Assembly (NCBI GenBank): GCA_964019335.1
Contig: OZ025742.1
Span: 316,444-380,443, forward strand
Direction of reading: 5' to 3'
Length of the DNA: 64,000 nucleotides
Origin: Diplonema japonicum
Taxonomy: Eukaryota; Protista; Euglenozoa: Diplonemea
Shown here: positions 1 through 64,000 of the stretch, in pieces
How the letters are laid out: every line of letters begins with the position of its first letter
Numbering within the stretch: position 1 is the first letter of the stretch
Notes under the pieces: model-generated
The model's input: only the letters and a program-made list of their open reading frames with translations
Databases searched by the model: none
What the model was told of the DNA's origin: nothing
Position numbers and translations under genes: made by a program

Positions 1-1163
1 CCGCTGTCCTTGCACATCTGCCTCAAAACAAAGACCTTGAAAATCTGCGTTCATTCCACCAAATGTTTAATGTTTCGAGCCATGGAGGTGCATTGATCGG
101 ATGTCGCAAAACCTTGCCCAAACCTTCGCCCACAGGTAAGGTAGATAGGTGCACATCTCCTCTGTCCGACCAAGCAAGGTAGACCAGGCCAGCGTTGTTC
201 TGATACGTCACGCTACCTGCTTCCATGGCACGTACATTGGGCGGACCCCGTCTATTTTGCAAATCGCTCCACAGCAGTGTATTCCCACGCCCTTCAATTC
301 GTGGAAGAGCTGAACACCGATATACCAGTTGTCGATATACAAATGATAACCTTGGTTCTCGTACCTTTGTTCCTTCCCACAACAGTCTTTGGTGTTTCCC
401 TGTAGGTGTCTACCCACCATCATGTCGGGGAGTACCCCGTGCTGCTTTCGTTGAGAATAATACCCCATTGATTACGTTCGTCGGGACAAACTGACGGAGG
501 GGTGTTCCACTGACAAATTTTGTTCAGGGGTCAGAGCCTTCACCCATTTCCCTTTCACGAGATCGATGAACGGGCGGATCAGGCGCAGCTTGTTGGTTTC
601 TCTGGCAGCAGGATTGGCAAGGTGCAGGTACCGCAGGATCACTTTGAACCGCTTCTTCGACATTTCCGACCAGTAGTCGGTCAAATCCCCCTTGATAGAG
701 GCTGCTTCTTCCCCTTCCTCTTCCTCTTCCTCTTCCCCCTGTTCTTCATCATACTCCTTGTCAGAAATAGAGATTCACCAGACTCCTCGTCAGATACGGG
801 TGCCTAGTCACCTGCAAACAGGTCTAAAAAGCCTAAATGAGGCTGGGGGCTGTCCCCAATACGTTCGTTGTGTGCTGGCTTGTTGATTTTGATAAGGACC
901 TCAAAAAGAAATTCATAGGGAAAAATTCTAGAGAAAATCAGGAAAATACCCATATTTTGGGTGTCACCCAGTGTCTCGGTACCCCGTTCTGGGTTGAAGC
1001 TATGAAGTTTCAGATGGATACAAATGGCGCATTTAACGCAGATTTTCTAAATCTTTCCATTCCATTTTTTTTCCATGGAAACTGGTAAGACTCAGGTTTG
1101 GATGACACAGGGAACAACACCATTAACGACTCATATATGAGTCGTTGGGCGGATAAGGGTTAA
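1..1163 (-). mobile_element. Degenerate piggyBac-like DNA transposon (frameshifted transposase; runs off window start)
   Basis: Minus-strand fragments 472-684 (MSKKRFKVILRYLHL...LRLIRPFID), 208-468 (YHLYIDNWY) and 23-382 (WSDRGDVHLST) match PGBD transposase motifs in successive frames. End reads AGGG-TTAA at 1156-1163 (TTAA-CCCT on -), with a perfect 22-bp palindrome aacgactcatatatgagtcgtt at 1125-1146. Confidence 0.8.
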
Positions 1164-1193
1164 AAAAAAACAAAACAAAAAAGATATGTAACA

Positions 1194-2231
1194 ATGATTA
1201 CAGGATGGCGGGATAAAAGCATTTCCTACTTTTTACGATCGAAGTACAAGGACGCTTCTGCGGAAAGCATCCCGTTTATTTTGAGGGATTTACAGGAGTT
1301 TAAGAAGGAGGGCAGGGCGGTGGGGGAAAGGTGTTTCGGGGTCGCTCTGCAAAAAGCAATTGGGAACAAAAAATGGTTCGAGATAGTGAAGCGCCAGATG
1401 GAACAAAACGGAACTGTTAGACAACCGGAAAGGGTGGGCCAAGCCCTTGTTCATCATTACACCGCAACGGCAGACTGGAAGGAAGTTATCGTCCAATGCA
1501 CTGTTCACATCCAGCAAGGCTGGGGTTTATCATACTATCAAAAATGTTCGTTCTTGACCGCAACTGCTCTTGAAACAGGCTCTCTTTCATCATGTCTTCA
1601 AATTTTCAGCACTTTACCGCAGGTTAAGACAGTGCAGCATTACAAACCACTCTTTTTGACTCTAACAACTCCTTCATCTTGCTTGCTTTTGTACGAGGCT
1701 CAGATTCTGGACACTTCTGACACAAACCCCATGGGAATCCTCGCCGGGCTGACGGGGCTTCCAGATGGACTGATTCCCGCGCTTCAAATTATTCTGAAGC
1801 TTTTCCCGGAAATCTGTTGTTCTTGGATCACATTAGTGATGAGGGGTGTTTGCTGTGCACCGTTGCGGGCTTTAGCACTGTACTCGATGTTCAAGTCGGA
1901 GTTCCCGTCGTTCGCAGCGCTTCATGTTGCAGCGTTGCGAGCCGCGCTCGATCTGAAGCAGTTGCAAGTTTGCGAGGATATCGTCACTCAGAATCTGTCC
2001 AAGCTGCCCTTCATCCCTTTTGAAGGGCACCTCGCTGTTTTGGAATACGCCTCTCAGTGCAAGGACACAAAGCGTGCGGAGCACGCGTTCAAAAAAATCT
2101 CAACCTCGCTGCGGACCACGAAGAAAACCCTGGCCCGGTGCAAAGTCTTGTTGAACGCTTCTTATACCGACACACGTGGCGTTGAAGACCACGCCTGCAC
2201 AGGTCTCTCCCTTCCCGTTGTTCGCTGGTAG
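1194..2231 (+). CDS. Hypothetical helical-repeat (possibly PPR-like) protein, 345 aa
   Basis: Long ORF flanked by A and T tracts; amphipathic helical pattern; no diagnostic motif. Confidence 0.6.
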   Translation: MITGWRDKSISYFLRSKYKDASAESIPFILRDLQEFKKEGRAVGERCFGVALQKAIGNKKWFEIVKRQMEQNGTVRQPERVGQALVHHYTATADWKEVIVQCTVHIQQGWGLSYYQKCSFLTATALETGSLSSCLQIFSTLPQVKTVQHYKPLFLTLTTPSSCLLLYEAQILDTSDTNPMGILAGLTGLPDGLIPALQIILKLFPEICCSWITLVMRGVCCAPLRALALYSMFKSEFPSFAALHVAALRAALDLKQLQVCEDIVTQNLSKLPFIPFEGHLAVLEYASQCKDTKRAEHAFKKISTSLRTTKKTLARCKVLLNASYTDTRGVEDHACTGLSLPVVRW

Positions 2232-2243
2232 TTTTTTTTTTTT

Positions 2244-2279
<36 letters not shown>

Positions 2280-2342
2280 ATCACAATATATCTGCTGACC
2301 AAAAAAAAAGGGGGGTGTTGGGGTTGGGGGGTAGGAAGTACC

Positions 2343-4258
2343 ATGGCGCTGAACCTTCCCCCGTCTTCTTTTGAATCGCAAGGCGCGGGAGGCGCCCCTG
2401 CCCCGCTCCCGGCAGATTTTACACCGCTTCCCAGCCTCCCCGAAGTGGAGAAGGTCACCACACCGAAACTGATCATCACGGGGTTCCCCCCTTCATGGAC
2501 CAGCATAGACATCGGGCAGCACTTTGAGACCCTCGGTGTGGTCGTTATCGATTGTGATGTTCTGGACAAGGACAGGGCGTACATCGCACTGTCAGGGACA
2601 AATGAGGTCCTGAAGGTATTGGACACGGTGAGGCTGCTTCCTCCTGTTGATGGGAAGTTCAAGATATCAGCAGAAATGGAAACCTTGGGTGGTGGGAAGA
2701 AGCGAGCACTCGACGAACCGCAGCAGAGTGCAGCCAAGAGGTGTGCACCTCAGCAACAAGCACCCGATGTAGCTAGCCTTCTCCAGATGCTGCAAGGGCA
2801 GGAGCAGTCTGTTTCTGCCCCGCCTCCCCCTCCTCAGCCACCCCAGCAAAACGACTCCGTCTTGCAGCTTCTTCTTCAACAACAACAAGCGAAGGAACAA
2901 AAGAGACAGACCAGCAAGAACGAGACCTGCAACAACACCCTGCGGCAAGCAGTGCCGGCACGAGACGTGCACTCTGCGATAGGTGCGCGCATCGGTCCCT
3001 GTGGAATGGTGCCTGCGCAGCAATCCGAGCAAGGCAGCCTCCCTCCCTCCATAACCCATGTTCCACCGCCTCCTCAACAGCCCTCCGTGCAATCTCTCCT
3101 TGCCGATCTGCTTAAGCAGAAGCAGCCACAGCAACAACAGCCGCCGCAGCTCAGCTCCCTGTCAACCGCTGTCCAGGACAAGCCTAACATCCAGCAACTC
3201 CTGCAGCAGCAGCTGCTGCAGCAACAGCCACAGGTGCAGCTGCAGCCACAACAGCCTGAAATGGTCAGCCAGATTGCGAAGCTCTTGGGAATGACTGAGG
3301 CCAAGTCTGGTGATCCTGTGGCCCCTGCTCCACCCCCGCCGCCGCCCGCAACGTCTCTCCCTACCTCGCAGGCGGGGATGGAACAGTTGCTTGCCTTGCT
3401 TGGGGGAAACAAAACACAGCAACCACAACGACCGCAGCCACAATCACAACCACAACCCCTGCACCGGCAGCCGACCAGCTTGCAGGACAAACTCCGTGCG
3501 TTGGGTGGCGAGAGCAACAACAAGGCAGAGCAGCCCAAGCAAGACATCAAACCGCCACCGCCAGCACTAGCACCAGCACCAGCACTAGCACCAGCACCTA
3601 CAACACCTCAGCCCAAGCAGCGTCCGGAGGGGAGGAACGCCGCATACCTGGTGATGAAGAGCAGCAGCCACGAGCACCTGGCTCAGTCTATTGAACACGA
3701 GCTGTGGTATGCCACGAGGTCAAGATTAATTACACAACCAGGTTCACGTCCAAAGCGATGGGAGAAGAGCTGAACAAGCTGCTGCGGGACCACCCTACAG
3801 TGATCTTGTTATTCTCTGTGAAGGGGAGCGGCTACTTCACGGGCTACGCCTCGATGCATGGCCCTGTCAGACACAGGAGCGAGCATCTGACCATGCAGGT
3901 AGGGAGAGGGAGAGGGGGGGAACTCACACCCACACAGGATGTCTTTGACCAGCTTCCGCACAGCTGGCAGCATATCTTTAGAATTAGCTGGCTCAACGTG
4001 GGTGGCGTAGAGTTCAGTGACACGCTCCACCTTAAAGCCGATGGCCGCCCCGTGCAGTACACCAAGGACGGGGACAGGATCCCAGCTGAGACGGGAGCCG
4101 AGCTGTGCAACATGATCGATGCTACGGCAAAAGCAGCTAAGAAGGGCAGTGGTGGCAGCGGAAGCGCGACTTCGACCCCGGCCTCTAGAGCTGCCCCTCC
4201 GCCTTGTGACCTGTCTGCTTTGACTTACGAGGAGTACATGAAAATATGTCAAGGATGA
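2343..4258 (+). CDS. RRM-like + Q/P-rich + C-terminal YTH-domain protein (putative m6A reader); introns 3707-3741 and 3899-3937
   Basis: YTH motifs YLVMKS...SIEHELW, VILLFSVKGSGYFTGYASM, FRISW, PVQYTKDG. A 35-nt GT..AG intron joins ORFs 2343-3773 and 3704-4258 (ELW|FTSKAM); a 39-nt in-frame GT..AG intron removes VGRGRGGELTPTQ. Confidence 0.85.
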
Positions 4259-4690
4259 AAAAAGGAAAATAATAAATGGGTGGGCGGAGTGTAATAAATA
4301 CTGTAACACCACAAGGGAATGCAACAAAGAGGAGGAAAGTGTTACCGAGGTTTTTTCTTCTTCTTCTTTTTTTTAAAAAAAAATATCCCCGCTCACATGG
4401 GGTGCACGAAAAAGGAAAAAAAAAAAAAAAAAAAAAAAAAACACGCAAGACAAAAAAAAAACGACCAAAACGTCCATATCCCCCCCTACCACCCCGCACA
4501 TTTTTTTTTTTCTCCCTTTTTTTTGTTTCCCAGTGTCTTTCTTTTTTTTTTTGTTTCTAGTCCCCAGGGAACGAAGGAAAAAAAAAAAAAGGGAAAAAAA
4601 AAAAAAAAGAAACAGGAGTGAGGGCACGGGGAAGAGGGGAGGGGGGAAAAGAAAATCTAAAAAAAAAAAAAAAAAAAAATAATAATAATA

Positions 4691-6610
4691 ATGTTCAAAG
4701 AAATCCTGGTGAACCTGCTGGGGTACAAAGGATCATTTGTCACGACAGACCACATCCCGGGAGCATGGGGTCTTCATAAGGACCTTCACATCGACAAGGG
4801 CACCAGGCAGCTTGTTGAAGAACTATTGGTGTTGGGCCCGGTAGTGGAAGGCATCCGCACATTCTTGGAAGAGGTCGAGAAGGGAACCGCCGCAGGAGTG
4901 TCGGAAAAACTATACGCACATTCATTTTGCGAGGGAATTTCGGAAATAATCGGTGAATACGAAAAATCTGTGGAAGAACTGTATTCTCAAGCAGAGGATG
5001 CGAACATGTCGTTGGGGCAGATAAAAAGCACTCTGACACCTTGGTTCGAGACCCTCCCTTCATTATCATCCCTAATCATTGAGGTCAAATCAAGACCTAC
5101 ACACATTCTGACCATTGTTGAGTCCGCTGTCCGTTTTGGAACTTCGCGACAATCCCACCTCTCAATTCTAAAAAAGGTGAACACAGTACTGCTACGCCAC
5201 ATAGCCGAGTGGGTCATATGGGGCTCGCTGCCATCACAACCCGGGTTTTTCATCGAAACAGGACCCGAGCTCGTACCCCTTTTCCAACCGTCCTTCATCC
5301 CAACACACTTGAGCAAAAAACTTTTAACGATAGGATCCTACGCAAAAAGAATACGGGTGAACGGATCAAGCCTACTCGCACAGGATTCATTTACTTTGTA
5401 CTCTTGCATCACATCCTCGGAGGTACTTCGAGACGGGCCTTTGAACGTGTCGCTTCTTGAGGATTTAATCACACACACTGAACAGATTATCGGACATGAT
5501 TTGTGGCGCACGGTGTACTTGGGGAAGGAAGGCTTGGAAACACAATTGAAGGGAATCGGCGAATTCCTCCTTTGCTTCAAAGGTGACTTCTGGCGGGATT
5601 TTGCTGTCGGCGCGGTTGACATCTTAGCAAGGCTGGGACTGCATGCTTTGGACACTCATCTAGATGACAGACACGCTTTGAAGACCAAAGAAAAAATAGA
5701 AGGCTTGTTTGTCAAAATCGCCTCGAAACTAAAAGACCAAGAGTCGAGGGCTCTCGTCGAAAAAGTAACGTTTAAATACGTTCAGGACCAAACAACGCTG
5801 GGGAAGCTTTTGGAGCCCACGGCGATCCACGACAAGAACTCCGTGTCGGTGCGATTCTCAAACTATCTTCTAACCGCGACGAGAATGATGAAACTCACGT
5901 ACTCCCTCCAGCCGCATCACTTAGACCTCTTTGGGGAAGCTGGAATGGAGCTTCTCCACAACACCTTCAGCCACTCTTTATACCTTGTCTTCACAGAAGT
6001 TATGCTTTCGAACGTGTGGTCTTGTTGTATATCAGTTACAAAACAGCTTGAGAACGAAACGCGTCGCGGTGGAAAGGACGGAAGCTTTCGAACGAAAAAC
6101 GATGCTAAAATACAAGCCGGGATCGACACGTTGAAACCATTGCTCTGTCTCAGGCGAAAAATGGGTTTTTTTATCGAGAATTTGAAGTTCTACGTGGTGA
6201 CGGACGTGCTGCATGCGAGGTTTTCGCAGTTGGAACGGGAGCTTAAGGACAACGCGAGAACGTTTGAACAAGCAAAGCTTTTTATCAAACAGGCGCTTGA
6301 TAAGGTGACGCGAGACGCTTTCTTGGCAGACCCGGGGAAGTCGAATCAAATGATTCTCTTGACAATTCGCAAGGCGGTTCGCTGCTGCCTCCAGTTGTGG
6401 TACATCGCGTACACCACACTTCGTGTTGACGACACCCTTCGGGCGGTGAGCCTCCTGGCCGGCTACGCCCCGCTGCTCGACGAGCTGTCTAATAGCTTCG
6501 ATAGGCACGTGAGCGACTTATACGAGGTACTGAAAGGCAGCGCACAAAGCACCACCTACCGTCAGCTTTTGACAAGATTGAACTTTAATAAATTCTACAG
6601 TAGTCAGTGA
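4691..6610 (+). CDS. TUBGCP4: Gamma-tubulin complex component 4 (Spc97/Spc98 family)
   Basis: 639 aa; N-term MFKEILVNLLGYKG resembles GCP4 start; WVIWGSL..FFI, PSFIP...KKLLTIG, EFLLCFKGDF, MGFFIENLKFYVVTDV, C-term QLLTRLNFNKFY. Confidence 0.8.
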   Translation: MFKEILVNLLGYKGSFVTTDHIPGAWGLHKDLHIDKGTRQLVEELLVLGPVVEGIRTFLEEVEKGTAAGVSEKLYAHSFCEGISEIIGEYEKSVEELYSQAEDANMSLGQIKSTLTPWFETLPSLSSLIIEVKSRPTHILTIVESAVRFGTSRQSHLSILKKVNTVLLRHIAEWVIWGSLPSQPGFFIETGPELVPLFQPSFIPTHLSKKLLTIGSYAKRIRVNGSSLLAQDSFTLYSCITSSEVLRDGPLNVSLLEDLITHTEQIIGHDLWRTVYLGKEGLETQLKGIGEFLLCFKGDFWRDFAVGAVDILARLGLHALDTHLDDRHALKTKEKIEGLFVKIASKLKDQESRALVEKVTFKYVQDQTTLGKLLEPTAIHDKNSVSVRFSNYLLTATRMMKLTYSLQPHHLDLFGEAGMELLHNTFSHSLYLVFTEVMLSNVWSCCISVTKQLENETRRGGKDGSFRTKNDAKIQAGIDTLKPLLCLRRKMGFFIENLKFYVVTDVLHARFSQLERELKDNARTFEQAKLFIKQALDKVTRDAFLADPGKSNQMILLTIRKAVRCCLQLWYIAYTTLRVDDTLRAVSLLAGYAPLLDELSNSFDRHVSDLYEVLKGSAQSTTYRQLLTRLNFNKFYSSQ

Positions 6611-6852
6611 ATGGGGGATGGGGGTAGATATATTTTTATTATTATTATTTTTTTTTTTTTGGTAGATTTTTTTTGTTTTTTTTTTGTTTTTTCCCCCCTC
6701 CCCCACAATGCCCACTTTTTTTTTTTTTTTTTTTTTTAGATTTCATGATTCTTTTTTTTTTTTTTCGTTTCAACAAGAAGAAGAAAAATTTAAAAAAAAG
6801 GGGGGGGGGAAAGGACACGCCCTGCAAAAGAAAATATAAAAAAAAAAAAAAA

Positions 6853-7193
6853 ATGTACGATATCAGCGACAGAGAAGCCAAAGAGTTAGAACAAGCACTA
6901 TGTGCACTGGAGCAAACCGTCACGGCGGATAAATTTCAGGCATGGAAGAAGAAGAAGAAAAGAAAGAAAGAAAAAAAAGAAAATTGTGATAATAATAATA
7001 AACACAGAAAGTTCGAGAAGATTTCATGGCCCGAAACTGTTGCCACTTTACGGTAGATGACGAGAACAAACTGTGCTACACTGAAATACACATGGAGTTC
7101 TTGAAAATTATAGAATCGTATATTTGTGAAGAGCTAACGGGTAAAGGGGTAAATATTGAGGTATAAAAAATAGGAGGGGAAGGGGGGAATCTT

Positions 7194-7241
<48 letters not shown>

Positions 7242-7477
7242 ACAGCGCTTGTTTAAAGGATTATCTTTAGAAGCTAATGACCGCCAACTCGATTTTGGTG
7301 CTTCCCTTGATATTGTGGTATGTGGCGGAAAAAAAAAAAGAAAAAAAAAAAAAAAAACAGGATTCGTTGACTGATTTCAACAGTTTCAAAGAGATGATGC
7401 TCCGGGCGAAAAATCAATTCTCTGGCCGCCGTAAAGCTGTCGCCGACGGGGTGGAGGAGCCAAAGAAAAAAAACTAA
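6853..7477 (+). CDS. ARL2BP: ARL2-binding protein (BART domain); exons 6853-6939, 7008-7160, 7246-7317, 7361-7477
   Basis: Manual splice gives ...DKFQ|KVREDFMARNCCHFTVDDENKLCYTEIHMEFLKIIESYICEEL...|DSLTDFNSFKEMML, matching BART motifs ENKLxYT and TDFxxFKEM. All introns phase 0; first is GC-AG. Confidence 0.8.
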
Positions 7478-9376
7478 AACTAAAAATAAAAATAAAAAGA
7501 AAAAGAAGAAAATTGGAGGCGAGAATTATTTAAAACCGCCGATGTCCCTCCTGTCTAGAAAAACTTCTTAACTTAGGTTCAGATATTTTGCTTTGTTTTG
7601 CAATGCCTTTCGGGTTTGTTTATCTATTCTCTCTTCCACCCACCCCCTTTTTTTTGCTCTTTCCTTCTTTCTTTCCCCCCCTTTTTTTAAACCCTTTCCC
7701 AAAGGACTTCAGCAGTAACTGAGGTTCGTTAGGGGAAAGGGAAAAAAAAAAAATAACAAAGCGAGAGAAGGAGAAAAAAAAATATTCCCCTCTTTTTTTT
7801 TTGTTATGTACGCCAGTTTTTTTTTTTCCCTTCCTGTAACCTGCCCCCTCATTTTTTTTTTTTTGAACGAATATGAGGTGGAAAAAGCGAAACAAACCCC
7901 GGAAAAAAAAGAATAAGAAAAAAAAAGAGGAAGGTTTCAAGGAAACAATCAAAACAACGAAGAAAGAAACGAGAAAAAAAAAAGAAAAAAAAATATTCAG
8001 TTCATTCATTCAAAATTTCATTTCTAATAAGACGAGAATTGAAACTGAAAAAAAAAAAAAAAAAAAAAAGAAAGAAAGAAAGAAAAAGAAAACATTGTTA
8101 TTGTAATTTTTTATCAGCAGAAAAAAAAAAGTTGTTGGGCCAGCGGTATGCCTTACAAATGAAATCTCTTTCTCTTTAACCCCCCCCCCCCCTGCCAACA
8201 ATCTTTCCCCTTTTTATGAGTATTGTGCTCTTGTGTGCACAAATAAAAAAGTACCCTCTTTTTTTTTTTTTTTTTTTCCAAATCTAAACTGGTCAGGAAG
8301 AGAGAACTCGAAGAACAAGGGTAAAGTGAGTTTAAAAAAAAAAAACTTCTTTTTTTTTAATTGCCTTTCCCAACAGGCCATATTTTTCTTCTTCCCTTTT
8401 TTTTTGTTTTAACATTATTGTCGAGACTAAAAACTAGTTGATGGCAGCGTAATGAGCTATTTTATTAGGTAAAATTCCGCTCGTGCGCACAAACAAATGG
8501 AGCGCCAAACTAGTTTTTTTTTCCCCACTACCTTCCTCTTAACCTACTAGTGCCACCGATGCACTTCTTTGATTGAAGGAAAACAGGAAGAAAAAAAAAA
8601 GAGAAAAAAAAAAAAGAAGGAAAAAATAAAAAAAAGTCAAACAACTATAGATGAATTCTTTTTCTCCCCCAAAGGCAAATAAAGAAAGTTCACCCCCCCC
8701 CCCCCCCCATATTTGCCCGTGTTATAAAATAATTAGCATCGGCCATGTGTTCAAGGGGGGGTGGTGGTGAGTTATGCGCAATACAAGGGGGGCTCCTCCC
8801 TATATAACGGGGCAGACCTAGCAAAATTCATCAGGGCTGGACCAAGTAGTACGGGGAGGGGAAGTAAAGTGAACTGGACGTAAAAAGCAAAAAAAAAAGA
8901 AAAAAAATAAGGAAGAAATAGGGAACCTCTTTCCCTTGCAAACTCTTTTTTTTTAATGTTTCCCTTTGTTCTTGGGGGGGGGGGGGGGGGGGAGCAGAAA
9001 GTCCCCCCCCCCCGTGCCTGACTGTCTATCAGTCTACTTACTATGCGAGGAAGAATCTATGATCATTTTGTTATAAAGAAGAAGAAAAAAAAGAGAAATA
9101 AAAGAGAGGAGAGGAAGGAAGGAGGAAAAAGCATTATGCTTTGGCCAAGGGGGGGGGGGTGTTAGGATTTTTAAGATTTCTTTTTGAGTAGAAGAAAAAA
9201 AGCCTTTTGTTGTCACAAGCAACATTGACTTTAACCTACTCCCTTTCTTTTTTTTTTTGTTTTTGTTTTTCTTAGAACTTAGCCCTTAAACAACGAGCCA
9301 ACGCACTACTAGAAACCCTCCCTTTCTCAACTTTGTTGGAATTGCCCCCTTTCTTTTTTTTTTTTCTTTCTTTCTT

Positions 9377-9420
<44 letters not shown>

Positions 9421-9487
9421 GAAAGAGAGTCGATTTCAGCACTTTGTTTGTGCAAACCCTGAGATTCACTATTTGTTCGTTTTTTTT

Positions 9488-12400
9488 GACTGGGGACGTC
9501 AAGGGAGAGTTTTAATCCGAGCTACCTGGGGCGAGGGAGCCTGGGCGAGCCGACTCTCAAACGCATAACAGCGCCTGCTACAGCGCACAGCGTGGGTGCG
9601 GTCTCAAAGAGATATCTAGCGCTCGAGAAAATCCGCGTGGGTTGTGCTGCTGTAGTCAGACGGCTGAAGCCTATATGTGGAGCCCCCCCGCATGAGATCT
9701 GTAGGGGATGGGACAACGCGGTGCGACGTGCAGTGAACCAGCGTGTCATCCCTGAGAGCGCGGCGCCGACGGTTGATATGGCCAAGGACGCTGCGGAGCT
9801 GCAGGCGAAGGTGCTCCAAGTGCAGAGAACAATGGACCTCGCTAGCAAAGTATCGCGGGGTGCTAAGCACAAGAGAGAGATGGAGTACCACTTCGCGAAG
9901 CATCGCCAAACCATAGCGGGACTAGTGCAGGGAAAACAGTCGAGAGAGCTGCTGGCGGTCCGGACGGCTGACGGGAGGCTCAGCACCAATCTGGGCGAGA
10001 TCGACCGCGCGTTCAGGGAGGCATGGAGTCCTGTGTTCCAGATGTACAAAGACAGGCCAGAACCAACAGCGGAAGAGTTCGTGAGATCCTTCGGGGGGTA
10101 TATCCCGTACTGCTCGATGTCCACCACGGAGCTCACCTCTGCGCAGCTTCGGAAGGTCCTCAACAAGAAACAGCGGCAGCATTGTGCAGGGGTAGACGGA
10201 TGGAGGCTGAGTGAGCTAGCGCACCTACCCTCAGAACTCCTCGATGGCTTCCTGTTCCTCTTTGACTGGATTGAGACGACCGGCGTGTGGCCACAAGCGA
10301 TCCTGACTGCCTTGATCACGATGATCCCGAAGTCTGAGTCGGAAGAGCCCTTAGACCATCGCCCGATCACGGTCTCCAGTGCCTTCTACCGCCTATGGGC
10401 ATGTGCCAGGCTCCCCGCTATTCTCGAGTGGCAGGAACGTTGGATCACCCCGACGCAGCACGGCTTTAGACCAAAACACGGCGTCGATGACCTACTCTTC
10501 AAAGTGTGTGCGCAGGTGGAAAATGCTCGACAGGGGGCAGAGCCCCTGTATGGCCTGTCGGTAGACTTCAGGAAGTGTTTCGACTCCGTCCCTGTCACGT
10601 TGACGTTCGACCTTGCGGAGAGACTGGGCATGTCCGAGAATATCCTAAGGCCGCTGAGATCCATGTACGCCAACCTCGACCGGCGTTTGCGCTTCCAGGC
10701 GGGGGTAGGGGAAGTGTTTCGCACCACAAACGGAATCCTCCAGGGCTGCCCTATCTCACCCGTCTTCATCAACGCCATCCTCGCTGCCTACACCAGGCGA
10801 TGCGTCACCACATTCCCTGAAGTCCTACCCATCTCCTACGCGGACGACCTATACCTCTTCTCTAGGATCTCGGAGAAGGCGGTCCAGAGTTCCATACTCT
10901 TGCTGGACGAGCTCTGCCGCTTGACGAACATGTCGGTACACCCGGGGAAAACTAAGGCCTTTAGCACCAAGAAGGGGTACAGAAGCAGGCTGGCGATGAG
11001 GGGCACCTTATTCGATACGGTGAAAAGCGTAACTATGTTGGGGTGTACGGTGTGCCTGCAGCCCACCAGGACGAAGAACACAAGGATCGCCACGGCGCTG
11101 GATGCTGTCGACAGGCTCACAGTGACCCAAATCACGAGAACGCGTAAGGCCCAACTGATAGAAGACTGCATCCTACCTGCGGCGCTCTACGGAGTGCTCT
11201 ACACACCACCCACGGACTCGCTCTTGGACTCCCTCAGGAAGAAGATTACCTCTTGCATATGGGGCCCACACAACCCAACACGCTCGTCAGGCGCCCTCCT
11301 CGGGGTGGCTTTCAAAGGACACAGGCTGGACCCGTACTCAGCAGCCGCATACCGCAGGATCACAACGTTTGCGCGGATGATGAGGAGCGACGGTGAGTCC
11401 AGTTCACTCGTCAGGGCGTGCAGAGACGGCTACAAGGAGGCCGCCCGGAACGGAAACCCCCTCGCCCCGCGCGGGATACTCGGACAGACCCACGAGCTGC
11501 TGGAGGAACTAGGGTCCAGCTGGGCGCATTTCGCGCGGCAATGGGTCCCCCTAGAGCCTGGGGCACTGAAGCATGAGGTCAGGAAGCTCCTGAAGGTCCA
11601 CCTGCGAGCGAACCTCGTGGAGAGCAGACCCTCCTTTCAGGGGACGGGCGACATCGACGAAGTGGCAACCAACGGGCTACACCTGCACCTGGCGAACCGC
11701 AACCCTCCCAAAGCACGAAGGGTCCTGCAAGTGATAACTGGGGCTGTTTTCCCGTTCCACCCCAAGATTATCAACGACACGGTCGGGGGGCGGACGAAAT
11801 GCATGGGCTGCGACGCTACTTTCGACATTTCGGAACACACGGCGAGACTCCTGGAGCACACCCTCTGGGACTGTCAGGCGCACGAGCACATCAGGACAGC
11901 TTCCGAGACGCGGGCAGCGCTGTGCACACAACGTAACCAGTGGCCCCGGTGCACGCAACTGCACGGCATCGCGACAGTGGGACTCGGGCTGGACACTGCC
12001 GAGTTGCAGCTGATGATGGCGGAGATCACTGGTAGCTTACAACTCACCTTTGCACGGAAAAAGACGATGGACTTCAGCGTTCACCTGTGGAACAGGCCTT
12101 TCGAGAAGGGGAGTTTGCTCAAGCCACGGTCACTGAGGTGGTACTACGACAATGGTTTGAGGCAACAGTGCCTCCCACGGCTCATCCCGCACGTCATCCG
12201 ATGGCTCTCTGCCCTTCACTGGGGCACGACAGGTGGACAGGTCTCCAGGCTTGAGCTGGCCATAGACTTCATTGCCACGGTGGGACTCTCACCTTGTGAA
12301 GAGGGTGAGGACATCCAAGTGAGCGCGCGTGTAATAGGCCGGGTGATAACGGCACTAGAACGCATCCACACCAGTAAGGGCATAGCGCCCCTCATCCCAG

Positions 12401-12692
12401 CTGCGTCAGTAGTTTCTGTCCACTCCCTGCGCACGTTGGGTTACTACAACAGCTCCGTAAGGGGCTACTCCTCTAGACCGGTATTCGCCTCCCCGGTGAC
12501 CCGCCACATCCTTGAGAAACAACTGTACAACTATTGTGTCCTTACCAACTCGGTTGAGGGTTTTATACCTAAGGTACCGAGGAGGGTGAACGAGGGGCCG
12601 AAGGCCACACCACAGCAGAAAGGTTCGATCAAGAGATAGATTGAGACTCTTCAGGCGTCCTGCCACATACCGCAGGTACCCTTAAATGTCTC
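9488..12692 (+). mobile_element. 5'-truncated non-LTR retrotransposon (RT + C-terminal Cys/His motif)
   Basis: GC-rich frame open 9490-12639; RT motifs HRPITV, QHGFRP, VDFRKCFDSV, GILQGCPISP, SYADD; CMGC...HTLWDC; no endonuclease domain retained; T-runs on both sides. Confidence 0.9.
9592..12639 (+). CDS. Reverse transcriptase ORF of LINE-like element (N-terminally truncated)
   Basis: 1015-aa ORF with complete RT motif set including YADD. Confidence 0.85.
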   Translation: MGAVSKRYLALEKIRVGCAAVVRRLKPICGAPPHEICRGWDNAVRRAVNQRVIPESAAPTVDMAKDAAELQAKVLQVQRTMDLASKVSRGAKHKREMEYHFAKHRQTIAGLVQGKQSRELLAVRTADGRLSTNLGEIDRAFREAWSPVFQMYKDRPEPTAEEFVRSFGGYIPYCSMSTTELTSAQLRKVLNKKQRQHCAGVDGWRLSELAHLPSELLDGFLFLFDWIETTGVWPQAILTALITMIPKSESEEPLDHRPITVSSAFYRLWACARLPAILEWQERWITPTQHGFRPKHGVDDLLFKVCAQVENARQGAEPLYGLSVDFRKCFDSVPVTLTFDLAERLGMSENILRPLRSMYANLDRRLRFQAGVGEVFRTTNGILQGCPISPVFINAILAAYTRRCVTTFPEVLPISYADDLYLFSRISEKAVQSSILLLDELCRLTNMSVHPGKTKAFSTKKGYRSRLAMRGTLFDTVKSVTMLGCTVCLQPTRTKNTRIATALDAVDRLTVTQITRTRKAQLIEDCILPAALYGVLYTPPTDSLLDSLRKKITSCIWGPHNPTRSSGALLGVAFKGHRLDPYSAAAYRRITTFARMMRSDGESSSLVRACRDGYKEAARNGNPLAPRGILGQTHELLEELGSSWAHFARQWVPLEPGALKHEVRKLLKVHLRANLVESRPSFQGTGDIDEVATNGLHLHLANRNPPKARRVLQVITGAVFPFHPKIINDTVGGRTKCMGCDATFDISEHTARLLEHTLWDCQAHEHIRTASETRAALCTQRNQWPRCTQLHGIATVGLGLDTAELQLMMAEITGSLQLTFARKKTMDFSVHLWNRPFEKGSLLKPRSLRWYYDNGLRQQCLPRLIPHVIRWLSALHWGTTGGQVSRLELAIDFIATVGLSPCEEGEDIQVSARVIGRVITALERIHTSKGIAPLIPAASVVSVHSLRTLGYYNSSVRGYSSRPVFASPVTRHILEKQLYNYCVLTNSVEGFIPKVPRRVNEGPKATPQQKGSIKR

Positions 12693-12868
12693 TTTTTTTT
12701 TTTTTTTTTTTTTTTTTTTCCTCTATGATATGAAGCTGAGCAGGAAAAAGAGGAAATGTGTTTCAGCCCTTCAGAAAGTAACTTTATTAACGCCTCCAAG
12801 AGGGGAGGTTGAGCGGGAAAATCAATGTCCAATTTTGCTTTCTTTGATCACTCGGATTTGAGAGGCAT

Positions 12869-12901
<33 letters not shown>

Positions 12902-13422
12902 TTTCTCTTCTTGATTTACCTATTTTATCATCCCCCCCCCCTCACTCCCTTCCCAATAAAACCAATAGAACGGCTGTAGGCAAAGTAAACGGTGAGGGGC
13001 GGGGAGGTGAGCACACATTCTTTTTTGCCCCCCCTTCTATTTTCCAGTCCCAGTTTTTTCCAACAGTAGCCGTGGTCAGCGCTCTGACCTTGAGGCCCGA
13101 GTAGCATTTTGAGAGGTAAAAGTGCATTAGAGGGAGAAAAAAAAAACGGGGGGGGGGAAAAAGAAAAACTTCCCGAACTCGGGTTATTAATTTTTTTGTT
13201 CCCCCCTCTCCCCTTCAAAAAAAAAATCCCTATCCCCCCTCTCCCCTTCTCCCCTTCCCCCCCCTTTTTTTGTTGTCCGGTGCATCGTTATTTTTCTTCC
13301 TTTCTTATGTCTTTTCAGTTCAACCCTTTTCATATTTTTATTTTTTATAAAAAAAAAACCCCCCGGGGGGGGGGGGGGGAAGAAAATTCTCAAAGAAAAA
13401 AAGGGGAAAAAAAAAAAAAACC

Positions 13423-14673
13423 ATGAAGATAAGTCAAAAAGCGCGAGTTGCGACCATGCGGCGGTGGTGCACAAGCACGACTACAACGACCGCCTCCACC
13501 ACAACCTCATCAGGAGAAGAATCACCGAAAGGCCCGTTTGACTATATTAAGTCGGACCTCGAGTCCATTGCTGACCACATCAACCAGCTTGTCAAACAGA
13601 AGGACAACAAGATCCTCGACCACGCCGCAGGGTACCTCCTCCAGCACAAGGGGAAGATGCTGCGACCGGCAATAGTGGCGTTAAGCGGTTACGCAGCGAT
13701 GCCCGGTGAAGAGAGGCTGTGCAGGGAACTGCACGGCGGTATGGCCATGCTGGAAATGATGAAACAAGAAAAAAGAGACCTCAGCGATTTGACAAGTCAT
13801 CCCTTCAACCGCCACCTCCGCTTGGCCGAGATCACCGAGCTTGTCCACACCGCATCCCTTATCCACGATGATGTTCTGGATGAGTCACCCACACGTCGGG
13901 GGCAGGCTTCCCTACACTCTGTGGTTGGGATCAAGGTGGCTGTGCTCACTGGGGACTATTTGCTGGCACGGGCATCTCACTGGTTGGCAACGTTAGGCGA
14001 CAATCGTGTTGTGTTGAATCTTTCCCAAGCGCTGGAAGATCTGACCGTTGGTGAGGTGATGCAGATGGAGGGTGCCAACGACATCCCCACTTACCTTAAA
14101 AAATCATTCAATAAAACTTCGTCTCTCATCGCGCATAGTTGCCGGGGTGCGGCTATTCTCTCCGACCCAGCCAACCTCCCGGTTCACGATGCTATTTTCG
14201 CGTACGGGAAGCACCTCGGGCTCGCTTTCCAGATCATCGATGATATTCTCGATTTCACCTCCACCGACTCCGAGATGGGGAAACCTGCTTTTGCCGACCT
14301 CAAGGCGGGGGTTGTAACGCTTCCGGTACTGAGTTTTTTTTTTTTTTTTTTTTTTAAAGATTTTTTTTTTTTTTTTTTTTAGGTGCTTCTTTCTGCGGAA
14401 CGCGACGCGAAAATGAAAACGCTTCTCGACAGGAAATTCTGCCTTGACGACGACATCGATACCGCAATGGAGATTATCCAACAATCTGAAGTGCTTGAGG
14501 AATCGAAGGCCAAGGCGGAGGAGGAGATCAGATTGGCGATTGAGGCGCTTCAGGTTTGAGGGAAAAAAAAAAAGAAAAAAAAAAGAAAAAACCCTAACTA
14601 GGTCATCCCCGACACCTGCGCCAAAGAATCTATGATAAAATTGACCGACCTTGTGCTGAGCAGGCGGAAGTAA
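13423..14673 (+). CDS. COQ1: Trans-polyprenyl (solanesyl/decaprenyl) diphosphate synthase; exons 13423-14325, 14383-14553, 14602-14673
   Basis: GKMLRP, ELVHTASLIHDDVLDES.TRRG (FARM), AVLTGDYLLA, KTSSLI, LGLAFQIIDDILDF (SARM), DLKAGVVTLP|VL; two GT..AG introns restore C-term ...LTDLVLSRRK*; basic N-terminal transit-like peptide. Confidence 0.9.
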
Positions 14674-14978
14674 GTGGAAAATGGGAAAGAAACCAATTCA
14701 GTGTTATGGGGTGGGAGGGGGGGGTTTTTTTTTCTCCTTCTTTTTTTTCTCTTTTTTTTTATTCAATGCTTTGTTGAGCATCATAGGTGCGTGTTCTGAT
14801 ACATCCCCCCCCTTCTTTTTTCTTTTCTTTTTTCCCCCCGGAGTGTTCTCCCCCCCCCCCCCCCCCCGCCCCTCCTTTTCCTTTTCTTTGGCTGCTGCCA
14901 GCATCACCCTATTCTCTTTTTCCATTATTCTTTTTTGTAGCCTAAAAAGAAAGAAAAAAAAAAAGAGAGAAAGAGGAA

Positions 14979-15099
14979 ATGGCGTTCGGAATACGTAAAG
15001 ACGGGAGATCAACCGGATTGGGTTTCAGGTTGCGCTCATGGTTTACCAGAAGGGCGCTGCAACGGCATTTGTGGAAGTCACCCCAGCATACAGTATGCA

Positions 15100-15137
<38 letters not shown>

Positions 15138-15561
15138 AACCACTAAACCCGCATGTCATAAAGAAAAAAAAAAATCCATGTCCTCTCGCGATTTCTTTCA
15201 CCTTGTTTGGCTAAATGCTGCCCTTTTTCAGCATTATTTTAAGAATTTGAGAGCTAAAATCTAAAATTCGGGGAAAAGTGACAGTGAGGAATACCCGACT
15301 CCATCTTCAGGAGCCCGAAACACCGACAGGTATTAGAAACTCACTGATAGTCCACCAGACGCCAGAGAGGTGTGAACGCAAGCATATTTATTTTCCACTT
15401 TTTTTCTTCTCCCCCCCCCCCCCCCCCTTACCAAACAGGGAATTAGGTCAAAAATTATAAGGTCAAAAGCCAGCTCAAGGCTTAAATGCTGCCATTTTTT
15501 ATTTTTGAATTTTTTTGGAAAATTAACTTTTTCGGTTTTTGGCCTGCTGGCTTAGTGGTTA

Positions 15562-15603
<42 letters not shown>

Positions 15604-17197
15604 ACCTTTAGATTGGAATATTAGGTCTGTCTCGATCTGGGGCAGTGTGGGTAACACGATTTACTTATGTAATGATGGCGTTCAGTATGTTCTCGGCTTT
15701 TGTTTTTACCAGCGGGCTTGATGAATATAATATTTTCACTCCTATCCACGTGAAATTAGCCGATTTGGGCATCATAATGCACTCGGATATTGCTGCTCTA
15801 AATAGAATAGGTGAGGTATGGTTGTCAACGGAAAGTTTAAAAAAAAGAAAAAAAAAATAACTATTTATTGCCAACAAATTATGAGTCATTATTTAACGCG
15901 AGTTCCCGAATTTTTTGCACGAGGGCCCGCAGGGCCCGAGTGCAAAAAAACGGGTAACGAGAGTTAAATAATGGCTCATTTGGCGGCAAGTAAGTCGTTT
16001 TATTTCACTCTTCGTCATTTGAGTCACTCACTCTTCACTGCTTTCACTGCTGTTTTTTTTTCACGCAGGTCAGCCTTTTTGGGGAGTTTCCTAAGGTAAT
16101 ATGGGGTTGCTATTTCGCCATGGCATTTAAAGGGGAAGTAAGGCACTTATTCCCACTTTTAAGGGCTGGAATGGCCTCAGATGGCCAAAAATAGTCAAAA
16201 TACCCCCACCCCAAAAAAATTTTTCAAGGGGTTGGGTGCATTTTTTTCCACGGCGAGACTCATTTTCCCACTCTGAAGGGCCATTATTTAACTGCAAAAT
16301 CTCATTATTTAACTAGTTAAATAATGGCGATTTCGCGTTAAATAATGGCCGTTTCGCGTTAAATAATGGCCATTTCGCGTTAAATAATGAGGCCCCTAGT
16401 GAGTGAAGAAAATGACGAAGAGTGAAATAATAACTATTTATTGCCAACAAATAATGAGTCATTATTTAACTCGAGTTCCCGAATTTTTTGCACGAGGGCC
16501 CGCAGGGCCCGAGTGCAAAAAAACGGGTAACGAGTGTTAAATAATGGCTCATTTGGCGGCAAGTAAGTCGTTTTATTTCACTTTTCGTCATTTGAGTCAC
16601 TCACTCTTCACTGCTTTCACTGCTGTTTTTTTTCACGCAGGTCAGCTTTTTGGGGATTTTCCTAAGGTAATACAGGGTAGCTATTTCGCCGTGGCATTTA
16701 AAGGGGAAGTAAGGCACTTATTCCCACTTTTAAGGGCTGGAATGGCCTCAGATGGCCAAAAATAGTCAAAATACCCCCACCCCAAAAAAAATTTTCAAGG
16801 GGTTGGGTGCATTTTTTTCCACGACAAGACCCATTTTTTCACTCTGAAGGGCCATTATTTAACTGCAAAATCTCATTATTTAACTAGTTAAATAATGGCG
16901 ATTTCGCGTTAAATAATGGCCGTTTCGCGTTAAATAATGGCCATTTCGCGTTAAATAATGAGGCCCCTAGTGAGTGAAGAAAATGACGAAGAGTGAAATA
17001 AAAAAAAAAAAAAAAAAAAAAAACTCCCCCCACAGGGGAGTGGTATAAATCGTGGACGACTGTCGGACAATATTCAAGATTATCACGCAGCGAGCGGGAC
17101 GGAAATCAACCGGTTGAGTTATGAACACTTCGGCAAGCAGGGTTCGACCGCATTCGCCCCGAAATTGCAAGATAAGGTCTCTGCTCCGAGGGAGTGA
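14979..17197 (+). CDS. Small single-pass membrane protein, 159 aa; exons 14979-15092, 15612-15815, 17036-17197
   Basis: Three exons of 114, 204 and 162 nt join in frame over GTATG..AG introns: MAFGIRKDGRSTGLGFRLRSWFTRRALQRHLWKSPQHT|IGILGLSRSGAVWVTRFTYVMMAFSMFSAFVFTSGLDEY...RIGE|GSGINRG...APRE*. Confidence 0.7.
15136..15562. mobile_element. Non-autonomous piggyBac-like MITE in intron 1
   Basis: Imperfect TIRs ttaaccactaaacccgcatgtca / tggcctgctggcttagtggttac; TTAA left, TTAC right; inserted in a poly-A tract. Confidence 0.6.
15858..17001. repeat. Head-to-tail dimer of a ~572-bp palindromic non-autonomous element in intron 2
   Basis: Units ~15858-16430 and ~16431-17001 are near-identical; each has a ~140-nt hairpin centred on gggccc-gca-gggccc, a second IR pair (tatttcactcttcgtcattt / aaatgacgaagagtgaaata) and a 21-bp minisatellite (gttaaataatggccatttcgc). 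Confidence 0.9.
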
Positions 17198-17293
17198 ACA
17201 ATCTTTAGTTTTATTTTACCTAATATATTTGTTTTACCCCCCCCCCCCAGACTTCACATACAGAACGAAGGGGGGGGAAATGCGAGCGCAACC

Positions 17294-20200
17294 ATGAACA
17301 TTCTTCCTGTCCTGCTGCTGACACTCTCAAGCCTTGAAATAGAATATCTATTTGACGACGGTGATTCCTTCGCCTCTCTATTCAACACAGCCGGCGGAAC
17401 ACACCAGGGAAACCTCACTAAAACGGGTCCGGACAATGGTGTTCAACCATGCGGAAGTCACCCCAAAGCATGGGGTTACGGTGCAGCAGAAGCAGCCCAC
17501 GCAAGCCCAGGGCCGATGTGGTCTGGAAGATGGGAAGTGGAGTGGTGGGATGGATGGGTGTTGGAAGGATGGGTCCGAAGTTCAGGCGGGAAAACAATCT
17601 TGCTGACCACGAACGGAAGTTTTTTTGAAACATCTGGGTGCGCGATATCGATCCAAGGAGACAGGGTCATGTTTGAAAATTTCGGGCAGATTGTCACCGA
17701 GACACAGAGCTTTACTACGACAGAGTCGCAAACGGGTTCGATTCCGGTGAACGACACTCTTTTCCGATCCGACAACCTTTCCGCGGTTGTTAGAAACCTC
17801 ACAAACAACACCGCTACATTAACTGCTACACCTACCACCATGCCTCTTGTTGTGTTTCAAGACAACAATGATACTTACCCGGCCACATCCACTGAGACTC
17901 TTGGGAGGCAGAACTACATCACGCTGTCTGTGTGGCATCACATCGCTGTTGCGTTCTGCGAACAAGATTCCCAGGTTGTCATTTACATCGACGGGACGGT
18001 CCGGGAGGTAGTGCCTGTTCCAAGGGGCACGCCGCGCTGCGATTTCACGTCGGGCGATGTTGGGGTTTTGATTCCGTCATCGGCAGGGTGGGGTGTTGAT
18101 AATTTCCGTTTTTACAATAGTTACCTGTCTGAGGACAACGTGTCGGCTTTGTACACCGACGCCTACCAACCCAAAGCAGGGATTGTATCGGGAACACAGG
18201 AGGTGTTCGCTTCCCTTTCGTTGACGTTTTCCGTCCACCCGTTTCACGGACAAGGCGTCTCTGTAGTCTTCGCCGGCAAGAACTGCTTAGAACCATTGTC
18301 CGAGCCTTATCATTTCGGGAACGGATCGGTTTCCATTCCAACCGCTGTTGTTGTTCCTTTGCGCGAGACGTTGTTTGGGCAGTTCTGTCTTTCTTACGAC
18401 GGCGGGTTTCGTTACCACAGAGTGTCGGGTTACATTGCAACGTTTTCCAAAGCGCAGACTACTGAGTATAGGTTCGAACGCACGGCGGAGTACTTATGGT
18501 TCTTCTTCGAGGGTACCGGGTTGTGCAGCATGCCGAACGTCGATCGCGCGAAGCTTGTAGAGATCCCGTCCGAGACACCCCCTGTTCTCGCAACCTACGG
18601 TGGAAATCTTACCGCATTGACACAGAGGCTCGACTTCTACTGCGGCAACAACAATGGTGTTCTTGAAACAGCGGATCTTCTCCCCGGGGATGAACGAGCA
18701 CTGCAAACCACATCAGCGAGGCTTACCCCCCTTAACGGTCTCGGTGGGGACTTCATCGTTTGTTACAAAAATGACGGCGGGACCGGGGTCTCAACCTGGA
18801 CGGCTGTTGGCAGATATCTTGAAATCCCAGAAGGTCATGGCACAACGGGCTGGATCACACTCATTGGAGCTGGTCAGCAGTTCTACCAAGACAACGAGTA
18901 CAGCATTGGGTGTGCGTTATCAGCTGCGATGCCTGCGTATGGGTTGGGCTGTGCGTCGGTTGAGTGGTTGTACCCTCCTTTGGGTTGGTTGCACAGTGTG
19001 ATGTCCTTGAGGTTTGTTAATGTTAATGCGAGCAGTGTTGTCAGTCTCCCTGGAGCGTTTCTACAAAAGGCGCTGAGCGTGAATTTGAGCAGCTCTGTTG
19101 GGTTTGCGGGGAACTTCACGGAGAAGGGTTACATCGGGCTGCCCACGGACATTCAATACGAGCACCCCAGGTTGTGGAGTTTAACAAAATATTTTGTCGA
19201 AGTGTTCAAACCAGCGGGAGCCGAACCCACGTCGGGACGCGACGCGTTGCGCTTTGTGTTTGGAGGCGAGACAGATGTGAACGATGCTTGCAACACGGGG
19301 ACGGTCCAAGTCGACTTTGTTCCGTACTCGGGCACGGAGACGCACAGGAGGTTCGAGGTTGTATTCCCACCGAAATTGCCGGGAACTGCCACTGTTTGTT
19401 ACGGACAACCAGGTGACCCGTCGGGATACCGCCAGATCACCCCGACCGTGAACAGCCACCTTTCCGTGATTGCATCCATCTCCAATTACTCCTTGAACCC
19501 GTACCCCCCATTTGTAAATCAAACCTTCGTTCTTGTTGTCCTCGGGCAGAACATCTTCGGCGTCAATGACACCGTCTACCTCACGAAGACACGCTGTGAA
19601 TCCACAAACATCATCGACGACCACCTCTATCCATTCCCTGCCATTGAGACTCAGTATGACAGCTACGGTGTTTCCATAGGCAGGTCAGCCGTCTTTGAAG
19701 TACCTTCCGGGTATAAAAAAGACATTCTCAAAGTCTGTTACAACCCTGGTCCGGGATACACTGGTGTTGGCGTGGCTGCCGTCACCAACCTGTGGGAGCC
19801 GATCTGGGTTACGAATAAACCCGAAGTGCTGTCGATAAACCTGGGTGGTGCTCTGGACCTTTCAATGGTCGGAAACGGTGAGGTCGCGGTCCATACCGTG
19901 TTCGAGATCGGGTTGTTGGATCGATTTGGGGCACCTGTTGAGAACATTGGGGCGCGGTGCGTCATTTCAGTCACCTCGGCGTCGGTGTGGATCGATCCCC
20001 CTCCGAGCAACTTTGTTCCCGTCTTGTCAGGGACCACTGCCATGTTCACGACGCAGCGCTCGCCGGGAATGTGTGACTTCTCCGGTCTCTTCGGTGCATC
20101 GTTGGGGATGTTCGGAACGGCCGACATCCTCGTCGAAGTCACGCTCACCGATTACACGCTCCTCTCCACCTCCGTTCCCGTTTTCATCGCCCAACCTTGC

Positions 20201-23200
20201 GACCCCGTCACTACCTGCAGCTCCCGAGGCCACTGCAGCATCAACGGCACGTGCATCTGCCACACCAACTACGTAACCGGTTCATGGGAAGGCGCTTCCT
20301 GCGAGCAGTGCCGGTACGGATACTACGGGCAATCGTGTAACATCTATTGCGACCATGCAACTTGCAACGGGCACGGTTCTTGCAGCACCATGGGGGACTG
20401 TATCTGCGACGTGTCCTTCCGAGGGCCTTCTTGCGGGATATGCCGGCAAAACTTCCAGCTTCCAGATTGCCTGCTGTGCATGGCAGGGCACTATGGCTCC
20501 GACTGCATGACGCGAGGCTGCGTCGCGGGGGGTTGCGGAAACGGGCAGTGCAGCACAGAAGGTGCATGTCTCTGCAGCGATGGATGGATGGGAACAACGT
20601 GCCAAACGCAGATAGCCCCAGTGAAGTGCGACGACATGATGCTAACGCGTGCTGCAATATCAAGGGACAAGAAGACGATAGAGATCGCGTTTCTGGAAGC
20701 AGTAGCCACTGCCACGCACGTAGGAAGGACAGGGTGTTGGGAGTACATGCACAACATGACTAGTGAGACGTGTTGGTGGAGCGATGAGCAGACCTTGGTG
20801 CTGGACAACAATGCAAACAGGTTCACAACAGGTGACGTTTTGCGGGTAGTTCAAGGTGGAGCCGTGGACTACCACGGGTGCACCACCACCAAGACGGCAA
20901 ACGTGACGATCATATCAGCAGGCACAGCGCCTACTGTGACTCCCACCATCGTGGGCCCGTCGAGCGTGGCAGAGTGCAGCGGTGCTGCATTTTATGCAGA
21001 CGTGCGAAGTGGCGACGGAAGCCTGCCGGACACGACGGTCACGTGGAGCTTCGCAGTGGAAACAGGCGTTCTGTCACCGTCAGCGCATCTCGCACGACTT
21101 GCCTCCACCACAACAACTAACATGCTTCAGGTCCCAGCCGACTACATGACCCCGGGAAGGTATAAAATCATACTTTCTGTCCGTGATGCATGGGGCACCG
21201 TGTACACAGCATCTCTCACTGTTTTGAAGCGAAACACACGCGATGACACCGCAGGAAGCTACCCGGGGCTTTGGGTAGGCGTGACATCTATCATCCAGAG
21301 CATTACATCGGACCCGTTTGTCCTCTCTGGCATGATGGCCATCCCCGGCTGCATTTACCCCAACGGCATTATGGGTCCAGCTACGCAGTTGTATAGTTTC
21401 AAGTGGACTGTCGTCGACTCCCTGCAGCGAACGGTGGACATGAGGCTTCTCTACGATTTGACGTTTCGTCCCGTGGCTGTTTTGGAAGCCCCGCCTGGTT
21501 TCTTTTCCCCGCTGTTCTCTCCTTATGCTATTTCGTTGGAGGCACAATCGATGTCTTCTGCGAAGGCGAAGGAGGCCGTGCAGTCGAAGCTGATCGTCTC
21601 TGCGGGGAAGCTTGGCATGGCTTTGAGTGGAGTTGGCCGGCAGCACCAACTGCCGAGCAACGAAACGCTTTCAGCACTCTGCTGGGACCCTGAAACGGAA
21701 TTTTCCGGCCCGACAGTGAGGGTCCCATCATCAAAAACCACAATGATGTGGGGGTGCCGAAAAGGAAAACGGAGGAGCAATCCTGGTGACGCATGTGAAC
21801 TGTTTCCAGGCCTGCTGACAAGGAGAGAGATAGGGCTTGCGGCAACTGCACCGCCTGGTGTTTACCACGTTGTAGTAGAGTGCACGAAGACATGGATCAG
21901 CGACGTCGTACCCCTCATGCGGAGCGAGATCAGATCCGGGTACATCGAAGTTGTACCGTCACCAACCTCCCGTTCTGCAGCCCCGCTGCAAGCGCGACAG
22001 ACTGAAGTAGAGCTTGCTATTGTACAAAACCCGTACCCGTACTCGTCGCTACTGGCTTTTATACCTGTCCTCAACGGTCTCCACAGCATTTCGGACACGT
22101 GGTGGACGTGTGAAGGGTTGTGCCCAACCTCATTAAGTTCCCTCGCTTCCGGAACGCGGTACGTCTTCACAGTGACGTACGAACTCAGCCCGTGGTACCC
22201 CGTGGACGCCAACCAGACCGTGGTTCACATCCTGTACGCAGAGGTCGTCACAACGCAAAAGATTACCATTGGCAAGGTGTCCCTCATAGACGCAAGGCCC
22301 ATAGCTGCTTCGCTGACTGTGATACGAGCCGTGACATATGGGTGGGGACAACCGGCGGGCGGGCTGGAGTATCGGTTCGAAGCGGAGATTACAGGGAAAC
22401 TCCGGTACGTGGTGAGCGATTGGTCCGTGGAAACCGGTGTTGAAATCAGGGTGCCCTATGTTTCAAGCCTTGAAACCTTCACCATCACCGTCACGGCAAG
22501 GGACATATGGGGAACGAAAGAGACAGTGACCACAGGGGTTCCGGTGTTCAACAAGGAAAATGCTGGATTAGATGTGATACTCGAGAGGATGAAGCAAGAT
22601 AGAATGCACCATCCTGTTTCGATGGTGGGGTTAGTGGACTTATCGATTTATATGTCGGCGAGCGGTGTCGGGAACGGCGAGGCTGAAAAGCTTGGATTCT
22701 TTTTGTCGAATTTTCCGCGGACCGGGTTGGGGCGAACCAGGACGGGGAGGCTGCAGGCTGTTTTCGGTTTGAAGGTATTCATCGAGGCGAAGTGCCTCGA
22801 CTACACACCGACGTTCGACGAGACAATGCACGTTGCAGGAATTATGCTGGAGGTAACGCAAGGCAGCTCTTTAGAAATTGATCCGGAAACCTCCCGTAAC
22901 ATCTTAACCATCTTTGAGTGGCTAGCTCCGTTGTTAACCGAGTACAACGCAACAGGCGAGGCAACCTTGACAGACTTAATACACACCGTCACCCACGCCG
23001 CTGGAAACTTCTCCCCCGCGGGTACGAATAATTTCTCGATTTGCGAGACGTCACCTTCCGGACAGCTTACAGGGCTCTATCATTCTACCAACCCTGCCAC
23101 TTTTACACCACTTTATGTCAACCCAGTTCCGCATGGGTTGGCTACGGTTTGTCGGTTTATCTGGGGATACGATGTTTTACATTGGACAAACGGTGTAGTT

Positions 23201-26158
23201 AAGGTCCATGGAGCAAGCACTGTGTCGGTTTCAGCGGTGGAAACGGTGACGGGGAAACATTTCACGGGCTCGGTTGGGTTCCGGGTGCCCTTGGAAATTC
23301 CTGTGGAACGCATAGGCAGCAACAACACGTGCGGGTATTACGACAATACAGCTCAAGAGTTCACGAACAAAGGCTGTACACTCACACCGCAGTCGGTGTG
23401 TGAATGCCATGACGTGCAAGGCAACCTTTTCCCTGTTCACGTGGCTGTGCTGGACTGGGAAAAAATTGCACCTGAGAAGACGGCGAACCCAACGCCCTCC
23501 CCAACACCAACTCCGACGGATCCAAAGGAAACTCAGAGCGCCAGTGTTGCCGCTCCTATTATATACCTCGCGGTGATAACGATCTTCGGGGCGCGAATCA
23601 TTTACGAAGGCATCCTTGACTACGGGAGACGACCCCGTTACAACCGGCACCCTGTGAGTGTGCAGTCGACTTTTAACAAGCTGACGGCGAAGAAATGCAG
23701 GAGGGGGCCTATGGTGTCGACGGACCCACTCGAGGTAGTGGAGTTTCTAGTGGCACGCCGCTTTGCGATCTCAGAAGGCGTTCCGAAAAATTACAAGCTC
23801 GGTTCGAATCTGGTCGACAACAATCTTTGGATGTATCTGCTGTGGACACGGGGTGGGTGGTTGCCCGTGTCTTCTCTTAGGTACACCAACATTTTGCAAT
23901 ACGAACGGGAGTGCGTTTTTCTGATATCTGTTTTGGTGTTCCCCTTTTGGTGTGCTTTTCTACTGACAATCACCGGTTCGAATCGGGATGGGGATTACTC
24001 TTTCGGGACTGCGCTTGAGACAGCATGCTTAGGTGTCGTGTCGAACAGTGCTGTGTCTGCTGTGTTGATACGAATGATCGAAAAGGTCCCGTCCCCGCAG
24101 GAAGAGATCGAAGAGCTTCCGTCACCGTCGCCATCACCGCCGGCAAGGCGTAGCAGGGTGTCGTTCTTCGGGAAGAAAACGAGGAGGGCGAGCAACCTCT
24201 CTTCCGTCAAAACAAATTCCTTCGCGCTGACAACGAACGAGCTGGAATATGTTTTATACGACGAGGCAAAAGACGGCCGGCTGCACACAGCAACCGCAGT
24301 ACACCTCTGCAAAAACCTGCTGTGCCAAGGCTTATACGGCGTTCTAGAAGAGAACGCTTCCCTTCCTTTGGACTTCTACGCCATTGACGTCCGCAAGTCT
24401 GTCGAGCATGTGAAGGATATCTTCTCAAAAGCATTGGATGCAACATCAACAACCCCCGACACAGGGTACAGTACAGATATAGACGCGCTGTGGGACGCGG
24501 AACTGAATAGGTCCCCTCTGTTAATGGCTGGAGCAGAGGCAGCGAAAATGCACCTTTTTAAACACTCCGCGGCGCTCTTCCATCTCGGCATCCTTGCAGA
24601 AAACCCGGATCTATTCTCTGTTCTGAACTTTCAGATCCCCCCGAACAGCCCTGAGAAGCTATGTCATGCCGTGGTGAACAATGCCTTCAGCGTCGGCATT
24701 CTTTTCTGCAAAGAATTCTGCATGACAGGTTCGATGTCGATGCCGTTCGACGTTTTCCAATCTGCGTATGAAGCAAGCGCCGAGATGTGCACTAGCGAAC
24801 TTCTCAGCATCTCTATGATCGGGTTGGGAGCGTCTTGGAGGGAATGGGCATGGCCGGGCGGGATACCATACCCGCAAGTTGAAGAAACAAAACAAGAAGG
24901 CTACACACAAAGCATGCTGGAGGTACAGCTTCTAACCAGGAACAAACTTGCGATCGCCCATGCCCTGCGGTACACGCGAACACCCGAGTACATGTGTGAA
25001 GAAATAACGGAACCAAGCCAATCCGACGGGGTTCTCCGTGGGGTGTACCAACCCCCAGCAACACCTATCCCGTTGGAGATCGCGAAGCTGATATTACTAT
25101 TATTAACACCTCAGGACGATCGGGCTGAATGCGCAGACCTCTTGCTTCAACAACAAGGCGATGCAGTCAAAGCATCACAGCAGGTGGACATAGTCAAACC
25201 ATTACTAGATCCTGTCGAGGTCCAACCGTTCACCCGCAATGAATGGTTGGCGTACTATTTGAACTTCCGGTTAAACGGTGTCCGCGGTGCTGTATATGTG
25301 ACAACGTCTACGGGTGACTATGCAAGCGCCTCGCTTCCATTCTACGGTCTGGCACAGAGATCGACGTCACATGGTGTTCGGAATGGTTCTGGGACACGGC
25401 AGAATCCTTTTTACGGGCTCAACGCATGCTTGAAGGATCTCAGAGAAGGCGACATGGTGCTACTGTTGCCAGGGGTGTACCCTCCCTTTGAGATTCCCAC
25501 CGCAGTACCAATGGAAGACGCAACGAAAATAACATTCGCGCTGGAGATCCTACCTGAAGGATGGCTGCACAAAGGTGTGAAGCACAGAACGGTTACCATC
25601 ACCGCCGAAGGATGTCAAGGAAGAGGGATACAAATAGTACATTCAACTAACGTCATTCTTCGCGGGTTGAGGATTTCCTTCTGTAAGCTTGCCATCGATG
25701 CGAGGCTGTCGACGGGGGTGCGGGTAGAAGACTGTACTTCATGGAACTGCGACGACACATTACGCAGGGCACCACGTGATGCGACAGAGGGCCAGGTTTC
25801 CTTGTGTGGGTTAAAATCCATCCGATCCCTTCGGGTTGCGGTGGCTTTTGTGCTTGTTGTTACATCCTTATTGTTAGTTATGACAACGACACACCTGGTG
25901 CTTGACCTGGCGCTTGTTCCAACTGTGTATTGGATAATAAATAGTGTTGCGGCGTTGGGTCTAGACGTCCTTTTCTTCCGTCCTGTGATCTCGCTGTGTG
26001 CAGTGGCGTGGAACATTGTCACCGGTTGCGGTGGTGGTGCACAGGATGGGTTCGATTCCACCCCGATCAACACTTTAACCCAGTATGGGCCCACATCTCC
26101 TGATGAAAACTTCATCGATAACTTGGACACCCCCGTCGACATGCTTGAGGTAATGTAA
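17294..26158 (+). CDS. Giant polycystin-1/REJ-like multi-pass membrane receptor, 2954 aa
   Basis: Signal peptide; LamG-like (WHHIAVAF...IYIDG...VDNFRFYN); EGF/laminin repeats (CSSRGHC, CNGHGSC, CGNGQC); REJ-like (PTIVGPSSVAEC, YSFKW, GW...LEYRF); GPS-like CGYYD...GC...CEC; several TM segments; beta-helix motif near C-term. Confidence 0.8.
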   Translation: MNILPVLLLTLSSLEIEYLFDDGDSFASLFNTAGGTHQGNLTKTGPDNGVQPCGSHPKAWGYGAAEAAHASPGPMWSGRWEVEWWDGWVLEGWVRSSGGKTILLTTNGSFFETSGCAISIQGDRVMFENFGQIVTETQSFTTTESQTGSIPVNDTLFRSDNLSAVVRNLTNNTATLTATPTTMPLVVFQDNNDTYPATSTETLGRQNYITLSVWHHIAVAFCEQDSQVVIYIDGTVREVVPVPRGTPRCDFTSGDVGVLIPSSAGWGVDNFRFYNSYLSEDNVSALYTDAYQPKAGIVSGTQEVFASLSLTFSVHPFHGQGVSVVFAGKNCLEPLSEPYHFGNGSVSIPTAVVVPLRETLFGQFCLSYDGGFRYHRVSGYIATFSKAQTTEYRFERTAEYLWFFFEGTGLCSMPNVDRAKLVEIPSETPPVLATYGGNLTALTQRLDFYCGNNNGVLETADLLPGDERALQTTSARLTPLNGLGGDFIVCYKNDGGTGVSTWTAVGRYLEIPEGHGTTGWITLIGAGQQFYQDNEYSIGCALSAAMPAYGLGCASVEWLYPPLGWLHSVMSLRFVNVNASSVVSLPGAFLQKALSVNLSSSVGFAGNFTEKGYIGLPTDIQYEHPRLWSLTKYFVEVFKPAGAEPTSGRDALRFVFGGETDVNDACNTGTVQVDFVPYSGTETHRRFEVVFPPKLPGTATVCYGQPGDPSGYRQITPTVNSHLSVIASISNYSLNPYPPFVNQTFVLVVLGQNIFGVNDTVYLTKTRCESTNIIDDHLYPFPAIETQYDSYGVSIGRSAVFEVPSGYKKDILKVCYNPGPGYTGVGVAAVTNLWEPIWVTNKPEVLSINLGGALDLSMVGNGEVAVHTVFEIGLLDRFGAPVENIGARCVISVTSASVWIDPPPSNFVPVLSGTTAMFTTQRSPGMCDFSGLFGASLGMFGTADILVEVTLTDYTLLSTSVPVFIAQPCDPVTTCSSRGHCSINGTCICHTNYVTGSWEGASCEQCRYGYYGQSCNIYCDHATCNGHGSCSTMGDCICDVSFRGPSCGICRQNFQLPDCLLCMAGHYGSDCMTRGCVAGGCGNGQCSTEGACLCSDGWMGTTCQTQIAPVKCDDMMLTRAAISRDKKTIEIAFLEAVATATHVGRTGCWEYMHNMTSETCWWSDEQTLVLDNNANRFTTGDVLRVVQGGAVDYHGCTTTKTANVTIISAGTAPTVTPTIVGPSSVAECSGAAFYADVRSGDGSLPDTTVTWSFAVETGVLSPSAHLARLASTTTTNMLQVPADYMTPGRYKIILSVRDAWGTVYTASLTVLKRNTRDDTAGSYPGLWVGVTSIIQSITSDPFVLSGMMAIPGCIYPNGIMGPATQLYSFKWTVVDSLQRTVDMRLLYDLTFRPVAVLEAPPGFFSPLFSPYAISLEAQSMSSAKAKEAVQSKLIVSAGKLGMALSGVGRQHQLPSNETLSALCWDPETEFSGPTVRVPSSKTTMMWGCRKGKRRSNPGDACELFPGLLTRREIGLAATAPPGVYHVVVECTKTWISDVVPLMRSEIRSGYIEVVPSPTSRSAAPLQARQTEVELAIVQNPYPYSSLLAFIPVLNGLHSISDTWWTCEGLCPTSLSSLASGTRYVFTVTYELSPWYPVDANQTVVHILYAEVVTTQKITIGKVSLIDARPIAASLTVIRAVTYGWGQPAGGLEYRFEAEITGKLRYVVSDWSVETGVEIRVPYVSSLETFTITVTARDIWGTKETVTTGVPVFNKENAGLDVILERMKQDRMHHPVSMVGLVDLSIYMSASGVGNGEAEKLGFFLSNFPRTGLGRTRTGRLQAVFGLKVFIEAKCLDYTPTFDETMHVAGIMLEVTQGSSLEIDPETSRNILTIFEWLAPLLTEYNATGEATLTDLIHTVTHAAGNFSPAGTNNFSICETSPSGQLTGLYHSTNPATFTPLYVNPVPHGLATVCRFIWGYDVLHWTNGVVKVHGASTVSVSAVETVTGKHFTGSVGFRVPLEIPVERIGSNNTCGYYDNTAQEFTNKGCTLTPQSVCECHDVQGNLFPVHVAVLDWEKIAPEKTANPTPSPTPTPTDPKETQSASVAAPIIYLAVITIFGARIIYEGILDYGRRPRYNRHPVSVQSTFNKLTAKKCRRGPMVSTDPLEVVEFLVARRFAISEGVPKNYKLGSNLVDNNLWMYLLWTRGGWLPVSSLRYTNILQYERECVFLISVLVFPFWCAFLLTITGSNRDGDYSFGTALETACLGVVSNSAVSAVLIRMIEKVPSPQEEIEELPSPSPSPPARRSRVSFFGKKTRRASNLSSVKTNSFALTTNELEYVLYDEAKDGRLHTATAVHLCKNLLCQGLYGVLEENASLPLDFYAIDVRKSVEHVKDIFSKALDATSTTPDTGYSTDIDALWDAELNRSPLLMAGAEAAKMHLFKHSAALFHLGILAENPDLFSVLNFQIPPNSPEKLCHAVVNNAFSVGILFCKEFCMTGSMSMPFDVFQSAYEASAEMCTSELLSISMIGLGASWREWAWPGGIPYPQVEETKQEGYTQSMLEVQLLTRNKLAIAHALRYTRTPEYMCEEITEPSQSDGVLRGVYQPPATPIPLEIAKLILLLLTPQDDRAECADLLLQQQGDAVKASQQVDIVKPLLDPVEVQPFTRNEWLAYYLNFRLNGVRGAVYVTTSTGDYASASLPFYGLAQRSTSHGVRNGSGTRQNPFYGLNACLKDLREGDMVLLLPGVYPPFEIPTAVPMEDATKITFALEILPEGWLHKGVKHRTVTITAEGCQGRGIQIVHSTNVILRGLRISFCKLAIDARLSTGVRVEDCTSWNCDDTLRRAPRDATEGQVSLCGLKSIRSLRVAVAFVLVVTSLLLVMTTTHLVLDLALVPTVYWIINSVAALGLDVLFFRPVISLCAVAWNIVTGCGGGAQDGFDSTPINTLTQYGPTSPDENFIDNLDTPVDMLEVM

Positions 26159-26363
26159 TGTTATGGAAGGTCTTCCGACCTTTCGGCCTTTTTTTTTTTT
26201 TTTTTTACTTTTTTTTTTCTCCCCCCCCCATCATCCGCCCTCTTTAATTATCAACATTTCACACAGGTTTTTTTTTTTTTTTTTTTTTTTCCCCTCCCAC
26301 AACCGCATCTTACATATATATATATTTGTTTTTTTTTTTTTTCTTCTTCCACATACCTTTTAC

Positions 26364-26960
26364 ATGTCAACTGGTACCAGCGCTAACCAGCTTCCTTTGG
26401 AATTATGGCAGCTTGCCGGGCAGTTTATTGGGGTAAACCATCTTCAGCAGTGGAGGGGGGTGTCAAAAAAAGCGCGAGACATGGCACCTGAGTTCAAGAT
26501 CATCCACGTGGTAGTAAGGGGGTGGGCAGAGATACGGGGGAAACACGGAAAATCCGTTCTTTTTAAAGAACGAAAAGGGCAGGTTACCATCGCGAACTAC
26601 TGCACTTTGGAAGATGTTTTGAAGCAGGCAAAGATGATGTGGCCGATGTGGGACTTACGGGGGCATGAAATCCATCCAGTTACCCCTCAGGGGACAGTGG
26701 TGTCTAAATACCCATCCACAACCCCACTCTTCTCCCTGAAAGATTTCAAGGAGCTGATTTTAGTACCCCCGACGGCGACCACCAAGATTTTGGTCACTCC
26801 TTCAACTCTTCTTCCTTACACCACCGCTCCTGAAGCCACGGTAAGTGATCTTCTTCAGAAAGCAGGTACTTTTCGAGGGGTCTCACTAACTCTCCATGGA
26901 GACCCGTTATCCGTGGAGTCTGCTCTCCCCCGACAAAACTTCCTCTATGCTGTAGCATAA
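26364..26960 (+). CDS. F-box-like protein
   Basis: LPLELWQLAGQFIGVNHLQQWRGVSKK fits the F-box pattern; the upstream part of the track ORF is poly-T, so start moved to ATG 26364. Confidence 0.55.
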   Translation: MSTGTSANQLPLELWQLAGQFIGVNHLQQWRGVSKKARDMAPEFKIIHVVVRGWAEIRGKHGKSVLFKERKGQVTIANYCTLEDVLKQAKMMWPMWDLRGHEIHPVTPQGTVVSKYPSTTPLFSLKDFKELILVPPTATTKILVTPSTLLPYTTAPEATVSDLLQKAGTFRGVSLTLHGDPLSVESALPRQNFLYAVA

Positions 26961-26976
26961 AATATTTGTGTCATAA

Positions 26977-27020
<44 letters not shown>

Positions 27021-29116
27021 TTCTATTCCCTCCGTTCACGATGGGCTGTGAGGCTTTTTTTTTTTTTTGGTTTCGTCATTTTTTTTTTTTTAATGTGTGT
27101 TTTTTTATTATTATTTTTTTTTCTTTATTTCTCGCTTCTTCTTCTTTTTTTTTTTCTTCCCTTCTTTTTCTTCTTTTTCTCTCTCTCTTTTTTTTTTTTT
27201 TTTTTTTTTTTTATATTTTTACTTCTCTCCGCAGCTTTAACATCTCATAAAGCATGCACAATGGAGGGAGGTCAATTTAAAAAAAAAAAAAAAAAAAAAA
27301 AAAGAAAAAGAAAAAAAGGAAGGAGGAAGAAAAATAATGAAGAAGGAGTGTGGGAAAAAAAAAAAGAGAAAAAAAAAGCTTGATCCGCCCCATTTTCTCA
27401 AATGGGCTGGTGTGGTGCTTATTCATTTTTTGAAGAAGAGGAATGCACCACCTTTCGAGGGCATAGATCCTGTTGGTGTGCATCTTGCTTCTTTGGTTTA
27501 AAAAAAAAAATGTGTGGTCAGCCTTCGCTGGGTTGCCCTTCTAATTTCTTTTAACTTGGGCTTTTACCTCATTCTGGAAAAAAAAAAAAAAAAAAAAGAA
27601 AAAAGAAAAAAAAAAAAAGGAAAAGAGAAATAAAAGAAAGAAGAAACTATACTGCATTTGCTTTTCTCGACTTTCTTTTTGTTCTCACTTCTGCTCCTTC
27701 TAACTCTGTCCCTCTCTCCTCCCTTTTTCTTCCCTCTTTCTTCTTCAATGGATCATGTATTTATGGTTTTTATTTTTTCACTTTTTTTTTTTTTTTTTTT
27801 TTTTTTTTTCCATTCATTTTTTTTCTTTTTGGAATTCCATGGCAAAACAAAAAAAAAAAAGAGAGAGATCGAACAAATAACGACAACTTACATATAATTA
27901 GCATGGAAGTTTTAATATTTTTTTTATTTCTTCTCCTCCACTGTCTAGCTTGGGGAGAAGGTCAAGAAAAAGAAAGAAAGAGGGGGGGGGGGGGGGACTC
28001 TAAGGTCAATAAGAATGTAGCTGGGTGAAAGAGAAAGGAATACGGGATAGGGGGGAAGAGAGACGGAGCGAACAGTGAAAAAATCATACACAGGGAAAGA
28101 GACCGCCGTGGAACCAAAGGAAGGCAGCAAATACGAATTTAAAAAGCAAACAGTTTTCCCCACTGGTTCGGACTCCCTTGTGAAAGGGGTTTTTTTTTTC
28201 TTGTTCCTCCTTTTTTTTTCTTCCCCCTCCCCCCTTTTCGTTTGAGCCTACCATACTTCTTTGAGTACAGTTCGGTGTCCCCCAGTTTCTTCCCCACCCC
28301 TTTTCACTTACACACAAAAAAAAAAAAAGAAAAAGAAAAAAAGAAAAGAAAGAAAATTTAACTAAAAAAAAAGGGGGGGGAGAAGGTCTCCACCATCAGG
28401 ATAAACCTGGTTTGCCAACTTTTTTTATATTTCTTCTTCTTCTTTTTTTTCTATAAACAGCTAGAAAGAAGGGGGGGGGGGGGGTTTCCTTAGGGGGGGT
28501 GGAGAAAAAAAATAAAAGAAGAAAAAAAAGGAAACAAAAAATTATTTTATGAGCATTTTTGTTTTTCGTCTACTTCCAGTCCTCTCGCGAAGTGTGGTGC
28601 CCACTGTTTGGTGCCGTGGTCGGGCTTCAAGAGAAAAGGCCTGGGGGCAGAAGAATAAAAAGTGCTTTTTTTTTTGTACTAATAAAACAAAGAAGAGAGG
28701 CTAAAGGCCCCTTTTCGTCTAGACTACCCCCCCTTTTTTTCTTGCTAATTTCCACTCTTGCGAAGAAACCATTTGCAGTAAACTATATTTCCACCCCCTT
28801 TTTTTTAATTGTACCGGTACTTCCTTATAAAAAAAAAGATTTTTTTTTGTTGTATTAAACAAAGTACGGCTGCAGCTTCGGAAAAGAACAACAACGAAAA
28901 AAAAAAAAAAAAGAAAAAAAAATAACAGTTTCTTTCTAATCTCTTCTTGACATCTGTTCTGGTCCTCTTTACTCCCGTTTCCCCTCCTTTTTTTTCTTTC
29001 TTTTTTTTTCTTGCCTTTTTTTTTTTTTACTCCCCTCCATTCTTTCGATGCAAAAAAAAAAAAAAAAAACCCCAGCAAAAAAAAATACACAAAAAAAAAA
29101 AAAAAAAAAAAAAAAA

Positions 29117-30280
29117 ATGCCAAAGCGGAAAGCGAGCGTTCTCCAAGACAGGACAAACACCACACCAGCAACATCAAAACACAATGTGGCAAGTGGGGCC
29201 AAACCGCATTGGACGGAATACCGGCCCACAAGGCTCGTAGACTTCTGCTTCGAGGATGCAAAGGGGAGGGAAAGAGTGGCTGCCCTCCCCGCCAGCTACA
29301 AGGAGGCAAAGTATATGGGAAGCGGTGCCTTTGGTACCGTGCTGACCGCAGAGACAAACGACAACAAGCGCATCGTGGTAAAGATGATAGAATGCGACAC
29401 AGAAATTCAAATAGAGAGTGCGATTAGAGAGCTGCATAATCTGTGCTTCTTCACCTTCGAGGCCCCCCACAACCACATCATTCCCTTTGTGGACACATGG
29501 TTTGCAAACAATTCACTTTTCGTCTCGCTTCCTCGGTTCGAATTCCCGCTGGACGTCGTTTTAGAAAAAAAAATTGAAAAACCACTGGCGTGTATTCCAG
29601 GGAAAATAAGAGAAGATCTCACAGTACAACTCCTGGCGGCGGTTATCCACCTCCATCAGCTGGGAATTGTACACCGTGACTTAAAACCGAGCAACGTTGT
29701 TGTGAACAAGGATTTATCAGAATTGTGCGTAATCGACTTGGGGAGCTTGAGAAAACCTAGCGTTGCAGGTGAACAAGGTCCGCCGTTAACTCCCGCGAAA
29801 AATTGCATGACAGAGGGGTACTTCCCTCCTGAAACACTTGTTGGCGTTGAAAAATCTTATGGCAGGGAAGCTGACAACTTTGCTGTCGGGCTGACTCTTG
29901 CATCAATGATAACTGGGGGTGAAATATTTGAAGACAACGAGAAGGTTGAGGACAAGCTTGACTCGCTGAAGCTGGAAAAGAAACGGAGAGCTTTTGTTCG
30001 ATCCCTGTTCCACGGCATCAGAGGTATTCCCGACAGGGAGATTGACTGCATAACTAGTCTCCTTGCAGCTCACCCGGCGGCTCGAGCTACATCTGTTCAA
30101 GTTTTTAGAAAACTCACGGGGTCAGACACCCCACCCCCACCTGATGTATTTTACGACGAACCACAATATGAAATGGGCGACGAAAACAAGATGCTTGACA
30201 CCCTCAAGCAAAAAGTTGCAAAGGCACGTAGTAAGTTGAAGCAACGGGAAAGGGAGAACAGTTTGATAAGACGAGGCTGA
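29117..30280 (+). CDS. Ser/Thr protein kinase (divergent CMGC/MAPK-like)
   Basis: GSGAFG, VVK, IRE, HRDLKPSN, DLG, GYFPPE, DNFAVG; ATG follows a poly-A tract. Confidence 0.9.
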   Translation: MPKRKASVLQDRTNTTPATSKHNVASGAKPHWTEYRPTRLVDFCFEDAKGRERVAALPASYKEAKYMGSGAFGTVLTAETNDNKRIVVKMIECDTEIQIESAIRELHNLCFFTFEAPHNHIIPFVDTWFANNSLFVSLPRFEFPLDVVLEKKIEKPLACIPGKIREDLTVQLLAAVIHLHQLGIVHRDLKPSNVVVNKDLSELCVIDLGSLRKPSVAGEQGPPLTPAKNCMTEGYFPPETLVGVEKSYGREADNFAVGLTLASMITGGEIFEDNEKVEDKLDSLKLEKKRRAFVRSLFHGIRGIPDREIDCITSLLAAHPAARATSVQVFRKLTGSDTPPPPDVFYDEPQYEMGDENKMLDTLKQKVAKARSKLKQRERENSLIRRG

Positions 30281-30506
30281 GATTCTCTCTCTTCCCCCCC
30301 CCCCCCCCCCCCTTTCTTCCCTGCCCAACAGGATAGTAGTCCTGTAGGTTGATTTTTCTGCCCTCATTAGATTTGAGTTTTTTTTTTTTTGTATCTCCAT
30401 TCCCCCCGCGCCTTTAGATTTTGCATTTTTTTTTTCTTTGTGGTGTTTTTTTTTTTTTTTTTTTTTTTTTTTATTATTATTACCGGATTCGTATTTATAT
30501 TGTTAT

Positions 30507-32147
30507 CCCCTAAACGCCCGGGGCCTATCTACGGTACCCCCCCATTTTCGTTGTTGCTTTAAATACTCAAAAAAAGGGCAGCATGCAACCATAGGAAGGT
30601 GCAAGGAAAGGGTAAACGGTACTAAAATTTTCAATTCCAGGTGCCAGATTCAGATGAGAACACTTAACTATGTGTGTAAGAGGGGGGTTGAGGGTGTACT
30701 TTTTATGTCCGATTTTGGGGGGTCTAGTCGTGGGGGTCCGTGGAGTTATGGCTGGGCTAAAAAGGGCAGCATTCAGCCCTATTTGGTGCCCTGAACTCTA
30801 GGATTGAGGTCAGTCTGGAGACTTTTTGGGGCTGTGAGATGAAAATGTGGGATGAAAAAAGCAACTTGTGAGTTTTTTTTCCAGCTGGGGTAGCATGCAA
30901 GGGTAAAAAACACGTTTTGCATAAGGGGGTTTTGCAACAGGGGCACCACGTTTGCACCTTCTTCCCCCCAGGTACAACATAGAGCACCCTCCTCACCTTC
31001 GTTCCGTTCATCATGGTCTCGGAGGTGTGATTTAGGGTCAAATCGAGACGTTTTGGGTATTTCTGAGTGAGGGAATCCTCATTGCTAGCGTGTTTGCGCT
31101 TGGGGGTCGGTGACGGTGTTGTCGGGGGTGTGTGCTATCGGTTTTTGGGGCATGGGTGAGAAGCTTGCCAACAAGTTCTTCTTTAAAGTTCGAGAAGCCA
31201 TAATTTGTGCCACATTCCCTGTTCTCCTTCCAGATTATGAAGGAGTTGGCAACACAGCTTTCCAGGACCCAATAAAAAACGGCCATGGTCCACTTACGGG
31301 TTTTCATATGCCGAACCCCGATCCCCTGGAGCTGGTCATGCCGGTCGACCCCCCCCATGTTGTTGTTGTAATCAATAACCTGGTAGGGACATTCCACCTT
31401 CCTGGTCTTCCACTTCCCCTTCTCCTTCTTCGAGCGTTCGACGCTCGTGTTTTCCCCCAGAGGCAAGGTGGACATGAAGAACACCTCGCGTGAGTCCATC
31501 CACCGGATGAGGTGCACCGGACCCTGCTGCAGCATCATCCACTGCCCCTCCCTGAGCTGCAGCTGCTTCTGCGCCTTTGTCATCCTCCCTGGCGTGTTCC
31601 TTTTCGGGCTGCGGAAGGAAGCCGGAATGCTCCGGCAGTTCCTCCTGCAGGTCGAGCAGGAGTGCATCTTGTTTTCGTATAGCTTCTGATGGAGCCCCAG
31701 GGAACAGAAGAAGTTGTCGAAGGCGATACTACGGTGGGTTCCCAGCCAGGGGTCGACAGCACACATGACTAGGTCCTGTGTTGTGGACTTCTTGCTGCAA
31801 ATGTTGAAATTCGCCAGGTAACCGTTTGTTGAGTCGCATGTAGCGATTACCTTGATGCCCACCGAGTTGTTTTTTCGTGGTGCCATGACTTTCATTGTTG
31901 TCCGCCCATCAAAGGGGATAACACTGTCGTCAACAGACAACCACTTGCCAGGGGTCCGCACAGTCCTACACCGGTTGACAATGATGTCAAGAAACCTGCG
32001 CATGAGGAGCAGTTTGTCTTCAGAGTCCTTACTGACGTTTTCTATGTTGTCAAAGGCGATGTGACGCTGGATGTCGACAAATCTGTTTCTGCCCATAGCT
32101 TTAAACGCCGGGATCGCTAAATTAACGTCCGCGCGGGCGTTTAGGGG
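30507..32147 (-). mobile_element. piggyBac transposon, internally deleted, 13-bp TIRs, TTAT target duplication
   Basis: TIR cccctaaacgccc (30507-30519) / gggcgtttagggg (32135-32147); TTAT on both sides (30503-06, 32148-51). Confidence 0.9.
30757..32096 (-). pseudogene. piggyBac (PGBD) transposase, N-terminally deleted, frameshifted before Cys-rich tail
   Basis: MGRNRF, SVDDSVIPFDGR, FDNFF, YNNNMGGVDRHDQ, KWTMAVFYW; WCPCCKTPLCKTCF in the next frame. Confidence 0.85.
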
Positions 32148-32330
32148 TTATGTGAAAAGTCCCAAATTGGGCAAAAAAATCGAAAAAAAGTATATAATAT
32201 TTACACAACAGAACATAAAATTTACAAAAATAAAAAAATCCCAGAAAATATCCCCAAAAATAAAGAATCCCGAGACAAAAACAAAATACCCCCGGGGGGG
32301 GGGGGGGGGTATTACTGCAATTCTAGTTCA

Positions 32331-33346
32331 CTATTGCCTAGTCCTGCATGTAAAGCACACCACATAGTCGCAGGACGGGCAGACCCTCCCGCGAGTGCTC
32401 ATGTCATGCTCACCAGAGCATTCTGTGCACTCCCATCCTGATCTCTCCTTTCTAACCTGCTTGAGGGTTGTGCTGCAGTTGGGGCAGGGCACCCTCGTCA
32501 CGTTGTTCGTTCGCTGGCTTGGGGTCACCTGGCTTGGTGCCGCTGCTTGGCTTGGGGCTGAGGCTTCTTGGTCAGGCATTTCTTCTTCTTCTTCTTCTTC
32601 TTCTTCTTCTTCTGCTTCTTCGTCAGAAGAAGGCGCATCAGAAATGGAAAGGAAAGCACAAGGTGGTGTGTCACAATTAAAGACCAACGACCGAGGTATA
32701 TTGTGTCCCACCATCGCGGCACCCACCTTCTCACGGAGGTGACGCCGTTGATCGGCGATCTCATCTACAGCAACAACGGGCGGAGGTGGGCCGCCTGAGG
32801 CACAGGTTGTTCTTCTCACACCACCCGCGCGCCCACTCGTAGCCCAGGTCGTCGTCCGTGAGCTGCTGGCAGGAGATTGCAAGCCCTTGGGCGAGGCTTG
32901 AAACCCTGCGGTAGCTCAACGGGGCGCCGGCCTGTATCTGCTCCTTCACTGTTTCCCACGGAGCAGCCTGTCTGTCTCACTTCTGAGGGTGGGCGGGCGA
33001 CCGGCCGTTCTTTTCGGTGCAGACTCTTCCTCCCACCCCCACCATGGGCTATCTCGCGGGATCGCTTGCGTAGCTTAGCTGCGACGTCCTGTTTCGCCCG
33101 GTCAGCAACCGGCTTCGAGGCAGTCTTGTTGGGGTGCTTCTCGTTCCATTTCCGCGTTCCGGCTGAAGCTCACCCAGCTCCTCCTTCTGCCCCCGTCCAC
33201 TTCTTGTTCTTTCGGGCAGGCTGGGGTTCCTCCAAGCGGGACATCACTTCCTCCACTGCCTGCCTGGCGGCTGGGGAGAGAGGAGCCTGTTGAAGCCCCT
33301 GCAATGCGTACCGATCACGGGCAGTCAAGAAGCCATAGAGCGACAT
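32331..33346 (-). pseudogene. Degenerate pogo/Tigger (CENP-B-like) transposase with Cys-rich C-terminus
   Basis: Fragments WARGWCEKNNLCLRRPT (CENP-B HTH end) and NIPRSLVFNCD (start of DDE_1), acidic run, CPNC..WECTEC..CPSCDYVVCFTC; stops and frameshifts; no TIRs found. Confidence 0.5.
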
Positions 33347-33668
33347 GTTTATTCGGGTTGGATTCTTTTAAATGATTATTTATGTTGGAACTGCTTTAAG
33401 GTAAATAAGTAGGAAACCGTGACTTTGATTTTAGTGGGGCCTGTCCTGTGGGGGGGGGGGGGGGGGGGGGGGAGAAGCCAAAAATAATAAAAATAATTTT
33501 TTGTATTGTTCTGTAAAAAGTCCCAAGTTGGTTCAAAATCCGAAAAAAAGTACATAATTTATACAGCACACCAAATCCCAGACCATTGTTAAAGCTGAAC
33601 AACATAAATACAAATCCGGTATTATTATTAGTGGTGGGGATAACATGAAAATATAAGAAAAACATCAG

Positions 33669-34691
33669 ATGTGTTGTTCGCTGTTGACCTCCTCGTCGGT
33701 CATCACCGGTAGCGCCCGAGTGGAAGGGCTTCTCATCCTGCGCGAGCAGTCCCAGGGCCTTGACCAGGATGCCCTCGACCGAAGGCTCCTCCAGAGACGG
33801 ATGGACCGCTACCTCAGTCTCTTGGTCTACTTCCGACAACGACCGGAGCTCTTGGACGAACACCAGAGACGGATCCTGGCGGTCGGGTCCCTCCCGAAGC
33901 ACCTGGACACCCCTCCACATCAACTGCTGCTCGAGGCTCGTGACGCGGTCAGAACTACCGACCAACAAGTGACTGTCGCCAACCAAGAGCAACTACTTGT
34001 GAATGCGCACAACGCACTGCCTGAGTCCGAGCGTCTCCGGCTGTCTCACGAGTGGCACTCGGGACTGAACACCCCGGTGCAGCAACATTGGTGGTCGGAG
34101 TTCTTCGCCCAAGGTGGATGGAAGCACCCGCTCTTTGGCTCCGAGACCCCAGGAGGCGATAAAGCTAGACCTTCGGGGAAGACCCCTCTCCTGATCACCT
34201 ACAACGCACAGAGGAACAAACGCCCGGAGCCCGAGGACGGTCCCACACTCCCCGCGGCCAAGCGAGATCTCGCCGCGACGCGACCGAACACCAGGATCAC
34301 TGGGCTCGTCGCCCTTCGGAGGCTCACCAAGGATGCAGGCGTCGACGGCCCTGAGGACCTGGATGAGCTTCGGTATCTGGGCTTTCTTTCCAGGGGCGAG
34401 GCCACTTTTGACCCCAATTGCATGTCCAGGGCGTGCACTCACTTCTTGGGTGAGGCCCCCCTGGTCGCGGTCCCCCTCGACACACGGGTTGTGATCCCGT
34501 GCCTGCTGGTCTGTCACGGTTCGACGTGGCACTACGCATCCCACCAGGAACAAGGCTTTCTGCTGCAAACCCAAGGGTTCGGGGACAAGTCCTACTCGAC
34601 CGTGGCAGCCCTGCTCGCTGACTTTGTAGGGGCCGGGACCCTCTATTACAACGAGTCGCAGTGGTCGACTGTCCTGCATTCCTACAACTAG
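33669..34691 (+). CDS. Unknown GC-rich ORF, 340 aa, probably part of a mobile element (family D)
   Basis: Abrupt GC-rich island; downstream sequence is repeated inside the retroelement array at ~46397-46773. Confidence 0.45.
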   Translation: MCCSLLTSSSVITGSARVEGLLILREQSQGLDQDALDRRLLQRRMDRYLSLLVYFRQRPELLDEHQRRILAVGSLPKHLDTPPHQLLLEARDAVRTTDQQVTVANQEQLLVNAHNALPESERLRLSHEWHSGLNTPVQQHWWSEFFAQGGWKHPLFGSETPGGDKARPSGKTPLLITYNAQRNKRPEPEDGPTLPAAKRDLAATRPNTRITGLVALRRLTKDAGVDGPEDLDELRYLGFLSRGEATFDPNCMSRACTHFLGEAPLVAVPLDTRVVIPCLLVCHGSTWHYASHQEQGFLLQTQGFGDKSYSTVAALLADFVGAGTLYYNESQWSTVLHSYN

Positions 34692-34798
34692 GAACAATCG
34701 GAAACAACCCTACACAATGTAGGAGTGCCGGCCCGGCGTGCTACGAGGGCGATAGGCTATGCAAGGTTTCACAGACCTCGCACCCTATTATTTAGTTT

Positions 34799-35207
34799 CC
34801 ACCCTTTCCATTTTCTTTCCAATTTTCCAATTTTAAACTTGTTATTACCCTTTCTGCTTTTTCCTTTTTCCTTTTCCTTTTCCTACATGTTTTCGGTCCC
34901 GGGTATGACGTTAAACTGCGTCCGCCGACGCGTCTGAACCAGCACTTCCTGGCGACCAGGCCGTCTTTTCTCTTTTCCTTCTTCACTTCGTTCCGTTATT
35001 TTCATCATTCTTTCCGGCGATAGACTGATACGGGCCATGGAAGCAACCTCTGCTTAATTCCTGGTACGTGGGAGGCTCCTCTTGAGGATGTCAGTCACCT
35101 TTTTCCCTTTATATTCGTCTCTCTGTTTTCGTATGCAGTATTTATTCTTTTCCACCCCTTTTTATCTATTTCTCCGCTTCTCTATTCTAACTTAAAATCA
35201 TTTCAGC
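34799..35207 (+). repeat. Family D 3' non-coding repeat, copy 1
   Basis: Blocks gtcccgggtatgacgttaaactgcgtccgccgac, ggcgatagactgatacggg...gatgtcagtcacc and ctaacttaaaa(t/c)catttcag shared with 46397-46773. Confidence 0.85.
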
Positions 35208-35415
35208 TACCCAGTCCACGCACAACAAGCTGATGGATTTGAAGGCCGCCTACACTTTCTTGAAGATGTTCGTTTCACAGTAGGTTTTTTTATTTTCTAG
35301 AGGTTCTTCTTCTTCATTTGACTCCTGCAGCCTTCGAGACAAAGCACACAGGGAAAATACATTAGAAAAAAAGAAAAAGAAAGAAAAAAAAAAAAAAAAA
35401 CAATATTAAAAGAAC

Positions 35416-37602
35416 ATGAATGGAAAGAGAGAGGGATCAGGTGAAGAGGTGAACGATATGACAGTGTTCGTGAAGACGGGAGGCGGGGTTCACGATGTGG
35501 AAGTGTCGGGGAAGGAGACAGTGGGGATCCTGTACAAGAAGGCGGGGTGTGCTGCTGGTTTACTCGAAGGCAAGTTCGAACTGGTTTGGGAGGGAGAGGT
35601 CCTGGACAGGAACGGGGGTGAAGATATCCAGGAACTCGGGCTCGTGGAGGGCAGCGTGGTCTATGTGGAGGCGAAGAAGATGAGAACCGTTCAGCTGGAG
35701 GAGCTTGAGAGCTCAGAAGTGGTTTCAGAGCTTGAGGAGCTTGTGACAGCTGACCCTGAGCTGGTTCTGGTGGTGGAGGTGGGGAACTCGCCAGCTGTCG
35801 AAGTCTTGTCCATGAAGACGACGGTCCTTCCTTCCGGACTTCGGTTCCTCGTTGTCACCGACTCCACAGGCTGTGTTACAAGGATAGGCTCTGGGTTTCT
35901 TCGAGAGTGCGACCACCTGACGTCTGTTGATCTCATCCTCCCCAATGTTTCCACCATTGGTGAAAATCTTTTATATGGGTGCAACAATCTAGAAACCATC
36001 AACTTGAATGCGATGACCAATCTTTCTTCCATTGGTAATCGCTTCTTGTTTGGGTGCGAAAAACTAGAAACCATCAACTTGAATGCGATGACCAATCTTT
36101 CTTCTATTGGTCGTTACTTCTTGTCTTTGTGCGAAAAACTAGAAACCATCGACTTGAATGCGATGACCAATCTTTCTTCTATTGGTGATCGCTTCTTGTC
36201 TGAGTGCGTAGAACTAGAAACCATCAACTTGAATGCGATGACCAATCTTTCTTCCATTGGTGATGGCTTCTTGGAAGGGTGCAAAAAACTAGAAACCATC
36301 GACTTGAATGCGATGACCAATCTTTCTTCTATTGGTTATAGCTTCTTGTCTGAGTGCGTAGAACTAGAAACCATCAACTTGAATGCGATGACCAATCTTT
36401 CTTCCATTGGTGATGGCTTCTTGTCTTGGTGCGAAAAACTAGAAACCATCGACTTGAATGCGATGACCAATCTTTCTTCCATTGGTCATCGCTTCTTGTT
36501 TGGGTGCAAAAAACTAGAAACCATCAACTTGAATGCGATGACCAATCTTTCTTCTACTGGTGATAGCTTCTTGGAAGGGTGCAAAAAACTAGAAACCATC
36601 GACTTGAATGCGATGACCAATATTTCTTCCATTGGTAATCGCTTCTTGTTTGGGTGCGAAAAACTAGAAACCATCGACTTGAATGCGATGACCAATCTTT
36701 CTTCTACTGGTGATAGCTTCTTGGAAGGGTGCAAAAAACTAGAAACCATCAACTTGAATGCGATGACCAATCTTTCTTCCATTGGTGGTCGCTTCTTGTT
36801 TGGGTGCGAAAAACTAGAAACCATCGACTTGAATGCGATGACCAATCTTTCTTCCATTGGTTATCGCTTCTTGTTTGGGTGCGAAAAACTAGAAACCATC
36901 GACTTGAATGCGATGACCAATCTTTCTTACATTAGTCATCGCTTCTTGTTTGGGTGCAAAAAACTAGAAACCATCAACTTGAATGCGATGACCAATCTTT
37001 CTTCCATTGGTGATGGCTTCTTGGAAGGGTGCGAAAAACTAGAAACCATCGACTTGAATGCGACCAATCTTTCTTACATTGGTGGTAGCTTCTTGTTTGG
37101 GTGCAAAAAACTAGAAACCATAAACTTGAATGCGATGACCAATCTTTCTATCATTGGTGATCGCTTCTTGTTTAGGTGCGAAAAACTAGAAACCATCGAC
37201 TTGAATGCGATGACCAATCTTTCTTACATTGGTGATAGCTTCTTGGAAGGGTGCAAAAAACTAGAAACCATCAACTTGAATGCGATGACCAATCTTTCTT
37301 CCATTGGTGATCGCTTCTTGTTTGGGTGCGAAAAACTAGAAACCATCGACTTGAATACGTTGACCAATCTTTCTTCCATTGGTGATGGCTTCTTGGAGGG
37401 GTGCGTAAAACTAGAATCTGTCGACTTGAATTTAAAAAGAAAAAAAAGAAAAGTCGGTAAAAAAAGAGGGGAAAAAAAGAAGAAAAAAGAACACCCTGGC
37501 GCTGAAAACATCTTTGTGGAAAAACCAACGGAAAGCAATCCAATACCTCGAAGACACCGGGGGCCTGCCCCCCTCCGCAACAACTCCACAACAACCATCT
37601 AA
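35416..37602 (+). CDS. Ubiquitin-like domain + BspA-type (LRR_5) leucine-rich repeat protein, 728 aa
   Basis: N-term VFVKTGGGVHDVEVSGKETV...LVWEGEVL...ELGLVEGSVV (Ubl); 19 near-identical 25-aa repeats SIGxxFLxxCxKLETIxLNAMTNLS plus 2 divergent ones. Confidence 0.9.
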   Translation: MNGKREGSGEEVNDMTVFVKTGGGVHDVEVSGKETVGILYKKAGCAAGLLEGKFELVWEGEVLDRNGGEDIQELGLVEGSVVYVEAKKMRTVQLEELESSEVVSELEELVTADPELVLVVEVGNSPAVEVLSMKTTVLPSGLRFLVVTDSTGCVTRIGSGFLRECDHLTSVDLILPNVSTIGENLLYGCNNLETINLNAMTNLSSIGNRFLFGCEKLETINLNAMTNLSSIGRYFLSLCEKLETIDLNAMTNLSSIGDRFLSECVELETINLNAMTNLSSIGDGFLEGCKKLETIDLNAMTNLSSIGYSFLSECVELETINLNAMTNLSSIGDGFLSWCEKLETIDLNAMTNLSSIGHRFLFGCKKLETINLNAMTNLSSTGDSFLEGCKKLETIDLNAMTNISSIGNRFLFGCEKLETIDLNAMTNLSSTGDSFLEGCKKLETINLNAMTNLSSIGGRFLFGCEKLETIDLNAMTNLSSIGYRFLFGCEKLETIDLNAMTNLSYISHRFLFGCKKLETINLNAMTNLSSIGDGFLEGCEKLETIDLNATNLSYIGGSFLFGCKKLETINLNAMTNLSIIGDRFLFRCEKLETIDLNAMTNLSYIGDSFLEGCKKLETINLNAMTNLSSIGDRFLFGCEKLETIDLNTLTNLSSIGDGFLEGCVKLESVDLNLKRKKRKVGKKRGEKKKKKEHPGAENIFVEKPTESNPIPRRHRGPAPLRNNSTTTI
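35990..37430 (+). repeat. 75-bp coding tandem repeat, ~19 units
   Basis: ctagaaaccatc(a/g)acttgaatgcgatgaccaatctttct recurs every 75 nt; one unit is 72 nt. Confidence 0.95.
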
Positions 37603-37879
37603 CCTGCTGAAGTAGCATGCCGATCAGAAGGCGGCTGAGGCACTTGTCATTTAATCAGAATCCCGAGATCCCATCCCTGATCCCCAAATAGAGAGTGTAC
37701 CATCCTGTTTCTCGCGGAAACAGAGAACTAACTTAAAATCATTTCAGTAACCACTTCGTTCCGAATTTTTTTTCTTCAAAATGAAAAAATAAAGTGCTTT
37801 ATTTTCCCTTGGGAAATATGGAAAACTTTATTTTTCCCGGCTCTAGCCAAAATTCCTTTAGAGGGAATCCAGAGAATAA

Positions 37880-37915
<36 letters not shown>

Positions 37916-38425
37916 AATTGTTTATCTTTCTTCTCCTTCCTCCTTCTCCCCCCCCCCCCCCTTTGGGTATCAAAAAAAGATTTTCAGAAAGCAGGGGTGA
38001 GAAGACCACATGGTATTAGAAGCATTTAAAAAAAAAAAAAAGAAGAAGAAGAAGAAGAAAAAAAGAGAACAAGGGACTGGTGTCCGGTAAAATTCTGCAC
38101 ATTTTCTTCTTCTTCTTTTTTGTTTTTGTTTTATAAAAAAAAATACCGTACCTACCCCCCCACCACCTCCCTCCCCCTCTATATTTTTTTTTTCTTTGTG
38201 TTTCTTTACTTTCTTTTTTTTTTTTTTCCTTTTCTTTCTTTGTTCCCTCCTTCTTTGTAGTCTGCTGTGTGGTTAAAAACCTTCTTCCCACATCATGGTT
38301 TTAATAGTTTCACAGTGAATAAGTTCTTCATTTGACTCCTGCAGCCTTCGAGACAAAGCACACAGGGAAAATACATTAGAAAAAAAGAAAAAGAAAGAAA
38401 AAAAAAAAAACAATATGAAAAGAAC

Positions 38426-39193
38426 ATGAATGGAAAGAGAGAGGGATCAGGTGAAGAGGTGAACGATATGACAGTGTTCGTGAAGACGGGAGGCGGGGTT
38501 CACGATGTGGAAGTGTCGGGGAAGGAGACGGTGGGGATCCTGTACAAGAAGGCGGGGTGTGCTGCTGGTTTACTCGAAGGCAAGTTCGAACTGGTTTGGG
38601 AGGGAGAGGTCCTGGACAGGAACGGGGGTGAAGATATCCAGGAACTCGGGCTCGTGGAGGGCAGCGTGGTCTATGTGGAGGCGAAGAAGATGAGAACCGT
38701 TCAGCTGGAGGAGCTTGAGAGCTCAGAAGTGGTTTCAGAGCTTGAGGAGCTTGTGACAGCTGACCCTGAGCTGGTTCTGGTGGTGGAGGTGGGGAACTCG
38801 CCAGCTGTCGAAGTCTTGTCCATGAAGACGACGGTCCTTCCTTCCGGACTTCGGTTCCTCGTTGTCACCGACTCCACAGGCTGTGTTACAAGGATAGGCT
38901 CTTGGTTTCTTCAAGAGTGCGACCACCTGACGTCTGTTGATCTCATCCTCCCCAATGTTTCCACCATTGATGAAAATCTTTTATATGAGTGCAAAAATCT
39001 AGAAACCATCAACTTGAATGCGATGACCAATCTTTCTTCCATTGGTGATCGCTTCTTGGATGGGTGCGAAAAACTAGAAACCATCGACTTGAATACGTTG
39101 ACCAATCTTTCTTCCATTGGTGATGGCTTCTTGGAGGGGTGCGTAAAACTAGAATCTGTCGACTTGAATTTAAAAAGAAAAGTCGGTGTTTAG
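38426..39193 (+). CDS. Ubl + LRR paralogue with contracted repeat array, 255 aa
   Basis: Near-identical to the 35416 gene from ~100 nt upstream of the ATG; only 2 core repeats retained. Confidence 0.85.
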   Translation: MNGKREGSGEEVNDMTVFVKTGGGVHDVEVSGKETVGILYKKAGCAAGLLEGKFELVWEGEVLDRNGGEDIQELGLVEGSVVYVEAKKMRTVQLEELESSEVVSELEELVTADPELVLVVEVGNSPAVEVLSMKTTVLPSGLRFLVVTDSTGCVTRIGSWFLQECDHLTSVDLILPNVSTIDENLLYECKNLETINLNAMTNLSSIGDRFLDGCEKLETIDLNTLTNLSSIGDGFLEGCVKLESVDLNLKRKVGV

Positions 39194-39625
39194 AAGAAGA
39201 AGAAGAAAAAGAGGGGAAAAAAAGAAGAAAAAAGAACACCCTGGCGCTGAGAAACATCTTTGTAGAAAAACCAACGGAAAGCAATCCAATACCTCGAAGA
39301 CACCGGGGACCTGCCCCCCTCCGCAACAACTCCACAACAACCATGCCGATCAGAAGGCGGCTGTTGTAATATGCACTTGGTGGGGGAGCGGGATGTCCTT
39401 TCTGGCTTTCGCAAACCCGCAAACCCGGGTTTGCGAGGACACCAGCCACGATACTTTGTAAAGCCTATCTTCGTAGAAGCCAGCACCCTTGTGTTTCACT
39501 ATGAAAACACAAATTCCCCAGAATAGTCAAAATCGGTCTCTTGGCATGACGGCAGCGTACCCAGGGGTGTAGTTGAGAAACGTCGAGTCTGTGCGCCAGT
39601 AATCAGAATAATCTGGTTTTATCAA

Positions 39626-40090
39626 GACGGGAGTCGAGGGACTCCACGACAGCCAGGCTGGTTTCAGACGCGGCCGCTCCACGGAGGAGCAGGTGGCAAC
39701 CCTCACTGCATGTCGAGGAACAAAGACGAACGACGTCTCTCGGCCGCTCTGCTGTTCGACTTCTCTTCTGCCTTCGACCTGGTGCCCCATGGTGCCCTGC
39801 TGGACAAGATGCGAGGGAAGGGTCTCCCCGAACCCTTCGTGGAGTGGACGCGGTCCTTTCTATGCGGCCGTACTGCTGCGGTCACGATTGGACGGTCGAG
39901 GGGGTCGACGACGAAGGTGCGACGGGGTGTCCCCCAGGGCTCTGTCTTGGGTCCCATCCTGTACACCATCTACGTCGACGAACTCGCCAGGAGACTGGAG
40001 AGACTGGCGGATGTCGGTTGTGATCTCCTCTGGACAAGGGGACATGGCTGGGCTGGAGCGGAAGGCACAGGCAGTGGTGGATGCGGTTGA
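39626..40090 (+). mobile_element. Internal RT fragment of LINE family C (degraded)
   Basis: Near-identical to ~58696-59190 with small deletions, one removing the YADD codons. Confidence 0.9.
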
Positions 40091-40444
40091 AATTTTTTAG
40101 GGCATGCGGCTTACAAACATGAGTTTTCCACAGAGGGTACAGTGCGTAGGGCAGGCTAGGTACCCCCTTAGAAAAGTGCCCAAAAAAAAATGTCCGGAAG
40201 ATAAAATGTCTGGAAGATAAAATGTCCGGAAGATAAAATGATACCTTCACTTTGATTTTTGATTTCTCAAGCTCTGCTTTTCAACTCAGCTTTGTTGATT
40301 TTTTCTTCCTTTCCCCATTTTCCTTTTATCCTTTTCAAACCTTCTACTCCCGACCCGGCAGTGGAACAGATATTATTATTATTATTATTAAAAACTTTTG
40401 CGACACATTAAAAACAAATTTAAAAGAAAAGAAAATTTACAAAA

Positions 40445-43400
40445 ATGGACCAGACCAACGCGGACGCCTCCACGAGGCCTCCACTGGACAACTTGCAGAT
40501 GCAAGTCGACGAAGCAGCCGCGGAGGAGGTTCCAGAGATAAATCTGGACCTCGAGAAGAAGGAGGAGAAGGAAGGAGGGAGGGGGCGCCCAGGGAACTGG
40601 GTCATGGGCCCCTTGCCGAAGAAGGTCGACAAGGAGGGAGCGGCAGAGATTCTCTCTGCAACGATAGCAGGAGAGACGGAAAAGGCCGTCATCCTGAAGA
40701 CGGCAAATGCCGTCTTTTTACTTTTCTCCGCCGCCACCCCACCAAAACACACCCAAACAAGGGTGAACGGCCAGGTAGCGACGCTACTACCTGCCGTCAA
40801 GGTGGTGGACCCTCTCGAGGCAAGAGAGGAAAAAAAGTGGAAAGGGAAGGGCGGAAAGAAAACAAAAAAAAGCCGCCTCAACAGGTACCCGGTAGATGGA
40901 TTCTTAGCCCACTACGGGGAAAAGACGGGGTGGAGCCTCTACAAGGAGGCTGTCGAGGACTGGAACCAAAGAAGGGCTCCACCTCCTTCCGCCCAAAAGT
41001 TGAGAGATCCTCAACAACAGCAGAGCCCAGAACACTTAAAGGTTCTGGAAGAGCTACGGGGACAGCAGCAGGTGCTGCAACAACAACTGCAGATGCAACA
41101 ACAACAGCTGCAGCTCCAACACCAGCACCAACAGCAACAACCTCCGAACCAAGACAAAATCCTGGAAATACTGAAGGGGCAGCAGCTACAACACCAGGAG
41201 CAGATGCAACAATTCCAGCAGCAGCTACAAAAACAACAACAACAACACCAGGAGCAGGTGCAGCAATTCCAACAACAGCTGCAGAATCAGCAGCAGCAGC
41301 TACAAAAACAGCAGCAGCAACATCAGGAGCAGCTACAGCAACAGCAAGTAGCACACCAGGAGACGGTGAAGGGTCTCCTGGAGCTGGTGAAACAAAGCCA
41401 GCAGCAGCTAAAAAAGGACACCTCGGTGATCCAAAAGACGCTGCTCCAGTTATCACTGGGCAAAAAAAAAAAAAAAAACCGCCACAGACCCCGCCCAGCC
41501 CACGGTAGCCCTGCAGGAACACCCCCTCTCTTATACGGAGTCGGAGACCGAGCAGGAGGAAACCCCATTATTAGGGGCGAGAAGGAGGAGGGTGCCCGAG
41601 ATGCTAGAGCATCAATCGACGAGGGAGACCCATACAAAACGCCGGAGGGCCCTGAGCGAAGCCGCAACAAGGCACATACCTCGGCACGGGTGTTTCACCG
41701 AGAGGAAGCCATGGTGGAACAGCGAACTGGACACGGCCTTTGAAGAAAGGGACACCCTCAGAGACGCCATCCTCAGGGGGGAATCCGAAGATCACGCAGG
41801 GCTCGCTGGGCTCAACAATGCAGTCAACGAGACGGTGAAGGCATCCAAAGAGAAGTCATGGAGGAGCCTCTGCTCCAAGTTCAGCTCCTCCAAGAACTTG
41901 CCTGCGGCATTCAAGGCAGTCAAGGAGCTCGACGGCAGGTCATGGAGGCCACCGATGCCCCCCCTTCAACACGGCGACGCTCTTCTCACAGGCAACAAGG
42001 CTAGGGCCGATCGTCTCGGACGCTACTACGAGACGATCTGCGGAGACGACACTGTCCCTGGTCTCGACACAACAGGACAGACGCAGGAACCCTACGAGGG
42101 CGGAACGGGCTACTTCACGATGGACGAACTGCTGAGACAACTGCTCAGGACGAGAACAAAGAGTGCTGCAGGCGACGATGGAATCTTCAACGTGATGCTG
42201 ATGCGTCTGGGTAGGGAATCCCTGAGAATCGTTCTACAGCTGTTCAATCTCTCCTGGGCGAGCGGGCAAGTTCCGGACACGTGGAAACTGGCACTAGTCG
42301 TCCCGATCCCGAAGCCGGGCAAAGACCCCACGAAGATTGAGTCCTACCGCCCCATCAGCCTGACGAGCTGCCTCGGCAAGCTCATGGAAAGGATGGTCGA
42401 GGCCCGCGTGACGTATCTACTTGACTCCCCGACAACGATGGTAGAGGGACTTCACCCCGCCCAGGCTGGCTTCAGGAAAGGGAGGTCCACCGAGGAGCAG
42501 GTTGCCGCCATCGTGCAGCATGTGACGATAAAAAGGAACGCCGAAGTTAAGGAGGCATGCCTCACCATACTCTTCGACTTCTCAAAGGCGTTCGACAGGG
42601 TCAACCACGAGGCACTCATTCAGAAGATGTCTCAGAAGCGCTTCCCTACGGCCTACACCAGGTGGGTTTCCTCCTTCCTAACCACGATCTACGCGGACGA
42701 CGTCGCGGTAGTAGTCTCTGCCACAACAAGGACTGAGCTCGAGGCCAGGGCCACGGCGGTAGTGGGTGCAGTCGAAGACTGGTGTACACGATGGGGGATG
42801 CAGTTGAGCAGGGAGAAGACGCTGTACGTCCCCACCCCCAAATGCGAACCGTACGACTTCCACGTCTACTTCCCCTCGACCGGGGCGACGCATCCGGGCT
42901 TCGAATTCCAGCCGCTGGAGCTCAAGGGCCGACTCATCGCCGGGGGACCTACTCACCTGATCGGGAGGAGGCTCCTGTCCGTTAACCGCACGGCCATGAC
43001 ACGACGCGACGTCTCTGCACTCGTCTCCAAAGGGCTGGTGTATGAATTCTCCACGGCCGTCCCCGTCGCGAGGCGTGATAGGGCCAAGTATCTAGGGGTC
43101 ATCCTTGACGCTGACTTGTCTTTCGGTGCCCATGCCCGCGACATCATCGAGAGATACGACAAACGAATTCGCATACTGCGGCTCCTCTCCGGCTCGTCCT
43201 GGGGCAGTTCCGCAGCATCACTCAGGTCCTTGTACCTGGCCTACGTCCTACCGGTGTTCACCTACTCGATTGGCATCTTCTTCGCACTGATGTCTGCTCA
43301 AGACAGGAAGGCACTGTGCATGAGGCACGATGAGGCAGCCCGACGAATCACGGGGTGCGTCAAGAACACCTCCACCTCGGCTGTACTGTGTGAGGCCCGC

Positions 43401-44987
43401 TTGCGCCCGCTCGACCTGATGGCCGACGCTGCTTCTGCCATTCTACTGCAGAGGGCACTGAGGTGGGTGGGAACCCCGGTGAACAGGGTGGTCAGGGGTG
43501 CAGCTACCGCAGGATGGGCCTTGGGAGCGCTGAAGGCGACGAGGAGTTCTGGGCTGAGTGCGGTTGCTTCCCTACCGCTAGGGCCTGATACGAGAGCCCC
43601 CCCCTGGGCGGAAGGCATCCACGTCGATCCCTACGCCACCGACACCAGGAGGACACTCCCCGACGATGTGAGGGCGGCAGCGGCTGCGGAAAAGCTGGAC
43701 GAGATCCCAAGCGGCGCTCTGGTAGTGTACACGGACGGCTCGGTGATAAGGGGGAGAGGGGGAGCTGGGGTTGCCCTCAGAGTCCCCGACATGGACCTCA
43801 CCCTTACCACCTCTCACGGGGCCGGCATGGTCTCCACACCCATGTGCGCCGAGGGCACCGCTATCCTGATGGGGTTGAAGGAGGCTGCGGAGGTGTACAA
43901 AACGGTCGTGAACCTGAGGGGCCGCCCTCTCTACCTGCTGACCGACTCACAGACGATGCTGCGGAGGCTCGCTGGGGGCCCCGGACAGCAGAGGGAGTCC
44001 ACGGACAGACGGATCTGGGATGCCGCTTCCTGGCTCAGGGCCAAACGCTCCGGTGATGTGCACTTCTGGTACATCCCCTCCCACTGCGGTGTGACGGGGA
44101 ACGAGCTCGCCGACGGAGCGGCCAGGGACGGGCTGTCGAAGTCGCCTTGCGGGGTTAGCTACCGCTCCAGCAAGGCGGCCATAAGAGCGTGGCTGAGAGG
44201 AAGGTCGCGTGCGAGATACAACAGCGACTCCCCCGGCCACCACCGCCTCGTCACCGGTGGCGAATGTCTTTCTCTCCCACCACTCAGTAGGAGGGAGGAG
44301 GTCCTGATCATTCGGCTCCGGACCGGACACACGCCTTTGATGAGGGGGTACCTCCAGCTCAAGGGACCCCTGAGGGCTGAGGGGAGACATCACCTCACCT
44401 GCCCCGCCTGCAACGTTCAATCACCGCTCGACGCTGATCACCTGCTGAGGGGCTGTCATTCTCTGGCTCCCACAGCTAAGTCCTTCTACGACACTGGGCT
44501 GCCGCTCCGCGCGCTGCTTTCCAAGCACTCCGCCGAGGTCTGCGCCTTCATCGAGGCCTCCGGGCTCTTATCATGGTCTGAGTGTGGGATCTTCCCCCCG
44601 GCCGACGCAGCACAAGGGTGATCGTGAGCCCATTATAGACCCCCCCCCCCCCCCCCCCACCCCTTTGTCCCCCCCCCCACACACACACACTCACACGCAA
44701 ATGGGCCAAGAAACAACCTCCCGGGAGGCAGCCACAGGGAAGGCCGGGAGGGCGCAGGGCGCAGCAAGAGAACGCCCCTGCGTTCAGCCTCGAGGGGACC
44801 GCCCCGAATGTAATCAGCCAGGTCGGCTGTCCCAGGAAGGGGGAACGGAGCACCGAAGGGAAGGTTCAGCCCACGTGGTGGCCCTCTCGGTTACTCCAGA
44901 CAAAAGACTGGACACACCCCACACCCCTCCCCCCACCCCCCAGTTTCCCCCCAGTGGTTATTATTGCAAAAAAAAAAAAAAAAAAAA
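40445..44987 (+). mobile_element. Non-LTR retrotransposon family A (ORF1 + RT-RNase H), internally deleted
   Basis: Q-rich coiled-coil ORF1 (40445-~41650) runs directly into post-endonuclease ORF2 (41592-44621: PWWN, YRPISL, QAGFR, DFSKAFD, IYADD, KYLGV, YTDGS, IPSHCGVTGNELAD, CPAC..HLL..C); APE and GVPQG segments missing; ends cagtggttattattgc-polyA. Confidence 0.9.
41592..44621 (+). pseudogene. RT-RNase H polyprotein of family A, lacking endonuclease and part of RT
   Basis: WVSSFLT|TIYADD junction lacks the GVPQGS motif present in families C and E. Confidence 0.85.
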
Positions 44988-45104
44988 TGTAGGCACCCTC
45001 CCTTTGACTGGACACACCCCACACCCCTCCCTTTTCTCAGGTGTTGCTCTCCATGGCGGCCCTGCATTGGTATTTTGAAAAAAAAAAAAAAAAAAAAAAA
45101 ATGT

Positions 45105-46265
45105 CCTACGGCGGGCCAGCAAAAGGCTGAGGGTGCTGAAGCTCTTGTCCGGCACGTCCTGGGGCAGCAAGAGGGACACTCTGCGGTCTCTCTACGTTAC
45201 GTACATCCTCCCGCTGCTGCGCTACTGCATGGGGGTCTACTACAGCAGGCTCGATGATGTCGGGAGGAAGGACCTGGCTGGGCTTCACCAGGAGGCGGCG
45301 GTGCTGATCACGGGCTGCTGGAGTGGCTCCGGAGGGTACAAGCTCCTAGCTGAGGCAGGACTGCTTCCCCTCGAAAGAATGGCGGAGGGTGCTGCGGCGA
45401 CGATGACGGCGAAGGCCTTCTGCTGGCAGTCCTCCCCGGTTCACAGGGAGACGGTCAAGCTGAAGCAGGCGAACAGGCTGGGGTGTGGGTGGCTGCGCTC
45501 TGGCTACCAAGCACTGCGTCGATGCGGGTTGGAACCAAAGGTGCACTTCGAGTACCTGTCTGTTGTCGGTGGGTGCCCTGTGATCGGGAGGGGGGCGATC
45601 GACACTCCTGCTGGTACTCCCTCCCTAGCGTTCTCCCTGTCGAGACGCGTGACCCAGATCTACGACCTCATTGTTGAGTCTGGCCTGCTCGCCTGGTCAC
45701 GCTCCGGACTGTTCACCTCGCCATCATCCCTGGCGTCTACAGACGTCACTGCACCTTCAAACGTGCCGCCTCCTCCTCCGGTCTCTCTTGACGCCGGTCC
45801 CGCGGCCCCCGTGCTGCGCTAAGGGATCGCCCCGTGTGTGTGTGTTAAATGGAATGTTGTGTTTCCCACTTTCCTTTCCCTTCCTTCCCCTTCCTCTCAC
45901 TGTTTCCCATTTCCCCTTTTTTTTCACACTCACCAATGATTCGCTCAATAGGAGCAATTCCTCCCTGGGGGGCTTTCCGCCGGAGGTTCCAGCCAAAGAA
46001 GGACATCCAGCTGGAAGGTAGGCCCCCGTTTTTCTCTCACTTGACTGAGGGAATAATGTAATTCAGCCCTCTTCGGCTGTCCCAAAGCAGAGCACGGGTT
46101 GGTGGGGGACCAGGGCTCCTCCTGCTTGCAGAAGCCTGGTCCTTTGCCCTCCCTATTTCCCCATGGTTTCCCTTCACCTTTTTATTTTCCCTTTTCTCAG
46201 GTGTTGCTCTCCATGGCGGCCCTGCATTGGTATTTTGAAAAAAAAAAAAAAAAAAAAAAAAAAAA
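45105..46265 (+). mobile_element. 5'-truncated, internally deleted copy of LINE family C with poly-A tail
   Basis: Matches 59566-60021, then ~60895-61582. Confidence 0.95.
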
Positions 46266-46396
46266 TGTTTCTAACTCAATCTCTCGACTCTGGCTTCACT
46301 CCTATCCTTTCTTTTCACCTCCCTCCCCAGTGTCTTCCCTTATTTTCCATTACCAGGCCCCTGTCCCCCGCCCCCAGTGTTATTCAAAATATTCAC

Positions 46397-46773
46397 CCAC
46401 CTTTTCCTTTTCCACTTCTTGACTTTTAACTTCCCTTCTGCTTTCCCAACATGGTTTCCGTCCCGGGTATGACGTTAAACTGCGTCCGCCGACACATTTG
46501 GGTCAACATTCTCTGATGACCAAGCCGTCTTTTTCCGTTTCTTCTCCCCTTCTCTTTGTTATGTTATTTTCATTATTCTTTCTGGCGATAGACTGATACG
46601 GGCCATGGAAGCAACCTCTGCTTAATTCCTGGTACGTGGGAGGCTCCTCTTGAGGATGTCAGTCACCTTTTCCCTTTTTTACTCGACTCTCTGTTTTCGT
46701 ATGCAGTATTTATTCTTTCCCACCCCTTTTTATCTATTTCTTCGCTTCTTCATCCTAACTTAAAACCATTTCA
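46397..46773 (+). repeat. Family D 3' non-coding repeat, copy 2
   Basis: Aligns to 34799-35207. Confidence 0.85.
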
Positions 46774-46890
46774 GTCACCTTTCATATAGAAAGAAAAAAG
46801 AAAAAAGAAGGACAGATGATTCAAGCTTCGGTGTACACGATCGAGCTTGATTTGAATTCCTTTATTTTGAGAAAAAAAAAAAAAAGAAAG

Positions 46891-46922
<32 letters not shown>

Positions 46923-47035
46923 GAAGAACGAAACTTAATTGAATTGAATTTATTGGCTCCCGAAAGCCCAACAAGTCCAGCAGACGGTGGAGTTTCACAG
47001 TCAGCTGGTTAATTTTTCACAATTGAAACTCCTCC

Positions 47036-47385
47036 AAAGTTCTTAAAATCTGGGAGGTCGTCTCTTGTTACTAGAGGCGGCTAATGCCTCGAGACCCAGG
47101 TGCTGCCTGGTGGGTGGGATCGGTTTTATTTTATTATGAAAAGAGCGTGGTGAGGGGGTCCAAGTAATTTACTACAGGGAGCAGCGAACCAGGACCCCTC
47201 GACCAATGGCTCAGTAACAGAGACTGCTTTTCACGAATCACTTTCAAACACCTCTCTTGGTTTGAAGTGATGTCCCTTTCCCTTTCCCTTTCCCTTGAAT
47301 GGTTTTCTCTACTCCCCTTCGATCCTCCCGCCTGGTAGTGGAATATTTATTATTATTATTTATTATTATTATTAAAAAAAAAAAA
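47036..47385 (+). mobile_element. Short structured non-coding retroposon (family F), copy 1
   Basis: Near-identical to 61590-61921; ends gtagtggaatattt(att)n-polyA. Confidence 0.75.
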
Positions 47386-47388
47386 TGT

Positions 47389-47785
47389 ATTTTTTCCCTT
47401 CCTTCCCCTTCCTCTCACTGTTTCCCATTTCCCATTTCCCCTTTTTATTTTTCACACTCACCAATGATTCGCTCAATAGGAGCAATACCTCCCTGGGGGG
47501 CTTTCCGCCGGAGGTTCCAGCCAAAGAAGGACATCCAGCTGGAAGGTAGGCCCCCGTTTTTCTCTCACTTGACTGAGGGAATAATGTAATTCAGCCCTCT
47601 TCGGCTGTCCCAAAGCAGAGCACGGGTTGGTGGGGGACCAGGGCTCCTCCTGCTTGCAGAAGCCTGGTCCTTTGCCCTCCCTATTTCCCCATGGTTTCCC
47701 TTCACCTTTTTTTTCCCTTTTCTCAGGTGTTGCTCTCCATGGCGGCCCTGCATTGGTATTTTGAAAAAAAAAAAAAAAAAAAAAA
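47389..47785 (+). mobile_element. 3'-UTR-only copy of LINE family C with poly-A
   Basis: Matches ~61215-61582. Confidence 0.9.
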
Positions 47786-47796
47786 GGTAGGGAAGG

Positions 47797-47826
<30 letters not shown>

Positions 47827-47827
<1 letters not shown>

Positions 47828-49047
47828 TGTCAAGTGACAAAATGACGAAGCCGAGCAAGGCGGGCGCCTCCAAGGGGCCCCTACCGGACGGGAGCGAGCC
47901 CGACCAAGACCCGCCGCAGCTAGTGCTGCAAACCACCGAGGTGGTGATCAGAAAGACCCCCCCCGAGACGACCCCCAAGACGAAGCCCACCCGGAAGCAC
48001 TACGACGCAGTCGTAGCCCCGCTTGCCCCCAAGCCCACGTGGGCGGCCTTCATTGCGCAGGCTGGACTGGGGAAGTCGATGAGGTTCGACGGTGTCCTAG
48101 GCACCATCGTAACCACAGGGACTCCCCCTCTTCAGTCCTACTCAGTGAGGGACGGAGACACTACCCATAAGGTGGTGTTCGAGGAGCAGAAGGGATCCTT
48201 TAAAAGGAAACTACCGGGTGGGTCTCGTAGAGGGACCAAAATAGACTTCCGCAGGGAGTTCGGGGGGGCGAGCTGGTCGCAGGTGTGGGAGCTGGCCGAC
48301 GAGAAGGAGGGGAGGAAGAAGAAGGCGAGAGAGGAGAAGGGGGCCAAAGCCGCAAAAAGGAAGGCCGAGGCCAGGGAAAGAGAGGAGAAGCTGGAGGCGA
48401 GGATCCAGGCGCTGGAGAGCGCCGAGAAGGAAGAGGGAGGCGGGATGGAGGACGACTGGGGCTGGAGGGAAGCCATGGACAGGCGGATTGCCGAGTTGGA
48501 GCAGGCGAGGGAACAGGCCGGGCTGTGGGAGAAGGCGTGCGAGAGGAAGGTGGAAGAGGTGGAGATGAGAGGGGTGCGTACGGACGAGAGGACTGAGGAG
48601 CTGAACAGGAGGGTGGGCCTGGTGGAGGGCGAGCTTGGTGGCCTGAGGGGGGAGATTTCTTCCTTGAAGGCGTCATCGGAGAGGACGGAGCGGTCGGTGG
48701 AGGAGCTGAAGCAAGGGATGAACAGATTACTCATCCACTTGACTACAGGAGCCCCCCCACCAGGAACCTCCGAGGAGGCAGACGGGTCCCCAGAACAGAG
48801 GGGACACGTGCCGTCCACCGATGGCGCTGACGAGGGGACTGACACCCCAGACTGCCCCAGGCACGCTGCGACACCGGAGAGAAAGGGTACCGTAGCACCT
48901 TTATGCTACGACACCCCCCCACCAGCCGAAAGGCTCGTAGGAGTTGCCACAACAAGGCAGACAACCCTACACACCACCCCCTCGCAGACAACGCCCCTGC
49001 ACAAGGTGAACCCTCCCGTAAAAAGGAAGGTTGAAGGCCAGTACTAA
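47827..49047 (+). CDS. ORF1 of family E (coiled-coil protein; start may be ATG 47842)
   Basis: 406-aa ORF with heptad coiled coil, directly upstream of the pol ORF. Confidence 0.8.
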
Positions 49048-52000
49048 GGGCCGTGCAATCTCATTCAACACCCCTTTCACCCCCTTTCCCACACCGTCTC
49101 TCACTCCCTGTCCCTACTCCCAAACCCCCAACACTACACCCCATCTAAACGAAGATGAAGTACTACCCAGCCTCTCAAGCCCTGGAAGCTGGGGTGACCG
49201 CAAAGGCAGCACATCATCACCACATCACCATCCCTCATCTTTCCCTCTCTCCACGCACAATTCCTCCCCAAACAAGCACTCACAAACTCCCGTCACCGGT
49301 GACGAAGTATTACCCAGTATCCAAAGGCCTGGACCTAGGGGTGACCACACAGGCAATCTTCACATTCGCAGAAATCCCGCAGCCAGAGGTCCGCACGGAA
49401 AACACTTACTGAGCTGCGGGGACATAGAAGCGAACCCCGGTCCAACCACCGAAAAGACAACAAGAGTTGAACACTCTCTCCCTCCCGTCCCCTCTACTTC
49501 CTCTCTCTCACAGGCACACTCCAACACAACACCACCACCCAACAACATCAACGTACTGTCTCTCAATGTCAGATCCCTAACGGTGAGCACCACAGCGCAG
49601 CTGCTGAAGGGCATTGAGACACACAACATCGACGTGCTCCTACTCCAAGAGACTTTCCTGAGGCCGTCGAAAGATATAACCGGAGTCTTCACTGGGTTCA
49701 AGGCATACCGCCGAGACCGAACACGACCGGTGAAAAGAGGAAAGCAAATCAGCGGAGGGGGTCTCGTCACACTGGTCAGAGAATCGATACCGTCGAAACA
49801 GATCGAAGTTCTTCAGAAACCCAGCGACGTGACGGAAAGACTCGACGTAGAGATCTCGCTGCCCAACCGGAAGCCGTACAGACTCGTCAACCTGTACCTG
49901 CCTCCGACAACGGGTAGAGACGGCGACGACAGACCACCCCCCGAGAAATATTTCCGCCCGGCAGAGCTGCCTCATGACAGTTACACCATCATCGCCGGTG
50001 ACATGAACGCCCACCACACGATGTGGGACAAAAGGGGCACTCCGAATAAGCTGGGAGAAATACTGCACAGCTGGATGCTGCGATGGGGCTACAGCACATG
50101 GAACAAGAGCAGCGAAGCCACGATCCTGAACCCGTCAGGAAACCCAACCTCTCCGGACATGGTAATGAGCGGCGCAGAGTTCGACAAATCTTCTTGGAGG
50201 ACGTTGCCAGCAATGGGCTCAGACCACGTTCCGATGTTCTTCAGTCTGAGAGGGGGAGTCAGCCAACCGACCAGAAGAGTACTCTACTCTTGGGGGAAGG
50301 AGGCAAGGAGCGCGTACAGGGAGACGATGGAAGAAAAGTGCAGCAGGCTGCTCAGGGCCAGAGACCCGATAAGGCTAAACGCTGAGTTTCGCACACTTCT
50401 TCTTCTATCGGCAACCGAATCGTGCGTCCCCAGGAAAGGACAGAAGAAAGGGAAGGTTTGGTGGAACGACGAGATTGACGCACTCGCAAGGCGACGAAGC
50501 ACACTGAAGGCGAAGCTGTTGTCCGAGGATCACGACGGGAACGACGAAGACCTGGCACGTCTAGCGGCGATGGAGGCTGAGCTGGACAGGGCGATAACGA
50601 GCGGGAAGCAGGCTGCCTGGGGCGACTACACCAAGAAGTTGTCCAAGGACGGAAACCTGACGCAAGCCTTCTCGGTCATCCGCAGATTCGACGGTCGCAG
50701 CGAGAAGCCACCAATAGCCCCGCTCCGACGAGGAAACGGTATCGCCACCACCGACAGGGAGAAGGCCAGTGTACTCGTCGAACACTACGCGAGGGCCTGC
50801 TCCCCAAGGACGACTGCCAAGTCGGAGGAAGTGATCACCACCATCAAGAAGGACGCGAAGCCCGGGACAGACAACGACTTCCCCCTGGTAACGAAGGACG
50901 AGCTGGACTCGGTGCTGCGAAGGCTGAAGAAGGGCAAGGCTCCGGGCCCAGACGGCATCTACAACGAAATGCTGAAGTACCTGGGACCGGTGGCCAGGGA
51001 AGTTCAACTCCTCCTCTACAACTCATCCCTCCAGACCGGTGTCGTCCCTGCCGAATGGAGGCGGTCTTCCATCATCCCCCTCATGAAAAAGGGCAAAGAC
51101 CAATCCGAACCCGCCTCGTACAGGCCGATCGCGCTGACGTCAAACATCGTGAAGACGTTGGAGCGAATAGTCAAGGACAGGATGTGCTTCCTGCAGGACA
51201 CAGGACGGGTAAGGCAATTGCACACATCGCAGGCGGGTTTCCGGAAAGGGAGGTCCACGGAGGAAAACGTGCTGTACGCCGCCTCAAAGCTCAAAAGTGT
51301 CAGACTGAGCCAAGGTCTGGGGGGTCTCCTGCTGTTCGACTTCAAAGGAGCCTTCGACACAGTCTGGCACAAGGGAGTGATCGCAAAGCTGATAGGCGAC
51401 GGATACCCTCCCAAGCTCGTGAAATGGATCACCTCTTTCCTCGACCAACGTAAAGCCTCCGTCTGTGTGAACGGGGAACACGGCTGCGTGAAGACAATGA
51501 CAGGGGGCGTACCCCAAGGCACCATCCTGGCCCCGCAGCTCTTTTCCATCTACGTCAACGACCTGGCCAGGTTGTACAGGAAGGCTGGAATCGACGCGGT
51601 AGTGTACGCAGACGACATAGCGATAGTGCTGGAGGCGGGGAGTCCTGCCGAGCTGAACAAGAAGGTGCAACGCGCGGTGAGCCTCACGGAGCGATGGTGC
51701 GAGACGTTCTCGATGAAACTGTCCCAGGAAAAGACAGAGTTCATGCCGGTAGAGGGACAGTTCTGGAACTCGCACGACAGTCTCGCAAACCTCATCAACG
51801 CCCGCTTCCCCTCGAGTGGGGCGAAAGTCAAGGTGGTACGCGAGGCTAAATATCTTGGCGTCACCTTCGACGAAAGCATGAACTTCCACGAGCATGTGCA
51901 GAAGGTGAAGGGAAAGATCAACAGCCGTCTTCGCCTGCTGCGCAAACTCGCCGGAACAAGGTGGGGCTGCCGCAAGCACACCCTAAGGACGCTGTACCTG

Positions 52001-53404
52001 ACGTACGTCCAACCGGTTCTGCGCTACTGTCTCGGTGCTTACGGCAACTTCGTGGGACATGCTGCTCTGGCCGAGTTCGACTCGCTACAATACACAGCAG
52101 CGAGGTTGATAACGGGATGCTTCGACAAGACTTCCGCGACGGTGACCAGGTCAGAGGCGGGCATCTGGGAGATTGAATCCTTGCTGGAACACGACACCCT
52201 GGTGCTCTACGAGAAGGCACAGCGTCAACCGGGGACGACAGCGGAGAAGGCAACAAAGATATCCGGGGGTCAGATGTGGTACGGGAAAAGCTGGCGAAAC
52301 ACCGCGCTCGACTTGGCGAAGAGTCACGGGATGCCGGAACGCGAAGACCTACCACACCACTCAGTCACTCAGAGCGCAGACCTGCAGCTCCCTCCATGGG
52401 TCCAACCCAAAGTCCTGTTCCACCCCGACCTAGTCCGCAAGGTACACAAGAAGGACGAAAAAAGTCTCAAACTCCGAGCGGCCTTCGAATCGATCAGGAG
52501 GCACGGCATCCCAGATGTGATCGTCTACACCGACGGGTCAGTCACCGGACACAGGAACGGCGGTTCGGCAGCTGTGATAAGGATCGGGTCTGACACACCG
52601 AAGCAGGCTCGCAAGAGCGGAGGAGCAGTGACTTCGGCCTACCGATGCGAACTGAAAGCGCTGAACCTGGGGCTGCAATTGACACTGTACCATACCCGGA
52701 GACAAGGTGTGACGACCGGAGTAGTGCTGCTGTGCTCGGACTCCCAGTCGGTGATCAGAAGACTGATGCAGGGCCACAGAGAGATGAGGCAGAAGGAGGA
52801 ACTGCTGGCTTGGAAATGGCTGGACGCGCTTGACCGCCAAGGCCTCTCCACCATCATCCAGTACGTTCCCGGACACTGCGGCCTACCAGGTAACGAGCAA
52901 GCCGACCGACACGCCAAACGCGCCGCAAAGGAGTCGACACCGGACGGACCGACGGACCTGATGACCACAAAGAGCCTCATCAAGAGGTCGGTGAACCGCG
53001 ACTGGGCAGCCTCGTGGGAGAAGACGGGTCGGGACAAGAAGTACCGAGAGGAGATCGGCGCGAGGTACCTCCCCTTGAAGGAACTGTCCTGCAGACACGA
53101 TGAGGTACAGATAACGAGACTGCGAACGGGCAGGAGCCACCTGACTTGCGGTTTCCTGTCGAAACCCGTCCAGAATGACATACGTTGCCTCTCGTGCCAT
53201 TCGATCCAGGACAGACACCATCTGCTGATCGGGTGCCCAGCTGGAGACAAGGTCCGCGAAGAGATCTTCGGGGATGACATCCCCACGACCACGAAGGAGA
53301 TGCTCACAATGAGGGTGAGTGAAACCGCCTCCTACCTGAAGAGGATGGACCTCATCTGAGACTCTCACGACCGCCGAGCCGCTGACCGCAATCGCAGGAC
53401 GTAG

Positions 53405-53440
<36 letters not shown>

Positions 53441-53979
53441 AACAGAAAAAAGTGAACCAAAAAGTACTAGTGAACCCTCTCCCCCTCCCCCTGTGTTTCC
53501 CATTATTACCCTGTCGTGCACCCCAACTTCTGTCTTCACCTTTCCCCGCCCCTTCACACATCCCCCCGTATCATTTCCCTTTGTTTTGAATTTTCTAAGG
53601 CTCCGCCGCCCAACAAAGCTGGCTGAAGGGGATGCCTCCGTGCCAGTGTGCCGCTCGTGAGGGCGAGCACGGACGAGGTACCCCACTCCTCAAAAACCCG
53701 GAGGTTCGCCCGAAGGGTGCTGGCTTGGGAAGCGGGCTGGAGAGCTGCCGGGGTCACGGAGGTGGGCGAAGTCGCGAACACTGGAGCCCACGAACCGGCC
53801 CCACCTCCGTCCTCGGTACGTATGGATAGTTTAGCGGAAGTTTCAAGGTTATCACATTCCTTTCCTTTCCCCCTTTCGTTAGATACAGGGAGACCCTTGG
53901 TCCACCTGTTCTGTCCCCCCCCCCCAGCCTTTGCTTCGCACGTCAGTGGTTCATTTATTATTATTATTAAAAAAAAAAA
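47831..53979 (+). mobile_element. Apparently full-length non-LTR retrotransposon family E (ORF1; 2A-APE-RT-RNase H)
   Basis: Two long uninterrupted ORFs; 3' end cagtggttcattt(att)n-polyA; bounded by A(n)TGT on both sides. Confidence 0.9.
49031..53359 (+). CDS. ORF2 of family E: 2A peptide, AP endonuclease, RT, RNase H, CCHC-type tail
   Basis: LLSCGDIEANPGP; SLNVRSL, LLQET, GGGL, GDMNAHH, SDH; YRPIAL, QAGFR, DFKGAFD, GVPQG, YADD, KYLGV; YTDGS, SDSQS, VPGHCGLPGNEQAD; CLSC..HLLIGC. Confidence 0.95.
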   Translation: MKASTKGRAISFNTPFTPFPTPSLTPCPYSQTPNTTPHLNEDEVLPSLSSPGSWGDRKGSTSSPHHHPSSFPLSTHNSSPNKHSQTPVTGDEVLPSIQRPGPRGDHTGNLHIRRNPAARGPHGKHLLSCGDIEANPGPTTEKTTRVEHSLPPVPSTSSLSQAHSNTTPPPNNINVLSLNVRSLTVSTTAQLLKGIETHNIDVLLLQETFLRPSKDITGVFTGFKAYRRDRTRPVKRGKQISGGGLVTLVRESIPSKQIEVLQKPSDVTERLDVEISLPNRKPYRLVNLYLPPTTGRDGDDRPPPEKYFRPAELPHDSYTIIAGDMNAHHTMWDKRGTPNKLGEILHSWMLRWGYSTWNKSSEATILNPSGNPTSPDMVMSGAEFDKSSWRTLPAMGSDHVPMFFSLRGGVSQPTRRVLYSWGKEARSAYRETMEEKCSRLLRARDPIRLNAEFRTLLLLSATESCVPRKGQKKGKVWWNDEIDALARRRSTLKAKLLSEDHDGNDEDLARLAAMEAELDRAITSGKQAAWGDYTKKLSKDGNLTQAFSVIRRFDGRSEKPPIAPLRRGNGIATTDREKASVLVEHYARACSPRTTAKSEEVITTIKKDAKPGTDNDFPLVTKDELDSVLRRLKKGKAPGPDGIYNEMLKYLGPVAREVQLLLYNSSLQTGVVPAEWRRSSIIPLMKKGKDQSEPASYRPIALTSNIVKTLERIVKDRMCFLQDTGRVRQLHTSQAGFRKGRSTEENVLYAASKLKSVRLSQGLGGLLLFDFKGAFDTVWHKGVIAKLIGDGYPPKLVKWITSFLDQRKASVCVNGEHGCVKTMTGGVPQGTILAPQLFSIYVNDLARLYRKAGIDAVVYADDIAIVLEAGSPAELNKKVQRAVSLTERWCETFSMKLSQEKTEFMPVEGQFWNSHDSLANLINARFPSSGAKVKVVREAKYLGVTFDESMNFHEHVQKVKGKINSRLRLLRKLAGTRWGCRKHTLRTLYLTYVQPVLRYCLGAYGNFVGHAALAEFDSLQYTAARLITGCFDKTSATVTRSEAGIWEIESLLEHDTLVLYEKAQRQPGTTAEKATKISGGQMWYGKSWRNTALDLAKSHGMPEREDLPHHSVTQSADLQLPPWVQPKVLFHPDLVRKVHKKDEKSLKLRAAFESIRRHGIPDVIVYTDGSVTGHRNGGSAAVIRIGSDTPKQARKSGGAVTSAYRCELKALNLGLQLTLYHTRRQGVTTGVVLLCSDSQSVIRRLMQGHREMRQKEELLAWKWLDALDRQGLSTIIQYVPGHCGLPGNEQADRHAKRAAKESTPDGPTDLMTTKSLIKRSVNRDWAASWEKTGRDKKYREEIGARYLPLKELSCRHDEVQITRLRTGRSHLTCGFLSKPVQNDIRCLSCHSIQDRHHLLIGCPAGDKVREEIFGDDIPTTTKEMLTMRVSETASYLKRMDLI

Positions 53980-54024
53980 TGTAGAAAGAAAAGAAAAGAA
54001 ATGTAGAAAGAAAAGAAAAGAAAA

Positions 54025-56863
54025 ATGGGCAAGAAGAAAGACAAGCACAAGGAGAAGGCAAAGCCGGAAGGGAACGGGGCCAGCACGCAGCTGGCCCAGT
54101 CCAAGGCCAGGGAGGAGCGGCGGGTGGAGAGGATGCTCCGCAGCGCTGGAGCAGCCGGGGAGCTGGGGCAGCTCCTGACGCCGGAGCACCGGGAGAAGAT
54201 GACGGGGGTGGTCACCGTAATTGACCTCCTCACGCCCGACGCCGCCGCCGCTACAGCCGGCCCAGCGACACCTGTCGCCTCCACCCCGACCGGCTCCGTC
54301 AAAAGGCCGGTTTCGCCTGACGCCAGCGTCGCCACCCCGACCTCCAGCAAAAAAGCTAGGAGGAAGGCCGCCAGAGCCGCGCGCGCTGACGCTGCCGCCG
54401 AAGCCGCACACATAGCTGACGCCACACACCCCCTCGAAGCCGCACGCACTGCGGCCGACGTCGAACTCGCGGGAATCGCTGCTGATTTGGAAGCTGCACG
54501 CGAGTCGGCCGACGTGGTAGCTGCAGAAATAGCTGCTAAGATGAAGGCTGCGCAGGAGGTGGCTGATGCTGCTGTTGTCAAAATGGCAGCCGAGACGGAA
54601 GCTGCACGCGTGGCTGGTGTGGAGGCTGCTCGCAGAGCAGTCGAGGCTGAGGAGAAGGCTCTGCGCGAGCGGTCTACTGCACGACTTGCGGCAGAGGAGA
54701 AGGAGGCTGCGCGTGCTGCGGCCGAGATGAAAGCAGCCGAGGAGAAGAAGGCTACAGCCGCAGCCGCTGCAGCCGAGAAGAAGAAAGCCGCAGCCGCCGC
54801 CGCCGCCGAGAAGAAAGCAGCAGCCGCCGCCGCCGCCGAGGAGAAGGCCGCCGCCGAGAAGAAAGCAGCAGCCGCCGCCGCCGCCGCCGAGAGGAAGGCC
54901 GCAGCCGACGCCGCCAGGAAGCAAGCTGCAGCCGCCGCCGCCGAGAAGGAGACCGCAGCCGCAGCCGCCGCCGCCGAGGAGAAGAAGAAGGTCGCAGCCA
55001 CCGCCGCCGCCGAAAAGGAAGCCGCCGCAGCCGCTGCCAAAAAGGAGGAAGCTTTGAGGTTGGCGGCCGCCAAGAAGGCAGATGCCCAGAAGGTCGAGGA
55101 CGAAGCAGTCGCGAACGCTTCCGCCAACGCGTCAACAGACCAAGGCACGCTCCTCCTCAGCTCAGACTCTGACACCAGCTCTGGCCCTGAGGAGATGGAG
55201 GACGACCCTGCCCCTGCCCCTTCCACAACCCCGCGATGGGACCTGGTGCCAGACACATGGGACGCCCCGATCTACACCAACGTGTCCCCCCCGACGGAAA
55301 CATCCCGCGCTGTCATTGCGCTCGACGATCCCTCCGGAATGGGGGTCGTGTGCTCCGCGTTACCTACGGCATCCATCACCTTTGTCCTTATGACAGAGGT
55401 CCCCGGTGTCACCACCCCCAGCGAGATTGTCATGGTCTCTGGGTCGCGCGCAGTGAACAGGAGGGTCCACGTCTCCACGTTCGGGCTGGACCCCCCCACC
55501 TACACCCCGCCTTCCACCTTCAACAGCGGATCGGAGGTCGTCTACGTCTGTGTCAGTGCAGACAGCCTGAAGGAGGCGAAGGCCAGGGCCCTGGAGCTCG
55601 CCAAGGCTCAGGGCGCGGTGATGGAGGATCGTGCGGTCTTCCGCCCAAGGAAGTTCGGTGAGGAGGAACCGCGGGCGAGGCACTGGACCCACGAGGTGGG
55701 ACTGCGCCTGCAAGCAGCACACGTCCACGCCGTCCTGCGCCGGTCCGGGGACGGGTGCTTAATGCGGACGACGGAGAGACGCGGGGGGTACGCTTATGTA
55801 CCCATCGTGGCGGAAGGGAGGGCGGATGCCTTTCGGATTGCGGGGACGCTGGGTGGGTTGTCTCTCGGGGTGGCGCACCGTAAGGGATGGACTGTGCGGT
55901 GCCTACCGGAGACGGAACAGCGGCTCCGGGAAACCCTCGCAAAACTGCGTACGAAGCGCAAGTTTTTGCTCACCGGGGCCCCGCCGTCCATCACCAGGGC
56001 GGCCTTCGACGAAGTGATGGACCACATCGGTTGGAAACCATCCTCCGTCGTTCCAGGGCACGAGGCAACTCGTGTTCTTCATCGTCGTCGACAGCCCGCC
56101 CCCGAAGTCCAGGACGTGGCTCCTTGGGGGGCGCCTTGTCTGCCTCCGTGATGCGGACGACCACCCGACCGTCAAGCCGCCCCCTCTCATCAACAGGACG
56201 ACACCTGCATCTGCACCTGCGCTTGCAACGTCCTCGACCCCGGCACCCACATCTTCTCATGTACCTGCACCTGCGCCTACTACACCTGTACCTGACCCGG
56301 CACCTGTATCGGCGTCGACACCCTCGGAGACTGGCCCTGCGGTGAAAGCAACTGGGCTTCCTCCCACCAGCCCGTGGGCGTCCATACCGAGCTCGGTGGC
56401 TCCCCCCCAGCTCGACACTGTGACGTCCCCTACACCGCCCCGCAACGTGTCTGCGGGAAACAAGGAGGGAGTCCCTTCCGGGTCGCCTGAGGTCGCCGCT
56501 CTCACTGAGCTCGTCGCCACGCTGAAGGAGTCGATCGTCGGGCTGCAGAGGACGATCGACTCTCAGCAGGAGATGATCTCCGATCTGCGGACGACGCTCC
56601 GCCTCCTCCTGCCGCAGGCGGCCACGCTGACGACGGGAACGGCAGTGCCGCGGGACCCTACACCGGGGGCGACGACGACACACGACAGTGTCTGGAAAGG
56701 GAAGGGGAAGGGGAAGAAGGGGGCTCCTCCTCTCGCTACGACCTCTGAGGCTGCGGTGACGAACCTGGGTACGAGGGGGCGGGCCAGGTCGTTCGCGGAG
56801 ACCAAAGATCTCTTCACCAATGGGGTCAAGGGGCGCTCTGCCTCCATGGGTCCATCCAATTGA
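54025..56863 (+). CDS. ORF1 of family C (Ala/Lys/Glu-rich coiled coil, globular middle, Pro/Thr linker, coiled coil); one +1 frameshift near 56060
   Basis: ORFs 54025-56151 and 56072-56863 overlap and read as one protein; frameshift may be a mutation or an assembly indel. Confidence 0.75.
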
Positions 56864-57004
56864 AGGGGCCCCGCAGAACAGGGGGAGCAGCAGATCTACG
56901 ACCATGCTCCCTCTCCTAGTCTCCCTCGCATCCTCCCCAGGAGACTCCTACCTCTCTGTTTCTTCACCGACTTTTCTGCACTGATCCCCACCCTACTCGG
57001 GAGG

Positions 57005-60000
57005 ATGTCCGTCAGGGACCTGCTGGGGCTGCTTGGGCTGGTCGAAACAAACCCTGGCCCACCCAAGAAGCTGCCGCCCCCGTCGCCTAAGGGTCTCAAG
57101 GTTGTCTCGTGGAACTGCAACGGCCTCGTTGCGAAATGGACCGTCGTATCTCGCCATGCTGACTTCTTGTCGCTGGACATCATCATGATACAGGAGACGC
57201 ACCTGAGGGAAGGGCACGACACGCCACACCTGCCTGGGTACAGGTCATACAGGAGGGATCGGTTGACACCGGTGACTGACGGCACTGCGACGAGGGGTGG
57301 TGGTATTGTCACGTATGTCCGCGACGATCTTGCCTCGGAGGAGGTTCCGCACGTACTCCCGGCTGGGGACTGTGTCACTGAGAGACTGGATGTGAGGATC
57401 TCCTGCGAGAAGCGTGAGCCGATCACTCTCTCCAACGTTTACCTTACACCGGTAAGCGCGAGCAGAGGCACGAGGGACCCTGAGTACCTGCGGCCTGGCA
57501 GCCTTCCCATGGGGAAGAACACAGTCATAGCGGGTGACTTCAATGCTCACCACAGCTCCTGGGACGCCACGGTGACGACGCCGAACGAGAGGGGGAACGT
57601 GGTCAGGGACTGGCTGGACACCCACGGGTACACCGTCTACAACGACCGCAACGAACCGACGAGGGACTCGTCACGACACGTTCTGGACCTGGTTGTGGGG
57701 CGCTGCGCGAAGCTTGAGCCGAAGACGCTGGGCACGTGGGGCTCCGATCATAGTCCCGTATCCTTTCACCTGCCTCTTGAGGACGTCTACCGTTCGGAGC
57801 GCCCCTTCCCCACCTGGAATTTCAAAAAAGCCAGATGGGATGACTACACTGCTGCTGTTGCCCGCCTGCTTGCTGGTGTTGACACGGCGGCTCCGATTGA
57901 CTCTGTCACGAAGGGGTTTACACAAGCCCTTTTGACTGCGGCGAACGACCACATTCCCCTCTGTGGGATGCGACGTGGCCCGACCCCCTGGTGGACTGCT
58001 GAGCTCGAGGACGCCTTCGAAGAGCGGAACACCCTGCGCGAACTCCTGCTCCAAGAGGCTGACGTGGTGGTGGAGGAGTACAGGGCGAAGGTGAAAGAAG
58101 TCAACCGACTTCTTGACGAGACGAAGCGTGAGGCATGGGGAAGGATGGCGGCCGACCTCAGCCGGAGCAAGGACCTCGGGGCTGCGTTCAGAGCGGTGAA
58201 GAAGCTGGACGGCAGGCACCGAAAGACACACCTTCCTGTACTCGAGGGAAGATTTGTGTCGGACAAGGCGAAGGCCGACCGGCTGGGGGCGCACTTCGCT
58301 AAGCTCTACGGCAGGCGTGGTGACGGGAACTCGAAGGACGCCGCTCCTTCTGCAAGCAGACTCGGGTGTCAAGCGTTCACCGTGGACGACCTCACCCGCG
58401 GCCTGAGAAGGATGAAGACGCGCAGCGCGGCCGGGGAAGACGGAATCTTCTCGGAGATGCTCCTACACCTGAACACGGACTCTCTCGGTGTCCTCCTTCT
58501 ACTCCTCAATCGCTCCTGGCTGATGGGTGTCGTCCCCGGTGCCTGGAAGAAGGGAGTGATCGTCCCGGTACCGAAACCTGGAAAAGATGCGACTCTCTTG
58601 GCTTCCTACCGGCCGATCTGCCTGACCAGCTGCCTCTGCAAGCTGCTGGAGAGGATGATCGAGGAGAGGCTCACGTTTCTTCTTGACGCGGACGGGACGG
58701 GAGTCGAGGGACTCCACGACAGCCAGGCTGGTTTCAGACGCGGCCGCTCCACGGAGGAGCAGGTGGCAACCCTCACTGAGTGCATGTCGAGGAACAAAGA
58801 CGATCGACGTCTCTCGGCCGCTCTGCTGTTCGACTTCTCTTCTGCCTTCGACCTGGTGCCCCATGGTGCCCTGCTGGACAAGATGCGAGGGAAGGGTCTC
58901 CCCGAACCCTTCGTGGAGTGGACGCGGTCCTTTCTATGCGGCCGTACTGCTGCGGTCACGATTGGACGGTCGAGGGGGTCGACGACGAAGGTGCGACGGG
59001 GTGTCCCCCAGGGCTCTGTCTTGGGTCCCATCCTGTACACCATCTACGTCGACGAACTCGCCAGGAGACTGGAGGGACTGGCGGACGTCTCGGTGCTCTA
59101 CGCCGACGACGTGGCGGTTGTGATCTCCTCTGGACAAGGGGACGTGGCTGGGCTGGAGCGGAAGGCGCAGGCAGTGGTGGATGCGGTTGAGGACTGGTGC
59201 AGGGAGCGTGACATGCTGCTGAGCACGTCCAAGACGCAGGCAGTCTGCGTCCCCCCCCAGAAACGTCTCGGGGTCTACTTCACTTCGTCACGAGTCCCCC
59301 TTCAGCCAGGTGCCTTCCAGAACCCACTCTTCGGCCTGGGGGTGAACGCCGATGGCACGATCTCCGGGGACCAGGAGCTGGCGGGCCTTCAGGTTGTGGA
59401 GGCGGGTGGTGTGCGGATCCGCTGCGTGCGGGACATGCATGCAGCCGTGCGACGGCCCGACGTGGATTACGTTGCGGCCCGTCCCCTGCCTCTATCTGAA
59501 CACGCGAGGTACCTTGGGGTTACGGTGGACTCTGGGCTCACGTTCGGTGAACACGCACAGGACATCCTACGGCGGGCCAGCAAAAGGCTGAGGGTGCTGA
59601 AGCTCTTGTCCGGCACGTCCTGGGGCAGCAAGAGGGACACTCTGCGGTCTCTCTACGTTACGTACATCCTCCCGCTGCTGCGCTACTGCATGGGGGTCTA
59701 CTACAGCAGGCTCGATGATGTCGGGAGGAAGGACCTGGCTGGGCTTCACCAGGAGGCGGCGGTGCTGATCACGGGCTGCTGGAGTGGCTCCGGAGGGTAC
59801 AAGCTCCTAGCTGAGGCAGGACTGCTTCCCCTCGAAAGAATGGCGGAGGGTGCTGCGGCGACGATGACGGCGAAGGCCTTCTGCTGGCAGTCTTCCCCGG
59901 TTCACAGGGAGACGGTCAAGCTGAAGCAGGCGAACAGGCTGGGGTGTGGGTGGCTGCGCTCTGGCTACCAAGCACTGCGTCGATGCGGGTTGGAACCAAA

Positions 60001-61156
60001 GGTGCACTTCGAGTACCTGTCGGCTACGCCCCTGGCGGCCCCGTGGCAGACAGGCATGGTCGACTTCAGGACTGACCTCCCCGGCGGGGTCACGCGATCG
60101 TCGCCAGACGCGGACAGGCGGAAGGCGGCCGAGGCTGCTCTTGCGGCTCTCCCCCCGGGCATCCATGCCTACACGGATGGCTCGGTTGTACAGGTCGGAC
60201 AGAAGGCGAAAGGTGGCTCTGGGGTTTATCTGCAGCTGCCTCCCCCCCTGACCCCTGTGTCTGTGTGCCATGGCGTCAACGACTTCTGTTCATCCTTTCG
60301 GGCAGAGGGCATGGCTGTGAAAACGGCACTGGATATGGTGGCCACCCTCCGAAAAACACACCCTTCGCTGGCGAAGTCCCCGCTGTCGATCTGCACCGAC
60401 TCCCTCTCCCTCGTCGAGCAGCTGCGAGCTGGCCCAACGCGACAGAGGGAGAAGCTCGACCACCAGACGTGGAGCCGGCTGGTGTCCGCGGCGCGCACGC
60501 AGGGGACACCGGTGGTCCTCCAGTTTGTGCCCTCCCACTGTGGGGTGGACGGGAACGAGAAGGCTGACGCTCTGGCCGGGGAGGGAACGAAGCGGAAGCA
60601 GGACAGGCCCTCCCTTGACTACCGATCAGTGAGGGCCCTGGTGCGACGGTGGGTGGTGCGGAGGTCCGCGGAGCTCATAACATCCCTCGCCCACAACTAC
60701 GCGGTGGCGACCGAGCTTCGGTCTGCGCACTTCCCCCTTGGCTTCCCCAGACAAGCTGAAACGGTCATCTCGCGGCTGCGGATTGGTCACTCGGCTCTCT
60801 TCTTCGGCTTCCTGCAGACTGCTGGCCCGAACAGGAAGCACAAGGGTGTGCTCCGGTGCCCAGCCTGCCACGCAGCACCGATGTCCAGGGAGCATGTTGT
60901 CGGTGGGTGCCCTGTGATCGGGAGGGGGGCGATCGACACTCCTGCTGGTACTCCCTCCCTAGCGTTCTCCCTGTCGAGACGCGTGACCCAGATCTACGAC
61001 CTCATTGTTGAGTCTGGCCTGCTCGCCTGGTCACGCTCCGGACTGTTCACCTCGCCATCATCCCTGGCGTCTACAGACGTCACTGCACCTTCGAACGTGC
61101 CGCCCCCTCCTCCGGTCTCTCTTGACGCCGGTCCCGCGGCCCCCGTGCTGCGCTAA
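57005..61156 (+). CDS. ORF2 of family C: 2A-like, AP endonuclease, RT, RNase H, CCHC-type tail
   Basis: LLGLVETNPGP; SWNCNGL, IQET, GDFNAHH, SDH; YRPICL, DFSSAFD, GVPQGSVLGP, YADD, RYLGV; YTDGS, TDSLS, VPSHCGVDGNEKAD; CPAC..HVVGGC. Confidence 0.95.
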   Translation: MSVRDLLGLLGLVETNPGPPKKLPPPSPKGLKVVSWNCNGLVAKWTVVSRHADFLSLDIIMIQETHLREGHDTPHLPGYRSYRRDRLTPVTDGTATRGGGIVTYVRDDLASEEVPHVLPAGDCVTERLDVRISCEKREPITLSNVYLTPVSASRGTRDPEYLRPGSLPMGKNTVIAGDFNAHHSSWDATVTTPNERGNVVRDWLDTHGYTVYNDRNEPTRDSSRHVLDLVVGRCAKLEPKTLGTWGSDHSPVSFHLPLEDVYRSERPFPTWNFKKARWDDYTAAVARLLAGVDTAAPIDSVTKGFTQALLTAANDHIPLCGMRRGPTPWWTAELEDAFEERNTLRELLLQEADVVVEEYRAKVKEVNRLLDETKREAWGRMAADLSRSKDLGAAFRAVKKLDGRHRKTHLPVLEGRFVSDKAKADRLGAHFAKLYGRRGDGNSKDAAPSASRLGCQAFTVDDLTRGLRRMKTRSAAGEDGIFSEMLLHLNTDSLGVLLLLLNRSWLMGVVPGAWKKGVIVPVPKPGKDATLLASYRPICLTSCLCKLLERMIEERLTFLLDADGTGVEGLHDSQAGFRRGRSTEEQVATLTECMSRNKDDRRLSAALLFDFSSAFDLVPHGALLDKMRGKGLPEPFVEWTRSFLCGRTAAVTIGRSRGSTTKVRRGVPQGSVLGPILYTIYVDELARRLEGLADVSVLYADDVAVVISSGQGDVAGLERKAQAVVDAVEDWCRERDMLLSTSKTQAVCVPPQKRLGVYFTSSRVPLQPGAFQNPLFGLGVNADGTISGDQELAGLQVVEAGGVRIRCVRDMHAAVRRPDVDYVAARPLPLSEHARYLGVTVDSGLTFGEHAQDILRRASKRLRVLKLLSGTSWGSKRDTLRSLYVTYILPLLRYCMGVYYSRLDDVGRKDLAGLHQEAAVLITGCWSGSGGYKLLAEAGLLPLERMAEGAAATMTAKAFCWQSSPVHRETVKLKQANRLGCGWLRSGYQALRRCGLEPKVHFEYLSATPLAAPWQTGMVDFRTDLPGGVTRSSPDADRRKAAEAALAALPPGIHAYTDGSVVQVGQKAKGGSGVYLQLPPPLTPVSVCHGVNDFCSSFRAEGMAVKTALDMVATLRKTHPSLAKSPLSICTDSLSLVEQLRAGPTRQREKLDHQTWSRLVSAARTQGTPVVLQFVPSHCGVDGNEKADALAGEGTKRKQDRPSLDYRSVRALVRRWVVRRSAELITSLAHNYAVATELRSAHFPLGFPRQAETVISRLRIGHSALFFGFLQTAGPNRKHKGVLRCPACHAAPMSREHVVGGCPVIGRGAIDTPAGTPSLAFSLSRRVTQIYDLIVESGLLAWSRSGLFTSPSSLASTDVTAPSNVPPPPPVSLDAGPAAPVLR

Positions 61157-61589
61157 GGGATCGCCCGCGTGTGTGTAAAGTGAAATGTTGTGTTTTCCAC
61201 TTTCCTTTCCCTTCCTTTCCCTTCCTTCACCTTCCTCTCACTGTTTCCCATTTCCCCTTTTTATTTTATTTTCACACTCACCAATGATTCGCTCAATAGG
61301 AGCAATACCTCCCTGGGGGGCTTTCCGCCGGAGGTTCCAGCCAAAGAAGGACATCCAGCTGGAAGGTAGGCCCCCGTTTTTCTCTCACTTGACTGAGGGA
61401 ATAATGTAATTCAGCCCTCTTCGGCTGTCCCAAAGCAGAGCACGGGTTGGTGGGGGACCAGGGCTCCTCCTGCTTGCAGAAGCCTGGTCCATTGCCCTCC
61501 CTATTTCCCCATGGTTTCCCTTCACCTTTTTTTCCCCTTTTCTCAGGTGTTGCTCTCCATGGCGGCCCTGCATTGGTATTTTAAAAAAA

Positions 61590-61921
61590 AAAGTTCTTAA
61601 AGTTCTTAAAGTCTGGGAGGTCGTCTCTTGTTACTAGAGGCGGCTAATGCCTCGAGACCCAGGTGCTGCCTGGTGGGTGGGATCGGTTTTATTTTATTAT
61701 GAAAAGAGCGTGGTGAGGGGGTCCAAGTAATTTACAACAGGGAGCAGCGGACCAGGACCCCTCGACCAATGGCTCAGTAACAGAGACTGCTTTTCACGAA
61801 TCACTTTCAAACACCTCTCTTGGTTTGAAGTGATGTCCCATTCCCTTTGGTTTTCTCTACTCCCCTTCGATCCTCCCGCCTGGTAGTGGAATATTTATTA
61901 TTATTATTATTATTAAAAAAA
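61590..61921 (+). mobile_element. Short structured non-coding retroposon (family F), copy 2
   Basis: Near-identical to 47036-47385. Confidence 0.75.
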
Positions 61922-61928
61922 CAAAAAA

Positions 61929-63339
61929 GGATGGCTCGGTTGGCTCGGTTGTACAGGTCGGACAGAAGGCGAAAGGTGGCTCTGGGGTTTATCTGCAGCT
62001 GCCTCCCCCCCTGACCCCTGTGTCTGTGTGCCATGGCGTCAACGACTTCTGTTCATCTTTTCGGGCAGAGGGCATGGCTGTGAAAACGGCGCTGGATATG
62101 GTGGCTACCCTCCGAAAAACACACCCTTCGCTGGCGAAGTCCCCGCTGTCGATCTGCACCGACTCCCTCTCCCTCGTCGAGCAGCTGCGAGCTGGCCCAA
62201 CGCGACAGAGGGAGAAGCTCGACCACCAGACGTGGAGCCGGCTGGTGTCCGCGGCGCGCACGCAGGGGACACCGGTGGTCCTCCAGTTTGTGCCCTCCCA
62301 CTGTGGGGTGGACGGGAACGAGAAGGCTGACGCTCTGGCCGTGGAGGGAACGAAGCGGAAGCAGGACAGGCCCTCCCTTGACTACCGATCAGTGAGGGCC
62401 CTGGTGCGACGGTGGGTGGTGCGGAGGTCCGCGGAGCTCATAACATCCCTCGCCCACAACTACGCGGTGGCGACCGAGCTTCGGTCCGCGCACTTCCCCC
62501 TTGGCTTCCCCAGACAAGCTGAAACGGTCATCTCGCGGCTGCGGATTGGTCACTCGGCTCTCTTCTTCGGCTTCCTGCAGACTGCTGGCCCGAACAGGAA
62601 GCACAAGGGTGTGCTCCGGTGCCCAGCCTGCCACGCAGCACCGATGTCCAGGGAGCATGTTGTCGGTGGGTGCCCTGTGATCGGGAAGGGGGCGATCGAC
62701 ACTCCTGCTGGTACTCCCTCCCTAGCCTTCTCCCTGTCGAGACGCGTGACCCAGATCTACGACCTCATTGTTGAGTCTGGCCTGCTCGCCTGGTCACGCT
62801 CCGGACTGTTCACCTCGCCATCATCCCTGGCGTCTACAGACGTCACTGCACCTTCAAACGTGCCGCCCCCTCCTCCGGTCTCTCTTGACGCCGGTCCCGC
62901 GGCCCCCGTGCTGCGCTAAGGGATCGCCCCGTGTGTGTGTGTTAAATGGAATGTTGTGTTTTCCACTTTCCTTTCCCTTCCTCTCACTGTTTCCCATTTC
63001 CCCTTTTTTTTATTTTCACACTCACCAATGATTCGCTCAATAGGAGCAATACCTCCCTGGGGGGCTTTCCGCCGGAGGTTCCAGCCAAAGAAGGACATCC
63101 AGCTGGAAGGTAGGCCCCCGTTTTTCTCTCACTTGACTGAGGGAATAATGTAATTCAGCCCTCTTCGGCTGTCCCAAAGCAGAGCACGGGTTGGTGGGGG
63201 ACCAGGGCTCCTCCTGCTTGCAGAAGCCTGGTCCATTGCCCTCCCTATTTCCCCATGGTTTCCCTTCACCTTTTTTTTCCCTTTTCTCAGGTGTTGCTCT
63301 CCATGGCGGGCCTGCATTGGTATTTTGAAAAAAAAAAAA
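61929..63339 (+). mobile_element. 5'-truncated copy of LINE family C (RNase H to poly-A) abutting the tRNA
   Basis: Matches 60176-61582; poly-A at 63328-63339. Confidence 0.95.
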
Positions 63340-63344
63340 TGTCA

Positions 63345-63417
63345 GGGGGTGTAGCTCAAATGGTAGAGCGCTCGCTCAGCATGCGAGAGGTAGAGGGATC
63401 GATGCCCTCCATCTCCA
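63345..63417 (+). tRNA. tRNA-Ala (anticodon AGC)
   Basis: 73-nt cloverleaf GGGGGTGTAGCTCAAATGGTAGAGCGCTCGCTCAGCATGCGAGAGGTAGAGGGATCGATGCCCTCCATCTCCA; G3:U70 pair; discriminator A; ATCG T-loop typical of eukaryotic tRNA-Ala. Confidence 0.93.
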
Positions 63418-63418
63418 C

Positions 63419-63428
63419 TTTTTTTTTT
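63419..63428 (+). terminator. Pol III oligo-T terminator
   Basis: T-run starting 2 nt after the tRNA 3' end. Confidence 0.7.
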
Positions 63429-63736
63429 GAAGTTTGGCCGCAAAAGTGGACTCACTATGTAAAAACTGCGTCCCGAGGTTGGGGTGTGCGCATTTGATCT
63501 CCTTGTCGTTGTCGAGTGCTATGTTGTCCCCACCTTAGAGATAACAGTCGAAAAGCTGTTGTCCTTTTTACTTTCGTCACTTTTTCTTGACGAAAAATGT
63601 TGTTCGGTTCACAGTATTTCTGGGATCTTCTTCATTTCACTTCCGAGGCCTTTACGGCAAGCACACAAGGAAAAATAAAACAAAGCAAAAAGGGTGTGGG
63701 AAAAAGAACGAAAAGAACGTACATTTGTCGAACATG

Positions 63737-64000
63737 AATGGAAAGAGATCAGATGAAGGATGACAGTGTTCGTGAAGACAGGAGGCGGGGTCCACAATGT
63801 GGAAGTGTCGGGGACAAGAAGGCAGGGTGTGCTGTTGGTTTTCTCGAAGGCAAACTCCGTTTGGGAGGGAGGGGTCCTGGACAGGAACAGGGGTGAAGGG
63901 CTTAGAAACTTGGGCTCGTGGAGGGTGGTCCTTGTGGAGGCGAAGATGAGGACCGTTCGTCTAGAATGAGAACGCGAACAAGGAATGGTGCTGCAGGACA
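63737..64000 (+). pseudogene. Degenerate third Ubl(-LRR) paralogue, 5' part
   Basis: gaacatgaatggaaagag...MTVFVKTGGGVHNVEVSG matches the 35416/38426 genes, with deletions and stops. Confidence 0.8.

Follow-up and report, generated by a model that had tools for sequence, protein, structure and literature searches.

Insertion beside tRNA genes is a textbook 'safe haven' strategy, and to our knowledge it has so far been described in LTR elements of yeasts and in dictyostelid elements. Among the latter, TRE5-A and TRE3-A of Dictyostelium discoideum, both non-LTR elements of the APE type, are directed to tRNA genes via the Pol III machinery and hit the same genes repeatedly; in the case of TRE5-A, ORF1p binds TFIIIB, and the B box is required for targeting. 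In being APE-type, tRNA-targeted and recurrent at the same genes, they resemble the elements of the diplonemid Diplonema japonicum described here. However, TRE5 inserts ~48 bp upstream, in the opposite orientation, and carries a zinc finger C-terminus (PMC5911963), and TRE3 inserts 40-150 bp downstream of the tRNA with a zinc finger in place of RNase H, whereas the D. japonicum elements lie 1-15 nt upstream, in tRNA orientation, and bear RNase H. Ty3 of S. cerevisiae and DGLT-A/Tj1/Tyl leave the same footprint, a few bp from the Pol III start of tRNA genes, but they are LTR elements placed in either orientation by a TFIIIB-tethered integrase, while TPRT in a single orientation is indicated for D. 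japonicum. NLTR-A of Dictyostelium purpureum (Dp_NLTR-A; Spaller et al. 2016) comes closest, being located 2-6 bp before mature tRNA +1 and equipped with an RNase H domain (PMC5006619; PMC5911963). This element provides both precedents that an initial sequence-only reading of the locus had believed to be missing, namely an RNase H-bearing element in this position and a site within ~5 nt of the tRNA.

The window analysed here is the 64 kb terminal stretch of a scaffold of D. japonicum, a marine protist whose assembly was built from HiFi and Hi-C data and reaches QV 59 (PMC13598402). At 40.2-63.3 kb, at least 10 poly(A) retroelement copies are stacked head-to-tail, ending 5 nt 5' of a tRNA-Ala(AGC) gene (Table 1), the upstream sequence of which reads ...GGTATTTTG-A12-TGTCA. 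Besides families A, C and E, the stack contains DF and G, which are non-autonomous, as well as micro-insertions; related fragments remote from tRNAs occur at 34867-35206 and 39626-40090.

Table 1. Features of the retroelement stack and its tRNA-Ala target, from left to right.
Feature	Position	Strand	Remarks
Isolated internal family C fragment, RT region (C 4714-5208, 30-nt deletion)	39626-40090	+	without 3' end; left edge without TGT
Dispersed repeat 'H', 67-nt 3' end and A9	40115-40190	+	leftmost poly(A), then TGTC (40191-40194)
~2.9 tandem copies of (C/T)GGAAGATAAAATGTC	40195-40240	+	every copy terminates in local target motif AAAATGTC
G, short non-autonomous element, 5'-truncated	40241-40394	+	tail ...GCAGTGGAACAGATATTATTATT...A5
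Family A copy	40399-44987	+	ORF1 40445-41743, ORF2 41592-44621; tail AGTGGTTATTATTGC-A20; then TGT 44988-44990
Family C 3' fragment and A24	44991-45101	+	last ~50 nt match C; then TGTC 45102-45105
Family C copy, 5'-truncated, internally deleted (C 5583-6039 joined to 6913-7600), and A28	45104-46265	+	then TGT 46266-46268
DF, non-autonomous, 5'-truncated	46266-47385	+	A-rich tract inside at 46872-46921; tail GGTAGTGGAATATTTATTATT...A12; then TGT 47386-47388
Family C 3' fragment (~370 nt) and A22	47389-47785	+	
Micro-insertion GGTAGGGAAGGCTT and A28	47786-47832	+	TGTCA at 47828-47832
Family E, full length	47833-53979	+	ORF1 to 49047; ORF2 49031-53359; tail CAGTGGTTCATTTATTATT...A11; then TGT 53980-53982
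19-nt AG-rich micro-insertion AGAAAGAAAAGAAAAGAAA and TGT	53983-54004	+	copies 5' UTR and target motif of the following family C element
Family C, full length	54005-61592	+	(GAAAA)n 5' UTR; ORF1 54025-56151; ORF2 57005-61156; tail GCATTGGTATTTT-A10
F, 5'-truncated DF copy	61593-61928	+	middle of the C-F-C' composite
C', 1.4-kb 5'-truncated family C copy (C 6192-7600) and A12	61929-63339	+	member nearest to the tRNA
TGTCA, 5-nt spacer, remainder of the tRNA leader	63340-63344	+	source of the repeated TSD motif
tRNA-Ala(AGC) gene	63345-63418	+	T10 Pol III terminator 3' of it; scaffold end 582 bp away

Non-LTR hallmarks are present throughout, including poly(A) 3' ends, variable 5' truncation and flanking target-site duplications. 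The three autonomous-type families proposed for the array hold in that the ORF2s of A, C and E all contain RT with an RNase H domain C-terminal to it, as in RNase H-bearing LINE clades (I, Ingi, Tad, R1/LOA and others). Pfam matches to Exo_endo_phos (APE), RVT_1 and RNase_H were obtained for ORF2 of E and C, where the APE-like domain is N-terminal to RT, the criterion for APE-type non-LTR elements, but the A copy in the window gave RT and RNase H with no APE. This copy is internally deleted and has lost the APE; the idea that family A as a whole is an APE-less lineage was rejected, since an open frame of 1341 aa is present in a second A copy. Identity between ORF2s is 37% for A/C, 32% for C/E and 28% for A/E. 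No Pfam match was found for the ORF1s, for which the Atlas search gave only sub-threshold RRM-like leads; these searches thus revealed no domain for contact with Pol III factors.

Some of the original delimitations had to be redrawn. D (46269-46866) and F2 (46925-47373), formerly assigned to separate short families D and F, are one element, DF, because the same internal junction was found in 8 other loci, and the 'F' of the C-F-C' composite is a further copy of it. The A-run at 53404-53438 lies within the 3' UTR of E and marks no junction, since its distance to the true 3' end is a constant 367 nt in all copies. Moreover, the ATG listed for E ORF1 at 47827 is built from poly(A) and TSD, so that the real start is probably at 47843.

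The element system is very young and unusually active. Open frames of 1429-1481 aa were seen in dozens of ORF2s, C ORF2 is 100% identical to the ORF of a D. japonicum transcript, and element copies are 98.5-100% identical, a range in which no age gradient along the stack (older copies distal) was resolvable. The nearest ORF2 relatives, at 30-41% identity, came from transcripts of Diplonema ambulator and Rhynchopus euleeides and from marine contigs, followed by arthropod proteins; no ingi/L1Tc or kinetoplastid element appeared among the few top matches bearing a source name. The sequences of 80 metagenomic relatives (≤39% identity) contained no tRNA, and protein searches, in collections without the D. 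purpureum genome, gave no Dictyostelium match. A PDB sequence search grouped ORF2 only generically with L1 and R2.

The array has 12 element 3' ends, and at 9 of these the next nucleotides are TGT(C)(A), the local leader. All A(n)TGT sites previously listed (40191, 44988, 45102, 46266, 47386, 47828, 53980 and 63340) were recovered, with an additional one at 54002, and in the whole window, on both strands, only three other A6+TGT sites exist (6838+, 27500+ and 4511-). Poly(A)-adjacent TGT is thus enriched in the array over the background, in which it follows ~2 of 87 C tails elsewhere in the genome (binomial P ~1e-13). The TGT at 46266-46268 doubles as sequence of the following DF element (microhomology), and the junction at 47785/6 opens into a 14-nt micro-insertion. 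The absence of TGT at 61592/3 and 61928/9 was confirmed, but a third junction, 40394/40399, lacks it as well; there, G passes into A through a 4-nt filler, CTTT, with no TSD. The first two both fall inside the C-F-C' composite, in which the full-length C abuts F directly without TSD, and both internal junctions are identical on scaffold C96, upstream of another tRNA. At the left end, 40195-40396 corresponds to the separate short element G and micro-repeats, and the tandem micro-repeats are read as micro-insertions or 5'-junction slippage. The proposed left half of the empty site (...gaaaagtgccc-A9) could not be kept as a flank, since 40115-40181 is not unique but the 3' end of dispersed repeat 'H', of which the genome contains at least 40 copies (identity 87-96%), and the A9 is therefore most likely its tail.

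The arrangement extends far beyond this locus. Genome-wide pattern counts revealed 115 exact C tails, 45 of them at the spacing expected from a tRNA B box (reversed-pattern control, 0), together with 12 E and 11 A tails adjoining tRNAs (controls, 0), so that both the tRNA adjacency of the family 3' ends and the sharing of one tRNA-proximal site by several families are borne out. When the window and the fetched loci are taken together, just over half of the 47 C 3' ends adjoin a tRNA or tRNA-like gene, and the remainder run into the 5' part of another element. Conversely, a C, A, E or F/G tail lies 1-15 nt (median 6) upstream of 30 of the 36 tRNA genes in the sampled loci. In the fetched loci, tRNA-adjoining ends are always in tRNA orientation and involve at least 21 anticodon types; C, E and F also adjoin the tRNA-like head of a repeat, in which A and B boxes are present but no tRNA was called. 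Rfam scans of the window and 17 loci showed no other Pol III gene adjoining elements.

Spacers vary between tRNA-adjoining ends (TCTATC, GGTCCCCGCA, CACGAAACGTAA and others), and each locus's own spacer recurs at internal junctions of the same stack. The repeated duplication is TGT(C)(A) in the window, AAAGTAAATCCGTC in L004, TCCGTATCC in L007/L018, GGTCCCC(GCAG) in L021, CCTACCTCAAACA in L015, GAGAGGGTCACC in L035, TTCCGAAG in L014, 46 nt of tRNA-Arg in L005 and 15 nt of a tRNA in L019. Being locus-specific and repeated within its own stack, the spacer is a target-site duplication and not a recognition sequence, and the serial duplication of the tRNA leader suggested for the window is thereby upheld genome-wide. 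Empty paralogous loci, which had been proposed as a check, were also found: 7 of the 11 tRNA-Ala(AGC) loci are element-free, one such leader being CGACAAAAATTGTCA.

The tRNA-adjacent placement and the locus-specific spacer duplications indicate TPRT with position specificity for the Pol III start region. Thus, the array very probably represents independent TPRT insertions by a guild of diplonemid non-LTR retrotransposons that are position-specific to ~15 bp upstream of tRNA genes. In this process, the element would make its nick on the bottom strand, the template of the tRNA, at some position from -1 to -15, and the 3' OH on the tRNA side would prime cDNA synthesis. Even at a single target, L018, the nick position spans -1 to -15, so that the positioning would be loose or a second determinant would exist. 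The top-strand break would fall mostly at -5 to +3 and occasionally within the gene, at +15 or +46, and the staggered breaks would generate duplications of 5-18 bp. Each insertion would restore both leader and tRNA gene, leaving the site open to further hits and displacing older copies upstream. By analogy with Ty3 and Dictyostelium TRE5-A, we infer that the gene-bound Pol III machinery (TFIIIC/TFIIIB/Pol III), and not DNA sequence, would identify the target. The range of unrelated tRNA sequences hit, together with the tRNA-like A/B-box repeat, would fit this indirectly. Junctions without duplication may reflect composite units (C-F-C') moved as one RNA, or template switching.

A more elaborate version of this mechanism is possible, though less likely than not. 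It would comprise a diplonemid guild of at least six LINE families that evolved independently of those of amoebae and yeasts, with the Pol III pre-initiation complex serving as a ruler for a template-strand nick within 15 bp of tRNA +1. Conserved AT-rich 3' termini (TATTTTG-An, ATTATTATT-An) would then rebuild the TFIIIB/TATA-like region ~20-45 bp upstream, keeping the target active and regenerating it with each insertion, which would account for the open-ended stacking. 

Alternatively, the same placement could be achieved if the site were found via the nucleic-acid structure of an active tRNA gene (an open promoter complex or R-loop, possibly read by the RNase H domain) rather than via TFIIIB/TFIIIC binding. 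The insertion range falls where Pol III is expected to start, RNase H is present in all families, and Dp_NLTR-A, the sole other element so placed, has RNase H too (PMC5006619). Nevertheless, Pp_NLTR-B has RNase H yet sits ~50 bp upstream (PMC5006619), and we regard this alternative as unlikely.

Random or regionally biased integration, followed by selection purging copies outside the harmless DNA near tRNA genes, would fit the tRNA/retroelement-rich islands on a few scaffolds (C52, C61, C51 and C15). It is very improbable, as selection cannot yield placement at the nucleotide level (1-15 nt) or a strict single orientation, and 39% of near-identical copies (<1% diverged) directly adjoin tRNAs. 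An assembly artefact, tandem duplication or unequal recombination in place of serial insertion deserves equally little credence. The near-identity of the copies (99-100%), the position of the stack 582 bp from a scaffold end and the presence of the C-F-C' sub-block twice in the genome could be cited for it, but the members belong to different families, differ in truncation point and carry individual poly(A) tails and duplications, dozens of loci share this architecture, and the assembly is of the type and quality given above (PMC13598402).

Recognition of a DNA sequence, either poly(A)-TGT(CA) or the start-codon context poly(A)-ATG, with the tRNA incidental, is suggested by A(n)TGT at 9 array junctions and by TGT after two other genomic C tails. 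However, the spacers nearly always differ at the 45 C, 12 E and 11 A tRNA-adjoining ends, and every stack repeats its own; this locus specificity led to the rejection of A(n)TGT as a sequence-specific target and leaves the reading scarcely tenable. Finally, mobility of the tRNA genes themselves, as retroposed copies that land beside poly(A) tails, can be virtually dismissed: the adjacency itself, and nothing further, speaks for it, while the duplications flank elements and not tRNAs, one upstream TSD includes a duplicated part of a tRNA (46 nt), and element-free paralogous tRNA genes exist.

How the Pol III machinery steers an endonuclease/TPRT element, as opposed to an integrase, is an unsolved question that the D. 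japonicum system may serve. It offers three to six deeply divergent co-targeting families with non-autonomous parasites, dozens of intact, transcribed copies and natural junctions in hundreds, and comparison between families should narrow the shared targeting module. Paradiplonema papillatum is a transformable relative in the host clade. Diplonemid genome annotation is also affected, with tRNA loci buried within 10-25 kb repeat stacks.

In the literature searched, D. japonicum is the first such case outside Amoebozoa and fungi, and one site common to several deeply divergent families at such scale has no counterpart; the convergent-evolution story of tRNA targeting now extends to Discoba. Within Euglenozoa, SLACS/CZAR/CRE1 of trypanosomatids are likewise site-specific non-LTR elements occupying a multicopy small-RNA gene, but they use a sequence-specific restriction-like endonuclease and lie inside spliced-leader RNA genes, instead of being position-specific before tRNA genes. 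According to its published description, Dp_NLTR-A is a non-LTR element that has two ORFs, with APE, RT and RNase H in ORF2, as in D. japonicum (PMC5006619), and in both the 3' end lies a few bp before tRNA +1, at 2-6 bp in the former (PMC5006619) and 1-15 nt, median 6, in the latter. Dp_NLTR-A, however, is one family of 28 copies, one of them intact, in an AT-rich amoebozoan host (PMC5006619), whereas in D. japonicum at least three (probably at least six) families with ORF2s 28-46% identical, and their non-autonomous partners, converge on one site, with dozens of intact copies, a wider insertion range and stacks >20 kb in a euglenozoan host.

In the sequence-only reading, head-to-tail retroelements had been described as stacked directly upstream of a tRNA-Ala gene. 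This arrangement proved to be real: ARAGORN and Rfam called a single tRNA in the window, Ala(AGC), which was immediately preceded by ...GCATTGGTATTTTG-A12-TGTCA, and Pfam recognized the ORF2 domains of the divergent non-LTR families A, C and E, whose ORF2 products share 28-37% identity. The A copy of the window lacks APE, and another A copy in the genome carries a 1341-aa frame. All the A(n)TGT sites listed by that reading were recovered, together with an extra one at 54002, and TGT directly followed 9 of the 12 element 3′ ends in this stack; for C tails in other parts of the genome the figure was about 2 of 87 (P about 1e-13).

Features of the stack (numbered in map order), of the rest of the window and of related loci. 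L, loci fetched around C 3′-end matches; C13 to C61, scaffolds; G000, the genome assembly
Feature	Position	Content
1, H dispersed-repeat tail		A9, then TGTC
2, junction tandem units	40195-40240	15-nt micro-repeats, ~3 (2.9 counted)
3, G		short non-autonomous element
4, A	ORF2 41592-44621	RT+RNase H
5, C fragment		
6, C copy		with deletion
7, DF		short non-autonomous element
8, second C fragment		
9, micro-insertion		14 nt
10, E	ORF2 49031-53359	APE+RT+RNase H
11, micro-insertion		19 nt
12, C	ORF2 57005-61156	full length; APE+RT+RNase H
13, F		
14, C′		1.4-kb 5′-truncated C copy, then TGTCA
tRNA-Ala(AGC)	63345-63418	
Scaffold end	63419-64000	582 bp past the tRNA; no telomere-like repeat visible
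Other junction tandem units	47786-47827; 53983-54004; L023(-) near 4409-4452; L004(-) near 1931-2033	
RVT_1 ORF	9592-12639 (+)	1015 aa
piggyBac-type ORF	31038-32096 (-)	DDE_Tnp_1_7, E = 8.5e-50
Repeated spacer	L004	AAAGTAAATCCGTC
Repeated spacer	L007/L018	TCCGTATCC (one stack, 8 kb between)
Repeated spacer	L021	GGTCCCC(GCAG)
Repeated spacer	L015	CCTACCTCAAACA
Repeated spacer	L035	GAGAGGGTCACC
Repeated spacer	L014	TTCCGAAG
Duplication	L005	first 46 nt of tRNA-Arg
Duplication	L019	15 nt, from a tRNA
tRNA-like repeat head	L005 about 2040-2230 (-); L006 about 812-1000 (+); G000:C20:676945	
Convergent tRNA-Cys(GCA) pair	L035 2629-2818	46 bp between
Islands	C52 (90-260 kb); C61 (0-110 kb); C51 (79-168 kb); C15 (111-156 kb); C13 (27-60 kb)	ORF2 copies and tRNA genes

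Insertion next to tRNA genes is a genome-wide phenomenon. The genome searched was a 62.5-Mb, 132-contig assembly, in which the window makes up the terminal 64 kb of its scaffold; the D. japonicum YPF1604 genome was assembled from HiFi plus Hi-C data (QV 59) and published in a note without transposon analysis (PMC13598402). The last 198 nt of C served as query, and flanks were then retrieved at 35 loci. The window and these loci together contained 47 C 3′ ends. For just over half of them, a tRNA or tRNA-like gene began no more than a few nucleotides downstream, and the remaining ones ran into the 5′ part of another element, therefore sitting inside a stack. For whole-genome counts, exact tail patterns were combined with a tRNA B box spaced as expected for an adjoining gene, and the reversed pattern was the control. 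The B box was found for 45 of 115 exact C tails, 12 of roughly 40 E ends and 11 of roughly 33 A ends, all controls being 0. In the sampled loci, which are skewed to C, a tail of C, A, E or F/G lay 1-15 nt (median 6) in front of 30 of 36 tRNA genes, always in the tRNA orientation, and the occupied genes comprised 21 anticodon types; of 12 bystander tRNAs, six were occupied, five empty and one ambiguous. tRNA genes and the ORF2 copies of every family were grouped in large islands, so that many stacks lie near each other. Both genes of a tRNA-Cys(GCA) pair were preceded by an A-family-type tail and an identical TGT spacer, a pattern suggesting that an occupied site was duplicated in inverted orientation.

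The spacer, that is, the few nucleotides between the element poly(A) and tRNA nucleotide 1 (TGTCA in the window), differed from locus to locus with few exceptions, and the internal junctions of a stack repeated the spacer of that stack. These locus-specific repeats support the core interpretation put forward earlier, namely serial duplications of the tRNA leader by several families at one tRNA-proximal site, and the spacer is thus a target-site duplication. The duplications place the bottom-strand nick at -1 to -15, with a single target at L018 nicked at -6 and also at -15, and the top-strand break mostly at -5 to +3. This geometry is that of ordinary target-primed reverse transcription, set by a position that is fixed with respect to the gene and not by sequence.

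The composition of the stack required some revision. D and F, taken as separate families, are one element, DF, because the identical D-F2 internal junction was seen again at 8 other loci, and F is a DF copy truncated at its 5′ end. The A-run at 53404-53438 is an internal part of E; in about 20 copies it lies a constant 367 nt from the actual 3′ end. The listed E ORF1 start codon (window 47827-47845) is formed where the final A of the upstream poly(A) meets the TGTCA duplication, and the first ATG of E itself is at 47843. The absence of TGT at the C-to-F (61592/3) and F-to-C′ (61928/9) junctions was confirmed, but the G-to-A junction (40394/40399) showed no duplication either. Both former junctions were matched base for base on scaffold C96 (locus L028), in a composite stopping at another tRNA with another spacer; therefore, C-F-C′ moved as a unit, which would have occurred via a read-through transcript of a stack or template switching. 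The G-to-A junction may have a similar origin.

Of 11 tRNA-Ala(AGC) loci, about 4 were occupied and 7 empty (the leader at one of the latter being CGACAAAAATTGTCA). The left half of the proposed empty site was not native flank, since 40115-40181 belongs to a dispersed repeat: these 67 nt are its 3′ end, of which at least 40 copies occur across many scaffolds (87-96% identity), and A9 is accordingly probably its tail. None of the listed copies adjoined any of 63 listed tRNA genes. Farther left, an orphan internal C fragment (39626-40090) had no TGT at its edge. The 5′ junctions carried short tandem units, such as (C/T)GGAAGATAAAATGTC in 2.9 repeats, each closing with the local target-site motif, and these look like abortive micro-insertions or slippage in 5′ joining.

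Two further window ORFs were noted. The RVT_1 ORF, 21-27% identical to A and C, represents another retroelement class than the stack families; RVT_1 was its sole domain, APE and RNase H were not found in it, and no tRNA lies close by. The piggyBac-type transposase ORF was the sole large minus-strand ORF within a plus-strand gene run.

Copy identity reached 98.5-100%. With the A ORF2 N-terminus as query, 143 matching ORF2s were retrieved, which fall into six or more identity tiers and of which dozens have uninterrupted 1429-1481-aa frames. The C ORF2, which is transcribed, matched a D. japonicum transcript ORF in EukProt at 100% identity. Judging from these sequences, the tRNA-targeting system appears to be highly active in this species.

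Regarding target recognition, the tRNA sequences used are unrelated to each other. The C, F and E tails also adjoined, with differing spacers, a tRNA-like repeat head composed of an A box (TGGTCTAGTTGGTTAGCGC), a B box (GGTTCAATTCTCC) and then about 80 conserved nt, which was not called a tRNA by ARAGORN or Rfam and may be a tRNA-derived SINE or Pol III gene. Since unrelated tRNAs and this A/B-box repeat are targeted, and the insertion footprint coincides with the Pol III start, the most economical reading would be that the elements are tethered to the TFIIIC/TFIIIB/Pol III complex at the target gene, as demonstrated for Ty3 and TRE5-A (PMC5911963). A live alternative is a structural cue, in which an open complex or R-loop would be read by the RNase H domain. 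The families have in common AT-rich 3′ termini (TATTTTG-An, ATTATTATT-An), which, once inserted, occupy the place where a TATA-like TFIIIB site would be expected and, speculatively, may keep the target active.

The closest protein relatives came from transcripts of other diplonemids (D. ambulator, Rhynchopus euleeides) and from marine contigs. The D. papillatum genome paper listed LINE- and SLACS-like ORFs and did not report tRNA association (PMC10161547), and no paper joining diplonemids, non-LTR elements and tRNA genes was found in the literature searched. In dictyostelids, Pp_NLTR-B inserts about 50 bp upstream of tRNAs (PMC5006619), and TRE5, in reverse orientation, about 48 bp upstream (PMC5911963), unlike the D. 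japonicum elements, which lie 1-15 nt upstream in the tRNA orientation. The RNase H and the placement a few bp upstream, here with a median of 6 nt, resemble the published description of Dp_NLTR-A of Dictyostelium purpureum, an RNase H-bearing element whose 28 copies are situated 2-6 bp in front of mature tRNAs (PMC5006619; Spaller et al. 2016). Targeting of this kind is known from a single dictyostelid element; the D. japonicum system represents a new form of it that involves several families and is highly active.
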